From Mobula hypostoma (Eukaryota): a DNA stretch of 64,000 nucleotides. The position numbers were made by a program, and so were the translations under genes. The stretch is from the NCBI RefSeq assembly GCF_963921235.1, contig NC_086097.1, positions 16,864,001 through 16,928,000 of the forward strand, read 5' to 3'. Each line of letters starts with the position of its first letter. Positions within the stretch are counted from its first letter, which is position 1. Shown here piece by piece: positions 1-64,000 of this stretch. The notes beneath the pieces were generated by a model, which had not been told where the DNA came from, did no database searches, and saw nothing but the letters and a program-made list of their open reading frames with translations.

Positions 1-295
1 GACCTCATTTGCTAGTATTGGACCCGTAGCCTTCTAAACATTTCCTACGTATGTCCCTGTCTAACTGTCTTTTAAAACTTATTTTATACTTGCCTCAGCC
101 ACATCCCCTGTACCACCCTCTGTGTGGCCCCTTAGGTTTTTACTAAATCTTTCCCCTCTCACCTTAAACCTATGCCCACTGGCTTTTGATTCCCCAGCTC
201 TGAATAAAAAAGTCTTGAGTGCATTCACCCTATCCATCCCTTTTACAATTTTATACACTTCTTCATGATGGTCTTTCAGTCTCCTGTGCTCCAAG
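1..295 (-). mobile_element. CR1 LINE 3' fragment (decayed)
   Basis: ORF 79..294 has 'EVYKIVKGMDRVNA...GHRFKVRGERF', matching the C-terminus of the intact CR1 ORF2 at 1568-4180. Confidence 0.75.
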
Positions 296-339
296 GATAT
301 TCATATATTGTCTTCTAGTATTTTAAAAAAATATTTAAT

Positions 340-621
340 TATTTTATTGAGATATAGCGTGGAGTAGGCCTGTCTGGCTCTTCAAGCCATGCGGCCCAGC
401 AATCTCGTGATATAATTCTAGCCTAATCACGGGGCAATTTACAATAACCAACTAACCTGCCAACTGCTACATCTTTGGACTTTGGGAGGAAACTGGAACA
501 CCCAAAGGAAGCCCATGTGGACACAGGGAGAATGTACAGACTCTTCATAGGCGTCGCTGGGAATTGAGGCTGGGTCGTCTGTACTGTAGAACACTGTGCT
601 CACCACTACACTACCATGCCA
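340..621 (-). mobile_element. tRNA-derived V/HE1-type SINE
   Basis: Minus strand starts GTGGCATGGTAGTGTAGTGG (A-box-like) and has the central 'gtacattctccctgtgtccacatgggcttcc' block; similar copies at about 13390-13675 and 40545-40835. Confidence 0.65.
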
Positions 622-769
622 CATTCTTTGTGATAACTCTAAAACTTTTAATTTAGTTTTGCCTGCACATATTGAAATTGTACCTCCCTGCGGTGGTTAT
701 TTATTGGTAAATGCTTCATTTTGTGCTATCCGAGCTTTTTTATATGAATGCTACCTCATTTTCTCCATT

Positions 770-1145
770 GAGGGGTCAGTGGTGGAAAGTTTGAACAGTT
801 TCAAGTTCCTGGACACCAGCATCCAAGAGGATTTAGCCCTGGGACCAACACAACACAATCATGACGAAGACGCACCAGCTCCTCTACCTTGTTAGGAGTT
901 CCAGGAGATTTAGAATGTCACCAAAGACTTCCTGCAGATTTCTATAGATGTACAGTAGAGAGCTTTCTGATAGTTTGCATCACATCCTGGTCTACAGCCT
1001 CCAATGCACAGGATCACCAAAGGCTGAAGAGGGCTGTGGACTCAACCAGCTCCATCAAAGAACAGCTCTCCCCACCATCGAGAATATCTTCAAGAGGCAG
1101 TGCCTCAAGAAGGCAACACCAATCGTTCGGGACCCTCACAGTCTG
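770..1145 (+). mobile_element. Rex1/Babar-like non-LTR retrotransposon, RT C-terminal fragment
   Basis: 'VESLNSFKFLDTSIQEDL' and 'DFYRCTVES' peptides; similar to copies at 35190-36320 and 50790-51950. Confidence 0.7.
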
Positions 1146-1484
1146 AAACGTGCCCTTATTGGATGAGGGGGGAGTTATTTTCCTTGCTTTTTGTAGTTTC
1201 ACTTTACTCTACTTGCTTGTATTTTAATATAATCACCTATATACATGCGATATTTCAGTGAATTTTCCAGTAATTACAGTACAGTTGCTTCTGTATTTTT
1301 CAAGAAACTTCTTAGTTTTCAGTAGCAGGCATCACACTACTTGGATCTGGAAATATTATGGGTTAAACTATTGTCCCACTACCATCTGGAAGGAGATGCA
1401 GAAGCATCAGGATTAGCATTGCAGAATGAGGAAGTTTCTTCCCTCAGGCTGTGAGACCAATAGATACCCTGCCACCATCGAGAT

Positions 1485-4184
1485 CATAGAAACCATAGAA
1501 ACCATAGAAACTATAGCACAGAAACAGGCCTTTTAGCCCTTCTTGGCTGTGCCGAACCATTTTCTGCCTAGTCCCACTGACCTGCACACGGACCATATCC
1601 CTCCATACACCTCCCATCCATGTATCTGTCCAATTTATTCTTAAATGTTAAAAAAGAACCCACATTTACCACCTCGTCTGGCAGCTCATTCCATACTCCC
1701 ACCACTCTCTGTGTGAAGAAGCCCCCACTAATGTTCCCTTTAAATTTTTCCCCCCTCACCCTAAACCCATGTCCTCTGGTTTTTTTCTCCCCTTGCCTCA
1801 GTGGAAAAAGTCTGCTTGCATTCACTCTATCTATACCCATCATAATTTTATATACCTCTATCAAATCTCCCCTCATTCTTCTACGCTCCAGGGAATAAAG
1901 TCCCAACCTATTCAATCTTTCTTTGTAACTGAGTTTCTCAAGTCCCGGCAACATCCTTGTAAACCTTCTCTGCACTCTTTCAACCTTATTTATATCCTTC
2001 CTGTAATTTGGTGACCAAAACTGAACACAATACTCCAGATTCGGCCTCACCAACACCTTATACAACCTCATCATAACATTCCAGCTCTTATACTCAATAC
2101 TTTGATTAATAAAGGCCAATGTACCAAAAGCTCTCTTTACGACCCTATCTACCTGTGATGCCACTTTTAGGGAATTTTGTATCTGTATTCCCAGATCCCT
2201 CTGTTCCACTGTACTCCTCAGTGCCTTACCATTAACCCTATATGTTCTACGTTGGTTTGTCCTTCCAACGTGCAATACCTCACACTTGTCAGTATTAAAC
2301 TCCATCTGCCATTTTTTAGCCCATTTTTCCAACTGGTCCAAGTCCCTCTGCAGGCTCTGAAAACCTTCCTCACTGTCTACTACACCTCCAATCTTTGTAT
2401 CATCAGCAAACTTGCTGATCCAATTTACCACATTATCATCCAGATCATTGATATAGATGACAAATAACAACGGACCCAGCACTGATCCCTGTGGCACACC
2501 ACTAGTCACAGGCCTCCACTCGGAGAAGCAATTCTCTACCACCACTCTCTGGCTTCTTCCATCGAGCCAATGTCTAATCCAATTTACCACCTCTCCATGT
2601 ATACCTAGTGACTGAATTTTCCTAACTAACCTCCCATGCGGGACCTTGTCAAAGGCCTTACTGAAGTCTATGTAGACAATATCCACTGCCTTCCCTTCAT
2701 CCACTTTCCTGGTAACCTCCTCGAAAAACTCCAATAGATTGGTCAAACATGACCTACCATGCACAAAGCCATGTTGACTCTCCCTAATAAGTCCCAGTCT
2801 ATCCAAATGCTTGTAGATTCTGTCTCTTAGTACTCCCTCCAATAACTTACCTACTACTGACGTTAAACTTACTGGCTTATAATTTCCCGGATTACTTTTC
2901 GATCCTTTTTTAAACAATGGAACAACATGAGCCACTCTCCAATCCTCCGGCACCTCACCTGTAGACAGTGACATTTTAAATATTTCAGCCAGGGCCCCTG
3001 CAATTTCAACACTAGTCTCCTTCAAGGTCCGAGGGAACACCCTGTCAGGTCCCGGGGATTTATCCACTTTAATTTTCCTCAAGACAGCAAGGACCTCCTC
3101 CTTTTTGATCTGTACAGTTTCCATGATCTCACTACTTGTTTCCCTTAATTCCATAGACTTCATGCCAGTTTCCTTAGTAAACACAAATGCAAAAAACCTA
3201 TTTAAGATCTCCCCCATTTCCTTTGGATCCGCACATAGCCGACCACTCTGATCTTCAAGAGGACCAATTTTATCCCTTAGAATCCTTTTGCTCTTAATAT
3301 ACCTGTAAAAGCTCTTTGGATTAACCTTCACTTTGACTGCCAAAGCAACCTCATGTCTTCTTTTAGCCCTCCTGATTTCTTTCTTAAGTATTTTCTTGCA
3401 CTTCTTATACTCCTCAAGCACCTTATTTACTCCCTGCTTCCTATACACGTCATACAACTCCCTCTTCTTCTTTATCAGAGTTGCAATATCCCTTGAGAAC
3501 CAAGGTTCCTTATTCCTATTCACCTTGCCTTTAATCCTGACAGGAACATACAAATTCTGCACTCTTAAAATTTCTGCTTTGAAGGCTTCCCACCTACCGA
3601 TCACATCCATGCCAGAGAACAACCTGTTCCAATCCACGCTTTTTAGATCCTTTCTAATTTCTTCAAATTTGGCCTTCTTCCAGTTAAGAACCTCAACCCT
3701 AGGACCAGATCTATCCTTGTCCATGATCAAGTTGAAACTAATGGTGTTATGATCACTGGAACCAAAGTGCTCCCCTACACAGACTTCTGTCACTTGTCCT
3801 AACTCGTTTCCTAACAGGAGATCCAATATTGCATCCCCTCTAGTTGATCCCTCTAAATATTGATTTAGAAAACTTTCCTGAACACATTTTACAAACTCTA
3901 AACCATCTAGACCCCTAACAGTATGGGAGACCCAATCAATATATGGAAAATTAAAATCCCCTACCACCACAACTTTATGTTTCCTGCAGTTGCCTGCTAT
4001 CTCTCTGCAGATTTGCACTTCCAATTCTCTTTGACTATTGGGTGGTCTGTAATACAATCCCACTAAAGTGGCCATACCTTTCCTGTTTCTCAGCTCCACC
4101 CACAAGGACTCAGTAGACAAGCCCTCTAATCTGTCCGGCCTGAGCACTGCTGTAATATTTTCCCTAACAAGCAATGCCACTCCC
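1485..4184 (-). mobile_element. Young CR1 LINE, 5'-truncated inside the APE domain, with a 3' (GTTTCTATG)n tail
   Basis: Three 9-bp tail units at 1485-1511; 870-codon uninterrupted ORF2; it interrupts an older Rex-like 3' end. Confidence 0.95.
1568..4180 (-). CDS. CR1 ORF2 (partial AP endonuclease + reverse transcriptase); N-terminus missing, so the listed start is not the real one
   Basis: APE motifs YYRPP, GDFNFP, LDLLL, SDH; RT motifs KSPGPD, QHGF, DFSKAFDKVPH, GVPQGSVLGP, KFADD; CR1 C-terminal RRRMRGDLIEVYKIM. Confidence 0.95.
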   Translation of the reverse strand: MALLVRENITAVLRPDRLEGLSTESLWVELRNRKGMATLVGLYYRPPNSQRELEVQICREIAGNCRKHKVVVVGDFNFPYIDWVSHTVRGLDGLEFVKCVQESFLNQYLEGSTRGDAILDLLLGNELGQVTEVCVGEHFGSSDHNTISFNLIMDKDRSGPRVEVLNWKKAKFEEIRKDLKSVDWNRLFSGMDVIGRWEAFKAEILRVQNLYVPVRIKGKVNRNKEPWFSRDIATLIKKKRELYDVYRKQGVNKVLEEYKKCKKILKKEIRRAKRRHEVALAVKVKVNPKSFYRYIKSKRILRDKIGPLEDQSGRLCADPKEMGEILNRFFAFVFTKETGMKSMELRETSSEIMETVQIKKEEVLAVLRKIKVDKSPGPDRVFPRTLKETSVEIAGALAEIFKMSLSTGEVPEDWRVAHVVPLFKKGSKSNPGNYKPVSLTSVVGKLLEGVLRDRIYKHLDRLGLIRESQHGFVHGRSCLTNLLEFFEEVTRKVDEGKAVDIVYIDFSKAFDKVPHGRLVRKIQSLGIHGEVVNWIRHWLDGRSQRVVVENCFSEWRPVTSGVPQGSVLGPLLFVIYINDLDDNVVNWISKFADDTKIGGVVDSEEGFQSLQRDLDQLEKWAKKWQMEFNTDKCEVLHVGRTNQRRTYRVNGKALRSTVEQRDLGIQIQNSLKVASQVDRVVKRAFGTLAFINQSIEYKSWNVMMRLYKVLVRPNLEYCVQFWSPNYRKDINKVERVQRRFTRMLPGLEKLSYKERLNRLGLYSLERRRMRGDLIEVYKIMMGIDRVNASRLFPLRQGEKKTRGHGFRVRGEKFKGNISGGFFTQRVVGVWNELPDEVVNVGSFLTFKNKLDRYMDGRCMEGYGPCAGQWD

Positions 4185-6294
4185 TTCTTTGCACTAGGAC
4201 AGTAAGTTGTTTAATGTTTACTGTACTGCTGACTGTTTACCTGTGCTGTGCACTGCTTGCATCTTGCATTACATTTTGTGAACATGTCTATGGTAATATT
4301 TTGCTTTATGCACTGTGTGCAATATATTTTTTGTGGGATCCCCGTGATCCAGAGGAACATTGTTTCATTTGGTTAGATGACAATAAACTTGAACTTGAAC
4401 TTAAATGCTATCAGTGGAATTTTTTAAAACTCTAGTTCCAGTACGTGAAGATCAAGACTACTTTATTCCTTTTCTTTTTTCCTCATGACACTTGTTCTTG
4501 TTCTTCTTTGCTCTTGTAATACTTAATAAAACAATCATAAGTAATAAGCTTTATGCCTCATTCATGATTTTTGATTGTAAAAGCATCAGGATCCTACACC
4601 TTATTCTCATTGCTACCATGAAGAACGAGGTACAGGAATCTGCAGACTCACTCTCAACATTTTAAGAACAGCTTCCTTCTCCCTGCCATCAGATTAGGAA
4701 CACATGAACACTACCTCCTTATTTTGTTTTTTCACATCATGTATGTAATTATAATTTATATATTTTTATCTCTTTGCTTCATACTGCTACATAAAATAAG
4801 ACACTTCACATCATAAATCAGCGATATCCGTAGTATCCAATACGTCTACAAGGAGTGCTGCGTCCTTCATTAAAGTCCCCCACCACCCAGGACATGCCCT
4901 CTTCTCATTGTTACCACAGGCAAGTCTGAAGGCACACACCCAATGATTCAGGAACTGCTTCTTCCCATCTGCTGTCTGATTTCTGAATGGACGTTGAACC
5001 CATGAACGCTATCTCATGACTTTTTTAATTTCTGTTTTTTTTGTATTATTTATTTTAACTGAACTACTTAACAGACATATATAGACTTACAGTAATCCAA
5101 TTTAGTCTCTATATTATTTATTTATCATGTATTTCATTGTACAATTAATGAATTTCAGGACATTTGTCGATGATATTAAACCTGAAACTGATTATAAATC
5201 TGATTCTTATTCTGATTAACTGGGTTTGATAGATATGACTGCCTATGTATATTTTTGTTCCACTGTCGGTGATATTCAATATTTTGAAGTTTATTCATTA
5301 TCTCAAACAAATTTTATCTATCTTATCCCAGAAAGTACTTCAAGCTCAACAAAGAGTGCGTCAAGAAAGGAGGACTATTGATAGATGATTGAGTAAGGTG
5401 GGAATCACAATCTATCTTCTCAACTGATAAAGCTAAAGCTACTATTCAAGATTTTTGATTGATTCGATATGCGTTTCCCCATGGCTGAAAAAGCCATTTA
5501 TACTTCACACTGCATATATCACTCAGTAGACAGATATTGACCATTACCCTTTCATACCATGAAAATAAGCATGTGTTGTTCATTTGTTGTTTCTCCCTCA
5601 TCCTTCAATTATGTTGAACAACTCAGTCTCTGAAGCAGTAATGTTCTTTTAATCTATTTCCAAGGCCTGACATTGTGTCTAAAGGCTGCCACAATTCTAA
5701 TTCTGACACCAGTTACAAGACATCTTACCTCCCATTGGAAACTAGAGAGATACTTGCCAGATTGGCCCAATGCCTACAAATGGTTCCTTCCAATTCTGTG
5801 TGTTTTTATTATGTGGGATAACGTCTTTTTTTTAATGACATAACAACCAGATGCAGCAGGATACAAATGTAACAAGAGCTTGAATTTGACCCTCATGGCT
5901 GTAGAGACACAATGGGAGAAGTTAGATTGGGCTCTTAAGGGAAAAGCCAATAATATCCTATATTCCAATGCTTGCTGCAGAAACCCTGATTTAAAAATTG
6001 TTATTTAACTGTGTCAGAATGCTGTTTCCAAAATATAGAGAGCCAAAACGTAAAACAAACCCAAATGACTTCATGGACAAAAATTTAGATTGTGAAAGCT
6101 ATGGACCTTTAGTGTCAATAGGCTTTGAGAAAGGCAGGATCAATTTATAATGTTAGAAATAGTAAGTGAGAATGAAAGAAAAAAGAACTTGTTATGAATC
6201 CTTAAGAAGAACAGACAAAACAGAATAGTAAAATAAATGGTAAGTATTCAAAATGATTTTGGTGTTCAGATTCATATATCTCAAAGTAACTAAT

Positions 6295-8290
6295 CTCATA
6301 AGGCCAAAAGACATAGGTGCAGAATTAGGCCACTCAGCCCATCAAGTCTGCTCTGCCGTTCCATTATGCTGATTTATTATCCCTCTCAGCCCCACCCTCC
6401 TGCCTTCTTCCCATCAGTTTTGATGCCCTGAGTAATCAAAACCTGATCAGCCTCCGCTTTAAATATACTTAATAACTTGGCCTCCACAGCCACTTGTGAC
6501 AATGAACTGCACAGATTCACAGTTCTATATAGACATCCCTCTAGCCTGAGGCTGTGCCCTCTGGTCCAAGACTCACCAGCTGTAGGAAACATCCTCCCTA
6601 CATCCACTCTATCTAGATCTCACAATATTTGATAAGTTTCAATGAGATCCCTCCTCATTCTTCTAATCTCCAACGAGTGCAAGCCCAGCGCTACTAAACG
6701 CTCCTCATATGTTAACCCTTCCATTCCATAAGACCATAAGACATAGGAGCAGAAATAGGGCATTTGGCCCATCAAGTCTGCCCTACCATTCAATCATGGC
6801 TGATCCTCCTCAGGCCAACACCCCGGCCTTCTCCCTGTAATTTTTGATGCCGCGGCCGATCAAGAACCTATCAAACTCAGCCTTAAATACACTCAATGGC
6901 CTGGCCTCCACAGCTGACTGTGGTATCAAATTCTACAAATTCACAACTCTCTCGCTAAAGGAATTTCACTGCGTCTCTGCTTTAAATGGGCACCCCTCTA
7001 TCCCGAGGCTGCGCTCTCTTGTCCTAGACTCCACAGGAAACATCCTTTCCACATCTATTCCGTCTAGGCGTTTCAACATTCGAAAGGTTTCAGTGAGATC
7101 CCCCATCAACCTTCTAAATTCCAGTGACTACAGGCCCAGAGCCATCAAACGTTCCTCATATTCTAACCTTTTCATTCGCGGAACACTCTCCAATGCCAGC
7201 GCATCTTCAAGGAGCACAAAATTGTTCACAATAATCTAGGTGAGGCCTCACCAGTGCCTTATAAAGCCTCACCTTCACATCCCTGCTCTTATATTCTAGA
7301 CCTCTCAAAATGAATGCTAACATTGCATTTGCCTTCCTCACCAACGACTCAATCTGTAAGTTAACCTTTAGGGTGTTCACCAATCTCCATTTCATCTGCA
7401 AATTTGGCAAAAAAGCCATCTGTTCCATTATCTAAATTATTGATATACAGCATAAAAAGAAGCGGTCCCAACACCGACCCCTGCAGAACACCTCTAGTCA
7501 TTGGCACCAACCGGAAAAGAATTCTTTTATTCACACTTGCTGTCCCCTACCAATCAGCCAATGCTCTAACCATGTTAGTAACTTTCCTGTAATAACATGG
7601 GCTCTTAACCTGGTAAGCAGCCTTATGTGTGACATCTTGTCAAAGACCTTCTGAAAATCCGAATATACAACATCCACTACATCCCCTTTATCTATCCTAC
7701 TTTTAGTCTCCTCAAAGAATTCCAACAGGTTCGCCAGACTTTGTCCTATCTTGTCCTGTGTCACCAAGTATTCCATAACCTCAACTTTAACAATTGACTC
7801 CAACATCTTCTCGTGAACCTCCTCTGGACCCTTTCCAATGCAGGCCATCTTTTCTTAGATAAAAGGCCCGCAACTGCTCATAATACTCCATGTGTGATCT
7901 GATCAATGTGTTATAAAACCTCAGCATTACATTGTTTCTTTGATAGTCTAGTCCTCTCAAAATGAATGCTAACATTACATCTGCCTCCCTTACCTTCTAC
8001 TCAACCTGCAAGTTAACTTTCAGGGAATTCTGCCCAAGGACTCCCAAGTCCCTTTGCACCTCTGATTTTTGAATTTTCTTCCCGCTTTGAAAATAATCTA
8101 TGCTTTAATTCCTTCTGCCAAGAGCATGACCATATACTTCCCTACACTATATTCCATTTGCCACTTCTTGGCCCATTCTCCCGATCTGTCCAAGGCCTTG
8201 TACAGACTCCCTGCTTCCTCAACACTACCTACCTCTCCACTTAACTTTGTATCATCTGCAAACTTGGTCACAAAGCCATCAATTCCACAG
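6295..8290 (-). mobile_element. Stack of decayed CR1 fragments
   Basis: ORF pieces 'RMFPTAGESWTRGHSLRL', 'RGLEYKSRDVKVRLYKALVRPHL', 'DFQKVFDKMSH'; (CCATAAGA)n tail at about 6726-6740. Confidence 0.85.
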
Positions 8291-8631
8291 GTAGATCAAG
8301 CAGTTCCGAAGGCCATGTTCCAAGGATGTTGGAATACACAAACAAGGCTCTTGATGAAGTTGTAGAGAGTTTTATTGAGATGTTAAAGGACCACTGTGTG
8401 AATTTTTTTACCTGCTTCCTTGAAATATTCTGGTTACTTGCAAACTTGTTTAAGAATTTTATGTTACTATATAAGGGCTTTATTTCTCTGCGATGTACTT
8501 AATATGTGCTGTACATAAAGGGAGCCAATGTTAGATTTTCAGAAAACATTCGATAAAGGTTAGCATGGAAAACTGAAGCACAGTATCATTTCAAAGGTTA
8601 TTGTATCCAATAATAGAAACTAATGTTTTGG

Positions 8632-9190
8632 ACCATAAGACATAGGAACAGAATTAGGCCATTTGACCCATCAAGTCTGTTCCACCATTCAATCATGGCC
8701 GATTTTTTCAACCTTATTCTTCCCCTTCTCCTCATAATCTTTAATCCCATTACCATGCAAAAACCTATCAATCTCTGCCTTGAATACAACCAATGACTTG
8801 GCCTCCATAGCCCTTTGTGCACAGATTAAATGAATGAAGAAATTCCTCACCAAACCAGTTTTAAAGGGATGTCCCTTTATTCTGAGGTTGTTTCTTTGGA
8901 TCCTAGACACTTACTAATGGAAACATCCTCTTCACGTCTACTCTGTTCAGACTTTTCTGTGTCTGGTATGTTTCAAGAAATCCCCCTCTTCCACTCAGTC
9001 CTTCTGAACTCCATTGAGTACAGGTCCAGAACCATCAAAGACTCCTCATGCATTAAGCCTTTCATTTCTGGAATTGCTTTGGGAACATTCTCTGGATGCT
9101 CTCCAGGGCCAGTACATCTTTCCTTGGACACGCAGTTCAAGATTGCTCATAATATTCCAAATACAGCTTGACCAATACTTACAAAGCCTC
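8632..9190 (-). mobile_element. CR1 3' fragment
   Basis: 'EAKSLVVFKAEIDRFL' peptide and CR1 3' UTR/tail. Confidence 0.8.
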
Positions 9191-9994
9191 AATTTTGGAT
9201 GGAAGATGGGCTGCTTAACATAAAAATGTGACTAGGTATAAATGGGACCTGTGTAGATGACAGCACATAATGCATGATATGCCACAGTGCTGCTGTGGTC
9301 TCATGAATTAGATGAAGATAACAAAGATGTAATTGCTAGATGTGAAACTATCCATTTGGCAAGTAAAATAAAAGTTTATCAACTAATTGGGAAATGCAGG
9401 GCTTTGTGATGCAGATGGAAGTGGGTGTCCTCATTTGTGATGAACAAAGGTCTAGCATGCAAGTAATTGAATGCAAAAATGGTGAGGTCAAGCTGCAGTT
9501 TGACAGGGATTGATGAAACCACACCAAGGGTACTATATATAATGTTAGTCTCCTTAATTAAGGAAAGATTTTAGATTATTGGAAGTCGTTCAGAGAACGT
9601 TTATTAGACTGGTGCCTGGAATTCAGTGGGTTGTGTTCTGAGGAGCCAAGCCTCTCGAGTTCGGACAACTTAGTTAGATAGATAGATAGATTGAAGTATA
9701 CATGGTCTGAGGAGTTGAAGTGAAGAGGGTATTTCCTCCTGTGGGAAGATTTAAAAGGTAAGCTCATTATTTAAAAGGAAAGTGTTGCTATTTAAGGCAT
9801 TTATTTTCTCCTATAAAGCTTGAGTCTTTTGAAACTCTTCCTGAAAGGGCTATAAAAGCAGTCTTGAATGTTTTTCAGTCAGAGGTGGCTATATTGTTGT
9901 TAAGGAAATGGGTGAATTTTGTAAACAAAATGCTGGAGGAACTCAGTGGGTCAGGCAGTCCCTTCATCTGGACTGGAAGATAGAGGGGAGGTAG

Positions 9995-11690
9995 CCAGTA
10001 TAATGAAGTGCATATTGAAATCCTCATGACTATCATAACATTGCCCTTTTGACATGCCTTTTCTATCTCCCATTGTAATTTGTAGCCCATATCCTGGCTA
10101 CTGTTTGGAGGCCTGTATATAACTCCTATCCTCCAAGGAGGAGGAGAAGATGGCGGCGCGACGCAGCTTGCGCGGCCACTCCGGTGAATGATATCTGTAA
10201 TCTGTCAAGTAGGGTGCCGTGCACAATACTGATTAGATGGAGACAGACGTGAGAGAATGGAGGAACATCTGGAGAAACTTCAGAAATGCCTTTTTTGCTA
10301 CCGTTGCTACTGTGTGATCCTGAATCTCCGGAGGGGAAGGCCCCGAGTCCTTGGCTTTGTTTGTTGTTCGGCGGCCGGGACAGGATCGAAGCGCTCGGCA
10401 GAGATGGTGCTCAGTGCTCGGTGTCGAAGGGCTGGTTGGAGGCTCGAAGTTTTTGGACGGACTCAGAGTTGGCTGTGGTCGGGTGCTTCCAATGCATCGG
10501 CAGTTGTTGGTGCCTGGAGGTTTATGGTAGGGAGAGTTTCTCCTTCTGCTGCCTACTATCGGGGACTATTGGGAGTCGATCGGAACTTTGAGACTTTTTT
10601 TTACCGTGCCCATGGTCTGTTCTTTATCAAATTATGGTATTGCTTTACACTGCTGTAACTACAAGTTATAATTATGTGGTCTTGTCAGTGTTAGTCTTTG
10701 ATTTGTCCTCTTTTTGTGATATCACTCTGGAGGAACATTGTATCATTTCTTAATGCATGTGTGCATTTCTAAATGACAATAAATGAGGACTGAGTGTCCT
10801 CATAATCTAATATCAGGTCTTTATACCTTGCAGTTTCTTAACTTTACCCACAAGAATTCTACATCTTCCAATCCTAGGTTATCTCTTTCTAAGTAGTTGA
10901 TTTAATTTTTTTTACCAACAGAGCCATGCCAGCTCCTCTGCCTGCCTGTATCATTGGATGTTAATCTCCCAACTATGATCTTCTTTCAGCCATGATTCAG
11001 TGATGCCCATAATGTTATACCTACCAATCTCTAACTGTGCTACAACATCATTTATCTTATTCCATATACTATGTGCGTTCAAATATAACACCTTCAGTCC
11101 TGTATTCATCACCCTTTTTCTGTTTGTCCCCCTTTTACTCTGCATCTCATTTCACTGACTGCAATTTTGCCCTATCATCTGCCTGTCCTTCCTGACAGTC
11201 TCACTACGTACTGCATCTGCTTGTAAACCAACTGTCTCATTCTTTGCCTTATCACACTGGTTCCCATCCCCTGCCAATTTAGTTTAATCCTTCCCAACAG
11301 CTCCAGCAAACCCGCCTTCAAGGATATTGGCCCCCTTGGGTTCAAGAGTAATCCATCCCTTTTGCACAGATTACACCTTCTCCAGAAGAGATCCTAATGA
11401 TCTAGAATTCTAAAGCTCAGCCCCCTGCACCAGCTCCTCAGTCACACTTTCATCTGTGAAATCATCCTATCACACCCTCATCTTCATCTTCCCATATGAC
11501 CCGAAGGTCATCGAGCTGCAGCTCCAGTTCCTTAAAACTTTCTCTGAGAAGCTACAGCTTAGTGCACCTGGTGCAACTGAGGTTTACCGGGAGGCTGGAG
11601 ATCACTCAGAACTCCCACATCTCACACAAAGAACACAACACAGCCCCTGGAGCCATCCTCACTGCACCTACCAACAGATGGATAATGAAG
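9995..11690 (-). mobile_element. CR1 fragment covering the ORF1/ORF2 junction, split by the 10131-10810 insert
   Basis: 'LKVLYLNAHSIWNK...MGITESWLK' is the CR1 APE N-terminus; 'EIEKACQKGNVMIVM' continues on the other side of the insert. Confidence 0.8.
10131..10810 (+). mobile_element. Non-coding CpG-rich retroposon with a LINE-like 5' end and a Rex-like 3' tail
   Basis: Starts near AAGATGGCGGCG and ends 'ggaacattgtatcatt...atgacaataaa...'; TATC repeated at 10127-10130 and 10811-10814; cleanly splits a CR1. Confidence 0.6.
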
Positions 11691-11898
11691 AAGAACCTTT
11701 CCAACTTTACCTGTTTGCTTTTCAATCAAGGCAAGTGCCAAGGTCAGATGGAAGTAGGTCACCATGGGCAGGCAGGAGTCCTGGGTTGAGGTTACAGTCA
11801 GCTTGGCCCTAATCTTGTCAAATGGCAGCAATGCCTGCCCAACCATCCTTTGGTCTTAATTCACGTATTTAAATAAATTTGTTTCCAATGTCGTGGTA

Positions 11899-12374
11899 AG
11901 CACAAGAGATTCTTCAGATGCTGAAAATCTAGAGTTGCTCTTACACAAAATGCTTGAACTCAGCAAGTCAGGCATCTATGGAATGGAATAAAGATGTTTC
12001 AGCCCGACACCCTTCATCAGGACTGGAAAGGAAGGGGGGAAGAAGCCAGAATAAGAAAGTGAGGAGGAGGGCAAGGAGTACAAGCTAGAAAATGATAGGT
12101 GAAGTGAGATAGGGCTTCTTCTGCAGGCCTTTACCTTTCCTACCTATCTCCTCCCAGCTTCCCACTTCATCCCCTTCTCACACCCTCTCATCTGGTTTCA
12201 TCTATCACCTGCCAAATTGTACTCCTTCCCTTCCCCCCATCTTCTTATTTTGTTTTCTTCCCCCTACCTTTCTAGTCCTGATGAAGGGTCTTGGCCTGAA
12301 GTATTGACTCTTTCCATACCTTTCCATAGTTGCTACCTGACTTGCTGAGTCCCTCCAGCATTTTATGTGTTACT
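11899..12374. mobile_element. Old inverted (tail-out) Penelope pLTR-derived element
   Basis: Two inverted arms, each with a decayed CTGATGAAGGG...GAA hammerhead motif (about 11993-12026 minus, 12273-12308 plus). Confidence 0.75.
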
Positions 12375-12882
12375 TTAATTTTTGACTTTACTTTAAAGTT
12401 TTCCTTTGGAGACATTAGCAATTAGTGAAAAAGAATGACTTCAATAAAATATATATTTTTTGTGTTTAGAGTTCATTCCATTGTGCAGATCTGCCATTAC
12501 ACAGGGACTTTTGACAGCCATGGGTTTCAAGGACTTTAATACTGCCTCAGTGCATTGTTAATAATGAAATTGTTATGACCTGTTAGAAAATCTAGATGAT
12601 TGTTTGCAGATTAGTGGTTTAGTAATGATGGAGGACAAATAATTAAAATGTTCCATTACTAACCATTCACATCTTTTTGTTTCACAATAGGAGACTGATA
12701 GACCACAGACCATAAGACATAGGAGCAGAATTAGGCTATTCAGTAGTACAACTGGGCTGGGCAACTAAATGGTAAACTAAAACCCCTCTTTTTGTTGTCT
12801 CACCAGTTGCTGTTCGGCAGCCCAAAGAAACACTGCAATCTGCTTTCCTTTTTATATAAATCTGAGACCATGGTGTTTCCAT

Positions 12883-13165
12883 TAGGGAGGCACAATTAGC
12901 ACAATCGCTTTACAGCACCAGCGATCACCGATCGGGGCTCAATTCCCACCACTGCCTGTAAGGAGTTTGTCAATTCTCCTGTGACTGCATGGATTTCCTC
13001 CAGGTGCTCCCGTTTCCTCCCACATCCCAAAAAGGCATATGGTTAGTGAGTTGTGAGCATGCTATGTTGGCACCAGAAGCGTGGTGACACTCGTGGGCTG
13101 CACCCAGCAGATCCTCACTGATCTGATTTGATGCAAGACAACGCGTTGCACTGTACGTTTCGATG
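12883..13165 (+). mobile_element. tRNA-derived V-type SINE
   Basis: tRNA-like head followed by 'aaggagtttgtcaattctcctgtgactgcatggatttcctccaggtgctcc'; similar copies at 34322, 55480 and 62990. Confidence 0.65.
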
Positions 13166-13389
13166 AACTTCAGAATCCGAATCACTTTATTGCTAGTATG
13201 TGAATGTACCAGAACTGATGCCAAACATAAAACACAGGACAATACCATAACTGACAACACAATAGCAACCAACAATTTACAAGACAAAAGTGCAAACAGC
13301 CTTGAGCAATCAACAACCTAGCAGAAAGGTGAAATGCACAAATGTCAATGATCAAACTTAGATCAATGTGAACATATGAAGAGACTCGA

Positions 13390-13675
13390 TTTATTTATTT
13401 ATTTACTGAGCTCCAGCATGGAACAGGACCTTCTGGGTCTTTGATCCGTGCTGCCCAGCCGTCTCCCAATTTAACCCTAGCCTAATCACAGGACAATTTA
13501 CAATGACCAATTAACCTACCAACCAGTATGTTTTTGGACTGTAGGAGGAAACCAGAGCTCCTGGAGGAAACACATGTGCTCACAGGGAGTACATACAAAC
13601 TCCTTATAGGCAGTAGCGGGAATTGAACCTGGGTTGCCTGTACTGTAAAGCTTTGTGCTAATCACTACACTACCA
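13390..13675 (-). mobile_element. V/HE1-type SINE
   Basis: Similar to the copy at 340-621. Confidence 0.65.
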
Positions 13676-14754
13676 AGTCTTTAATGTTTTGGGATATCAC
13701 ATTATCACTCTTTTATTAAATAAAAGCCAACCAATCTCAGCTTTTTTTTGAAGATTAGCTTTATTAGTTTTCTTTGTCTGAAACTGAACACATTGCCATA
13801 ACTTAGTCACCTGAAAGCTACATACTAAAAACCTGATGTCTTTGGTGCCCTCTGCGATGCACTGTGCAGCCCTTGTAGAGAGGGTTAAAATATTCAGTTC
13901 AAATGTCACATAGTCACCATTCCCAACTCTATGTTTCCTTTAAAATCAAAGCAGGATTTTAGGCTTTTAAAGTAATCTAATCAAAAATAAAAAAGATAGA
14001 TTGATTTCCAAAACAGGAGCAGATGGATTCCAATACTTTCAATCCATCAGTACTATACAATTCTAGGTCCTTCCCCTTCCCTCCCCAGCTTTTGTTGTAT
14101 CATCATTTCATTAATGATGAGAGATTCTACTGTCTGAAAATTGCATTTTATCAGCAATTTCAAATTTTGCCTGAACTGCTATTATTTATCAAATCAGAAG
14201 TCATAAGAAACAGGAGCAGAAATTGACTATTTAGTCCCTTAAGCTAGCTCTGCATTCATTAAGATCATGCCTCATCTTTTACATCATTTCCACTTCCCTG
14301 CATTATTAACCCCTCATAACTTCATCACCTTAATGTGTGAAAATCTTTCAGCATCTGTTTTGAATATACTCAATGAATGAGTTTCCATAATGAAAGATCT
14401 ACCAATCTTTGGGTGAAAAATGTCTTCTCATCTCAGTTCTGAATCACCATCTGCATTATTATTTTGTTACTGTGACTCTTGCTTCTGATCATCCCAAATC
14501 CACATCGACGGTGCCCAGCAGCATAAAAATTTTGTGTGTTTAGATGGCAAATGTTATTCTGTCTGTAATCCAGTACTGTAATTGAAATTGGTGAGACTTT
14601 TACTTATTACTGCTCAGGGACATAGTTCCTTCAATCCATCATCAGGCTAAATCCCTCTAATGCTTTTATGAAAATTTCATTCTTTTTTGAGATCTGGACT
14701 CTGCTGGCATGGTTGGTATTCATTGCATATCCTTGAGGTAACAATAGGGAATCA

Positions 14755-16800
14755 TAAAACCAGAAGAGCATAAGATATGGGAGCAGAAGTAGGCCATTCT
14801 GTTCTGCCATTCAATCATGGGCTGCTCCAATTCTTCCAGTCGTCCCCACTCCCCTTCCTTCACCCCATACCCTTTAATGCCCTGGATAATCAAGAACCTA
14901 TCTATCTCTGCCTTAAGTACATCCAATGACTTGGCCTCCACAGCCACTCGTGGCAACAAATTCCACAGATATACCACCCTCTGACTAAAGTAATTTCTCT
15001 GCATCTCTGTTCTAAATGAACATCCTTCAATCCTGAAGTCATGCCCTCTTGTCCTAGACTCCCCTACCATGGGAAATAACTTTGCCATATCTAAAGCTAT
15101 TCAGGCCTTTTAACATTCGGAATGTTTCTATGAGATTCTCCCCGTCATTCTCCTGAACTCCAGGGAATACAGCCCAAGAGCTGCCAGACGTTCCTCTTAT
15201 GGTAACCCTTTCGTTCCTGGAATCATTCTCGTGAATCTTCTCTGAAACCACTCCAATGTCAGTGTATCCTTTCTAAAATAAAGAGCCCCAAACTGCACAC
15301 AATACTCCAAATGTGGTCTCACGAGTGCCTTATTGAGCCTTAACATCACATCCCTGATCTTATATTCTATACCTCTAGAAATGACTGCCAACATTGTATT
15401 CCCCTTCTTCACCACCGACTCAGCCTGGAGGTTAACCTTTAGGGTATCCTGCACAAGGACTCCCAAGTCCCTTTGCACCTCTGCATTTTGAATTCTCTCC
15501 CCATCTAAATAATAGTCTGCCCATTTATTTCTACCACCAAAGTGCATGACCATATACGTTCTGACATTATATTTCATTTGCCACTTCTTTGCCCATTCCC
15601 TTAAACTATCTAAGTCACTCTGCAGGCTCTCTGTTTCTTCAACACTACCCACTCCTTCACCTATCTTTGTATCATCGGCAAATTTAGCCACAAATCCCTT
15701 AATCCCATAGTCCAAATCATTGGCATACATCGTAAAAAGCAGCGGTCCCAACACCGACCCCTGTGGAACTCCAGTGGTAACTGGTAGCCAGCCAGAATAG
15801 AATCCCTTTATTCCCACTCTCTGTTTTCTACCGATCAGCCAATGCTCCACCCACGCTAGTAACTTCCCTGTAATTCTATGGGCTCTTATCTTGCTAAGCA
15901 GCCTCATGTGCAGCACCTTGTCAAAGGCCTTCTGAAAATGCAAGTACACCACATCTACTGCATCTCCTTTGCCTATCCTGCTTGTAATTTCCACAATGTA
16001 TTGCAGTAGGTTAGTCAGGCAGGATTTTCCTTTCAGGAAACCATGCTGGCTTTGGCCTATCTTGTCATGTGCCTCCAGGTATTCCGTAATCTCATCCCTA
16101 ACAATCGATTCCAACAATTTCCCAAGCACTGATGTCAGGCTAACAGGTCTATAGTTTCCTTTCTGCTGCCTCCCACCCTTCTTAAATAGCGGAGTAACAT
16201 TTTCAACTTTCCAGTCATCTGGTACAATGCCAGAATCTATCAATTCTTAAAAGATCATTGTTAATGCCTCCACAATCTTTCCAGTTACTTCCTTCAGAAC
16301 CCAAGGATGCATTTCATCAGGTCCAGGAGATTTATCCGTCCTCAGATCATCAAGCTCCCTGAGCACCTTCTCAGTAGGAATTTTCACTGCATAAACTTCA
16401 CTTCCCTGACACTCTTGAATGTCCAGTATACTGCAGATGTCTTCTACTATGAAGACTGATGCAAAATACATTCAGTTCCTCTGCCATCTCTGTGTCTCTC
16501 ATTACAATACCTCCAGTGTCATTTTCTATTGGTCCTATATCTACCCTTGACTCTCTTTTACGCCTTATATATTTAAAAAAGCTTTAGTATCTTCTTTGAT
16601 ATTAGTCACCAGCTTCCTTTCATAATTCATCTTTTCCTTCCTAATGACCTTCTTAGTTTCCTTCTGCAAGATTTTAAAAGCTTCCCAATCCTCTTATCTT
16701 CCCACTAACTTTGGCTTCCTTGTATGCCCTCTCTTTTGCTTTTACTTTGGGACTGACTTCAGTTGTCAGCCATGGTAATGTCCTTCTTCCATCTGAAATC
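14755..16800 (-). mobile_element. Decayed CR1 LINE (RT region)
   Basis: ORF 15197..16243 has QHGF, FQKAFDKV, GVPQGSVLGP and KFADD; adjacent frames carry KSPGPD and the C-terminal motifs, with stops and frameshifts. Confidence 0.92.
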
Positions 16801-18947
16801 ATCTTCTTGAACCAGTGTAGATATTTTCACAGAATTGATGAAGGAAACCCTGTGGAGCTGTTGGCTGGAGAGTTTTAGGATTTAGATGCAGTGACAATAA
16901 AAGGGCCAGCGGCACATTTCCAGGTCAAGGTGATGTGTGACTTGGGGTGAAACCTGGAAGTGGCAGTGCTCCCTTCCACCTGCTGACCTTGTCCTTCTTG
17001 GTAATAGAGACTGAGGGAATAGGGATGTTCTCAGAGGAACAATATTCATGTGGTTATTCTGGTTGAGTTTCTGGCCAATGATGCCTGTGAATGTCAAGGG
17101 CTGGTTACGTAAGAACATAAGAAATAGGAGCAGGAGTAGGCCATCTGGCCTGTCGAGCCTGCTTCGCCATTCATAAGATCATGGCTGAGCTGGCTATGGA
17201 CTCATCTCCACCTACCTACTTTGAACTGTCTTGTTGGAGATGGTCATTGCCTGCCATATTTGAGGCACAAATTTTACCTGTCTTTTATCAACCCATGTCT
17301 CATTGTTTTCCGCTTCCTGCTGTACTCAGGAATATGCTGTTTCATTTGCTGAGGAGATGGAAATGAAAATGGACATTGTGCAATGATCTGCGAACAGCTC
17401 CACTATCCTTATGCTGAAAGGAAGGTTGTTAATGAAGTCGGTCCTAGGTCCTGAGGCAGTCCTGAAGTGATATTCTGAGGCTGAGACAATGACCACAATC
17501 ATCTTCTTTTCTTGCAAGTCAGTACTTCATCTAGAGTGCTTCTCCTCTGATGCACATTGAAGCTACTCTTAATTAAATATTGAATTCTGTGAAATTGAGT
17601 CATTCTCACCTAGCCTCTGGAAGTCAGGTCTTAGGTTAATGTTTGGTGAAAGGGCTGTGAAGAGGCTTGGTATGTATCAGATCATGTAAGACGGCAGATT
17701 GCTCCCTCAAAACCAGATGGGTTATTAGTGGTAGTTTTTTGGTGGCATTTTTTCCGAGACTAGTAGGCATTTTTTTCAAATCCCTAATTATTACTTGAAT
17801 TTAAATTCTGCACTGTCATTGTAGGATTTGAATGTTGTTCTCCAGTTTAATTGTTACATTACCATAGCCTGACAAGGTAAGTGTTACGGAAATTATAGAA
17901 TATTCGTGATAGAAGATCTTCTTTCTGTTCTGATTTTAACCTTCTGTTGGTACAATTGTGGAGTTAACAGGAGGCTGAGACTTTGAGACTGAGATGTGTA
18001 GACAGATTGTAGGCACAGCATATGTTAAAGGACTTGAACAGTTAAATAATCAGTTACCAATATTGGCATTGGATGAGGTTTGATGTGACATTATGCTGGC
18101 AATATCCTATGAATGACTGAGAATCTCATACTGGGCTCCTATGGTATTAAAGTCCTTTCTGGAGCCTGAGGAAATGTGTTCTCATGAACTGGAGATTTGA
18201 GCAAGCTTAATTTGGGTCAGATCTTTAGTTCCAAGGATTGGCATTCCCAAACTCTGTTGACAGCTCTTTGTTCTGCCCTGACAGCTAATGATATTTAAGT
18301 AAGGTTACTCCTATTAGTGAAGCAAATTACTATTCCCTCTCTGTATCTTTTACTCCTCTAATAGAAATGCAGTTGACATTGATAATTTAATTAAACCTCA
18401 AACTGGTCTCTAGTTCTTTTTATCTATGCCAACATTTGAAGCTGGGCATGGATCAAAAATAATTACCTCATTTCATGTAAACATGAATCTAAAAATTATG
18501 AAGCTAATTTGGAATGTCAAAGCTAATTTCAACCTATATCCTCCTTAATAGCCTTGCCTTTCTCTAACTCAAAAGAGTATTATAGAAATATCATTAAAAT
18601 GTGGATAGAAATGCAGGCAGCTTGAGCTAATGTAGTGCACAGGAGAGGGTATTTTTTTAACTCTGAGATCAGACTTCCACAGTGGTCTGAGGGTTGTGGC
18701 TTAGGATATGGGGTATAATGAGAGGATAGAGTGGTAGTAAGGGTGCATTAGGTACAGTCGATTGAACTCAGTCTTTTCCAGAACTGCTTAGTCCTGATGT
18801 TGAGTGACCTAGACGATAAGTGTACCATTCTGCAATGAGGCACTAATCTTGGTGCTTGATCACATCCGTTCTTCAAACAGCAAAGCTGATACCTCAGAAT
18901 CACAAGCGAATCAGGTTTAACATCATCATCCTATAGGATGTGAAATA

Positions 18948-19141
18948 TGCAAACACCAGGAAATCTGCAGATGCTGGAAATTCAAGCAACACACATAAAA
19001 AATGCTGGTGAATGCAGCAGGCCAGGCAGCATCTATAGGAAGAGGTACAGTCGACGTTTCAGGCCGAGACCCTTCGTCAGGACCCTTTGACCTGACGAAG
19101 GGTCTCGGCCCGAAACATCGACTGTACCTCTTCCTATAGAT
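18948..19141. mobile_element. Hairpin-shaped PLE mini-element (left part); its right end is at 22895-22921
   Basis: Inverted pLTR arms; 16-bp TSD TATAGGATGTGAAATA at 18932-18947 and 22922-22937 encloses it together with the nested long PLE. Confidence 0.85.
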
Positions 19142-19201
19142 AACACACATCAAAGTTGCTGGTGAACGCAGCAGGCCAGGCAGCATCTATAGGAAGAGGC
19201 G

Positions 19202-19239
19202 CAGTCGACGTTTCAGGCCGAGACCCTTCGTCAGGACTA
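19202..19239 (-). ncRNA. Minimal type I hammerhead ribozyme in the 3' pLTR
   Basis: UAGUC CUGACGA A GGGUCUCGGCCU GAAAC GUC/GACUG: stem I UAGUC:GACUG, CUGANGA and GAAA core, palindromic ACGU stem III; predicted cut between 19207 and 19206. Confidence 0.85.
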
Positions 19240-19530
19240 ACTGAAGGAAGAGTGAGTAAGGGATTTGAAAGCTGGAGGGGGAGGGGGAGATGTAAAATGA
19301 TAGGAGAAGACAGGAGGGGGAGGGATGGAGCCGAGAGCTGGAAAGGTGATAGGCAAAAGGGGATACGAGAGGATCATGGGACAGGAGGTCCGGGAAGAAA
19401 GACGGGGGGGGGTGACCCAGAGGATGGGCAAGAGGTATATTCAGAGGGACAGAGGGAGAAAAAGGAGAGTGAGAGAAAGAATGTGTGCATAAAAAAGAGT
19501 AACAGATGGGGTACGAGGGGGAGGTGGGGC

Positions 19531-22500
19531 CTAGCGGAAGTTAGAGAAGTCAATGTTCATGCCATCAGGTTGGAGGCTACCCATACGGAATATAAGGTGT
19601 TGTTCCTCCAACCTGAGTGTGGCTTCATCTTTACAGTAGAGGAGGCCGTGGATAGACATGTCAGAATGGGAATGGGATGTGGAATTAAAATGTGTGGCCA
19701 CTGGGAGATCCTGCTTTCTCTGGCGGACAGAGCGTAGATGTTCAGCAAAGCGGTCTCCCAGTCTGCGTCGGGTCTCACCAATATATAAAAGGCCACATCG
19801 GGAGCACCGGACGCAGTATATCACCCCAGTCGACTCACAGGTGAAGTGATGCCTCACCTGGAAGGACTGTTTGGGGCCCTGAATGGTGGTAAGGGAGGAA
19901 GTGTAAGGGCATGTGTAGCACTTGTTCCGCTTACACGGATAAGTGCCAGGAGGGAGATCAGTGGGGAGGGATGGGGGGGACGAATGGACAAGGGAGTTGT
20001 GTAGGGAGCGATCCCTGCGGAATGCAGAGAGAGGGGGGGAGGGAAAGATATGCTTAGTGGTGGGATCCCGTTGGAGGTGGCGGAAGTTACAGAGAATAAT
20101 ATGTTGGACCCGGAGGCTGGTGGGGTGGTAGGTGAGGACCAGGGGAACCCTATTCCTAGTGGGGTGGTGGGAGGATGGAGTGAGAGCAGATGTACGTGAA
20201 ATGGGGGAGATGCATTTAAGAGCAGAGTTGATAGTGGAGGAAGGGAAGCCCCTTTCTTTAAAAAATGAAGACATCTCCCTCGTCCTAGAATGAAAAGCCT
20301 CATCCTGAGAGCAGATGCGGCGGAGACGGAGGAATTGCGAGAAGGGGATGGCGTTTTTGCAAGAGACAGGGTGAGAAGAGGAATAGTCCAGATAGCTGTG
20401 AGAGTCAGTAGGCTTATAGTAGACATCAGTGGATAAGCTGTCTCCAGAGACAGAGACAGAAAGATCTAGAAAGGGGAGGGAGGTGTCGGAAATGGACCAG
20501 GTAAACGAGGGCAGGGTGAAAGTTGGAGGCAAAGTTAATAAAGTCAACGAGTTCTGCATGCGTGCAGGAAGCAGCGCCAATGCAGTCGTCGATGTAGCGA
20601 AGGAAAAGTGGGGACAGATACCAGAATAGGCACGGAACATAGATTGTTCCACAAACCCAACAAAAAGGCAGGCATAGCTAGGACCCATACGGGTGCCCAT
20701 AGCTACACCTTTAGTTTGGAGGAAATGGGAGGAGCAAAAGGAGAAATTGTTAAGAGTAAGGACTAATTCTGCTAGACGGAGCAGAGTGGTGGTAGAGGGG
20801 AACTGATTAGGTCTGGAATCCAAAAAGAAGCGTAGAGCTTTGAGACCTTCCTGATGGGGGATGGAAGTATATAGGGACTGGACATCCATGGTGAAAATAA
20901 AGCGGTGGGGGCCAGGGAACTTAAAATCATCGAAAAGTTTAAGAGCGTGAGAAGTGTCACGAACATAGGTCGGAAGGGATTGAACAAGGGGTGATAAAAC
21001 AGTGTCGAGGTATGCAGAAACGAGTTCTGTGGGGCAGGAGCAAGCTGAGACAATAGGTCGGCCAGGACAGGCAGGTTTGTGGATCTTGGGTAGGAGGTAG
21101 AAACGGGAAGTGCGGGGTGTGGGAACTATAAGGTTGGTAGCAGTGGATGGGAGATCCCCTGAGCGGATAAAGTCGTTGATAGTGTGGGAGACAATGGCCT
21201 GGTGCTCCTTAGTTGGGTCACAATCGAGGGGTAAATAAGAGGAGGTATCCACGAGTTGTTGCTGTGCCTCAGCAAGGTAGAGGTCAGCACGCCAGACTAC
21301 AACAGCACCCCCCTTATCAGCGGGTTTAATAATAATGTTAGGATTAGTGCGGAGGGAGTGGAGAGCAGAGCGTTCCGAAGGAGTGAGGTTAGAATGGGGA
21401 CAAGGTGCGGTGAAGTCGAGACGGTTGATGTCCCGTCGGCAGTTGGCAATAAAGAGATCCAGAGCAGGCAGAAGACCAGAGCGGGGTGTCCATGAAGAAG
21501 AGGAGTGTTGAAGACGGGAGAAGGGGTCATCGGTGGGGGTGGAAGAGTCCTTGCCGAAGAAGTAGGCTCGGAGACGGAGACGGTGGAAGAAAAGTTCTGC
21601 ATCGTGGCGAACACAGAACTCGCTGAGGTGTGGGCGAAGGGGGACAAACGTGAGGCCCTTACTGAGAACAGAGCGCTCTGCCTCTGACAGTTGAAGGTCG
21701 GAGGGGATGGTAAAGACCCGGCACGGATGAGAGCTGGGATCAGAGGGGGGGGGAGGGGGGAGGCTGGGGGTGTCAGTGGAGAGGGGAGGGTTGGGGTGAG
21801 AGGAAGATGGAGCCTCTGAGGGCCCAGGAGTTGACGGTGGGATCTGAGGAAGACGGGGCTGCGGAGTGGTGGTGGGGGAAGGGGAGACGGGAGTCACAAC
21901 AGCAGCACATAAAGACCCGGCCTGGAGTTCAAGGCTGGAGTCGCAGTTGGTGGTTGCGCGATCGCTTTGAATGTCTCCATGGTCGTTGCTGGAGTCCGGG
22001 TTTTGAATATGTCCTGAGGTGTTGGAGCCGGCGAGATCAATGGCAGAGGCCGCAATCTGAAGTTCATGCCTACTAGTTTCATGGTCAGCAGGCTCTGGAG
22101 TCCGTAGATGTAAGATCTTGCGATCTTTGCCTAACATGACAAAGTCAAAGAAACGGCGATTGCAGGCGTGGATCCGACGGAGGATGAAATACCGGGTAGG
22201 ACCATTACAGACGGCGAAGAAAGTGTCCCGAAGGAGTGGAAGGGTCTGGGATAGGGACACCAAGTACCTCCTCATGGCGGAGAGCGTCGCCTTCAGAGCT
22301 TGACGGGAGAAGCGGCGAGAGGCAGAGTCAATGAAATGTGAGTACCTGGGATCCTCAGAAGGTCCAAATTGAGAGGCTTGGAAACGAATCCCAAAGCCAA
22401 CTGGAGTAAGTTGGCGACGGAGGCACGTTCCTAGAAAGGATACATGGCTGTGATAGCGAGTTTGAGTCAAAGTCTGGTCGAAAAGTTGAAGAGCCGAAGA

Positions 22501-22581
22501 AATCACAGATGGGGAGCAGTGAGAGATGGTTTCACTGAACTCCCGTCGAAGAGAGGATCTAAACTTCTTCGGTGTAGGCAT
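19531..22581 (-). CDS. PLE polyprotein: N-terminal region, RT, Cys-rich linker, GIY-YIG endonuclease (1016 aa from the ATG at 22581); RT catalytic motif out of frame
   Basis: KPADKGGAVVV, FYLLPKIHK..PGRPIVS, MDVQSLYTSIP, GVAMGTRMGPSYA, PFLDL, YKPTDSHSYL, CKRNKCYTC, VIYCVRCSRCGLLYIGETRR..EH; YIDD codons at 20585-20596 lie in another frame. Confidence 0.9.
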   Translation of the reverse strand: MPTPKKFRSSLRREFSETISHCSPSVISSALQLFDQTLTQTRYHSHVSFLGTCLRRQLTPVGFGIRFQASQFGPSEDPRYSHFIDSASRRFSRQALKATLSAMRRYLVSLSQTLPLLRDTFFAVCNGPTRYFILRRIHACNRRFFDFVMLGKDRKILHLRTPEPADHETSRHELQIAASAIDLAGSNTSGHIQNPDSSNDHGDIQSDRATTNCDSSLELQAGSLCAAVVTPVSPSPTTTPQPRLPQIPPSTPGPSEAPSSSHPNPPLSTDTPSLPPPPPSDPSSHPCRVFTIPSDLQLSEAERSVLSKGLTFVPLRPHLSEFCVRHDAELFFHRLRLRAYFFGKDSSTPTDDPFSRLQHSSSSWTPRSGLLPALDLFIANCRRDINRLDFTAPCPHSNLTPSERSALHSLRTNPNIIIKPADKGGAVVVWRADLYLAEAQQQLVDTSSYLPLDCDPTKEHQAIVSHTINDFIRSGDLPSTATNLIVPTPRTSRFYLLPKIHKPACPGRPIVSACSCPTELVSAYLDTVLSPLVQSLPTYVRDTSHALKLFDDFKFPGPHRFIFTMDVQSLYTSIPHQEGLKALRFFLDSRPNQFPSTTTLLRLAELVLTLNNFSFCSSHFLQTKGVAMGTRMGPSYACLFVGFVEQSMFRAYSGICPHFSFATSTTALALLPARMQNSLTLLTLPPTFTLPSFTWSISDTSLPFLDLSVSVSGDSLSTDVYYKPTDSHSYLDYSSSHPVSCKNAIPFSQFLRLRRICSQDEAFHSRTREMSSFFKERGFPSSTINSALKCISPISRTSALTPSSHHPTRNRVPLVLTYHPTSLRVQHIILCNFRHLQRDPTTKHIFPSPPLSAFRRDRSLHNSLVHSSPPSLPTDLPPGTYPCKRNKCYTCPYTSSLTTIQGPKQSFQVRHHFTCESTGVIYCVRCSRCGLLYIGETRRRLGDRFAEHLRSVRQRKQDLPVATHFNSTSHSHSDMSIHGLLYCKDEATLRLEEQHLIFRMGSLQPDGMNIDFSNFR

Positions 22582-22714
22582 CACCGGAAGAGGCTTCGCA
22601 GTAGTGAATTTAAACGCAAACAACAGGAATTCTGCAGATGCTGGAAATTCTAGCAACACACATCAAAGTTGCTGGTGAACGCAGCAGGCCAGGCAGCATC
22701 TATAGGAAGAGGCG

Positions 22715-22752
22715 CAGTCGACGTTTCAGGCCGAGACCCTTCGTCAGGACTA
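22715..22752 (-). ncRNA. Minimal type I hammerhead ribozyme in the 5' pLTR
   Basis: Identical to 19202-19239; predicted cut between 22720 and 22719. Confidence 0.85.
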
Positions 22753-22939
22753 ACTGAAGGAAGAGTGAGTAAGGGATTTGAAAGCTGGAGGGGGAGGGGG
22801 AGATGCAAAATGATAGGAGAAGACAGGAGGGGGAGGGATAGAGCCGAGAGCTGGACAGGTGATAGGCAAAAGGGATACGAGAGGATCATGGGACAGGCCT
22901 GCTGCGTTCACCAGCATCTTTTATAGGATGTGAAATAGG

Positions 22940-23705
22940 TTGTTTTGTGGCAGCACCGCAGTACAGATATAAATTACTATAAATTAGAAAATAAACAGTG
23001 GAAGCAAAAGGAATACTGAGGTAGTGTTCATGGGCTGTTCAGAAATCTGATAGTGGAGGGGAAGGAGCTGTTGTGGCATTGCTGATTGTGGTCCTCCCTG
23101 GTTGTGGTTACAAGAAGATAGCATGTACTGGATGGTGAGGATCCTTAATGGTGGATGCTGCCTTCGTGAAACACTGCTTCTTGAAGAAGATCTTGGTGGT
23201 GGAAGAGTTAACTGAGTCTCCAATCCTCTGTAGCCTCTTGCATCCTTATACATTGGAGCCTCCGTACTACGCAGTAATGCGACCAGTTAGAATGCATTCC
23301 ACCATACATTTGTAAAAGTTTGCAAGAGTCTTTGGTGACTTGCCAAATTTCCTCAAACTTCAAGTCCAAGTTCAAATTTATTGTCATCTGACTGTACATA
23401 TCTATTATACAGCCTCCGGACCATGGTGCACCTACACAACATATATCATAGCACAGCACACAAATCAGTGAATAAAATATAATTTAAAATACATGTGAGC
23501 ACAGGTAAACAGTAAACAGATCACTGTCTTAGTGATGAGACCCCAGTGGCGGCAGAGTATTCAGTAGTCTCATAGTCTGGGGGGAAGTAAAGTTGCTGGT
23601 GTGCCTTTGTGATTCTGTCAATGTGTTGGGCCCAGGACAGATCCTCCGAGATGTGGACAGCCAGGAATTTGAAGCTGCTCAACCTTTCCATCACTGACTG
23701 CTCAA
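22940..23705 (-). mobile_element. Rex/Babar-like 3' fragments
   Basis: 'ERLSSFKFLAVHISEDLSWAQHID' peptide; (TTGAAC)-type tail near 23360-23380. Confidence 0.65.
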
Positions 23706-26700
23706 TGAGTATGTGTTCTCCTGGGCATCTTGTTTCTCTGGATGTCATTTCCATTGTCCCAAGGTATGTTTTCAAGTCCTCATTTATAGGGTGATCTTTC
23801 TCCATGCATTATGCCCACAATTGTCAAACTAGTCTGTATAATCATTGTTAATTGCTTCCATCCTCTGCATTTGCTTATAATGTGAACCATAGATCCAGTA
23901 TACTGGGACCGTATTAACTGCTCTTTGTTTCCTTCAATTCCGCTGTTATATTTTTAGAAGTTCTTCACACTAAGTTCTAAATCCTATCCTTATTGCAATC
24001 CTCCAATGAAGGAAAAGGACGGACCGAGATGGAGGACCTTCATTGCTGCCCTAAATGACCCTGGTGTAATGGGCAATAACAATGAATGAAACTTTAAATG
24101 TCCATAGAATCAAAGAAGTCTGAAGTTGAGAAAGAGATCATTATGTCTAGGCTAGTTAAAACATAATCCCATTTCCCACATGTTAGTCTGTATCCTTCCC
24201 AGGTTTTGGTTGCTTAGGTGAATAACTTCACATAGCTTTCATTCTTTATACACTTTCTTGCTCTTCAGCATTCTCATGGTTTTATTTTCCATTGAATCTA
24301 ACGTACAGTACCTGTAGAATTGTGCTTGGTTTGATAGCTTAGCCTAGAGTCCAAGTTGACAATGCTGTTTGTTCAGGTTCAAGTTTAAATGCCATTCAAT
24401 CGTACATGAATGGCCATGAATACAGCTAAATGAAACAGCATTACTCCGGCCCCAAGGTGCAAGACACAGAACCAACATTCACACACTGCACAAGGTACAT
24501 ATGAGATATCAGTAAAATGCAGTCACACAAAAAATGTAGTCCTAAACCCCATGAGTCCATGAATGTTGCGGCTGTCTGTAGCTGAACACAATGCAGCTTG
24601 TTTTCGGCTGAGCAAACACTAGGGAGCAGCACCGACTCCAACTTGGACACTGCACCACTCTGCCTCTGATGGAGCGCTCTGACTCTGACATCTCTGTCCT
24701 GGGCAGCTGTAAACAGGCGATACCACGGATTGAGGCCTAGTCATTGCTATGACCGCAGCCACTCAGCTCCCCTGCCGTCTGTCAATAAATCGGGGAATCA
24801 GACTTGCAGCATTCCACATTAACAATGTACAACAGGGTCTTGCAGTCACAAGAAAAGCCACTGAGCTGATCACCCAGTGTCAGACTACGCACTGCTTTCA
24901 CGCATTGACTAGCATTAATGTAGGCACCATGTGACATATGGTCTCCTTGTGTGTTGACATTTTTCTAATTCCATGAAAGGTACCGAGACATTGGGAAGGT
25001 TGACAAAGGCTGAGGAATGGATTTTAAATTATTCAGCTGTGAAAAAAAGCGAGACTGATCTGTCTCATAAAGGAGACTAGCCCATCTCATTTGGGAAAAG
25101 AAAGAGGCAGAAAAGGAGTTCAAGTTTTTTAAGCTCACAACGGAACATGGAGAAATTTTGAACTGGAGACTCAAATGCAACTTTCAGGCCAAATGGAATT
25201 TCAACTACTTCTCACTTAGCAATTACATAACTAAACAGACTGCCCAGAATAACAGTTTATTCCATTACCAGTAGGCCATACATTTGGAGACGGGGCAGAA
25301 GGGAAATTCAGATAGTTTGAATGGGTCTTTTACTTGGGCTGAGTGGTCGATTTGTGCGTACCCCATAGTGTCACACACAAGGCCACACAAATTAATAACT
25401 TACAATCTGAAAACACACTTTCTTTTATTATTTACATGTACAGGTCACTGTTTTAAATGTAATGCTTCCTGTGGAACAAGGGTTAGATAGGGGTTTACCA
25501 CCTGGGACACACATCCCCATCAAGCTTAATAGACCAATTAACTTATTTGTCCATAAAGCATTCCGAGACAGTTAGTACAAGTTTAAAGAAAAAATTTCCC
25601 AGAAGTCCAAAATTATAATTTTAAAACGAGACATTTGTCCGAATTCTTAAATTGTTACATTATGATGCTATTAACAACACAAAGGACTTGCCAGCTATTG
25701 CTAACAAGTTAAATAAAGACATGTGTGTTACAGGGTTCAGTAAATGAACCTTCATTGTTGAACATAAAATAGCGGCTCCATTTGGTTTTAATCCTTCTGA
25801 GAGGATATGTTGCAATACCTACTCATGGTTCAGATAAAAATCACAAGTGTGCTCCCAACTTATATATGGCTTTGTCCCTCCAGTTTCCTCTGCTTTTCCA
25901 ACTGATATTGGATTTTACTTCAGTAGGCCTATATACTCTCGGCACTCCATCTTTCACCGAGCAAAATTTGCTATCTTCTCATCTGTAAGGTCCAGAGTCA
26001 TATTATACCAGGCCATGCATCCACCTGCAAAGCCACAGCAGTGTATCCTCAATCAGAGATGTGATCTTGGGTCATTTACTTGCTGCTTCTTGGAATGATG
26101 GTTTTCCATTTCCTGATCCAATAAGTACCAAGGGTGGAGATACAAAGGAAACCCAGCTCGCTGAGAAATTGAGGGTAATGTGGAGAAATAACGCAGATCG
26201 CAGTGAAACATGAAGAGGTCCTCAAGAATGCCCATGTTCTTTGTATTCGTACATTCACCACTGTGTAGGTTCCAGAGGAAGAAATTATGTGTTACACATG
26301 CTCTGCCATTTGGAAAGTAAAACAAAAGATTGAAACGTTAACCTTTCCACTCAGAAATTCAGTTCTGATGCCAGCACAGGCAGCACGACTTTCCCCTCTA
26401 AGATGGTTCAGTAAAAGCACTAACCGTGGGCAGTCTCAACTGAAGTCCCAGTGGAGACAGGGAATGTGAAATTGGCACCAAACTGGTCCTTGATTAAGCA
26501 TTATTTCAATCCTACAAACAGTTCTAATTGTGTCCTGCTCATTTGCTGTCATTTGGCTGAAGGGGATCCTCTATCAACCATAATGGATGAGCGTCTGGTG
26601 CGTCCTGCCAAAATGATGATTGAGGGAGTAACTCCGGCACAAGGTCAAGTTTCAAGTATGTCAGTCTTCCAGCCTAACCTTGATTTGACAAAGTGGTGCA

Positions 26701-27799
26701 TGCCAAATCCATTGTTGTTATTTAATCCCACCCCTGAGATTGTGGTCTTACCCCAGGGCTTTTGATGTATGTTCATTTTATTTTTTGCAATATTGCTTAG
26801 CAGGGAATAAACATTGAGTTAATTCAGGATAGTAAGTCAAAAGTATAGAAATAACAGTTACTAGGGAGGGGAGTGGTTTAAACTAAACAGCTGAACAAGC
26901 CGTGGGCAGGAGGAGATTTTTGTGATATGCGGCGTATTTTAATGGTCTTAAACTCTGGAGGAAGCAGATTTAGTACTTGCTTTCAAAAGGAAGTCAAGTA
27001 AAGGACTTGCTGAATTTCTTTGGTACATTTCAGAGGGCTTTATTTAAAATTTTTGTTAGTGTTCAGAAAACTTGCGTAATTTTTATTATTAAAAAGTCTT
27101 AAGGATGCATCAACTTTAGGTCTCAATAAGTCCAACTAAGTTAAAATCACAAAGTCACAGGCCAATGTGATGTGTCTGTGCTCTGAATCTGTAAATGATA
27201 CAGTGAAGTATTCCACGATTTGAAATGTTGTTATCCTGATACCTTACCCTTATCAGAATATGGAGACACAATTGTGCCACTTGTTAGACACAGCAATGAA
27301 ATCTAGACTTAACTCTGCATTTGTTAAGGACAAGTGGAGTGAGCCTACTTTTCAATTTGGTAGGAAATAATTTCACTTTGAAAGTAATTCCATTGCCTCT
27401 GACTGGAGGCATGTGTCACAGGGATCGGTGCTAGGTCCATTGTTGTTTATTATCTGTATTAATCATTTAGATGATAATGTCATAAACTACTTTGACAAAT
27501 TTGTGATGACATCAAGATAGGAGGTGTAGTGGACAGTGAGGAAGACTATCAAAGTTTGCAGCAGGATCTGGCCCTACTGGAAAAATGGGCTGAAAAATGG
27601 CAGATGGAATTTACTGCAGACAAGTGTGAGGTGTAGAACTTTGTGAGGACAAGCCAGGGTAAACCTTACACAGTGAATGTTAACAACAGGAATTCTGCAG
27701 ATGCTGGAGATTCAAGCAACACACATCAAAGTTGCTGGTGAACGCAGCAGGCCAGGCAGCATCTATAGGAAGAGGCGCAGTCGTGCAGCATCTATAGGA

Positions 27800-29238
27800 A
27801 TGTTCGTGACACTTCTCACGCTCTTAAACTTTTCGATGATTTTAAGTTCCCTGGCCCCCACCGCTTTATTTTCACCATGGATGTCTAGTCCCTATATACT
27901 TCCATCCCCCATCAGGAAGGTCTCAAAGCTCTACGCTTCTTTTTGGATTCCTGACCTAATCAGTTCCCCTCTACCACCACTCTGCTCCGTCCAGCAGAAT
28001 TAGTCCTTACTCTTAATAATTTCTCCTTTTGCTCCTCCCATTTCCTCCAAACTAAAGGTGTAGCTATGGGCACCCGTATGGGTCCTAGCTATGCCTGCCT
28101 TTTTGTTGGGTTTGTGGAACAATCTATGTTCCGTGCCTATTCTGGTATCTGTCCCCCACTTTTCCTTCGCTACATCGACGACTGCATTGGCGCTGCTTCC
28201 TGCACGCATGCAGAACTCGTTGACTTTATTAACTTTGCCTCCAACTTTCACCCTGCCCTCAAGTTTACCTAGTCCATTTCCGACACCTCCCTCCCCTTTC
28301 TAGATCTTTCTGTCTCTGTCTCTGGAGACAGCTTATCCACTGATGTCTACTATAAGCCTACTGACTCTCACAGCTATCTGGACTATTCCTCTTCTCACCC
28401 TGTCTCTTGCAAAAACGCCATCCCCTTCTCGCAATTCCTCCGTCTCCGCCGCATCTGCTCTCAGGATGAGGCTTTTCATTCTAGGACGAGGGAGATGTCT
28501 TCATTTTTTAAAGAAAGGGGCTTCCCTTCCTCCACTATCAACTCTGCTCTTAAATGCATCTCCCCCATTTCACGTACATCTGCTCTCACTCCATCCTCCC
28601 ACCACCCCACTAGGAATAGGGTTCCCCTGGTCCTCACCTACCACCCCACCAGCCTCCGGGTCCAACATATTATTCTCCGTAACTTCTACCACCTCCAACG
28701 GGATCCCACCACTAAGCACATCTTTCCCTCCCCCCCTCTCTCTGCATTCCGCAGGGATCGCTCCCTACACAACTCCCTTGTCCATTCGTCCCCCCCATCC
28801 CTCCCCACTGATCTCCCTCCTGGCACTTATCCGTGTAAGCGGAACAAGTGCTACACATGCCCTTACACTTCCTCCCTTACCACCATTCAGGGCCCCAAAC
28901 AGTCCTTCCAGGTGAGGCATCACTTCACCTGTGAGTCGACTGGGGTGATATACTGCGTCCGGTGCTCCCGATGTGGCCTTTTATATATTGGTGAGACCCG
29001 ACGCAGACTGGGAGACCGCTTTGCTGAACATCTACGCTCTGTCCGCCAGAGAAAGCAGGATCTCCCAGTGGCCACACATTTTAATTCCACATCCCATTCC
29101 CATTCTGACATGTCTATCCACGGCCTCCTCTACTGTAAAGATGAAGCCACACTCAGGTTGGAGGAACAACACCTTATATTCCGTATGGGTAGCCTCCAAC
29201 CTGATGGCATGAACATTGACTTCTCTAACTTCCGCTAG
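27800..29238 (+). pseudogene. PLE RT/GIY-YIG coding remnant with in-frame stops
   Basis: In-frame RYIDD (YIDD codons 28171-28182); stops at 27886-27888, 27952-27954 and 28270-28272; intact GIY-YIG in ORF 28495..29238. Confidence 0.9.
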
Positions 29239-29530
29239 GCCCCACCTCCCCCTCGTACCCCATCTGTTACTCTTTTTTATGCACACATTCTTTCTCTCAC
29301 TCTCCTTTTTCTCCCTCTGTCCCTCTGAATATACCTCTTGCCCATCCTCTGGGTCACCCCCCCCCCGTCTTTCTTCCCGGACCTCCTGTCCCATGATCCT
29401 CTCGTATCCCCTTTTGCCTATCACCTGTCCAGCTCTCGGCTCTATCCCTCCCCCTCCTGTCTTCTCCTATCATTTTGCATCTCCCCCTCCCCCTCCAGCT
29501 TTCAAATCCCTTACTCACTCTTCCTTCAGT

Positions 29531-29568
29531 TAGTCCTGACGAAGGGTCTCGGCCTGAAACGTCGACTG
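29531..29568 (+). ncRNA. Minimal type I hammerhead ribozyme
   Basis: tagtc ctgacga agggtctcggcct gaaac gtc gactg; predicted cut after 29563. Confidence 0.85.
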
Positions 29569-29844
29569 CACCTCTTCCTATAGATGCTGCCTGGCCTGCT
29601 GCGTTCACCAGCAACTTTGATGTGTGTTACAGTGAATGTTAGTTCTCTGATGTGTGCAGTTGAACAATGTGATCTGGGAATACATATCCATAATTTCTTG
29701 GAAGTGGCATTCACATGTAGATTGGGCTGTAAAGAGAGCTTTTAGAACATTGGCCTTCGTAGATTATGTCAGTGAGTACAGGAATTGGGATGTTACGTTG
29801 AAGTTGTACAAGATGTTGGTAAGACTGAACTTAGAGTATTGTGT

Positions 29845-30476
29845 CAACACACACAAAAACTGCTGGTGAACGCAGCATCTATAGGAAGAGGTACAGTCGA
29901 CGTTTCGGGCCGGGACCCTTCGTCAGGACTGACAGTAAGAAGAGATAGTAGGTGATGAATATTGGCATGAATATTGACTTCTCTAACTTCCTTTAATGCC
30001 TCTCCTCCCCTACACACCCCATCCCTTATTTATTTATTTTATATATTTTTCATATATTTTTAATTTTTCCCCCCTTTTTCTCTCTCTCTCTCTCTTTTAC
30101 CTCCCTCTGTCCCTCTCACTATAACTCCTTGCCTGCTCTCCACCCTCTGGGCTCCCCTCTCCCCTTCTCTTTCTCCCCAGGTTTCGCGTCCCATGATCCT
30201 CTCCCTTCTCCAGCCTCATATCCCTTTTGCCAATCAACTGTCCAGCTCTTGGTTCCATCCCTCCCCTCCTGTCTTCTCCTATCATTTTGGATCTCCCCCT
30301 CCTCCTCCCACTTTCAAATCTCTTACTATCTTTTCTTTCAGTTAGTCCTGACGAAGGGTCCTGGCCCGAAACATCGCCTGTACCTATTCCTATAGATGCT
30401 GCCTGGTCTGCTGCGTTCACCAGCATTTTTTGTGTGTATTCCTTGAACTTACAGCATCTGCAGATTTCCTCGTGTC
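29845..30476. mobile_element. Inverted PLE-end element (related subfamily)
   Basis: 12-bp TSD AGAGTATTGTGT at 29833-29844 and 30477-30488; hammerhead motifs at 29894-29931 (minus) and 30343-30380 (plus, mutated). Confidence 0.9.
29894..29931 (-). ncRNA. Minimal type I hammerhead ribozyme
   Basis: Perfect stem I CAGUC:GACUG, stem II GGGU-CCCG-GCCC, intact core. Confidence 0.8.
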
Positions 30477-33400
30477 AGAGTATTGTGTGCAGTTTTTGTC
30501 ACACACACCAGGAAAGATATCAATAAGCTTGCAAGAATGCAGAAAAAATGACAAGGATGTTGCCAGGACTTCAGGACATGGGATATAGTGGATTGCTGAA
30601 TAGATTAGGAGTTTATTCCCTGGAGTGTAGGACAATGAGGGGAGATTTGATAGAGGTATACACAATTATGAGGGACATAGGCAGCCTAAAGACAAGCAGG
30701 CTGAGTTTGGATGGGATTAGGACTAGAGATCATAGGTTAAGCGTGAAGGGTGAAATATTCCAGGGGAACCTGAGAAGAAACTTCTTAATTCAGAGGATAG
30801 TGAGAGTGTGGAGCAAGCTACCAGCAGAAGTGGTAAATGTGTGCTCAATTATAACACTGAGGAGAATTTTGAACAGATACATTGGATGGGAGGGGTTTAG
30901 TCAGATATAGTCTGGAAGTAGGTAGATGGGATTAAGCAGAAGAGCAGGTCAGCACTGACTAGATGGGCCAAAGGGCCTGTTTCTGAGTTGCAGTACTCTA
31001 TGATTCTGTAAGTCATAATGTCTTATTTACTGAGGTTGCAGGCTATTTAATTGGATGCTAGAGATGGATTTGCCAAATTTCCACTTGGTTGCACAGCTTC
31101 TGCAGGGAAATACCTGAGAAAGAGAAACTTTGAGAAAGTCCTCATGCAATTGTGTCTTTTTCACTCTGTTTTCACTTGGGCTTTCTTCTTTTGTTATAGC
31201 ACCACGCACCATGCTTCCTTTTCACTGTCAGGGTCCCACAGTCCAGTGATCTGTGTACACATTTGAATGCTATGTACAGGGCCGTCCAAGCAAGATGTAA
31301 GTTGTTTCCATTCGTTGTCAGCACAACTTAATTGTGTAAAAAAGGATTTTTAGGGGTAGGCCTTCTGGAGTATTACATACATCTCTGGTCACCCCATTAT
31401 GGATCATAAGGCCATACAACATAGGAGCAGAAGTAGACCATTTGGCCCATCGGGTCTCCTCCATCGTTCAATAATGGCTGGTCCTTTCTCCCCCTCCTTA
31501 GCCCCACTCCCTGGCCTTCACACCTTAACGTTTGATGCCTGTCCAATCAAAAACATATCAATCTCTGCCTTAAATGCACCCAACGACCTCAACCCCTCAG
31601 CTGCCAGTGGTAATAAATTCCACAAATTCACCACCCTCTGGCTATAGGGAAGACACTGAGGCTTCGGAGAGGGTGCAGAGGAGGTTTATCAGGACGCTGC
31701 CTGGTTCAGAGGGCAGGTGCTGTAATGAGAGGTTCGATTCACTTCGGTGGTTTTCTCCGTAGTGCCGAAGGAAGAGGGGAGATCTGATAGGCACAGATGG
31801 AGTGGACAGAGAGTATCTGATTCTCAGGGTGAAATGTCTATTACCAGAGGGCACACATCGAAGGTGAGGGGGGTAGGATCAAAGGGCAGGTGAAGTTCTG
31901 TAGATGATGTACACACCATCTATAGAGGCACTGGAACCATTGGACAAGTCCTGTAGGTGATGTCCATGCCCCCTACAGAGGAATTAGGACCGATGGACAA
32001 GTGATTTTACTCAGAGAGTTGTGGATGCCTGGAATGCACTGCCTGGTATGATGGTAGAGGCAAATACATTAGAGGCTTTTAAAGAATATTTAGATTAGCA
32101 CTGAGATGTGAGGAAGATGAAGGGATAAAAGTTTGGGTATTTTTGATGTGGGACAAAGGGCCTGTTCCCGTGCTGTACTGTTCAATGCTCTGGGTCTTGT
32201 TTTTGATTTTCTTAAGCTTAAACTGAAAGATTCGCTTCCTTAAGTATATGACTGAAGAGGGATCATGCACAAGGCACTGGGTAAGAATGTAGAACTCTTT
32301 TAAAGAGCTTGGCATGACTGGCAGATATTGGAGTTCAATGACTATTACGATAGAGAATCCCATTCAACCAGTGTACCAAATTGCCTTCTATAAAAGCCAC
32401 AATAAAGAAAGAGAGTTCAAGTTTACTGGCTTTCTGAACCAGGCATCATCTGTTTTTCATGATTATTCTCTTTTTAGCTAGTCTCTCACCACCATCATTT
32501 GCAATTTCCCCCCACCAATGCTGGCAGGCAGTTCTATAATGCTTGTCTTTGGGCCTTCAGCACCTCTTCAATGTAAATATTAGCCATTCATTCAACACTG
32601 AATAATCTCTACAAGTCCTGGCATCATCTTCAATAACTATTCCAATCAGTCTCTATTTGCAATAGCCCTTTGCTGCTAAACCAATCGCTCCCTGGAAACA
32701 AAAGCCAGACCTACACTGCAGGCTTCCTGTAAATACGGGGGAGAGGGAGAGCCTCCAGAACCTAAACACCAAAGTTTGCTGCTGATCATAATATGCAGGG
32801 CATTGTTGCTCTGTTTCCTAACGATGAGCTAAATTCAAGATTCCAGATTCTTTATTATCATTCTTCTGTATGCGACTGTAAAGGAAAACAAAATAGTTAT
32901 TACTCCAAAGTTCAAAGTAAGTTTATTATCATAGTACATATATGTCACCGTTTACTACCCTGGGATTCATTTTCTTCTGGGCATTTACAGTAGATACAAA
33001 AGCACAATCAAATCAATGGAAAACTACACACAAAAACAAGCAACCAATGTGCAAAAGGTATCAAGATGTGCGAATACAAAATGAAAAAATTGTAAGTAAT
33101 CAATAATATTGAGAACACAAGTTGCAGAGTCTTTGAAAGTGAGCCCATATTTTGTGGAAGTAGTTTAGTGTCGGGTTGAGTTATCCACTCAGGTTCTGGA
33201 TCTGATGCAGCATAAGAAAACACAAAAAGAACACAATAAAACGTTTAAAAAATTATAAAAGTGATCCTAAAAAATAGAGCGCTGATGCTCATTCATCCAG
33301 TTCCTACTCTTTTTAGATCCTGCAGTGAAATTAACAGCATTCTATTAGCATGTTAAAGACACACAATAGACAGTTTATAAAAGCTCTTCATAAATAATCT

Positions 33401-33639
33401 TTCTTGTATTGATCTACTACAATGTCAAGTCAAGTTTATTGTCATGTGCTCAGCTATGATGATATCCAGATGCAAAGAAAGACTTGCTTGCAGCAGTATT
33501 ACAGGAACATGGATTGAAATGACAGACCACAGGCTATATCTCAATTATAAAAGGCAATGAAGTATAAAATGACCGTGCAAAGCAAGACCTTACAACAAAA
33601 TAAAACATAATCAGAGACAAGGCCATGGTAGTGTGAGAG

Positions 33640-34060
33640 GTGGTGCACGTCTTCCACCACTGATCCCTTGATAAGAACTGCTGTGTGTTCTCCTGATTTC
33701 TCCTTTCTGACATTGTATGGGTGCTGTTGAATCGTGAACCAGGAGTTTGTCTCTCTGTAGTGCTGAAAGGAGGGGCGGAGAAGATATGCCTGGTGGTAGT
33801 ATCACACTCAAAGGGTTAAAAAATCTTGGGGTATTATTTGCTACATATGGAGGTTGGGAGGATGGAATGAGGGGACAAGATGACTCCTGCCCTTGTTCTG
33901 GATGGAAGGAAAGGGCGGGGATGTTGGAATAGCACCACAAGTACTGTTGACTTTGGTGGACGAGAGACAACAGTTAAGGATAAAGCAGGACACATCAGAG
34001 GGTCTGGTTTGGAAGGATCAGAGCCTAAAGGACAGAGATGAGGAAATTGGGAGAACAGCA
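33640..34060 (-). mobile_element. Old PLE coding fragment
   Basis: 'SSPPLLSALQRDKLL' resembles PLE 'FPSPPLSAFRRDRSL'; the nucleotide sequence also resembles 20000-20340. Confidence 0.55.
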
Positions 34061-34321
34061 TCAAAGTGCCAATTTTTCACATTTTCCATTCTGAATGCTG
34101 ATGAGAATGCGGAATTGAAAGCAGTTTGTTTTTCCCTCTATTCATTCCTCTTGGTCATCGATTGGGGGTCATTTGATCTCTATTCAACTTAAATGCTCCT
34201 TATTTACAGAGCACGTTGATGTTGTCTCTCTCTGCCCTTCTATACGTTCACCTTTCCTGCACTACACCACGGGGCATTGTGATATCATCGTACTTCCTGA
34301 GATTCCATCCTGAGTTAAAGA

Positions 34322-34450
34322 GGCATGGTAGCGGAGTGGTTAGTACAATTGCTTCACAGTGCCAGTGATCTCTGATCAGGGTTCGATTCCCGCTGCTGTC
34401 TGTATGGAGGTTGAGTTTTCTCCCCGTGACCGTGCGGGTTTCCTCCCATG
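34322..34450 (+). mobile_element. tRNA-derived V-type SINE head
   Basis: GGCATGGTAGCGGAGTGG (A box), GGTTCGATTCC (B box), followed by 'tttctccccgtgaccgtgcgggtttcctcc'. Confidence 0.7.
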
Positions 34451-35189
34451 TGACGAAGAGAGACTTACTGTAGTGATCAATAAACCAATTGTTTGGATTC
34501 AAATGACCTTGCCCGGTGTCACTCGAGCGACCACCATCCTTAGCACTCCTTCTCTGCCACCTGTCCCACACCCTGGCCACTGTGCATAGCACTGTAATTT
34601 AGAGTAATATTTAAGTCTTGCACTGTACTGCTGCAGCAAAACAATAATTTACAATGTTTGTCAGTGATATTAACATTATTTTGAGTCCAATTCTGATACA
34701 AGATGATAAATTGGAAAAGTTATTTTCAGTACCAGTATTATATTTTAAACAGCATAAACAATGAGTGAGATAGGTAATATTGTTCAGCAGTTATTGTCGG
34801 TCTGGGGAATATATAACAAACTGGAAGGACAGCATCCACAGATGCTAAAAACCAGTAAACTGCTGGAGGAACCCAGTGGGCTGAGCAGTATCTATGGGGG
34901 TAGAGCGGGGTGGGGGTGGGGGAAGGAATTATCCCTTACAGATGCTGGCTAACCAGCTGAGTTGCTCCAACAGATTGCTCTTTGCTCCATATTCCAGCGT
35001 AAGTATTCTCCTTTGTCTCCACGAGAGCTGATTTGTCACTTTCAATGTGTATCGCCACATCCAAACATTAAACAGCTTCAGTCCAAGTAAATTAATAAAA
35101 GCCAGTAAAAGCTGGAACATCTGGACAGCAAAGATGCATACATCAGGATGCTCTTTATTGACTACAGCATCCCTCAACACTAATCAATA

Positions 35190-36320
35190 ACTTCTTGGCC
35201 AGAATACCTCACTGCGCAATTGGAACCTTGACTTCCTCACATGCAGACTCCAGTCGGTTTGGATGGACAACAATGTCTCCTCCATGATCTCCATCAGCAT
35301 AGGTGCATCACAAGACTGTGTGGATAAGCACTGCTCCATTGCCATATTCAAGCTTGCTGATGCCATCACTGTCATAGGCTGAATCAAAGGTGGTAATGAA
35401 TCACCATACAGGAGGGAAATTGAAAACCTGGCTGAGTGGTGCCTTAACAATAACCCCTACTCAATGTCAACAAGATCAAGGAGCTGATCATAGACTTCAG
35501 GAGGGGGAATCCAGAGGTCCATGAGCCAGTCCTGATCGGAAAGATCAGAGGTGGAATGGGTCAACAACTTTAAATTCCTCAGTGTTATCATTTTGGGGTG
35601 TCTGTCCTGGGCCCAGCACATGTGCAATTGCAAAGAAAGCACGATAGTGCCTCTACTTCCTTGGGAGTTTGCAAAGATTTGGCTTGACATCTAAAACTTT
35701 GACTAACTTCTATAGATGTGTGGTGGAGAGTATATTGACTGGCTGCATCACAGCCTGGTATAGAGACACCAATGCCCTTGAATGGAAAATCCGACAAAAA
35801 AATAATGGAAATGGCTCAGTCTAGCACAGTAAAGTCCTTTCCATTATTAAGCAGATCTACATGGAGTATTGTCACAGGAAAAGCAGCGTCCATAATCAGC
35901 AACTTTCACCAGACAGCCCATGCTGTTTTCTCAATACTGCCACCAGGAAGAAGGTACAGGAGCCTCAGGACTCACACCACTAGGTCCAAGAACAGTTGTT
36001 ACCCCTCAACCATCAGGCTCTGGTATCAAAGGGAATAAATTCACTCAATTTCAGTTGCTGCATCACTGACTGTTCCCACAATTTATGAACTTACTTTGAA
36101 GGACTCTCCATCTCACCTTCTTGATATTTATTGTTTATTTATTATTATTATTTCTTTCTTTTTGTATTTGTAGTTTGTTGTCTTTTGCACAGCGGTCGAA
36201 TACCCATGGTCTTTCATTTATTCTATTATGGATTTATTGAGTATGCCCACAAGAAAATGAATCTCAGGGTTGTATAAGGTGACATATATGCACTTTGATA
36301 ATAAATTTACTTTGAATTTT
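35190..36320 (+). mobile_element. Rex1/Babar-like RT 3' fragment
   Basis: 'ttcaagcttgctgatg' (K.AD.), 'LPPGRRYRSLRTHTTRSKNSCYP' and an AT-rich 3' UTR. Confidence 0.75.
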
Positions 36321-37788
36321 GAAAATCTCAATCAGCGGAGGACAGATTATAAATGTGAAGCCACCCTGATGGTTTAGTCTATAATCTGTTAGTGGCTGTT
36401 TTGAATGAGGATACATTCTTATGATTCGGACATACATCATAAATTTGTGACCAGCAATCCCAGTTATGAATCACGTTATTATTCTAGGCTGTTGTGAGAG
36501 AGAAGTTATGAATCACACACCCTTCCTGGAATTTTAATCCTGACACATAGGAAAACAGCAGGTTCCTGGCACCTCATGCAATGCTAAAACTCGTAATGAG
36601 CAGACCATTATACCTGGGAAATGGGCAGAGTAAATAACTTGAACATGTTCACATGTACAGATGTCTCCTGCTTCTATTCCCCACTGGTAAATTCACTACC
36701 TGCCGCTAGTTTAACCTAATTGCAGTAAGGTTTGGTTAGCTTATCAAGGATGTGAATTATTAGCAATGGTTTTCTGTCATGTGATTTCTGGTACATTGTT
36801 TCTTTGCAATAAAGCATGCCTGAGTTGCTGCAGTTACATAAAAGTTCCGATGTGCAGGTACAGTAATTACTCTTCCAAGTGCATTTGTTGGCTCCATCAG
36901 GGCTGTATTCAGATCAAGATGTGTGCAAGAGTTTGAACTTACACAGCAATCTCATGCCTTCTGGATTTTCTTGCGGTGTACAAACTACCGTTTGTATGTA
37001 AACAGAATACGGGAGCCAAAACCATACGTGAGTCTGATCGGCAAAGTTAATCTGTTTCTGATGGATTTGAATGGGCCAAATGCTGGCCAACAGACCCCTT
37101 TGAACCATGCCATTGGAACCTTTGTAGTTATCTAAATCTGAACTGGAGAGAGAATAAGGTTACTCTCTGCGAAAAGAGGCAAATTGTCTGAAGTTGGATC
37201 ATGTTTTTCAATACAGTTCATTCCTGCATATTTCTTATCTTTTTTGTTACAATAAAGAATCTCCTGGACCAATATCCTCAGGATTGAGTCCATGTAACCT
37301 GCATTAGTTAGACAGGATGTTTCTTCCAGAGAGAAAATGTTAAACTCTACAGGGCGAAGGTGTAAGGTGAGAGGGGGAACGGTTAAAGGAGATTGATGAG
37401 GTAAGTTGTTTTACACAGATATTGGTTAGTGCTTGGAACATGATGCCACAGGAAGACTGGATTCATATATAATAATAATAATTTACTTAGAGAGCACTTT
37501 TCATACTGACAATGTACCTCAAAGTACTTTACAATGGGATAAAGTGCCAACACGAAAATAAAAGACCAGAAGGTGCTAGTTAAAAGCAAAGTTAAATAAA
37601 TTGTTCATTCCCGGTGTTTAAAAGTGTCTGCATCCCTTATAGTTTCAGGTATTGAATTCCACAGTTTAGGAACGCTGTTCTAAAAAGCTGACCTGCCAAC
37701 TATCCTTTGAGCAAGATTGTTTAAATTTATGGAGAAGGAAGACCTAAGAGCTTGAACAAGATTATAATGCAAAAGTGATTCTGTGATC

Positions 37789-37962
37789 ACAAACAAGAGC
37801 AGATTTGCAGATGCTGGAATCCAAGCAACACACACAAAATGCTGGAGGAATTCAGCAGGCCAGGCAGCATCGATGGAAAAGAGTACAGTCGATGTTTTGG
37901 GCCGAAATGCTTTGGCAGGACTTGCCTTCCCTGCTGAGTTCCTCCAGCATTTTGTGTGTGAG
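37789..37962. mobile_element. Short inverted PLE-end element (older subfamily)
   Basis: 9-bp TSD TCTGTGATC at 37780-37788 and 37963-37971; inverted arms 'acacacaaaatgctggagga' / 'tcctccagcattttgtgtgt'. Confidence 0.8.
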
Positions 37963-39609
37963 TCTGTGATCTTCTCTGGACCCAGACTATTTAAGAGACC
38001 TCTATTGGTTAGAGGTTGAACGTGGATGTTGTGTCCTAGTGGTCTACATGATACGCAAGCCAGTATGCGAGACAGGTGAGTATGATATGGAGAGCACGCT
38101 GTTGTCCATGTAGCAGGCTCCCCTGTTCCAAACAGGTGATGGATCCAAAGGACTGATACAGTTTGTCACCAGCAGCATCACGTGAGTTGCCAGTCAGTAT
38201 TGAACTCAATGCAAGACTGCCTTAGGGACTCCAGCTCCGGATTTTTCCTGAGGGTTTACTGCCAATGCCTTCCCCATGAGTGGGTATAGCCAGATTTTCC
38301 TTCCGAAGCCTTTTCCTTGAGTAGATATAGCCACAAGACAGCAGAGGTTTGAGATAACAGTTCTTCTTCTCCTAGATGAGCCATCAAACACAGCTGATGA
38401 GCCCCATCTGCCTGAAGCGACTGGTTTAAGCACCAGCAACCCGCCTTTGCCCCTTTCCTTGTCAGTAGAAACAGTTCCTATGGGTATTATAGCTAAGCCA
38501 CGTGTGAAGGCAAAAAGTTGGACTTGATTGACGGAGGCTTTTTGAGATACATGCTACTGGGAGCATTTAATAGGCAGTGGGAGCCTGCCCCCTCTACAAC
38601 CCCTGGCTATGACGGAACCCAGACCACTGACAGCTTTAAAAACTACAGAACTTCAAAATTAATTCTAAAAGATACAGGAAGCCATTGCAGAGTAGTTAGG
38701 ATGGGAGTGACATGCTCCCTCATCCTGGTTTTAGTTAAAACCAGTAATATTTAAAAGGCATTGGCTTGGTTCATAGACAAGTAGGGAATGGAGGGATATA
38801 GACCTTGTGCAGGTGGCTAGTATGGACATTGTGGGCTGAATGGCCTGTTTTCCCTGCTTGTGCTGTTCTATGTTCTATGCACATTGGACTGCCCATATCA
38901 TATCATTGGCTTGATTGACACCAGATTACCAAAACAGACATCTTATCCTGTTCTAAGAGGAGATTATGAAGTGGACAGAAAAAAAAACTTCAAGAATGTA
39001 CTCCAAGTAGCATCGCCATTGACTCAAAGCAGAGAAGGAGCATTTGGAATGCTACTGAGAACTTCAACGCTACGCATCAGGAGTAAAGGGAAGCCCTGTG
39101 CGAGCAGCAATCCAAGTGAGTCATTTCCCAAAGCACTCAGCCCACATCGGTGGTTCCAGCATTGACCTCGTCAGCCACCTCAGAGCCCACAAAACCAGAA
39201 TGAAAGCAAGTCACCTTTGACCCATCCTGAAATAGCATCAAGAGGAAAGGCATCATGGAGTAGGGTGGTCCAGCATGGGAATACACGTACCTGACGGAAG
39301 TTGGGAACTCAAAAGAATGTGCAAGCTTAATATGAACGGCTTTTGTGTTCGGCTCTCTCTCTACATATTTTAATTAAAACAATCTACCAATGACATGATC
39401 AATTCTGAACGAAGCACACTGGGCAGCTTTCGTAAGTTATCAGCCAGTAACAATGCAGATGTCCCAGGGAATACTGTTCAGAATGGGTCTTCTGCTGCTT
39501 GCAATTTAATACTTCACAATTCTCGTAGTTTTGAATGCCAATTGTCATAATTTTGAATGTCATTTAGAATTGAACGTACAATATCATGATGTAGGATCTG
39601 ATGACCAGA

Positions 39610-39990
39610 AAATTATAAGATATAGGAGCAGAATTAGGCCATTCTGCCCATTGAGCCTGCTCTGCCATTCCGTCATGACTGATTTACCATCGCTCTCAAT
39701 CCCATTCTTGGATGTCAGAGGGGTAGAAGCTGTGTACCCAGTGACTTGGCCTCCACAGCTGCCTGTGGCAAAGAGTTCCACAGATTCACCACCCTCTGGT
39801 TCAAGAAATTCCTTCTCAACTCTGCTCTAAAGGGACATTGTTGTGTTCAGGGGTTGTGCCCTCTGGTCCTAGACTGCCCCACTATGGGAAACATCCTCTC
39901 CACATCCACTCTATCAAGGCCTTTCAGTATTTGATAGATTTCGATGAGATCGCTCTCACTCTTCTAAACTCCTGTGAGTACAGGCCAAGA
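39610..39990 (-). mobile_element. CR1 3' fragment
   Basis: Similar to the CR1 3' ends at 48805-49320 and 59595-60000. Confidence 0.75.
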
Positions 39991-40544
39991 ATCATTCTGC
40001 TACGATGGCAGAATAATGGAAGCATGGATGGATGTTCGACAGGAACCTCCTTAAATAAGTGACTTCCTCACATGACTTGTCATAGAGTCATACCAGTGAT
40101 ATCATTTCTTTGCAGTTTTTGTCACCAGCCTACCGGAACATTTCTATACCATACCAAACCCAATTCACTGGCTGGAATTGCATTCCCAACAGTTTACATT
40201 GTAAGTGGTTCACACTGCCCGTACACCCCTAGACAGTGTTTCATACAAAGCCCAGGATCTCCACTCATGGTAAATGGAGCACGACCAGTAGGGGGAGCCC
40301 CAACCTTAGCAAACATCTGAGCAGCAGCAGGCAAGCAAAATAGGTCAAAGCAATTAGGCCACTGGTGCGTGACTGTGTGGATACCTGCCCCGTTAGATTA
40401 AGAACCACAAACTCTTGCAGAATGTATCCAAACAATATAAAAAGTGAAAAGATTAAGTAATTCAGAATTTGCATCAGCTTTGGTAATTATGGGTCAGTAA
40501 TATCTCTCCGAAGATATTAACCCCAATGTATGTATGTATGCATT

Positions 40545-40835
40545 TATTTACTAAGTGATACAGTGTGGAATAGGCCCTCCTGGATCTTTTAGCCATGGTG
40601 CCTAACAACCCTTGACAATCTCGATTTAACTCGAACCCAATGCCGGTACAACTTACAATGACCGATTAACCTACCCGGCATATCTTTGGACTGTGAGAGG
40701 AAACCGGAGCGCCTGGGAAAATCCCATGCATTCCACGGGGATGGACGTACAAACTCCCCACCCGGGACCCCAGGATTGAACTCCGAAACGCCCCGAGCTG
40801 TAATCGCATCGCGGTAACCGCTATGCTGCCGTGGT
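40545..40835 (-). mobile_element. V/HE1-type SINE, CpG-rich
   Basis: Minus strand 'acggcagcatagcggttaccgcgatgcgattacag...gagttcaatcct...gggagtttgtacgtcc'. Confidence 0.65.
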
Positions 40836-43322
40836 GTTCTCTGCTGAACAAACCAACTGAGCCTGTTGTACACGTAGCGAAAATACCAGCGGAACGAATG
40901 CACCCATTAAGTATCCAAGGAATGATTTACACAGCTGCCCCTGCACCTGGGAGGCAGAACGGTGGAGGAGGGGAGTGATGGCCATCACATGGTGAGGATC
41001 AGGCTACAGGGTTACATTGTGCATTGGTTTACATTGTAAATTTCAGGGCAAGGGTTATATTGTGAAATGCCAGAGAGATCAGAACCTCTAGAGCACAAAC
41101 CACTTGCTTGGATAATGCACCACTGGAGAGGTGTTTTGCAAATAAATAAAGAGCAAGAAGATTAGTAAGGAATCAAGTCAAACCTAGCAGAGACAAAAAG
41201 GTATCCTCTGGGCTGAGGCAGAACGTTAGGCATCCTTTGAAATGAATGCTTTCTCTAAGTCTTCACTGAACTGGAGGATGATGCAGTTATTGTAATTATG
41301 TGCGAAATGCTTGATGGTTAAACAGAGTGAGAGAGAAACTATTAAATGATCTTTGATAGTTGGTGCCATGTCAGAGGACTCAATGTTGGCAAAAATTATA
41401 TTGTTGTTAAACAAGGGACAGAAGTTTAGTCTGAGGAAGTAGTCCCAGTGGGGGACCTTTACGATGAAAATATCTGGGAGATAGTAGAAACTGTCATTTA
41501 GAAAGATGGATCAATCAAAAAATTTAAAAATGATTCAAAAATGGTTCAATTTAATATCAGAGAATGCATACAGTATACAACCTGAAATTTGTCCTCTTCG
41601 CAGACATCCACAAAACAAGAAACCCCAAAGAGTGGATGATAGAAACATCAGAACCCCAAAGCCGCCCCACTCACAAGCACCAGAAGAAGCACCAACACCC
41701 ACCCCACACCATGCAAGCAATAGTAAATGCCTTTAAAGAGACCTTGATCGAGAGTTCTTCAAAAACTACAGTCCATAACCCAGCATTTCAGTATCTCAGA
41801 CAGGCTCTCTCACTCCATCGATGGACAGCGAGGTCACTCCTGCAAAAACGAGGGCAGGGACCAGCAACTCACTGTTCTGATGTTACAATATTCCACGCTG
41901 CTTCTCCAAGCCCCCGAATTGAGGACCGACAGGCACTCACTCCTCATCAAAAGAGAGAGAGAGAGATCATTTGAGTAGAGGGACCTTCCTCTGACAGCAG
42001 CACCCACTGCTTGTGAAGGACTGTAGTTTGAACTATAGATCGCGGATTCTGACAGAACCCCAACCACCTTGAAAAGAAAAGAAAGACATAAGGGAAGATT
42101 TTTAAGGACGTAAGAACAGAAGAAATAGGAACAGGAGTAGGTCATCTGGCCTGTTGAATCTGCTCCGCCATTCAATAAGATCATGGTTGATCTGACCATG
42201 GACTCATCTCCACCTACCTGCCTTTCCCCATAACCCTTAATTCCCCTACTATGCAAATATCTATCCAACCTTGTCTTAAATATACTTACTGAGGTAGCCT
42301 CCACTGCTTCATTGGACAGTGAATTCTACAGAATCACCACTCTCTGGGAAAAGCAGTTCCTCCTCATCTTCATCCTAAATTTACTCCCCTGAACCTTGAT
42401 GCTATGTCCCCTAGTTCTAGTCTCACCTACCAGTGGAAACAGCCTTCCTGTCACTATCTTGTCTATCCCTTTCATAATTTTATATGTTTCTATAAGATCT
42501 CCTCTCATTTTTCTGAATTCCAGTGAGTACAGTCCCAAGCAACTCAATCTGTCCTCATAGTCTAACCTCCTCATCTCTCCAGAGATGGTGAACCTGGTGA
42601 ACCTCCACTGAACCGCCTCCAAAGCCAGTGTGTCCTTCCACAAGTAAGGAGACCAGAACTGCACGCAGTACTCCAGGTGTGGCCTCACCAGAAGCCTGTA
42701 CAGTTGCAGCATAACCTCCCTGCTCTTAAATTCAATCCCTCTAGCAATGAAGGCTAACATTCCATTTGCCTTCTTGATAACCTGCTGCACCTGTAAACCA
42801 ACCTTTTGTGATTCATGCACAAGACTCCCAAGTCCCTCTGCACAGCAGCATGCTGCAAATTTTTTCCACTTAAATGATAATCTACTCTTTCATTTTTCCT
42901 TCCAAAGTGGATGGCCTCGCATTTACCAACATTGTACTCCATATGCCAGACCCTTGCCCACTCACTTAACCTATCTATATCTCTCTGCAGACTCTCCGTA
43001 TCTTCTGCCCAATTTGCTTTTCCAGTCAATTTACTATCATCAGCAAACTTAGATACACTACACTCGGTCCTCTCTTCCAGATCGTTAATGTGTATCATGA
43101 ACAGTTGGGGGCCCAGCACTGACCCCTGCGACACACCACTCACCACTGAATGCCAGCCAGAGTAACACCCATGTATCCCAACTCTCCGTTTCCTATTAGT
43201 TAACTGATCCTCTATCCATGCTAATACATCACCCCCAACTCTATGCATCCTTATCGTATGGTTAAATCTTTTATGCGGCACCTTATCAAACGTCTTCTGG
43301 AAATCAAAGTAAATAACATCCA

Positions 43323-43417
43323 AACAACAGGAATTCTGCAGATGCTGGAAATTCAAGCAACATACATCAAAGTTGCTGGTGAACGCAGCAGGCCAGGCAG
43401 CATCTATAGGAAGAGGT
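43323..43417 (-). mobile_element. 95-bp PLE insert corresponding to the sequence downstream of the hammerhead cut
   Basis: 7-bp TSD ACATCCA at 43316-43322 and 43418-43424. Confidence 0.85.
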
Positions 43418-43950
43418 ACATCCATCTGTTTCCCTCTATCCACTCTGCTTACTAAATTCTCAAAGAACTCCAGTAAATTTGTCAAACAGGACCTGCCTTT
43501 GCTGAATCCATGCTGCATCTACCTGACTTTTCAGATGCCTCGCCATTTCTTCTTTAATGATAGCTTCAAGCATTTTCCCATCTACAGATGTAAAACTAAC
43601 TGGCTTATGGTTACCTGCCTTTTGTCCACATCCTTTTTTTGAACAGTGGTGTAACATTTGCTGTTTTCCAGTCCGCTGGGACCTGCCCAGAGCCCAGGGA
43701 ATTTTGGTAAATCATTACCAAAGCCTCCACTATAACTTCTGTCATTTCTTTCAGTACTCTGTGATGCATCCCATCAGGACCAGGGGACTTGTCTATCTTC
43801 AGGCCCATAACTTTGTTCAGCACTACATCTTTAGTGATAGTTGTTGTATCGAGGTCCTCACCTCCCATTGCATTCATAGCATCTCTCTTTGGTATGTTAG
43901 ACATGTCCTCCACTGTGAAGACTGACACAAAATAGTCATTCAAAGCCTTT

Positions 43951-44042
43951 CACATCAAAGTTGCTGGTGAACGCAGCAGGCCAGGCAGCATCTCTAGGAA
44001 GAGGTACAGTCGACATTTCGGGCCGAGACCCTTTGTCAGGAC
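43951..44042 (-). mobile_element. 92-bp PLE insert starting at the 5' edge of a mutated hammerhead
   Basis: 7-bp TSD AGCCTTT at 43944-43950 and 44043-44049. Confidence 0.8.
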
Positions 44043-44084
44043 AGCCTTTACCATTTTCTCACTACCCAATATCAATTCCCCCTT

Positions 44085-44835
44085 CAAGTCAAGTCAAGTC
44101 AAGTCAAGTCAAGTCAAGTCAAGTCACTTTTTATTGTCATTTAGACCATAACTGCTGGTACAGTACACAGTAAAAACAAGACAATGTTTTTCAGGACCAT
44201 GGTGCTACATGAAACAATACAAAAACCACACTAGACTACAGACACGACGAATTCTGCAGATGCTGGAAATTCAAGCAACACACGCAAAAAATGCTGGTGG
44301 AACGCAGCAGGCCAGGCAGCATCTATAGGAAGAGGTGAGTCCTTCGTGAGTCCTGACGAAGGGTCCTGGCCCGAAACGTCGACTGTACCTCTTCGTATAG
44401 AAGCTGCCTGGCCTGCTGCGTTCCACCAGCATTTTTTGTGTGTGTTACTAGACTACAGATCTACCCAGGACTGCATAAAGTGCACAAAACAGTGCAGGCA
44501 TTACAATAAATAATAAACAAGACAATAGGCACAGTAGAGGGCAGTAGGTTGGTGTCAGTCCAGGCTCTGGGTATTGAGGAGTCTGATGGCTTGGGGGAAG
44601 AAACTGTTACATAGTCTGGTCCTGAGAGCCTGAATGCTTCAGTGCCTTTTGTCAGATGGCAGGAGGGAGAAGAGTTTGTATAAAGGGTGTGTGGGGTCCT
44701 TCATAATGCTGTTTGCTTTACGGATGCAGTGTGTGGTGTAAATGTCTGTAACGGTGGGAAGAGAGACCCCGATGATCTTCTCAGCTGACCTCACTATCCG
44801 CTGCAGGGTTTTGTGATCCGAGATGGTGCAATTCT
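44085..44835 (-). mobile_element. Rex/Babar-like 3' fragment with a (GACTT)n tail, seen as (AAGTC)n at 44085-44126
   Basis: 'LQRIVRSAEKIIGVSLP...IMKDPTHP...LLPS' peptide. Confidence 0.8.
44243..44446. mobile_element. Hairpin PLE mini-element with a hammerhead at 44349-44385 (plus)
   Basis: 13-bp TSD ACTAGACTACAGA at 44230-44242 and 44447-44459; inverted arms. Confidence 0.9.
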
Positions 44836-47800
44836 CAACCTCCAAGGGACCTATGTTCACTGTAGCCACACTTCAGCCACCCTCTTCTGCTTTTTTAAGG
44901 GAAGATTGTGTCAGAACAGACTTGTTACATGGCATCTCTTCGTTCCCTATTTGAAAAGGAGGGGCTGATAAGGAGAGCTTTTGTAATCTAAAGGGCTTTT
45001 GGCAAAATAACCCATGACAAACTCGCCAGAGAAGTGAAACTCTACGGGAGGCAAGTTGGGTCCGAAATTGGCTCAGAGACAGGAGACATGGAGTAATCAC
45101 CCTGCAGAGGGTCCTGGCTCAAAATGTTGACTGTTTATTCCTTTCCATAGATGCTGCCTGATCTGCTGAGTTCCACCAGCATTTTGTACAGTATGCATTG
45201 CTCTGGATTTACAGCATCTGCAGAATATCTTGTAATGGTCAGCAGATGTTTTGTGACTAGAAAGTTATTTATATGGGATGCCTCAAGTCTCAGTACGAAG
45301 TATCTTGTGTTTTTGTCATTATATTAATATCTTATGCTTAAGTACAGTGGGTACTGGAATCAGAATCAGCTTTAATATCACTGGCATATGTCATGAAATT
45401 TGTTAATTTTGCAGCAGCAGTACAATGCAGTACATAATAGTTAAACTATAAATTGCAGTATGACATGTATCTATATAAAAAAAAGTTAAGCTAAATAAGA
45501 AGTACAAAAAAGAGAAAAATGGTTAGTGAGGTAGTGTTCATGGGTTCACTGTCCATTCAGAAATCTGATGGCAGAGGGGAAGAAGCTCTTCCTGAATTGC
45601 TGAGTGTGTGCCTTCAGGCTCCTGGGTGATGGGGGTTCTTATTGATGGACGCCATCTTTTTGAGGCATTGCTCCTTGAAGATGTCCTGGATGCTGGGGGT
45701 GCTGGTGCCCATGATGGAGCTGACTGAGTTCTCAACTTTCTGCAGCTTATTTAAGCAGTTTATTGATAAAAATGGCCATATCTTGGAAGAAAGATGTCGA
45801 GTTTGATAAGTTCCTGAGAACCTTATTTATAGGGAAAGATTGAATAAGTTTATTCCCAGGAGTGTAGGAGATAGGGAGGAGGGGGGTTGCTAGTGGTAAA
45901 CAAAATTATGAGGGGTATAGATAGGGTATTTTCCACTGCTTGGGTGAGACTAGAACTAGAGGTCATAGGTTAAGGGTGAAAACTGAAATATTTAATGGCA
46001 ATATGAGGGTGTTGTGGGTTGCCAGCAGAAGTGATGGATGCAGGTTTGCTTTCAACATTGAAGAGAAGTTTGGAGAAGTACATGGAATGGAGGGGTATGG
46101 TCCAGCAGCAGGTCAGTGGGATGAGGCAAAATCTTAGCTTGGCATGGACTAGATGGGCCAAAGGGCCTTTCTCTGTTCTATGACTCCATGACTCTGGGTA
46201 TCAATGAACTGTTAAGAGGGCAATAATATGGAGGTGTATGAGGTAAAGCATTTAAGGAGGACAAACAAAGTAAAGGAATACAAGATAAATAAGAAAATTT
46301 GGCTATGTGAATAGCAGAGGGAAATTGAAGTGCTTGGTCACTAATAACTGAAGAAAGCAGGACGTAAAGATTAAATAATAAAGAAGACCTATGATACCAG
46401 AGAAACAGGAGTGATATTAAGCCAGGATGGGCCTATGTGGTTTACCTGTAAAGAAAGCAACCAATGCAATTAGTAGAAATAAGTTAAATCAGCAATGTCC
46501 GCTATATAACCGCATCAGTAAGAGATTTAAGTTACTTTCATTCCTGCAGGGAAGTGTGGTTACACTAGAACTGTATGAAACACTTGACAGGCCACAGCTG
46601 GAGCACTGTGTACTGTTCTGGTTACCAGATTACAAGGAGGATTTGATTGCACTCTAGTGCATGCAGGAGTACTGGGATGTTGTCAGAAGTGGAGAATTTT
46701 GGGCTTTGAGGAGGGGCTGCGGTTGATTATTTTGGAACAGAGGAGACTATGGGGAAATTTAAAAGAGGTGAATAAAACTATGAATGGTTTTAGACTGGAC
46801 TCCAAGGCCACCCGAGGCAAATACACTGATCATTTTAAAGCTTGTATGTTCTGTTAAGGTCCCAACTTACATAATTTAGAGTCAAGATTTAGAAAATGAG
46901 ATGAGGGCAGGTAACACTCTTTTGGGAGGCAGGGAACAAAACTACCCCCTTCTGTACCGAGAATTTTTAATTTCTCCTGTACTATTTGTCTCTACCTATC
47001 CTGCCTTCTGTCCCATCACAGTCTTCCTTTTGATCTTTCAAACCCTCACTCATTTCCTACCTCTATATGTGTATCATCATCATCATTAGGCGCTGTGTCG
47101 TATGAACGTGGACGATCATGGTCTTTCCATGCCCATGATTGTTCCTGGCAAATTTTTCTACAGAAGTGGTTTGCCATCACCTTTTTCTGGGCAGTGTCTT
47201 TACAAGACGGGTGACCACAGCCATTATCAATACTCTTCAGAGACTGTCTGCCTGGCGTCAGCCAGGACTTATGATATGCACCAGCTGTTCATATGACTAT
47301 CCACTACCTGCTCCCATGGCTTTATGTGATCCTGGTTGGGTGGGGGGGGGGAGTGGCTAAGCAAGTGCTACAGATTGCCTAGGGGTGACCTGCAAATGGC
47401 AGAGGGAAGGAAAACCTTACACCTCCTTTGGTAGAGACGTATCTCCACCCCGCCACCCAGCATGTTATATATGTATGAAATCTATATGTCTCTTAGGTGT
47501 TTGCCTGTTCTAATGAAAGGTTATTTCTAGCGTGGAAATGGATAAAACCAGAGGGCCTAGAGGTAAATTTTAATTATAGATAGGTATAGGTATAGATAGG
47601 GTAAATACAGGCAAGCTTTTTACACTAAGGTTGAGCGAGACTACAACTAGAGGTCACGAGTTAAGGGTGAAGAGTGAAATGTTTAAGGGGAGCCTGAGAA
47701 AGAGCTTCTTCACTCAGTGTGGTGAGAGTGATGAATGATGTGGTGAATGCAGGTCCGATTCCAGCGTTGAAGAGGAGTTTGTATAAGTACACGGATTGGA

Positions 47801-48804
47801 GGAGTATGGAGGGCTATGGTCCAGGTGCAATTTGCTGGGACCAGGCAGAATAATAGTTCAGCACATACTAGATGGGCTGAATGTCCTGTTTCTGTGCTTT
47901 TGTACTCTATGACTTTAAATTTAAGGGTGATTGGAGGAAGGCATAGGGAGGATGTTAGAGGTAATTTTTTTTTATTACACAGAGGGTGGTTGTTTGTGAA
48001 GGCAGATACATTAGGGACATTTAAGAAGCTCTTAGATAGGCACATGGATGATAGGAAAATGGAGGGCTATGTAGGAGGGAAGCATTAGATTGATCTTAGA
48101 GTAGGTAAAAAGGTAGGCATGACATCATGGGCAGAAGGGCCTCTACTGTGCGGCAACATTCAATGTTCCATATTCTAAGTTATGGAATAAAAATATCTGG
48201 TTTGCTTGTGTCTCCATATACACTACTTAGCTCATTTCAGAACTGTCTCTGGTGCCACAAACTTGCATGCACGTAATGAGTTGTACAGCTAATCTAAGCA
48301 CCAGCATAATCCAGGCTTATGTGTTTGATCAACCAAGTAAATTCCCATTCACTCCCATTGAATGGAAGCTCGGATCCAAAGATAACATTTATATCTGAAA
48401 TTCTGTCCAAATAAAAAGTGTTCCACAATTATCTTGTATTCAACGCACAGCTCATGGAATACCATCAATTTGCTGCCAAATTTCTGTAAGAACAAGTCAT
48501 GGAGTTTTATAGAAGTCCATTCGCTTTTGTGTGAATTTGATGGATTGACTAGTTCTCTTCTGTTGTCCTTAGTTAATCAGAGTTGTTGAGTGACTGATTA
48601 AATAGGAACACAGAGATTTGTCTTTCCTCTGCAGCTTATAGACATTCCATCTTAATCATAATTCATGCAAGACTTTTTTTTATTAAGAAAGCTACAAGAA
48701 GGAGATTAATTTGAAGCGCTCTAGTGAAATAAAAGGGAAATTGTACTGTGGGTTGTGCTGCAGAGAGCTAGCAAGGTTACGATGGACTGAAAAGATTTCA
48801 GCAA

Positions 48805-49320
48805 TAGACCATAAGATGGTAAGATATAGGAGCAGAATTCTGACATTTGGCCCATCGAGTCTGCCCTGGCATTTCATCACAGCTGATCCATTTCCCTCTC
48901 AACCCCAGTCTCCAGCTTTCTCCGTGTAATACCTTCATGCCCTGACTAATAAAGAATTTATCAACCTCTGCCTTAAATACTCCCAACGACTTGGCAGCCA
49001 TAGCCATCTGTGGCAATGAATTCCACAGATTCACCACTCTCTGGTTAAAGAAATTCCCACTCATCTCCATTCTAAGTGGACATCCTTCTATTCTGAGGCT
49101 GTGTCCTCTGGTCTTAGAGCCCCCCACAATAGGAAACATCCTCTCTACATCCACTCTACTGAGGCCTTTCAACATTTGATAGGTTTCAATAAGATCTCCC
49201 CACGTTCTTCTAAATTCCAGTGACTACAGGCCCAGAGCCAACAAAAGCTCCTTATATGATAAGCCTTTCAATCCTGGAATCATTTTTGTGAATCTCCTTT
49301 GAACCCTCTCCAATGTCAGC
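48805..49320 (-). mobile_element. CR1 3' fragment
   Basis: 'MLKGLSRVDVERMFP...TRGHSLRIEG...FFNQRVVNLWNSLP'. Confidence 0.85.
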
Positions 49321-50789
49321 AATAAGACCATTCCTACCGCAATGTGAAGATTCCATAAATTAGCCTTGAGCCCATTATTTTCAAAGAAGTAGAAATGCTC
49401 TGCACTTGCATATATCTTTCATGAGTTGTTTATCCTGTATGGTAATAAAGGAAAATTACAGTCTATTTTGTACAGCAAAATCTCACAACTGTTAATGAGG
49501 TAATGACGAGGTTATTTGTTTTAATGGTGTGGAGTGAGGGATAAGTATTGTCCACATCACCAGAAAATTATCTCAGAAAATGATTAGATATTTTGCTACA
49601 TGTGTTCCATTGAATAATTATTCTCATCTGAAAAATGCATAGATGGGGCTGCATTTGATTTCTCAATCAAGGAAAAGCCCCTCTGACTGTGTAGGACATC
49701 CTCATCAATGCAATAGCCACTCAGCCTTGAATTTTCTCTGTGTGATCTGTGATTGAAACCTATTATTGTTTGACTCTTGGGCAAGAGTGCTACCAGCTGA
49801 ACCACTATGTTGCTGACATTAATAGAAAATTGTTTTGACAGTGAGGTCCAAAGCTATTAGTTCCAGTTCAGAATCAATATCATTTCATCTCAAGATACAG
49901 CTGCCACCAAGGCTGTAATTATTATTTAACCCTAAGTTTGTTTGGGAAGTTGGAAGGGAGGGGGCTTTGTGAGCAGCTATGATCACCATACAGCGCATTA
50001 GAGATGGTGGGAAAGGAGTGAATGGTTAAGTAGGAGGCAAAGAGAAAAGTAAATAGGCTGCTTTAATCTGAATATTATTGAGCTTCTTAAGTAGTGTTGG
50101 AGCTCTGTGATCCATGACAGTGGTTAGTCAATCCTGACCTATGCTTTGCGGAAAGAGAACAGTTTGGTACATCTGGTGGTGAGTTCCTCATTGCAGGATA
50201 CCAGTCTCTGCTTTTGGAGCCCTGGTGGTTATGATGTTCAGCTTCAGGTCAATGTTGACTCCTTGCATGCTGACCATCTTGGAATGTCCTACTCAATGAC
50301 TCGAGAGGTAACTTCACCATGTTGAAATGACTTCTAGAGCTCAGGCCCTTCCAAAATGTCTTTGACAAAATCATCAGCTGAGAGCACACCTTATGGAGTT
50401 AAAGAAAAGTTGCACTTGGTAAGAAGGGGTTCTAAGTACAGAAAATAGGTAATGTTTGAAGAATTGAGGTGTAGCATAATGGTTAGCATGACGCCATTAC
50501 AACTCAGGGTGTTGGAGTTCAGAGTCCTCTGTAGGTATCTCTATACATCCTCCCTGGGGAATGCATAGGTTTCCTCTGGGTCATCTGGTTTCCTTCCACA
50601 TTCCTAAGACATACTGGGAAGGTTAATTAGTCATTGTATATTGTCCCATGATTAGGTTAGGGTTAAATTTTGACTGTCGGGTTTTGTGGCTCGAAGGGCC
50701 GGAAAGGCCCATTCCACAATATATCTCTAAATATATCTCTAAACTTGTGATCCGGAACCCAACAAGAATTCCAGATATGGCCTACAGAA

Positions 50790-51950
50790 GGTTATCGTAA
50801 GAATAAGAAAGCAATTCCAAATGAAGTCAGAAACTCAATCAGCTGCGCATCAGCTGTGGCAGGACTTGCATGCCATTGCTTCCTATAAAGTAAAATCTAA
50901 CATCATAAATGGTTGTACAGCTTCACTCCCTGATGAGCTCAACGCCTTTTATGCATGCTTTGAAAGAGGGATTAAAACTACACCTGTGCGAATCCCTACA
51001 GCATCTGGCGACCCTATGATACCCGTCTCAGAAGCTGACGTCAGAGCTATGTCAGGCTATTGTTTATTGATAACAGCTCTGCATTCAATACTGAATACTG
51101 ATCAACATTCTTCAAAACCTGCCCCTCTGTACCTCCCCCTGCAACTGGATTCTTGACCTCCTCATCGGGAAACTACAGTCAGCGCGGATTAGAAATAACA
51201 TCTCCTTGCTGACAATCAACACAGGCACACCTCAACAATTTGTGCTGAGTTCTCTGCTCTACCCTTTCTACACACATGACTGTGAGGTTAGGCACAGCTC
51301 AAACAACATCAAAATGCATACTCGAGTAAGGTTGCAACAATATCCCTGCGCTACGTATCAGTAGGAACAAGGAATTGATTGTAGACTTTAGGAAGTAGAA
51401 GTTGGGAGAACATGATCAGCGAGAGATCAGCAGTAGAAAGGGTGAATTGTTTTAGATTTCTGGGCATCGACATCTCAGAGAATCTATCCTGGGCCCAACA
51501 TATTGATGCAATTAGGAAGAAGTCACGCCAGCAGCTATGCTTCATTAGGAGTTTGAGGAAATTTTGTACATCACCAAAGACGCTAGCAGATTTCTGCAGA
51601 TGTACTGCAGAGAGCATTCTGAGTGGTTGCATCATCGTCTGGTATGAAGGCGCCAATGCACTGGATTAGAAAAAGCTGCAGAAAGTTGCAAACTGAGCCA
51701 ACTCCATCGTGGACACTGGCCTCCCCACCACCAAGGACGTCTTCTAAAGGTCATTCCACAAGAAGGCAGCATCCATCGTTAACGACCCTCACCATCCACA
51801 ACCAGCCCTCTCCTCATTATTACCATCAGGAGGAGGCACACTCAATGTTTTAGAAATGGCTTTCTTCACTCCACCATCAGACTACTGAATGGTGTATGAA
51901 CCCAAGAATGCTGCCTCACTAATTTGCTCTTTTTTCCACTATTAATGTAT
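50790..51950 (+). mobile_element. Rex1/Babar-like element with internal deletions
   Basis: 'ASLPDELNAFYACFE', 'VERVNCFRFLGIDISENLSW', 'CTAESILSGCIIVWY'. Confidence 0.8.
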
Positions 51951-51956
51951 TTTTAC

Positions 51957-52570
51957 TACATTGGAATCCAGTTAATTGGGACACATTGGGACCAGTACTT
52001 TCTGGCCCAATTAAGTGGCTGCTCCAATTAGTTGAATTTTCATGGAAATAATTAAAATGGTACAAAAATGCAATCTACGATTTGAGTAACAAATAATGTA
52101 CTTAAAATGAAATGCACAATAAATTAGAACACTATCAATAATACTACTGTACTATAAAACTGTGTATTAGTTCCTAATAGTTATTGATGGAAGAATTCAT
52201 TCAGTGTAAGCTGATGTATTCTTGTGATAGACTGCAAATGAACAAAGTCAGCATAGACACCTAGTGCAGATAGTAGACTGCTTTCAAACAGAGATGTTGA
52301 TGCTTGCAGCCTCCGAGCCTTTATTTTAATCGTAACATTCAAGATGATTGTTGATACCTTGAAATCCTTTGTAGTTCCTAACTTGTTGAAGTAGCAAAAT
52401 CATTTCACTTTCACTCCTGGCCGTTTTTTGCATCTCCAAGTCTGAATGCTTGAAACCACAGTGAACAAAACGGTTCTGAATTGTCTTACTGTATATTACT
52501 CGCCAACTACCAGTGACAAAGATCACTGCTTTTTGAACACAAATATGCAAGTGACACTATTTATAAACTG
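51957..52570 (-). mobile_element. Tigger/pogo-like DNA transposon relic
   Basis: 'VIFVTGSWRVIYSKTIQNRFVHCGF' resembles the Tigger C-terminal 'AW..V...TI.NCF.KAGF' motif; TIR-like end 'tacattggaatccagttaattgggacac'. Confidence 0.5.
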
Positions 52571-52644
52571 TTCGCCATTTTCTGTCCTGTAATTTCTTTC
52601 TGTGTCATGTGGTGGATTGGGCAGCAACCTTGGTGTTTCTTTCA

Positions 52645-53174
52645 ATACACACAAAATGCTGGTGGAACGCAGCAGGCCAGGCAGCATCTATTGGAAGAGG
52701 TACAGTCGACGTTTCGGGCCGAGACCCTTCGTCAGGACTAACTGAAAGAAGAGATAGTAAGAGATTTGAAAGGGGGAGGGGGAGGGGGAGGTCCAAAATG
52801 ATAGGAGAAGACCGGAGGTGGAGGGATGGAGCTAGGAGCTGGAAAGTTGATGGGCAAAAGGGATACAAGGTTGGAGAGGGAGAGGATCATGGGACGGGAG
52901 GCCTAGGGAGAAAGAAAGGGGGAGGGGAGCCCAGAGGAAGATGGAGAGCAGGCAAAGAGTTTTAGTGAGAAGGACAGAGGGAGAAAAGAGAGAGAGAGAA
53001 AGAGAAAAAAGGGAACAAACAAACAAATAAATAAATAAATAAGGGATGGGGTAAGAAGGGGAGTAGGGGCATTAATGGAAGTTAGAGAAGTCAATGTTCA
53101 TGCCATCAGGTTGGAGGCTACCCAGACAGAATATAAGATGTTGTTCCTCCAACCTGAGTGTGGCTTCATCTTGA
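52645..53174 (-). mobile_element. 5'-truncated PLE 3' end with an intact hammerhead at 52703-52740
   Basis: Encodes the GIY-YIG C-terminal tail and the 3' UTR; imperfect TSD tgtttcttt(c)aata. Confidence 0.85.
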
Positions 53175-54099
53175 CCTGTTTCTTTAATATTTTTGTCTTT
53201 TTTTTAACGAGGCTGAGTGCTAGCTTGATGCTCAAACCAGCATGGTGGAAGGAGCTGGCCATATTCAACATGGGACTACTTGCCTCGAAGTCCAGTGCCA
53301 ATGCCACTATACCACCAACTGGCTATTTTCTGTCTAATTGGGAAAAAATCTGGAATAAAAATCTAGAATCTAAATAAATCAGGAAGCTAGTATCACTAAT
53401 GCTGTCTATAAAGCTACCAGACTGTGGAATAAAAACCCTGTGATTTCTTCGGAAGGCCATCTGCCATCCGTAGCCACGACATAGATCTCCTGAGAGAGCA
53501 TTGGTTTCTTTGTTTAGTTTCAGACCCAAAGCAATGTGGTTGACTGTCCTCTGAAATGGTCTGACAAACTACTCAATTCAGAGACAATAGTGGGGTGTAG
53601 TAAATGCTGTCCATGCCAAGGACGTCCACATCCACAGACATATAAACAGAATAAATTAAAGGAAACAAGAAAACGTGCTAGAAAAATGCACCCATTTATG
53701 CCCTTGTGTCCAGGATCAGACATAGAGCATACCCAGAAACGGGGACATCTCCTTTTCCCTTACTAGGGAGAGAGAGAGAGAGAGAGCCTGTGGTATGTTG
53801 AATACCGGGTGAACAACTAGTCTTCGGGGTACTGCAAGTCTGTGTCTTTATTGATGTTTTGCTGCACACTTGCGTGCTCGGTGGGGGGCGCCGATGCTTT
53901 TTTGTTGGGGGAGGTTCGTTGCTTTGTTGCTGCTTATGTGTAGGAGGGGGGAGTTGGGGGGGAGCTTTGGGGTTCTAACATTTAACTGTCATTAATTCCT
54001 TGGGGCACTCCTCTGTTTTCATGGATGAATTTCAGGATGCATATTGTATACATTTTTCTGACATTAAATGTACCTATTGAACCTATTGAATGCTGAGTT

Positions 54100-55137
54100 A
54101 CAAACAAGAGAAAGTCTGCAGATGCTAGAAATTTGAGCAACACACACAAAATGCTGAAGGAACTCACCCTACCAGAGATAAGGTTCCTCCTGTAGTCACC
54201 TACCACCCTACCAGCCTCCATGTCCAGCACATAATTTTCCAAAACTTCCGCCACCTACAACTGGATCCCGCCACCAAACACATTTTTCCCTCCCCTTCAC
54301 TTTCTGCTTTCCGCAGGAATCGCTCCCTACACGGCTCCCTTGTCCATTTGTCCCTCCCCACTGATCTCCCTCCTGGCACTTATCCTTGCAAGCGGAACAA
54401 GTGTTACACCTGCCCCTACACCTCCTTCCTCACTACCAATCAGGGCCCAAACAGTCCTTCCAGGTGAGGTGACACTCACCTGTGAGTCTGTTGGGGTCAT
54501 ATACTGTGTTTGGTTCTCCCGGTGTGGCCTCTTATATCGGTGAGACCCGATGTAGATTAGAAGACCCCTTTGCAGAGCATCTACACTCTGTCCGCCAGAA
54601 CAAGCAAGATCTCCCAGTGGCCACCCATTTTAATTCCACTTCCCATTCCCATTCCTATATGTTCATCTATGGCCTCCTCCACTGTCAGGATAAGGGCACA
54701 CTTAGGTTGGAGGAATAACACCTTGTATTCTGTTTGGGTAGCCGCCAACCTGATGGCATAAACATCGATTTCTCAAACTTCCAGTAATATTTCCACTCCC
54801 CCCCTTCACCATTTCCTATCCCCTTGTCCCTCTCTCATGTTATCTTCTTGCCCGCCCATTGCCTCCCTCTGGTGCTCCTCCCCCCTTTCTTCTTTCTTCC
54901 ATGGCCTTCTGTCTCTTTCACCAAACAGCTTCCTAGCTCTTTGCTTCATCCCTCCCCCTCCAACTTTCACCTATCGCCTGGTGCTTCTCTCTCCCCTCCC
55001 GCACCTTTCAAATCTACTCCTCAGCCTTTTCTCTCCAGTCCTGCCAAAGGGTTTCGGCCCGAAACGTCGACTGTACTTTTTTCCACAGATGCTGCCTGGC
55101 CTGCTGAGTTCCTCCAGCATTTTGTGTGTGTTGCTTA
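54100..55137 (+). mobile_element. Older 5'-truncated PLE with a short inverted 5' arm
   Basis: 12-bp TSD GAATGCTGAGTT at 54088-54099 and 55138-55149; 'TCESVGVIYCVWFSRCGLLY', 'YIGETRCRL...FAEHL'; decayed hammerhead at 55036-55073. Confidence 0.9.
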
Positions 55138-55834
55138 GAATGCTGAGTTGTTTAGTCAAATTAGTTGAGCACTGTTGGACACGTTGCTTTTTTTTAAAAT
55201 GGCCCTCCTCTCTGGTCAGCCATTGACTTCAAAAATTTTGTCTGTTCTTTGCACAATGTGGGAGGTGGAGAAAAAAAGCAACAAGACCAGTTTCTGAAGA
55301 CAATAAAAAATATATTTCATGTTAATGTCATGGAAGGCGTTGACAAGTACTATGAAGAGAGAAAAAGGGGGACATTAATCATTACATCCAAGTGAAACTG
55401 TGTTGGGGAAGTGGTGTGGGGGAATAAGGCAAATGTTTCCAATGTTGTGAGAAGCGCTTTGATATCCAAAGGCTTTACAAAGTGGTTAACGTAATACTTT
55501 ACAGCATCAATCATTGGGAGATCAGGATTCAATTCCCACTGCTGTCCGTAAGGAAATTGTATGTTCTTCCTGTGATTGTGTGGGTTTGCTCTGGCTGTCC
55601 CAGTTTCAACCCACATTCCAAACGGTGCACAATTAATGTTAGTAAGTTGCAGGCATGTCATATTGGTGTCACTTGTGGTCTGCTCCCATCCCAGATCATT
55701 CTCGGATTGTGTTAGTCGATGATGCCAATGACTCACCTCACTGTATGTTTCGATGTCCCTGCAACACATAAAGCTAATCTTGTAAAAAACCTTTGAACAA
55801 TGAGAAGCAAATGAAAGAGGTGGAACAGGTAGGG

Positions 55835-56442
55835 GAATGGTGTTTGGGGAGAAGTGCAGCTATATTTCTGCTGCATAAACTAACACCAGCCATAGTATTA
55901 TGAGCAGTTTTGGGCCACTTATCTAAGAAATGATGTGCTGACATTGTAAAGGGTTCAAAGGAGGTTCATGAAGATAATTCGGGATTGAAAGACCTCTCAT
56001 ATAAAGAGTGTTTGATGGCTTTGGGCCTGTACTCATTGGAATTCAGAAGAATGAGGGGTGACCTCACTGAAACCTATTGAATGTTGAAAGGCCTCAATAG
56101 AGTGGATGTGGAGAGGGTGTTTCCTGTGGTGGGGGAGTCTAAGACCAGAGGACACAGCCTCAAGATAGAGGGTCGTCCTTTTAGAACAGAGATAAGGAGG
56201 ACTTTCTTTAGTCAGAGAGTGGTGTACCAGTGGGATTTGTTGCAACAGGCAGCTGTGGAGGCCAAGTCATTGGGTATATTTAAGGGACAGATTGATAGAT
56301 TCTTGATTAATCAGGACATGAAGGGATACAGGGAGATGGCAGGAGTTTGGGGCTGGGGGGGAAAATAGATCAGCAATGATGAAATGGTGGAGCAGACTTG
56401 ATGGGCCAAAGGAGCCTCATTCTGCTCCTATATCTTATGGTA
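55835..56442 (+). mobile_element. CR1 3' fragment
   Basis: 'MLKGLNRVDVERVFP...TRGHSLKIEG'. Confidence 0.85.
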
Positions 56443-56993
56443 TCTGCCTCAGGACCTTATCAAGTCTCAGTAGATGCAACAATATCCTTTAAAATACTTC
56501 CCACAGTTGACAGACTGGTACCTTCCCCATCACCCTTCCACACAACTCAGAGAACATATGCCCTTTTTATAATTACCTCCTCTGCACAGCTGGTTGTTTG
56601 AATAATTCAATCCTTCTCAATGTACTCCTGTAGAAAAAAACATTGATAGCAAACAACAGTCCAGGTGTTACAGATTCATAGATCCATAGGGTTAGACAGA
56701 AAGCAAACATGCCCTTCAGTCCAACACATTCATGCCAACCAAGATGCCTGCATGAGACCCATATCCCTTCAAATCTTTCCTATCCATTTCCCTGTCCAAA
56801 TGTCCTTTAAATGTTATAAGTTTACTGCCTCTTCTCATGGATTCTTCCATGTGCGCATCACTCTCAGTTTATAAGAAAAACTTTCCATCAGATCGCCTGT
56901 AAATCTTTCTCCCCTCACCTGAAACCCTTCCCTCTAAACTTATACTCCCTTACTCTGAGAAGAGCATTGTGTATAGCGCACATATGTTTAGCT

Positions 56994-57294
56994 CAAAGTC
57001 AAAGTCTGTCCTGAGCCTTTGTGGCCCATCAGGCTGGTGCTTACGCTGGTTTCTGTGGCGTGAAGCGACTGAGAGTACGAGACTAACCCCCCCCTCCCCC
57101 CGGATAGGATGCCAGTCTATCGCGAGGTTAACCCCCAGCATTTGCCGGTACCCATTTTCAGCTGGGTGGACTGGAGCAGTGTGTGGTTAAGTGCCTTGCT
57201 CAAAGACACAACACGCTGCCTTGGCCGAGACTCGAACCCACGACCTTCAGATCGTGAGCCCAACGCCCTAACCACTTGGCCGCGCGCCACTCCG
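56994..57294 (-). mobile_element. Young tRNA-derived SINE with a CORE-like central block and a (CTTTGA)n tail
   Basis: A box CGGCCAAGTGG, B box GGTTCGAGTC, 'tgtgtctttgagcaaggcacttaac'; TSD atRtttagct at 56984-56993 and 57295-57304. Confidence 0.85.
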
Positions 57295-58029
57295 ATATTT
57301 AGCTAGGGTGCCCAAAACTTTTGCACAATTCTGTATTTGTCAATGAGGAGTGAAGAGTGAGTTTGTAAATCTGTCGGGAGAAACGGATGTTGGGAATGGT
57401 GAGAGTGGAGTGCCGTGGGAGGGGTGTGGGGCAGGTGGCAGAGGAGTGCCAGTGGTGGTGGTTGCTGCAGATGCAGACACACTCAGCCCCGAGACACCAG
57501 GAAAGGTCATTTGATTCCAAGCAATTAGTTTATTGATCAATACAAAATGTTTCTCCGGTGCCTCCGTTCCCCCTTTTCCCAACCATGATTCTCCTCTCCC
57601 TTCCCCCTTCCCACTCTCAGTCCACAATAGAGACCCATATCAGAATCAGGTTTATCTTCACTCACATATGACATGGAATTTGTTTTTTTTTTTGCAGCAG
57701 CGGTACAGTGAAAGACATAAAATTACTACAGGGCTGTGTAAAAGTCTTAGGTACCCTAGCTAAATACAGCATACAGTACATGTCTAAGTCTCTTACACTA
57801 TACTGTGCATCTACCCTGTCTATGCTACTCATAACATAGAAACCTTTGTAAGTTCACCTTTCGGCCTCCCCAATCCTTGCCTGTCCAAACTCCTTATAAC
57901 TTAAGCCCACCAATCCAAGCAACATTCCTGTGAAAGTCTTCTGCACCTTGTCTGGCCAAAGAATAGCCTTTATCCAGCTGTATCAGACTCTTGAATAGAT
58001 CTCTCAGATGCCAGCTATGAATTCTTCAA

Positions 58030-59045
58030 GGCCTTTCACCATTTGATAGGTTTCAATGAAGTCACCCCTCAAGTCTCTGAATTCTAGTGAATACAGGTCC
58101 AGAGCCATCAAACACTCTTCACATGACAAGCCATTCAATCCTGGAATCATTTTCTTGAACCTCCTTTGAACCCCCTCCAATTTCAGGTCATCCTTTCTAA
58201 GACAAGGGGCCCCAAACTGCTCACAATACTTCAAGTGAAGCCTCTCCAGTGTTTTATAAAGTCTCAATATTACATCCTTGCTTTTATATTCTAGTCCTCC
58301 TGAAATGAATGCTAACATTGCATTTGCCTTTCTCACCACATCACCAGTCTCAACCTGCAAAATAACCTTTAAGGAATCCTGCACGAGGACTCCCAAGTCC
58401 CTTTGCACCCCAGTTGTTTTGTATTTTCTCTCCATTTAGAAAATAGTCAACCCTTTCATTTCTTCTACCAAAATGCCCATTCCTTTGCCCATTCTCCTAA
58501 TCTGTTTGTCCTTCTGTAGCCTCTCAAAACTATCTGCCCCTCCACCTATCTTCATATTGTCTGCAAACTTTTCACCAAAGCAATTAATTCCATCATCAAA
58601 ATCATCAACATATAATAATTGATATATAAATATGAAATATAATATGAGTCATTGATATATAAAGAATTGGTCCCAACACAGTTCCCTGTGGAACACCACT
58701 AGTCACTGGCCGCTGCCAGAAGCGTTACCCTTTATTCCCACTCTTTGCCTCCTGCCAGTCAGCCACTACTTAATCCATGCTAGAATCTTTCCTATAACAC
58801 CTGGGCTCATAGTTTGTTAAGCAGCCTCATGTGTGGCACCTAGACCTTCTGAAAATCCAGGTACACAACATCAACTGATTCTCCTTTGTCTATTCTGCTT
58901 GATATTCCTTCAAAGAGTTCCAACAAATTTTCAGGCAACATTTTTCCTTAAGGAGACCATGCTGACGACAGCCTCTTTTATCATGTGCCTCCAAGTACCC
59001 TGAGACCTCATCCTTTATAATCAACTCCAACATCTTCCCAACCTG
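58030..59045 (-). mobile_element. Decayed CR1
   Basis: 'QRDLGVLVQDSLKV...GLEYKSKDVILRLYKTL'. Confidence 0.85.
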
Positions 59046-59594
59046 TGCTGGTCTCCTGAAATGATAATGCTAGGTAATTAAAGGTTACTGACTCTCTCCA
59101 CCTCTGATCCCCTAATGAGGACTGTCTTACTTGTTGTTGTAGCTCCATTGATCCAGATTGTTAATCTCCCTCCTACATGCTGATTCATCACCTAGTTTGA
59201 TTCAGCCAATGACAGTGGTGCTGTCAGCACACTTAAAGTGGCATTGGAGCTATACTTAGCCACACGGCTATAAGTGTAAATCAACAAGAACTGGGGCTAA
59301 GCACACAGCCTGTGCTGATGGAGATTGATGAGGAGATGTTGTTGCCAATCTGAACAGACTAGTGAGGAAATCAAGGATCTAATAGCACAAGGAGATATTG
59401 AGGACTAGGACAAAGCTTATTGATTAGTTTTTAGGGTTGATAGTATTGAATGCTGAGCTATAGTAATTGAAGAGCATCCTGATGTATTCATCTTTGCTAT
59501 CCAGATGTTCCAGGATTGAAGGAAGAACCAAGGAAATGGCATCTGTTGACCTGCTGTGACGGTAGGCAAATTGGAGTGGATCCAAGTCACCTAG

Positions 59595-60000
59595 ACCTTA
59601 AGACCATAAGACAAAGGAGCTGAAGTTGGCCATTCGGCCCATCGAGTCTGCTCCATCATTTTATCATGAGCTGATCCATTCTCCCATTTAGTCCCACTCC
59701 CCCGCCTTCTCACCATAACCTTTGATGCCCTGGCTACTCAGATACCTATCAATCTCTGCCTTAAGTACACCCAGTGACTTGGCCTCCACTGCTGCCCGTG
59801 GCAACAAATTCCACAGATTCACCACCCTCTGACTAAAAAAATTTCTTTGCATTTCTGTCCTGAATGGGCGCCCTTCAATCCTTAAGTCATGCCCTCTCGT
59901 ACTGGACTCCCCCATCATGGGAAACAACTTTGCCACATCCACTCTGTCCATGCCTTTCAACATTCAAAATGTTTCTATGAGGTCTCCCTTCACTCTTCTC
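59595..60000 (-). mobile_element. CR1 3' fragment with tail
   Basis: ORF 59688..59963 is a CR1 C-terminus. Confidence 0.85.
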
Positions 60001-61270
60001 AGGCAGGAGTTGATATGTTTCATCATTAATCTTCAAACCACTTTATCACAGTGGATGTAAGTGATACTGGATGATAGTCGAGTCAGGTTACCACGTCCTT
60101 CTTAGGCACCAGTATAATCGAAGCCTACTTGAAGCAGGTGGGTACCTCAGCCTACTGAAGTGAGAGATTAAAGATATTGGTGAACACTAGCCAGTTGATC
60201 AGCGCAGGTGTTTAGTTCTCAGCTAGGTACCCCATCTGGGCCAGATGTTTTCCGTGGGTTCACCCTCCTGAAGGATGCTGTCATGTCAGTCTCAGGGACT
60301 GGAATCACAGGAGCTGTAGCAGTCCATGAAGGTGCCTCCATGCTTTGATGGCCAAAGCGAGTATATAAGGCATTGAGCTCATCTGGGAGCAAAGTTTTAT
60401 TGTCACCTATGTCGCTTGGTCTGGGCATCAGCTGTTGACTTGTTGCGACAGTGGGCCAATTGGAGTGGATCCAAACCACTTCTCAGGGAGAGTTGATATG
60501 TTTCATCACCGGCCTCTCGAAACATTTCATCACAGAGGATGTAAGTGCCGCTGGATGATTGTCATTGAGGAAGGTTACCACATCTTCTTAGGCACTGGTG
60601 TAATTGAATCCTGCTTGAAGCGGGTGGGTACCTCAGACTGCCGTCCATATTTCCCTTCATAGATGCAGCCTGACCTGCTGAGTTCCTCCATCATTTTGTG
60701 TGTGTTGTCTTGCATATTGTTCATACAGATCAAATCGTTATGCAGTGGGTTGAGGCAGAACAAGGTAAAGCAATAGCAAAGCAGATCAAGGTGTAAGAAA
60801 GTACACTGCAGGTAAGCAATAAAGTGCAAGATCATAAAGAGATATATTGTGAGGTCAAGAATCCACCTTGCCATACAAGGAGCACGTTCAAGAGTCTGAT
60901 AACAATGGGATAGAAGCTGACCTTGAGTCTGGTAATATGTGCTTTCAGGCTTTTGTATCTTCTGCCCATTGGGAGAGGGAGGAGAGAGGATGTCCAGGGT
61001 GGGTGGGGGCTTTGATGATGCTGGCTGCTTCATAGAGGCAGTGAGAAGTGTAGACAGAGTCCATAGAGGGAAGGCTGGTTCTTGTGATGTGCAGGGCTGT
61101 GTTCATAACTCTGCAGTTTCTTGTGATCGCCATACCAAACCATAGTGCATCCAGATAGAATGCTTTCCATAGTGCATAGATAAAAATTCGCCAGGGTGTC
61201 TCGAGACATGCCAAATTTCTTTAGCCTCCTAAGGAAGTAGAGGCATTAGTGAGCTTCTGTAGCTGTGTTA
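60000..61270 (-). mobile_element. Rex1/Babar-like fragments
   Basis: 'LPDELNALYTRF...SFRRVNPRKTSGPDGVP', 'FKQDSITPVPKK', 'AASIIKAPTHPGH'. Confidence 0.7.
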
Positions 61271-62987
61271 TCAACTTGGTTGGTGATGTAAAAGATCTTG
61301 ATTAAAAGATCACACTCTTTTACTTTGAGGAAGGGCAAGGGAATTAGCTCCAGATACTGGCAAATATTTACCCCGATCAATATTACAAAGACTGATAAAT
61401 TTGTTGTTATATTGTTAATGCCTATGGAAGCTCAAGGTGGACGTTATAACCAATGCTGCTATCTAATGGCGGTAGAGCACATTGGAACGATCAGAGGCTG
61501 TAACAGGCACTATGGGACTCCAGCTTTCTTTTTTCCTTTTAATACTGAACATACTGTTTTAGGAAATAAACTGATGCCAGAAACATGGAAAATGCCATAA
61601 ATACTCAAAACATTGTTCGTTGATTCAAACTCTTCATTTAGCTTGGAGACAGTTTGTTTCAAAGGGTTGACCTAATGCAGGACTGGAATATTGCCTTCAA
61701 CATTTAGCTCAGAAGAAGAATTACTTTCCTGTTTTGACGAGGAACTGAAAAATAAACTGGCCCATCAGTTAGTAATAACAAAGAGCTCATGGCTGGGCCT
61801 TAGATCACAACTTGTTCCAAGCAGTTCTTTGTCCTCTGTCCATCTGTTGCTCAGATTACTTGAGAGTGACCTCTTGGTGTCACTGGACCCTCATCTGTAT
61901 TGCTAAGGTTGGCCCTCAGCCCCATGAAATGCAGCGGAAATCCCTGCCATCAAAACAGCAAGAGCAAATTTGAGCAATATAAATATTTGGAGTATTGCTC
62001 TCCTGATATTGTATCTAATGAAAAGTTAAATCTCTTGTGTGCCAGTGAACAACCTAGACCGCATTAGATTTTAGAACTATTACAACAAACATTTTTGACT
62101 TAGTAAGGAATTGAGAATGAATTCTGATTAAATCTTAAGCAACCATTTTTGTTGAATAAAATATTAGCAAGCAAGCTCACAATAAGCATATTACAATATT
62201 TCTTCTAAAAATGGTTTTGAAGAATTCATGAGAGTCATCATTTTACAGTGATATTTGTGCATTTTGATAGAATCAGAATCAAAATCAGGTTTAATATCAC
62301 TGTCATATGTCTCGAAATGTGTTGTCTTGCACCAGCAGTACATTGCAATACATAATAATAACTATAAATTACAATAAGGAGTATATATAAAAAGGAGCAT
62401 TAAATTAAATATGTCGTGCAAAAAGAGAGGGAAACATACTGAGGCTGTGTTCATGTGTTCATTATCCATTCAGAAATCTGATGGCCAAGGGGAAGTTGCT
62501 GTTTCTGAAATGTTGAGTGTGTGTCTTTAGGGTCCTGCACATTATCCTTGACAGTAGCAGTGAGAAGAGGGCATGTCCTGGGTGATGGGGGTCCTTTTTA
62601 AAGGCATTGTCTTTTGAAGATGTCCTGGATACTGTGGAGGCCAGTGTGCATGATGGAGCTGCCTAAATTTACAACTCTCCGCAGCCTTTTTACTGACCCT
62701 CCATGCAGCTGGTGATGCAGCCAGTTAGAATGCACTCCACGGTACATCTGTAGAAATTTATGAGTGTCTTTGGTAGCATACCAGTTCTCCTCAAACTCCT
62801 AATGAAACATAACTGCTGGCATTCCTTTCATCCTCAAAGGGGATCACGGATCCCCAGGTTCTCAGCATCACTGCAGGTACTGTTAGTAAAGACATATTCC
62901 TCTCAGATAAAAATGGGCTAATATTTCAAGTATGGCGTAGACCAATAATGACTCCTAAAGCAACAAAATATTATCCTGTTACTGTAC

Positions 62988-63295
62988 AGGGTAGCACATA
63001 GTGTAGTGTAACACTTTTCAGCACCAGCTATAAGGTCAGGGTTCAACTCCTGCCTCTGTAAGGAGTCGGTATGTTCTCCTCATGACCACATGACTTTCTC
63101 TGGATGCTCCAGTTTCCTCCCACAGGCTCAAAAACATTAAGGTTAGGCTTGGTAAGTTGTGGGCGTGCTATGTTGGCACGGAAGCACGGTGAGGCTTGCG
63201 GGCTGCCCCACCCCCACCCCGACTCCTTTGGACTGTGTTGGTCATTGTCACAGAATATTTCCCTGAATGTACACGTGAAAAATAAAGCTAAATTT
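62988..63295 (+). mobile_element. V-type SINE
   Basis: Similar to the copies at 12883 and 55480. Confidence 0.6.
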
Positions 63296-63449
63296 TACTC
63301 TTTAATTTGTGTGTTCTTCTTGTGGGTGCATTGCTGCCATCAGAAAAAGTAAGTTGTTGTGCATTCATGGATACTTCTTTGCATTGATCAGAGGAGCTGT
63401 CTAAATGAGGGCCTTCTTTTAAGCACGGGAATGACCTGAAGATTGGAAG

Positions 63450-64000
63450 TGTAGTAAAGTATGGTGATTAAGTGAACAAAGGGTGAGAATATATTCAAGT
63501 TTTGCTACTTAGGAAGCTGGGTGACATCAGATGGCAGGTGCAACATGGACATCAAAAGAAGAATAGGGATGGCAAAAGACACCTTTACGAGAATGAAGAG
63601 TATACTGACCAATACTAAACTAGGCATGACAACCTGCCTCAGAGTAGTGAAATGTTACGTTTATCCAGTTATGTTATATGGCTCAGAATGTTGGACAATA
63701 TTTAGTAACATGAGGAAACGAATTGAAGCAACAGAGATGTGGTTTTTGAGGAGGATGCAAAGAATATCATGGACGAAACGACTATCTAATGAGGATGTCA
63801 TGAACAGAGCAAACACAAGAAGAGAAATCATAAAAAGGCAACGTAACTTCATTGGACATGTGATTAGGAAAGAGGAGTTAGAATGCACGGTAATTATGGG
63901 AAAGATTGAAGGGAAGAAAGCAAAAGGAAGGCAAAGACAAATGATGATGGAGACAGCAGCCAGAGCACTGGAAATGAATACCAATGAATTGATCGATTTG
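63450..64000 (+). mobile_element. RTE-clade LINE, RT C-terminal fragment
   Basis: Plus-strand translation 'YPVMLYGSECWTI...RKRIEATEMWFLRRMQRISWT...FIGHVIRK...IMGKIEGKKAKGRQ', typical of RTE elements. Confidence 0.8.

Follow-up and report, generated by a model that had tools for sequence, protein, structure and literature searches.

Penelope-like elements in the window

The window analysed here is the whole stretch of 64,000 nucleotides from Mobula hypostoma contig NC_086097.1 (positions 16,864,001 to 16,928,000 of the forward strand), and its inserts are, judging from their letters, truncated dead copies of a Penelope-like retrotransposon (PLE), assigned to the Neptune/Nematis type by the finger in the RT-EN linker. 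A near-full-length younger copy of 3.76 kb, on the reverse strand at 19142–22897, carries a 5′ pLTR, a hammerhead, an ORF, a 3′ UTR and a 3′ pLTR, has a short end at +65 (counted, as throughout, from the predicted hammerhead cut) and is without a TSD of its own. This copy splits the short arm of the inverted pair I2, described below, in which it is probably nested. Its pLTR forms a partial tandem, as 22897–22655 repeats 19385–19142 at 98.4%, and the window thus holds the partial-tandem pLTR, the inverted 5′-truncated copy and the TSD by which EN+ PLEs are recognised.

The other marks of an EN+ PLE lie in the single ORF of the same copy (19531–22581, reverse strand; 1016 aa from the ATG), namely a DKG RT (DKG at aa 422, with RT motifs A and B at 563 and 625) together with a GIY-YIG endonuclease at the C terminus, having two Cys between GIY and YIG (VIY-C-C-YIG at 920) and His residues downstream, in keeping with the CCHH arrangement. 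A compensated frameshift puts the YIDD motif out of frame here; the I3 copy has it in frame. Scanned directly against Pfam, the broken ORF returned 0 families; among its homologues PF00078 is present, in some of them together with PF01541. The linker finger, CX4CxxC at aa 883, agrees with the CX2-5CxxC pattern that, in PMC8557442, distinguishes the Neptune/Nematis type from Penelope/Poseidon. No related loci were found when the RT-EN protein was searched against viral and genome contigs, and the pLTR pattern had 0 matches among viral and 0 among genome contigs; its 2 matches in metagenome contigs were discarded, both being GC-rich chance matches without a profile hit.

Hammerhead and tail region

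A motif scan places a predicted minimal hammerhead of type I in the 5′ pLTR (22716–22751, reverse strand; predicted cut after 22720), composed of stem I, the CUGACGA core, stem II, GAAA and a palindromic 4-nt helix III region. The scan gave 13 pattern matches, 10 of which are element-linked core motifs, and Rfam did not find the hammerhead at its gathering score; it is present in the pLTR as a predicted motif. In its type I core, its almost absent helix III and its palindromic segment, the motif resembles the minimal metazoan PLE hammerheads, which are expected to work only as a dimer (PMC4209133).

Past the cut, the unterminated pLTR-to-ORF junction contains the tail region (22615–22655, reverse strand), with a short start zone near 22655 (+65) and a long start zone at 22620–22615 (+100 to +105); the ATG of the element follows 139 nt past the predicted cut. 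Both zones are GU-rich, each ends in UUGC, and they are spaced 37 nt apart. The idea that RNA structure sets the two sites found no support: the folding z-score was 0.01, and 9 long arms showed compensatory change at 0 of 19 predicted pairs.

Two classes of 3′ ends

Of the 20 scored 3′ ends, 11 fall at +55 to +70 and 9 at +97 to +105, with none at +71 to +96. This agrees with the two end classes of the original prediction, all 16 coordinates of which proved to be element ends. The ends were anchored on TSDs, as gapped local alignment ran past them into AT-rich flanking DNA, by between several and about 20 bases, and the scored set leaves aside an old scrap at 9924–9963 and both arms of the eighth pair described below. 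The short ends are at +55, +61, +62/65, +63 (without TSD), +65 (three), +66 (two), +68/70 and +70; the long ends are at about +97, at +99 to +101 (five) and at +104/105 (three). A short end at 65 nt had been proposed, which is exact for 19142, 29628 and 44446, whereas the other short ends spread over +55 to +70. Similarly, the proposal of two fixed internal priming sites is supported as to two sites that bound the tail, but not as to their being fixed, since the zones are about 15 nt (short) and 8 nt (long) wide and ends vary by up to 10 nt. The zone spacing of about 37 nt fits the suggestion that the difference between the classes, put at about 35 nt, is the optional pLTR tail of Penelope. 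The end at 22921 lies at +55, 10 nt off, with 3 letters of microhomology with its TSD; because this arm is split by the younger copy without TSD, 18948–22921 probably represents two events.

Read depth in two organisms showed the same two steps, separated by a flat plateau. At the short zone the depth fell to 0.44 (run X1) and 0.50 (run X6), across the tail it was flat, with ratios of 1.01 and 1.02, respectively, and past the long zone it was 0.02 and 0.014; random pairing, too, would give a ratio near 0.5. The places of the loose ends derived from read depth (+68 and +108) may be shifted outward by the same overshoot of gapped alignment. Together, the end zones and the depth steps delineate a 30–40-bp tail at one end, as described for EN+ PLEs.

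Inverted inserts and single arms

Seven tail-out pairs, I1 to I7, combine one long with one short end, as had been predicted and as the anchored ends bear out. The old pair I1 (11899–12372) has its long end on the left and its short end on the right, its short arm outreaches the long one by about 80 nt in the 5′ direction, and a TSD was not found. The compact pair I2 (18948–22921) is flanked by a 16-bp TSD (18932–18947 and 22922–22937) and consists of a long arm at 18948–19083 (−30 to +105) and a short arm in two pieces, 19091–19141 and 22898–22921, which ends at +55. In I3 (27683–29628; 13-bp TSD) a 100-nt long arm (+1 to +100) starts exactly at the cut, and the short end is on a 1.83-kb body, while in I4 (29845–30476; 12-bp TSD) the short arm is on the left (−57 to +66) and the long end (+101) is on the arm that bears the body. 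The remaining pairs are I5 (37789–37962), with a long arm from −30 to +104, a short arm from +24 to +62/65 and a TSD of 9 bp if exact, or of 14 bp if one mismatch is allowed; I6 (44243–44446), with a long arm from +8 to about +100, a short arm from −33 to +65, a 13-bp TSD and a small templated hairpin at the junction; and I7 (54100–55137), with a long arm from +37 to +104, a short end at +68/70 on a 1-kb body and a TSD of 12 bp if exact, or of 14 bp if one mismatch is allowed.

Single arms occur at 43323–43417 (reverse strand; long end at +101; 7-bp TSD), 43951–44042 (reverse strand; −30 to +61; 7-bp TSD), 45108–45233 (forward strand; an old arm with a long-type end near +97 and no convincing TSD), 52643–53176 (reverse strand; carrying the 3′ end of the ORF, with a short end at +66 and a 9-bp TSD) and 60652–60712 (forward strand; +8 to +70; possible 6-bp TSD). 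The original prediction had omitted those with ends at 43951, 52643, 60712 and 45233, as well as the 40-nt scrap at 9924–9963 and an eighth, very old tail-out pair, I8 (approximately 34810–35020; without TSD). Both arms of I8 seem to enter the tail, and this heavily decayed pair is possibly long/long. No short/short pair was found in the window.

The six pairs for which TSDs of 9–16 bp had been claimed have exact TSDs of 16, 13, 12, 9, 13 and 12 bp, to be compared with TSDs of at least 7 bp in 0 of 154 mismatched end pairs and of at least 9 bp in 2 of 1500 random pairs; no target motif shared among the six was seen by eye. These two-armed TSDs are longer than the one-armed ones (7, 7, 9 and 6 bp; exact Mann-Whitney p = 0.0095, or p = 0.024 with the 6-bp case left out). 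The mean identity between true partners was 0.917, compared with 0.833 for shuffled ones, a value reached by 12 of 5040 permutations; in the identity table, only 1 of 7 rows has the true partner as its strict best match. All inner junctions differ between inserts, those of I2 and I6 being hairpin-like.

A comparison of the arms is informative on how they were copied. The short arm of I1, I3, I6 and I7 extends past the long one in the 5′ direction and the tail is only on the long arm, so that neither arm was copied from the other; in I2, I4 and I5 the short arm is contained, or almost so, within the span of the long arm. Accordingly, I3, I6 and I7 have what is expected of a twin-primed insert, that is, one TSD and two arms that start at priming sites, neither derivable from the other, and I1 shares this apart from the TSD, whereas I2, I4 and I5 are non-discriminating. 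The body is attached to the short end in I3 and in I7 but to the long end in I4, so first-strand synthesis is not bound to one particular site. Moreover, 10 of the 14 arms of the seven pairs cross the predicted cut site, which indicates that the template RNA was likely uncut or re-ligated at the putative hammerhead; priming near the 5′ end of a linear cleaved RNA, as originally suggested, is not supported by these arms.

Possible origin of the head-to-head pairs

The two end zones, the single TSD around both arms, the unique inner junctions and the cut-crossing arms can be read directly from the DNA. We consider it rather probable that the head-to-head pairs arise when both 3′-OH ends of one staggered cut prime, probably one per start site, on an RNA that is likely uncut or re-ligated. 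The original idea of priming from both cut ends is supported, by inference, by the one TSD, the outer ends at the start zones, the arms not contained in each other in 4 of the 7 pairs and the longer TSDs. The element protein would act as a dimer, cutting the target with a stagger of about 12–16 nt, and both overhangs would be extended; the two truncated cDNAs would then be joined head to head via short microhomology or templated filler. In one-armed copies, the second end would remain unprimed and part of its overhang would be lost. The least certain step is that the dimer would force one protomer onto each start site. That an asymmetric dimer cuts a 12–16-nt stagger, with the short RNA start site receiving one target end and the long site the other, is a tentative reading to which we give slightly less than even weight. 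The asymmetry as an obligatory rule is based, in this window, on seven pairs with one possible old exception, and the small number of pairs, the possible long/long state of I8 and the scatter of the ends by up to 10 nt speak against its being enforced.

If both target ends primed and each chose its start site independently, the seven long/short pairs would be due to luck or to a mild bias. This is unlikely, as random pairing yields 7/7 with a probability of 0.007–0.008 for independent ends and the window is without a short/short pair; on the other hand, the sample is small, the probability rises to 0.037 when the 14 ends are permuted and is 0.015–0.069 for the six TSD-backed pairs (0.069 by permutation), I8 may be long/long, and both zones are used by single arms. 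In addition, the tail has been described as optional (PMC3846280) and as 'often' at one end only, with all variants observed for Penelope (PMC8557442). Less likely still, one end could prime a single cDNA, whose palindrome folds back and copies itself, and the endonuclease would then resolve the second end where the tail has its other boundary. Self-priming has been proposed in PMC3846280 and EN-mediated resolution in PMC8557442. The asymmetry would follow automatically, the arms of I2 meet almost symmetrically (−30/−28) around a short loop, there is the small hairpin at the I6 junction, and I2, I4 and I5 each have a short arm that lies (nearly) within the long one. However, fold-back cannot yield I1, I3, I6 and I7, in which the short arm has up to 1.8 kb that is absent from the long arm and lacks the tail, and as the only route it is refuted by these inserts, though it could still account for I2, I4 and I5; the tail has, furthermore, been assigned to RT start sites (PMC11167929).

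The template itself might be asymmetric, namely a cleaved transcript of a short-ended master with the tail only 5′, in which case the long arm would be a 5′ run-off copy and the short arm would come from the 3′ pLTR. The long arm of I3, starting exactly at the cut (+1), would be so explained, as would those of I6 and I7, which lie within +8 to +104 and whose short arms cross the cut or carry body. We regard this as very improbable, given that in I1, I2, I4 and I5 the long arm spans the cut, that in I4 the body is on the long end and that, in PMC11167929, cleavage was unnecessary and reads ending at the cut were not seen. Finally, each arm could be an insertion of its own into one shared spot, or the pair could stem from inverted master copies that moved together. 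Nesting into its own pLTR does occur in this family (19142–22897 inside I2), yet the single TSD around both arms in 6 of the 7 pairs, the different inner junctions and partners that share a subfamily more than expected by chance make this disfavoured explanation scarcely credible.

Comparison with known systems and significance

L1 twin priming, reportedly described by Ostertag and Kazazian in 2001, is said to have both target ends prime cDNA, resulting in an inverted, TSD-flanked insertion, with the first primer on the poly(A) tail, the second at a variable internal homology and arms that do not overlap. In the ray inserts, by contrast, both arms start in defined zones and their sequences overlap.

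The canonical EN+ PLE unit (Pen2a_Av of Adineta vaga; PMC3846280 and PMC8557442) is like the window in having a partial-tandem pLTR, an arm inverted head to head, a TSD that encloses the entire unit (9 bp long in Pen2a_Av), a tail that is often one-ended and a pLTR hammerhead. In the available parts of these two papers the tail is optional and ascribed to endonuclease resolution, and the inversion to self-priming; neither a strict long/short rule nor twin priming is stated there. The closest parallel for the start sites is Poseidon PAc of Anolis carolinensis, studied in vitro (PMC11167929): that work reports two internal RT start sites past the hammerhead with the tail between them, genomic ends on the start sites, as here, a protein predicted to be a dimer that cleaves and extends both target strands, and unprocessed, uncut RNA as the main substrate. 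No difference between top and bottom strands in the start site was seen there, which counts against one site per target end, although the two ends of single molecules are not linked in that paper, nor is the pairing of ends within one insertion addressed. PAc differs in being a Poseidon without the linker finger, in an ORF that starts inside the hammerhead and in AC-rich start sites, whereas the element of the window has the CX4CxxC finger, an ATG at +139 nt and GU-rich zones.

Published accounts exist both of the one-sided tail of 30–40 bp (Arkhipova 2013; Craig 2021) and of the pair of internal RT start sites that bound it (Frangieh 2024), and the layout seen here is an ordinary observation for PLEs. 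It also carries the pattern of two sites beyond Poseidon, into a family of the Neptune/Nematis type. The formation of the inverted arm is still listed as open in PMC8557442, and a strict long/short rule, with non-nested arms and longer two-armed TSDs, would join the two start sites and the predicted dimer into one mechanism; any PLE-rich genome would allow such a rule to be counted, and the anole system already in place would allow a test of it. If the asymmetric-dimer reading is true, a single obligatory step of priming at two ends would produce the tail on one side, the inverted arm and the long TSD alike, an integration mode distinct from the TPRT of L1 and R2.

The Penelope-like element and its coding copy

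Many pieces of one Penelope-like element (PLE) are present in the 64-kb window, together with CR1-like ORFs. The latter include three ORF2 pieces (1568-4210, 15197-16246 and 42326-43518), which we take to be CR1-like from their motifs; the piece at 1568-4210 keeps an open frame of 880 aa. The PLE arm at 43323 is inserted within a CR1-like ORF2 piece, and a short tandem repeat with a 5-bp unit (44090-44127) lies amid the closely spaced PLE insertions at 43323, 43951 and 44243. The longest PLE copy (19142-22897, minus strand) is young, near-full-length (3.76 kb), and carries a 244-bp pLTR repeated at 98.4%. Its ORF measures 1016 aa counted from the ATG at 22581, and a compensated frameshift puts YIDD out of frame; in the copy belonging to insert I3, YIDD is in frame, but a stop is present. 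The top protein matches, at 75% and 70% identity, are both from a cartilaginous fish, and the linker finger places the element with Neptune/Nematis, not Poseidon, following the definition in PMC8557442. A minimal type I hammerhead core was found in the pLTR; it received no score in an Rfam search, and resembles those in PMC4209133. The predicted cut, from which positions are counted below, falls after 22720.

Five inner (5') arm boundaries (19083, 19091, 37921, 44042 and 44347) lie at -28 to -33, corresponding to the region 22748-22754, where hammerhead stem I has its 5' edge. Loose contig ends at 22749-22751 were among the top places in the two sequencing runs X1 and X6, the 22751 row deriving partly from an older subfamily. 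This edge, preceded by a pyrimidine tract and AG, is a possible splice acceptor; in D. virilis an intron end is described at the corresponding position (PMC4209133).

Two zones of outer ends

A search of the window with an arm profile gave 28 matches, 3 of them weak. Twenty outer ends were scored, using the target-site duplication (TSD) as anchor wherever one existed, and leaving aside the weak matches, the unterminated 22720 junction, the inner half-arm at 19091-19141, an old scrap at 9924-9963 and both arms of an old pair at ~34810-35020. Eleven ends fell at +55 to +70 (short) and nine at +97 to +105 (long), with none at +71 to +96. The two end classes of the original prediction were recovered, but not its fixed sites: ends scatter within zones, only 3/11 short ends can be placed at +65 without ambiguity, and the long ends form two groups, at ~+100 and at +104/105. 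Both zones terminate in the template with the same four letters, spaced 37 nt apart. RNA folding provided no evidence of a structure that would set the two start sites.

Beyond the window, searches of contig collections yielded no usable matches. Logan contigs from X1, from which the window DNA may derive, and X6, from a different organism and study, were aligned to 22540-22900; two runs of raw reads gave no aligned reads. By contig depth, which is a rough measure, the tail (the interval between short and long ends) reached 0.44 (X1) and 0.50 (X6) of the level preceding the short zone; depth was flat from +64 to +89 (ratios 1.01 and 1.02) and dropped past the long zone to 0.02 and 0.014. Since a continuous spread would not yield such a plateau between two steps, these data confirm two end classes in a ratio of about 1:1, and are silent on how the ends are paired. 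Among the six places listed per run, loose ends were found at +68 in both (314 and 262 contigs) and at +108 in X1 (182 contigs), places possibly displaced outward by local alignments overshooting into the AT-rich flank.

Pairing of long and short ends

All seven originally listed tail-out inverted inserts (I1-I7) combine one long with one short end and, as originally described, six have TSDs, which are exact and of 16, 13, 12, 9, 13 and 12 bp; in a null set of 154 mismatched end pairs, none was as long as 7 bp. The chance of 7/7 is 0.007-0.008 if ends are independent and 0.037 by permutation; for the six TSD-bearing inserts it is 0.015-0.069. I2 is a composite: its short end (22921) lies at +55, with three letters in common with the TSD, and within its short arm, between +22 and +32, sits the young copy 19142-22897, which differs from the I2 outer arms at diagnostic letters. 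That copy appears to be nested within an older member of its own family, in the latter's short arm, with a few target bases lost, and a check for its own TSD found none. An eighth tail-out pair (~34810-35020), absent from the original list, is much older, without a TSD, and its two arms no longer align with each other. Both appear to extend into tail sequence, so that the pair might be long/long and count against the rule; this assignment is uncertain.

The two opposite-strand joints supported by the most contigs (22616/22654 and 22618/22652) connect a long end with a short one in tail-to-tail orientation. These joints occurred in 15 contigs in X1 and 5 in X6, and none of the 15 joints listed out of 68 was long-to-long or short-to-short. 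They could reflect an alternative outcome of a two-ended intermediate, units arranged in tandem, or insertion where an end was already present.

Probable priming from both target ends

In PMC11167929, an anole Poseidon protein, a predicted dimer, cuts and extends both target strands, with uncut RNA as main substrate; reverse transcription begins at two internal sites and the tail is the stretch between them, genomic ends coincide with these sites, and in bulk the start site does not differ between the top and the bottom strand. A TSD-flanked PLE unit in which one inverted pLTR bears a tail of 31 bp, and for which self-priming was proposed, is described in PMC3846280; related literature includes PMC8969392 and bioRxiv 10.64898/2026.07.22.740005. 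Among the papers listed in literature searches, none states a strict long/short rule or twin priming for PLEs in its title or the opening of its abstract. Twin priming is known for L1.

Four lines of evidence favour priming from both target ends, as originally proposed, in which each 3' end of the target cut would prime reverse transcription and give one arm. First, a single TSD surrounds both arms and both outer ends lie in the start zones. Second, the inverted arm may instead have arisen by fold-back copying in I2, I4 and I5, but this cannot account for the arm spans of I1, I3, I6 and I7; in these four the short arm reaches further 5' than the long one (the excess is 1.8 kb for I3 and 1 kb for I7) and the tail is on the long arm only, so neither arm can be a fold-back copy of the other. 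Third, four one-armed inserts with candidate TSDs had shorter ones (7, 7, 9 and 6 bp) than the two-armed inserts (p=0.0095; p=0.024 dropping the weakest one-armed case; two further single arms, which showed no TSD, are left out). This fits two-ended priming, in which overhangs at both target ends would survive only when both are extended. Fourth, partner arms are more similar than shuffled ones (reached in 12/5040 permutations), the partner being the strict best match in only 1/7 rows of the arm comparison.

The original proposal of a cleaved RNA template does not fit: 4/7 long and 6/7 short arms (the I2 short arm scored by its 5' piece) cross the predicted cut, which argues for a template uncut or re-ligated, and the long arm of I3 is alone in starting exactly at +1. 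After this arm, a short duplicated piece of it precedes the body (27683-27800). I3 and I7 carry the body on their short end, I4 on its long end.

The end and pairing pattern is a real PLE signature, largely published already and found here in a new family. What it adds is a testable mechanistic link to two-ended priming that is probably asymmetric; the support for it comes from seven pairs together with two small additional tests.

Follow-up and report, generated by a model that had tools for sequence, protein, structure and literature searches.

Sister copies of a hammerhead-bearing Penelope-like element in Mobula hypostoma argue against a ribozyme-cut monomer as the main template

Minimal hammerhead ribozymes (min-HHR) are known from the pseudo-LTRs of metazoan Penelope-like elements (PLEs), including the fish elements Xena, Poseidon and Neptune (Cervera and De la Pena, 2014; PMC4209133). 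The kind of motif treated here is already published in that paper, and the idea that it excises and circularises an RNA was proposed in its discussion and is not new. The role of the PLE hammerheads and the rebuilding of the pseudo-LTRs are stated as unclear (PMC8557442; PMC11167929). For PAc, the Poseidon element of Anolis carolinensis (Frangieh et al., 2024; PMC11167929), hammerhead mutants are reported to be without effect on insertion in vitro, hammerhead cleavage required protein, and RNA-seq reads starting at the cut were absent. Neptune is defined against Poseidon by a CX2-5CxxC linker between reverse transcriptase (RT) and endonuclease (EN) and by CCHH in the EN (Craig et al., 2021; PMC8557442). 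The linker is common to the Neptune and Nematis clades; Nematis was absent among the 35 species sampled in bioRxiv 10.64898/2026.07.22.740005.

The window is a 64-kb stretch of contig NC_086097.1 of M. hypostoma. Its locus 19142..22897 is classified by its motifs as a copy of a Neptune-type Penelope-like retrotransposon. The features are compiled in Table 1, where unit positions are counted from +1 = 22719 (minus strand), the base just after the predicted cut.

Table 1. Features of the element at 19142..22897 and of the older element around it.
Feature	Position	Strand	Remarks
5' pseudo-LTR, 243 nt	22655..22897	minus	unit positions -177..+65
3' pseudo-LTR, 244 nt	19142..19385	minus	ends in 65-nt stretch beyond C17
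Minimal type I hammerhead motif 1	22715..22752	minus	predicted cut between 22720 and 22719
Minimal hammerhead motif 2	19202..19239	minus	predicted C17 at 19207
1016-codon ORF	19531..22581	minus	RT, then C-terminal GIY-YIG endonuclease
Out-of-frame stretch between two small deletions	20506..20610	minus	RT catalytic YIDD in another frame
U12-type 5' splice-site-like GTATCCTT	22436..22443	minus	+277; donor side of 310-nt array junction
3' splice-site-like sequence	22753..22771	minus	ends at helix I base; next base 22753 (-33)
Older head-to-head short element, right part	18948..19141		~93% alike
Older element, antisense arm	19089-19141		within 18948..19141 right part
Older element, sense arm with hammerhead 3	C17 at 19053		within 18948..19141
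Older element, left remnant of inverted arm	22898..22921		
16-nt direct repeat, left copy	22922..22937		read as target duplication of older element
16-nt direct repeat, right copy	18932..18947		pairs with left copy 22922..22937

The original prediction was of two identical hammerheads bounding a 3513-nt RNA unit. The sequence check confirmed the identity of both 38-nt motifs and, with C17 at 22720 and 19207, a unit of 3513 nt (22719..19207). Each is a minimal type I hammerhead with a CUGANGA/GAAA/UH core, an open helix I and a loopless stem III that is palindromic at 15.2-16.2, and the statement that PLE pseudo-LTRs carry such motifs, which are thought to act as dimers, agrees with PMC4209133. 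Stem II is present as well, in a register other than the one first noted: an unpaired A after the core, followed by 4 bp (G-U/G-C, G-C, G-C, U-G) and a 4-nt loop, scores -7.0 against -5.6 kcal/mol. Loop variants among the copies fall inside the loop of this register, and the extra A fits the additional nucleotide after A9 of PLE minimal hammerheads. The 10.1-11.1 pair is G-U in the 19142..22897 copy, the C variant having G-C instead; across 57 near-identical copies, variation consists of this one-sided G-U/G-C change and of loop changes, with no two-sided change.

A hammerhead descriptor gave four loopless matches in the window (both motifs, 19080 minus and 29536 plus) and none in 30 first-order Markov sequences, and a 34-nt pattern with up to 3 mismatches gave 10 matches against 0 in 100 shuffles. 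Genome-wide, the 38-nt motif has 41,517 exact copies. Just downstream, in the older element, lie a third sense hammerhead and an antisense copy (19089-19122). An Rfam scan of 15000-27000 with E up to 5 returned no hammerhead and three unrelated weak matches, which does not count against the ribozyme because the motif is without stem III. The single match in a search of solved structures (E 0.26) was due to chance. By ViennaRNA, the active dimer fold has -11.5 and the lowest-energy fold -30.3 kcal/mol, a gap of ~19 kcal/mol from nearest-neighbour energies that leave the hammerhead core unscored; in the lowest-energy fold of the monomer the core pairs with the cleavage triplet. A second cut after GUU at -32 was rejected since helix I would not pair (by hand), and so was the idea that the antisense arm further downstream blocks hammerhead 2, since in the lowest-energy fold this arm pairs with hammerhead 3 instead.

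From the N-terminal part to the RT motifs the ORF contains H..FL..C, DKG and RT motifs A and B, followed in the C-terminal part by a CX4CX2C linker and a GIY-YIG endonuclease with C..C/H/H. The linker (C883-x4-C-x2-C) and the C..C/H/H columns are the features of Neptune as against Poseidon. Pfam matches to RVT_1 (E 0.0045) and GIY-YIG (E 0.0011) are both below curated cut-offs; the motifs of the protein align with 14 relatives, and identity to relatives is 34-45%. A [YF]xDD motif occurs in 137 of 150 protein matches and is missing in frame here: the 1016-codon frame is open because two compensating small deletions shift the YIDD stretch out of frame, a stretch that shares a single frame with the rest of the ORF in 8/8 other copies. 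The predicted monomer does hold the whole 1016-codon ORF, but a working reverse transcriptase from it is impossible, and the copy is probably dead as an RT source.

The insertion comprises a single unit and, in addition, 243 nt of the unit before it, and for this reason two hammerheads are present. The resulting direct repeat of 243/244 nt differs by three substitutions and one indel, and the element ends 65 nt past the second C17. Partial-tandem pseudo-LTRs, inverted 5' copies and a 30-40 nt tail, as known from EN+ PLEs, were all found. Judging from the nested arrangement, this long copy seems to have inserted into an older short relative. By itself the locus adds little; the interest lies in its family.

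Because near-identical motifs number over 40,000, insertion ends can be counted per base and the circle model tested from DNA alone, and in the first counts the ends cluster elsewhere than at the cleavage site. Junction-like 5' ends make up 2,675 of 52,995 places at -31 (5.0%) and 126 of 15,185 at the cleavage site +1 (0.83%); 478 were counted at -33 and 86 at the control position +12, the latter without a measured denominator. The family hot spot -31 (22751) is the first Watson-Crick pair of helix I. Its share is ~5% of the hammerhead-bearing copies (~9% after a detection factor of 9/16), and the remaining 5' ends are scattered between -29 and -75 or extend further. Classified by eye, 21 of 22 inspected -31 places and 13 of 20 inspected +1 places were true junctions. 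Eight of the 22 join unrelated DNA directly and 13 join inverted element parts, with 1-3 nt of microhomology to the inverted arm in ~5 of the 22. In a hand-compiled list of 27 loci found with a query outside the hammerhead, eight 5' ends fall at -29..-33 and none at -1..+3. The 3' ends are bimodal, at ~+60..73 and ~+101..115 (104 segments, counted after exclusion of the duplicate loci L001, L009, L020, L021 and L040). Direct joins of a 5' part ending at +N to a segment running from about -31 to the tail occur in L022, L024, L027, L031, L033 and L035; nearly the same 5' end is used twice in L022, L031 and L035. A junction of C17 to A(-31), which would be the direct mark of a cut 3' end and is of a type excluded by the genome-wide pattern, was found in none of the examined loci.

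Two further candidate signs were discarded. A cap-derived G before -31 would be expected in excess, and G stood there in only 22 of the 100 listed places (tallied by hand), which is no cap signature. The inverted piece at 27783, which begins at the cleavage site, was considered as a footprint of cutting and is put down to chance, given the genome-wide end counts.

With the hot spot at -31 rather than +1, a ribozyme-cut monomer is not supported as the main template; on these data the sister copies argue against it. The pattern suggests that the usual template is an uncut RNA whose start lies shortly upstream of the ribozyme. The pseudo-LTRs point in a similar direction. Those of the 19142..22897 copy differ at two family-polymorphic sites, a difference not expected from one monomer circle. 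Among 15 long copies, six have pairs with at least two linked family-polymorphic differences; four of the 15 (the 19142..22897 copy, L011, L016 and L025) are clear two-haplotype pairs, while the discordance of L028 and L032 rests partly on CpG sites. Eight of the 15 are concordant. Discordance could also reflect later gene conversion among the tens of thousands of copies.

An unexpected finding was a pair of 310-nt tandem arrays elsewhere in the genome (L019-L021 and L069), which look like products of a spliced circle. Every unit carries a type I hammerhead, as in the tandem units of non-LTR retrozymes, and joins +276 to -33 in a splice-like GT/AG manner. The donor side, GTATCCTT, is the sole RTATCCTT match in the unit; U12 examples such as GTATCCTTTT are given in PMC7367187, Table 1. 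The opposite side combines a branch-like TACTCAC (TACTAAC in 2 of 12 aligned rows), a pyrimidine tract and CAG, from which we infer a splice acceptor, used in two arrays. The two array loci share the same flush junction and differ in family haplotype at +28 and +61; in both arrays the first unit is partial and the last one stops at a priming site. In the C2 array C17 is T in two of four motifs, C and T alternating. As far as sequence can tell, the arrays resemble rolling-circle copies of a spliced circle and suggest two events of independent origin, so that a spliced circle is a possible route to retrozymes. Four of 24 sequencing runs, all contigs and one probably DNA, had a depth falling towards the 5' side as in a DNA repeat, and no +276/-33 join was among the 15 of 707 sequencing-run joints listed. 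A 125-nt intron with GTATCCC, from -158 to -34, was rejected, its spliced junction having no match at up to 1 mismatch in the genomic sequence; this null is weak because PLEs retain introns when transposing.

The account that we favour, with a probability of roughly 60% as a whole, is that reverse transcription starts inside an uncut RNA and makes template jumps, with a mostly inactive ribozyme and the rare copying of a spliced circle. Reverse transcription would be primed inside the RNA at ~+66 or ~+102; the bimodal 3' ends match the two internal start sites of PAc (PMC11167929) and support internal priming. It would then pass through the uncut hammerhead, kept mostly in an inactive hairpin, and reach a template 5' end that in many cases lies at ~-31, at the first helix I base pair, either as a transcription start or as an end left where trimming stopped at the folded hairpin. 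A cDNA ending there may be integrated, giving the many short copies of 100-140 nt, or may jump to an RNA 3' end, on its own template or on a different molecule, and so rebuild the pseudo-LTR; read-through RNAs of partial tandems would also contribute. If the hammerhead cuts, it would most likely set the RNA 3' end or act late with the help of protein. On rare occasions a 310-nt circle of spliced RNA, with +276 joined to -33, would be copied for several rounds. The narrower joint reading, in which the uncut template starts at the helix I base, the jump recalls strong-stop transfer in LTR elements and splicing gives birth to retrozyme-like 310-nt circle arrays, is put forward tentatively. The hammerhead possibly marks the RNA 3' end.

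It was predicted that the two hammerheads pair in cis and cut, and that the released 3513-nt monomer could be ligated into a circular template; in this model more than one round of copying gives the pseudo-LTRs. As the main route this appears improbable to us. The geometry agrees (unit plus 243 nt, last base 65 nt beyond the cut), the arrays would show an RT crossing one junction repeatedly, and in vitro RtcB can ligate the monomers of retrozymes (PMC7229834); the model itself was advanced in PMC4209133. Unligated monomers, however, would leave +1 ends, of which there is no excess, and the -31 peak is unexplained by a circle. The copy described here and at least three others have two haplotypes, the active dimer lies ~19 kcal/mol above the minimum, such dimers cut weakly in vitro (PMC4209133), and PAc insertion did not need cleavage (PMC11167929). 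What stands of the prediction is a sealed circle as one possible route, because it leaves no end at +1; the 8/15 concordant pairs are in line with it.

Plain read-through, in which uncut RNAs from partial tandems are copied with no jump and the hammerhead is a passenger, is likewise an unlikely explanation. It was drawn for PAc (PMC11167929), it explains the inherited pseudo-LTR differences, and it is in line with the lack of two-sided covariation among the 57 copies. The -31 peak would then be a stall or a fold-back artefact of integration, to which the inverted parts at 13/22 places conform and against which the direct joins to unrelated DNA at 8/22 speak. The arrays would stem from one chance junction amplified at the DNA level. 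The alternating C/T of the C2 array suggests some duplication of this kind; against it stand an identical junction on different haplotypes, the use of the sole RTATCCTT and the shared partial start and priming-site end. Moreover, read-through alone is unable to regenerate a 5' pseudo-LTR. If the RT does start on uncut RNA and jump between templates, the young copies, in their tens of thousands, preserve the replication route of a Penelope family, and splicing may give birth to retrozyme-like arrays. Arrays from a spliced circle would be in-genome evidence that a PLE RT copies circular RNA and would offer a concrete origin for retrozymes.

Compared with the min-HHR of PMC4209133, the Mobula motifs share the type I architecture, the loopless stem III with its 15.2-16.2 palindrome, a helix I of 4-5 bp and probably the extra nucleotide after A9, and also the arrangement in pairs ~3 kb apart flanking an ORF, next to mostly solitary copies and head-to-head pairs. 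In D. virilis an intron ends at the 5' end of helix I, like the acceptor-like site here. Helix II has 4 bp in contrast to 7-8 in S. mansoni, and its closing G-U pair in the 19142..22897 copy is unlike the min-HHR described there. The 41,517 exact motifs are set against ~4,000-9,000 variable ones in coelacanth and Xenopus, the Mobula family being more numerous and far more uniform.

With PAc (PMC11167929) the family shares two internal priming sites ~35 nt apart that set the tail and an apparently uncut template RNA, and extension on both strands in PAc agrees with the inverted arms. Unlike PAc, the Mobula element encodes the zinc linker of Neptune and Nematis, and its 5' UTR, instead of its ORF, contains the hammerhead and the priming sites; in the available text of that paper PAc is not described as having a hot spot of 5' ends, jumps between templates or circles made by splicing. 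The Neptune EN+ PLEs (PMC8557442) are matched in the single ORF with RT then GIY-YIG, the CX2-5CxxC linker and CCHH, the partial tandem, the inverted 5' copies and the 30-40 nt tail, and differ in that the 19142..22897 copy has its RT active site shifted into another frame. This element, a 3513-nt unit with a protein-coding ORF, is not a non-LTR retrozyme, which is a short non-coding tandem. The 310-nt arrays, in contrast, resemble non-LTR retrozymes (PMC7229834) as short, pseudo-LTR-derived tandem units with a type I hammerhead each; their splice-like join differs from the local tandem amplification and unequal crossover proposed in bioRxiv 10.64898/2026.07.22.740005.

On the minus strand, the flagged Penelope-like element (PLE) runs in the order 5' pseudo-LTR, 5' UTR, ORF, 3' UTR and 3' pseudo-LTR. 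Both 38-mer hammerhead motifs were found again in the window sequence, identical and 3513 nt apart. The original prediction had read them as framing a unit; the spacing is as predicted, but the cleavage sites do not bound the insertion, since the 3' pseudo-LTR runs 65 nt past C17. Unit positions are counted here from the first base after the predicted cut (+1, window 22719), with C17 as 0 and window 22751 as -31. A descriptor for loopless type I hammerheads gave 4 loopless matches in the window against 0 in 30 Markov controls and a 34-nt pattern 10 against 0 in 100 shuffles; an Rfam search of 15000-27000 returned no hammerhead match. The 38-nt motif is not peculiar to this locus, because 41,517 exact copies occur in the 3.48-Gb genome (control 0). 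Comparison of 57 copies placed the variation in the stem II loop, at one G-U/G-C position and, for the most part, at CpG sites; no change was two-sided (covarying). The best predicted monomer fold pairs core G5-G8 with CGUC at the cut (-11.0 vs -7.0 kcal/mol for the open form), and the double hammerhead is predicted at -11.5 vs -30.3 kcal/mol for the best dimer fold; because the tertiary core lies outside the scoring of the models used, these energies indicate a predicted inactive competitor and not inactivity of the ribozyme.

The protein motifs (N-terminal H..FL..C, DKG, RT motifs A and B, a CX4CX2C linker and GIY-YIG with C..C/H/H) are consistent with Neptune as defined in the accessible text of PMC8557442. 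About 35 codons, YIDD among them, have been thrown out of frame by two small deletions, one near 20610 and the other near 20506, and the ORF is still open. Since the same motifs share one frame in 8/8 other family copies, contigs from 4/4 sequencing runs carry extra letters at both deletion sites and a [YF]xDD catalytic motif is present in 137 of 150 relatives, this is a broken copy or, less likely, an assembly error. A split inverted arm and 93% identity suggest that it is nested inside an older short element.

Features of the flagged element, its surroundings and the 310-nt arrays
Feature	Position	Strand	Remark
5' pseudo-LTR, 243 nt	22897-22655	minus	sequence comparison
ORF	22581-19531	minus	between 5' UTR and 3' UTR
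3' pseudo-LTR, 244 nt	end at 19142	minus	sequence comparison
Older head-to-head short element around the flagged copy	22921-22898 and 19141-18948		16-nt direct repeat at its bounds
5'-truncated sister copy, 99% alike	27682-27783 and 27800-29629	minus and plus	
310-nt tandem array 1 (L019-L021)	G000:C2:157,816,4xx-157,817,8xx		unit -33..+276
310-nt tandem array 2 (L069)	G000:C50:58,412,476-58,412,941		unit -33..+276

The plus-strand part of the sister copy has YIDD in frame, a stop nearby and a hammerhead at ~29531-29568; its inverted 5' piece begins at C17 (27783), probably by chance. Older, shorter family copies, several arranged as head-to-head pairs, lie at 29845-30475, 43315-44452, 52637-53175, 54101-55141, 37790-37922, 12273-12381 and 45108-45226, and a perfect (TCAAG)8.6 microsatellite (44084-44126) lies between family fragments. 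An 835-codon ORF at 1568-4075 (minus) with endonuclease and RT domains (Pfam) resembles a CR1/L2-type LINE; decayed relatives (families D1, D3-D8) are numerous throughout the window. The stretch ~10257-10658 holds short ORFs and several CpGs, with no repeat match among the matches listed.

Insertion ends were surveyed in 104 segments, drawn from 63 loci plus the window itself (64 sources once 5 duplicates had been removed). The 3' ends cluster at ~+60..73 and ~+101..115. Upstream, 42 segments extend beyond -177; 19 of the other 62 start at -29..-33 and two at 0..+2, in a sample that is biased because part of it was retrieved via the hammerhead itself. Loci retrieved by a +66..+200 query gave 8/27 ends at -29..-33 and 0/27 at -1..+3. 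Junction-like places (exact core preceded by two non-matching letters) numbered 2,675 of 52,995 genome-wide at -31, 478 at -33 and 126 of 15,185 at +1, with a raw count of 86 at control +12. When the first 22 places at -31 were classified by eye, 21 proved to be true junctions, 8 leading into unrelated DNA and 13 into another portion of the element; microhomology is present at ~5 places. Among the first 20 places at +1, 13 are true junctions. These fractions and the genome-wide counts together give shares of ~4.8% at -31 vs 0.5% at +1. Since the Watson-Crick pairing of helix I begins at -31 and this base is also the A of an initiator-like TTAGTCC, the 5' end there may be either a transcription start site or a trimmed end; among the places listed no cap-like excess of G was seen before it. 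Of the 22 junctions, 4 (sister loci L070, L076, L079, L082) have ACGA immediately before A(-31), and GA precedes it in 24 of 100 places listed, perhaps from slippage onto ACGAAG of the core.

Which template produced the copies was approached through the two pseudo-LTRs of 15 long copies, set side by side at 14 sites that are polymorphic in the family; besides the flagged copy these were 14 of 30 loci, picked because their 5' part is unbroken. Eight pairs were concordant, one differed at one site and six at two or more (>=2), four of these clearly, including the flagged copy (-120, -86), and two resting partly on CpG sites. Repeats copied from one monomer circle would be identical; the discordant copies, at least, therefore came from two templates, a mixed tandem or later gene conversion. 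In L022, L024, L027, L031, L033 and L035, a 5' part ending at +N is joined directly to a tail beginning at about -31, which suggests that jumps were made at the 5' end of an RNA. We consider uncut templates with internal priming and jumps the best fit (probability about 0.6). The originally proposed circular template, an excised and ligated 3513-nt monomer, is unlikely as the main route: the flagged pseudo-LTRs differ and ends at +1 are near control. One 5' end is used twice per insertion in L022 (-31/-31, its internal join carrying an oligo-A stretch), L031 (-69/-71), L033 (-40/-40) and L035 (-30/-31).

The L019-L021 array has four junctions, starts at +41, ends at +66 and is flanked by a target duplication of 13 nt; that at L069 starts at +257, crosses the junction twice and ends at +102. 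An exact search found six such junctions at two loci. Since L069 lacks four variants common to L019-L021, two being family polymorphisms, the arrays are of independent origin. Both are retrozyme-like tandem arrays whose first unit is incomplete and whose last one stops at a priming site. The join is flush and splice-like; on its donor side the element continues with GTATCCTTT, the sole RTATCCTT of the unit, resembling U12-type examples in the accessible part of PMC7367187, and the acceptor side is preceded by a branch-like motif, a pyrimidine tract and CAG. The branch-like motif did not match the one U12 pattern tried, and either spliceosome may act. Back-splicing would yield a 310-nt circle (+276 joined to -33), and so would forward splicing into the 3' pseudo-LTR if the hammerhead then cut the product and its ends were ligated. 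Repeated jumps on linear RNA, or duplication at the DNA level, are rival sources of the arrays, which occur at two loci only. A second donor-like motif, GTATCCC, occurs in the pseudo-LTRs at unit -158 (22871-22877 and 19360-19366, minus), 125 nt before the acceptor-like site; a genome search found no DNA copy spliced between the two.

Literature searches over titles and abstract openings, outside subscription papers and supplements, returned no paper on PLE spliced circles or 5'-end jumps. The interest lies in the family-level insertion footprints and the 310-nt arrays, not in the flagged locus. In the accessible text of PMC11167929, on the Poseidon PLE of Anolis carolinensis, internal priming at two sites is shown, cleavage is protein-assisted, insertion does not need cleavage and reads at the cut are absent. 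The available portion of PMC4209133 describes such motifs in fish PLEs, with low dimer activity, and proposes excision and a circle, hence the monomer-circle reading is not new. The flagged element adds a further member to this already described kind of hammerhead-bearing PLE.

Follow-up and report, generated by a model that had tools for sequence, protein, structure and literature searches.

A Penelope-like element and its predicted hammerhead

The window, by which we mean the whole 64,000-nt stretch of DNA that was analysed, contains on its minus strand a young Penelope-like copy of more than unit length (19142..22897), made up of two direct repeats or pLTRs (22897-22655 and 19385-19142; 244 bp, 98.4% identical), a tail (22654-22616) and an ORF (22662-19531), the first ATG of which lies at 22581 and which carries two offsetting frameshifts around its YIDD motif. 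Motifs that we take to be those of a reverse transcriptase (RT), YIDD included, were recognised by eye in the ORF, and the 1043-aa frame of the young copy gave no Pfam match. A GIY-YIG match, just short of the curated cut-off (E = 1.9e-4), lies in 28273-29235. RT followed by a C-terminal GIY-YIG in a single ORF is the arrangement of EN+ Penelope-like elements (PLEs), and the CCHH signature is present as C-x2-C between GIY and YIG with two histidines downstream. Moreover, the RT-EN linker carries C-x4-C-xx-C upstream of GIY-YIG, in keeping with the CX2-5CxxC motif that, according to the available text of PMC8557442, defines the Neptune/Nematis clades. The pLTRs, the inverted partner copy, the one-sided tail and the variable target-site duplications (TSDs; 7-16 bp at nine of the 14 loci examined, the two termini of the element being ~37 nt apart) are likewise those of a Penelope-like element. 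Judged from these sequence features, the source of the arms described below is a Neptune/Nematis-type EN+ PLE with a predicted minimal hammerhead.

This element resembles canonical EN+ PLEs (Craig et al. 2021, PMC8557442, as far as that account is available) in its C-terminal GIY-YIG, pLTRs, inverted 5'-truncated partner arms, one-sided tail of 30-40 bp and hammerhead within the pLTR, but differs in that many inserts here are cut down to about 100-200 bp. A pattern scan for further copies gave 0 matches in viral contigs, metagenome contigs and prokaryote genomes.

The reference hammerhead, of the minimal type I, is predicted from a pattern scan and alignment at 22716..22751 on the minus strand. 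Its layout runs from the 5' strand of stem I (-32..-29) through CUGACGA, stem II and GAAA-C-G-U-C to the 3' strand of stem I (+1..+4), where +1 is the first base past the GUC and -1 is C17, such that the predicted cut falls between 22720 and 22719; the minus strand is also the sense strand for the three arms that end near the cut. The conserved core, helix I, helix II, the NUH triplet and the palindromic 15.2-16.2 positions are all present, and an Rfam search returned 0 matches at the gathering score for the hammerhead. With the minimal hammerheads described from metazoan PLEs (Cervera and De la Pena 2014, PMC4209133, in its available part) it shares the core CUGANGA/GAAA, a helix I of 4-5 bp, a palindromic ACGU in place of helix III, an unpaired base after A9 and opposite-strand pairs 100-700 bp apart. 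It differs from them in its 4-bp helix II and in its G10.1-C11.1 pair, which is G-C in some copies and G-U both in the young subfamily and over most of the contig depth, the usual C at position 11.1 (G on the plus strand) accounting for 20% and 31% of contig depth in two organisms. In ViennaRNA the ribozyme monomer folds as an inactive rod from -33 to +5, a result that covers the monomer only since the active hammerhead dimer is a pseudoknot for this program; the hairpin is no more stable than shuffled sequences (z = -0.98).

Insert anatomy and the ends of the arms

Six TSD-bounded two-armed inserts (A, B, C, D, G and J) each combine one long and one short outer end. The long arm of insert A (18949..19083, minus strand) runs from +104 to -31 between 16-bp TSDs (18932-18947 / 22922-22937), and its partner (19091..19141, plus strand) starts at -29, is split at +22, where the young long copy lies, and continues at 22896-22921. 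Insert B, flanked by a 13-bp TSD (27670..27682 on the left, 29629-29641 on the right), has a long-terminus arm (27683..27783, minus strand, 98% identical to the reference pLTR) that extends from +101 to -1, overstepping the predicted cut by 1 nt. At its inner junction (27784..27800, minus strand) stand a single additional T and a 16-nt re-copy in which +28..+13 is repeated, resembling a template jump, for which nhmmer gives E = 0.32. Its partner (27800..29628, plus strand) is a 1.83-kb 5'-truncated copy with the short terminus +65, which crosses the cut and holds the C-terminal half of the RT with YIDD, the GIY-YIG region, a pLTR and a predicted hammerhead at 29536-29563, stop codons being present. 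Insert G comprises a long-terminus arm (44243..44336, minus strand) ending at +7, with a 9-nt duplication at the junction and an alternative reading that reaches +1 with one change, and a partner (44349..44446, plus strand) from -32 to +65 that includes the whole predicted hammerhead, within a 13-bp TSD (44230-44242 / 44447-44459). The partner's start at -32 is preceded by a non-consensus G at -33, and BLAST extends the match to -42.

Both arms of insert C (29845..30476, 12-bp TSD) cross the cut, the short to about -58 and the long to about -358. In insert D (37789..37962, older subfamily, 9-bp TSD) the long arm ends at -32 and the short at about +25, and in the older insert J (54100..55137, 12-bp TSD) the long arm ends at about +37 and the short reaches about -960. 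Single arms, all on the minus strand, are the long-terminus arm E (43323..43417), the short-terminus arm F (43951..44042) and the short-terminus arm I (52643..53175, to about -428, 9-bp TSD). Arm E lies within a CR1-like LINE, two paralogous copies of which have the site empty, between 7-bp TSDs (43316-43322 / 43418-43424), and ends at +4..+7 with 3 nt of microhomology at the junction. Arm F runs from +61 to exactly -31 and abuts its 7-bp TSD (43944-43950 / 44043-44049) bluntly.

An initial annotation of this DNA had singled out three short arms as stopping at the cut, namely 27683-27783 (1 nt past it), 43323-43417/43420 (3-6 nt short, with microhomology to the TSD) and 44243-44336 (6 nt short). 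Its coordinates are right, and the three belong to separate TSD-bounded insertions; what it left out is that the first and third are each one half of a single two-armed insert, with 13-bp TSDs, whose partner arm crosses the cut. The ends that it placed at the opposite, 5' edge of the ribozyme are likewise real (19083 at -31, 19091 at -29, 44042 at -31, fixed by the TSD, and 44349 at -32 or -42), and to these is added 37922 (-32), which it overlooked.

A census of the window yielded 23 arms, from 33 nhmmer hits of which eight with E of at least 0.3 were dropped (one being the 16-nt re-copy in insert B) and two pairs were merged; the ends of old copies (9923-9975, 34851-34977, 11909-12370, 45101) were placed by eye. 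The proposed excess of truncations at the cut is not established by these ends: 3/23 lie in -2..+7 as against 1.31 expected by chance (p = 0.14), only one within 1 nt of the cut (-1..+2), and 15/23 cross it. Copy 60642-60706 might seem to end at +1, yet since the bases concerned agree with the LINE paralog of the flank it was scored as +16; scoring it as +1 would give 4/23 (p = 0.041). Narrower sets, chosen like the width of the -2..+7 interval after the data were seen, give 3/12 for young copies (p = 0.028) and 3/10 for long-terminus arms (p = 0.030), the latter against 0/13 for short arms (Fisher p = 0.068). All the near-cut ends belong to young long-terminus arms, and none of the young arms ends in +8..+40, which as a post hoc comparison amounts to three ends in 94 arm-nt near the cut vs none in 396 (p = 0.007). 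At the 5' edge of the ribozyme (-33..-29), four firm and two ambiguous ends compare with 0.55 expected, the cluster being non-significant after scan correction when only firm ends are counted (P = 0.23).

The subsets of young and long-terminus arms (p about 0.03) are what would be seen if part of the RNA cleaved itself in the germ line, RT started in the tail and ran off the 5'-OH end at +1, and end-joining trimmed 0-6 nt. The long arm of insert B, whose end at -1 is followed by an additional base and a jump, has the form expected of such run-off; R2 5' junctions track ribozyme cleavage sites (PMC3774820, available part) and cleavage by the anole ribozyme is reported to be protein-assisted in vitro (PMC11167929, available part). 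We nevertheless regard this explanation as unlikely. Over the full set of 23 arms the excess is not significant, partner arms of the same inserts cross the cut, and in two of the three cases the arm stops 3-6 nt before it, where the folded hairpin also closes (+5). Furthermore, minimal hammerheads are described in the available text of PMC4209133 as cleaving poorly, and not as monomers, and position 11.1 reads U rather than the usual C in most contig depth.

Loose ends in assembled contigs

Contigs of two organisms offer a larger sample, 122,600 and 86,871 contigs of the family aligning to a 300-nt stretch. Inner loose ends at -30/-31/-32 were found in 194/187/476 contigs in X1, where counts are lower bounds, and in 129/157/353 in X5, in both cases among the best 12 of 750 rows. 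No inner end at the cut site is among the best 12 of 750 in either X1 or X5, the lowest counts listed there being 183 and 83 respectively, which also speaks against run-off from cleaved RNA. As a positive control, the outer termini are found again in this table, at +68 in X1 and X5 and at +108 in X1. Rows outside the best 12 of 750 average at most about 9 contigs, with which up to a ninefold excess at the cut is compatible, and contig overlaps may be under-detected if they are short and carry the two subfamily mismatches at +6/+7. In other words, the contigs bound a sharp stop at the cut site, while a minor stop of several-fold remains compatible with them.

The -32 row reflects in part the divergence of older subfamilies: its consensus begins like the upstream sequence of the copy from 12026 onward, and the median loose length is 129 and 79. 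Summed over the contigs, depth inside the ribozyme reaches 0.83-0.84 of its peak downstream. A dip in depth at 22700-22719 was not taken as a sign of truncation, coinciding as it does with the subfamily differences at +6/+7 and with older-subfamily divergence, and two 'before' rows, 22715 and 22677, with a median of 23-24 nt and an agreement of 0.59-0.69, were set aside as subfamily artefacts.

Templates and stops

The reading that we favour, as probable, is that the arms are ordinary insertion products of internal priming, for which uncleaved RNA was the template in most cases and the ribozyme's first bases a favoured stopping point. The endonuclease would cut both strands of the target, and each 3' end could then prime reverse transcription at one of two internal starts, about +65 and +102, giving either one arm alone or an inverted pair of arms within a single TSD. 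The anatomy of the arms described above and in vitro work on an anole element are the basis for this scheme. According to the available text on that element, the Poseidon element PAc (Frangieh et al. 2024, PMC11167929), the tail lies between two internal RT start sites, as here, both DNA strands are cut and extended, the hammerhead lies upstream of the start sites and the main template is uncleaved RNA. PAc differs in belonging to the Penelope/Poseidon clade and in an ORF that begins inside the ribozyme, unlike the element here with its C-x4-C-xx-C linker and first in-frame ATG at +139.

If begun within the RNA's 5' region, as reported (PMC11167929, available part), reverse transcription of cleaved RNA would give run-off copies of about 65 or 100 nt. 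In this regard, the logic of the initial annotation, by which RT runs off cleaved RNA as at a strong stop, is sound, as is its reasoning that copies crossing the site need a special template, be it uncleaved, circular or switched, to which a read-through one may be added. The strong stop itself is unseen, both in the window, where 15/23 arms cross the cut, and among the best 12 of 750 rows of the contigs; most cDNAs, on the proportion that crosses the cut in the window, would have been made on uncleaved RNA. The same available text of PMC11167929 reports that ribozyme mutants leave insertion products unchanged in vitro and that the cut was neither the start nor the end of any RNA-seq read. The three near-cut ends are most likely scatter, pausing at the hairpin base (+5) and microhomology joining, with some true run-off from cleaved RNA perhaps mixed in; a genomic record of self-cut RNA at these ends is possible.

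The preferred early stop at -30..-32, observed in the window and in the contigs and partly confounded by older subfamilies, may have one of several causes. The first, quite possible but held tentatively, is run-off at a capped transcription start on the ribozyme's first base, A-32, the template then being the translated, uncleaved RNA. A-32 lies within the word YYANWYY, presumably the consensus of an initiator-like motif, in both young and old subfamilies, although this word occurs five times in 300 nt and is partly fixed by stem I pairing. Arms F and D-long end bluntly at -31 and -32. Three of three rows joined from 22750/22751 among the 12 listed (there are 101 more) carry a single C, as cap copying would leave if the letters of the junction table are oriented as we infer. 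The G at -33 before the partner arm of insert G agrees with this, an extra G being found, however, at only 2/5 of the 5'-edge ends in the window. Cap copying is known for L1/SVA (PMC2912911, available part), and an internal Inr/DPE promoter is described from the pLTR of Drosophila Penelope (PMC2377424, available part), but the start in D. virilis is situated further upstream, by 46 nt plus a 75-nt intron. Downstream of -32 there is a DPE-like word that misses the usual position by two bases and was not counted.

Somewhat doubtful, though still possible, is a structural cause of both clusters of ends, in which RT would stall at the entrance to the ribozyme hairpin (+4..+7) and the cDNA would come off or be joined after the hairpin's inverted repeats had been completed (-29..-32), the end of the RNA being uninvolved. 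The rod-like fold agrees with this, and the complementary strands of stem I would allow two opposed cDNAs to anneal there; against it, the cDNA hairpin is weak (-2.8 to -4.2 kcal/mol) and arms F and D-long lack junction microhomology. Very unlikely, by comparison, is that the -31 boundary is a 3' splice site and that ends there reflect spliced RNA. A pyrimidine tract and YAG do stand at -33..-31 in 9/9 copies that keep the upstream sequence, and the D. virilis intron is reported to end at the 5' end of helix I (PMC4209133, available part), but stem I also demands YAG, and the upstream exon is attached at 0/4 of the firm ends in the window.

The two kinds of end might even be a fossil map of both RNA 5' ends, with major run-off at a capped start (-32) bearing a copied cap and a lesser one at the self-cleaved +1, this second kind chiefly in long-start arms. 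We think this improbable; if true, the fraction of a minimal hammerhead that is cleaved in the germ line would follow from the ratio of the -32 to the +1 peak in many thousands of copies. The available text of PMC4209133 knows of no in vivo evidence for cleavage by minimal hammerheads in animal PLEs, and a junction pile-up at +1, if real, would be genomic evidence of it. The family, in the contig numbers given above, is copious enough for a decisive test at the cut site. The present data point instead to the 5' edge of the ribozyme, which would locate an RNA start or a structural stop, with uncleaved RNA as the main template.

Two other systems, each in the part of its source that is available, bear comparison with this scheme. 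The notion of genomic 5' junctions as records of a ribozyme-made RNA end is shared with R2 (Eickbush et al. 2013, PMC3774820), where, however, cleavage sets the element's 5' end, whereas the majority of copies here pass the cut and halt at the opposite edge of the ribozyme. L1 twin priming (Kojima 2010, PMC2912911) similarly places two opposed cDNAs in one TSD, joined by microhomology or extra bases; the L1 parts do not overlap in sequence, whereas the two arms here begin at two fixed points and are copies of one and the same terminal region.

The element and the layout of its inserts

Self-comparison of the window reveals a dispersed family, the longest member of which (19142-22897, minus strand) carries 244-bp direct repeats of 98.4% identity. 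The YIDD motif of this copy is out of frame via two offsetting frameshifts; that of the copy at 27800-29628 is in frame, but stops are present. Judged by sequence, the family is an endonuclease-positive Penelope-like element of the Neptune/Nematis type, as defined in PMC8557442. A minimal type I hammerhead, as characterised in PMC4209133, is present in each 244-bp repeat, the predicted cut falling between 22720 and 22719. Positions are numbered here from the first base after the cut (+1), such that the ribozyme 5' edge lies at about -30 to -32.

TSDs are found in nine of the 14 loci examined, and six of these nine are two-armed, that is, inverted pairs of truncated copies ('arms'). All six have one long outer end (~+100 to +104) and one short (~+55 to +69), matching the anole element, for which PMC11167929 describes two internal RT start sites with extension on both strands. 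Nothing in the element itself, its hammerhead, its tail or the inverted layout of its arms departs from known kinds.

A 29-codon frame with ATGs at +21 and +57 runs to +110 (22610-22699, minus), upstream of the main ATG (+139) and in a different frame. The young 3.76-kb copy sits within an older insert, whose short arm it splits between +22 and +30; it has no TSD of its own at 19141-19142 / 22896-22897 and represents either insertion into, or recombination with, a terminal repeat of its own family.

Arm ends around the cut

The initial annotation held that three independent arms stop at the cut, possibly as a record of self-cleaved RNA. Their coordinates are confirmed. The long arm of insert B (27683-27783) ends at -1, beyond which come a single T and then +28..+13 copied a second time (16 nt); the single arm of insert E (43323-43417) ends at +4..+7, within a 7-bp TSD, its empty site being seen in two paralogous LINE copies; and the long arm of insert G (44243-44336) ends at +7 at a junction with a 9-nt duplication, or, in an alternative reading, reaches +1. 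Independence holds in that the insertions are separate, but two of the arms are halves of two-armed inserts, B and G, each with one 13-bp TSD and a partner arm (27800-29628 and 44349-44446) that passes through the cut.

An enrichment of truncations at the cut is not established. The census comprises 23 arms: of 33 hits from BLAST and a profile search, eight were discarded as weak, and two pairs were each counted as one arm. Fifteen end beyond the cut, three in -2..+7 and five at +12..+37, where 1.31 would be expected in -2..+7 for ends spread evenly over +40..-100 (p=0.14); just one lies within -1..+2. With subsets and window width chosen post hoc, the p values are 0.028 for young arms (3/12), 0.030 for long arms (3/10), 0.068 for long versus short arms (3/10 vs 0/13) and 0.007 for the lack of young arms ending in +8..+40. 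At the ribozyme 5' edge (-33..-29) there are four firm and two ambiguous ends against 0.55 expected; after scan correction, P=0.005 if all six are counted and P=0.23 for the firm ends alone. Neither cluster is settled by the window on its own.

Two very old arms (34851-34977 and 60659-60707) end at ~+12..+16, near a six-base palindrome (+15..+20) that may be a further joining site. LINE endonuclease-RT frames, which we take to be CR1-like, lie at 1568-4210, 15197-16246 and 42754-43518 (all minus), the last staying open despite the 102-bp insert E. A short five-base tandem repeat (44087-44125) lies between inserts F and G.

Loose ends in contigs of two organisms

Pattern scans of viral contigs, metagenome contigs and prokaryote genomes found no family copies. 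Four of 24 sequencing runs were aligned to 22600-22899. Two of raw reads gave no match; the other two, contig sets of two organisms, X1 and X5, gave 122,600 and 86,871 matched records, 5,605 and 4,439 of them partial only. Among the 12 of 750 loose-end rows listed, the outer termini are recovered, at +68 in 314 (X1) and 262 (X5) contigs and at +108 in 183 (X1), with long, AT-rich flanks. The six inner-side rows among them all lie at -30, -31 or -32 (194, 187 and 476 contigs in X1; 129, 157 and 353 in X5), and no listed row corresponds to the cut or to +8, the position at which clipped alignments should accumulate. A row at either position would hold at most 183 (X1) or 83 (X5) contigs, provided that the rows listed are the largest; the remainder average no more than ~9 contigs, which leaves room for an excess at the cut as high as about ninefold. 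X1 under-counted loose ends, and junction contigs near the cut, with their brief repeat overlap and two subfamily mismatches, may be under-detected.

The -32 row consists partly of older copies with a different upstream, its consensus starting like 12026 onward. The -30 and -31 rows, with long loose ends (medians 170-218) of low agreement (0.33-0.36), resemble true junctions; in the window, the arm of insert F (43951-44042) ends at -31, abutting its own TSD. Summed contig depth in the ribozyme, which is not a copy number, is 0.83-0.84 of the downstream peak, consistent with the majority of copies crossing the cut. Any enrichment at the cut would thus far be minor and is not proven; ends gather more strongly at the ribozyme 5' edge, which implies uncleaved templates.

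Templates and the cause of the stops

Following the literature, insertion would involve cutting of both target strands, internal priming and copying of mainly uncleaved RNA. PMC11167929 reports these features for the anole element, uncleaved RNA being the main template in vitro, and finds no RNA-seq ends at the cut in that animal; PMC4209133 ascribes low activity to minimal hammerheads. Junctions recording ribozyme cleavage are already known for R2 (PMC3774820), and no paper mapping Penelope-like 5' truncations onto the hammerhead was found by title or opening in a literature poor in subscription journals.

As to the cause of the stops at -30..-32, a capped start at which RT runs off is slightly preferred. 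In old and young copies alike, A-32 is part of an initiator-like word (by the consensus that we assume), although this word occurs five times in 300 nt and is partly constrained by stem I. Two of the 5'-edge ends are blunt, and all three joints leaving -31/-32 among the 12 listed have a single C, but an extra G is present in just two of the five window ends; cap copying is noted for L1/SVA in PMC2912911. The capped start is a lead only. Almost as probable is a stop caused by the hairpin: the hammerhead monomer has a predicted inactive rod from -33 to +5, of stability no higher than shuffles. Since the rod base would lie at +5, ends at +4..+7 fit pausing there equally with trimmed run-off. A splice acceptor at the ribozyme 5' edge is less likely, since the ends there carry no attached exon.

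In some contigs, the tails of a long and a short terminus meet on opposite strands, which inverts the outward-facing arrangement that is usual; the joints are 22616-22654 (six contigs in X1, one in X5) and 22618-22652 (nine and four). A further joint, 22751 to 22641 (X5, depth 310), links -32 to +79 via a single C and, if both sides lie on one strand, delimits a tandem unit of ~111 nt with one whole ribozyme.
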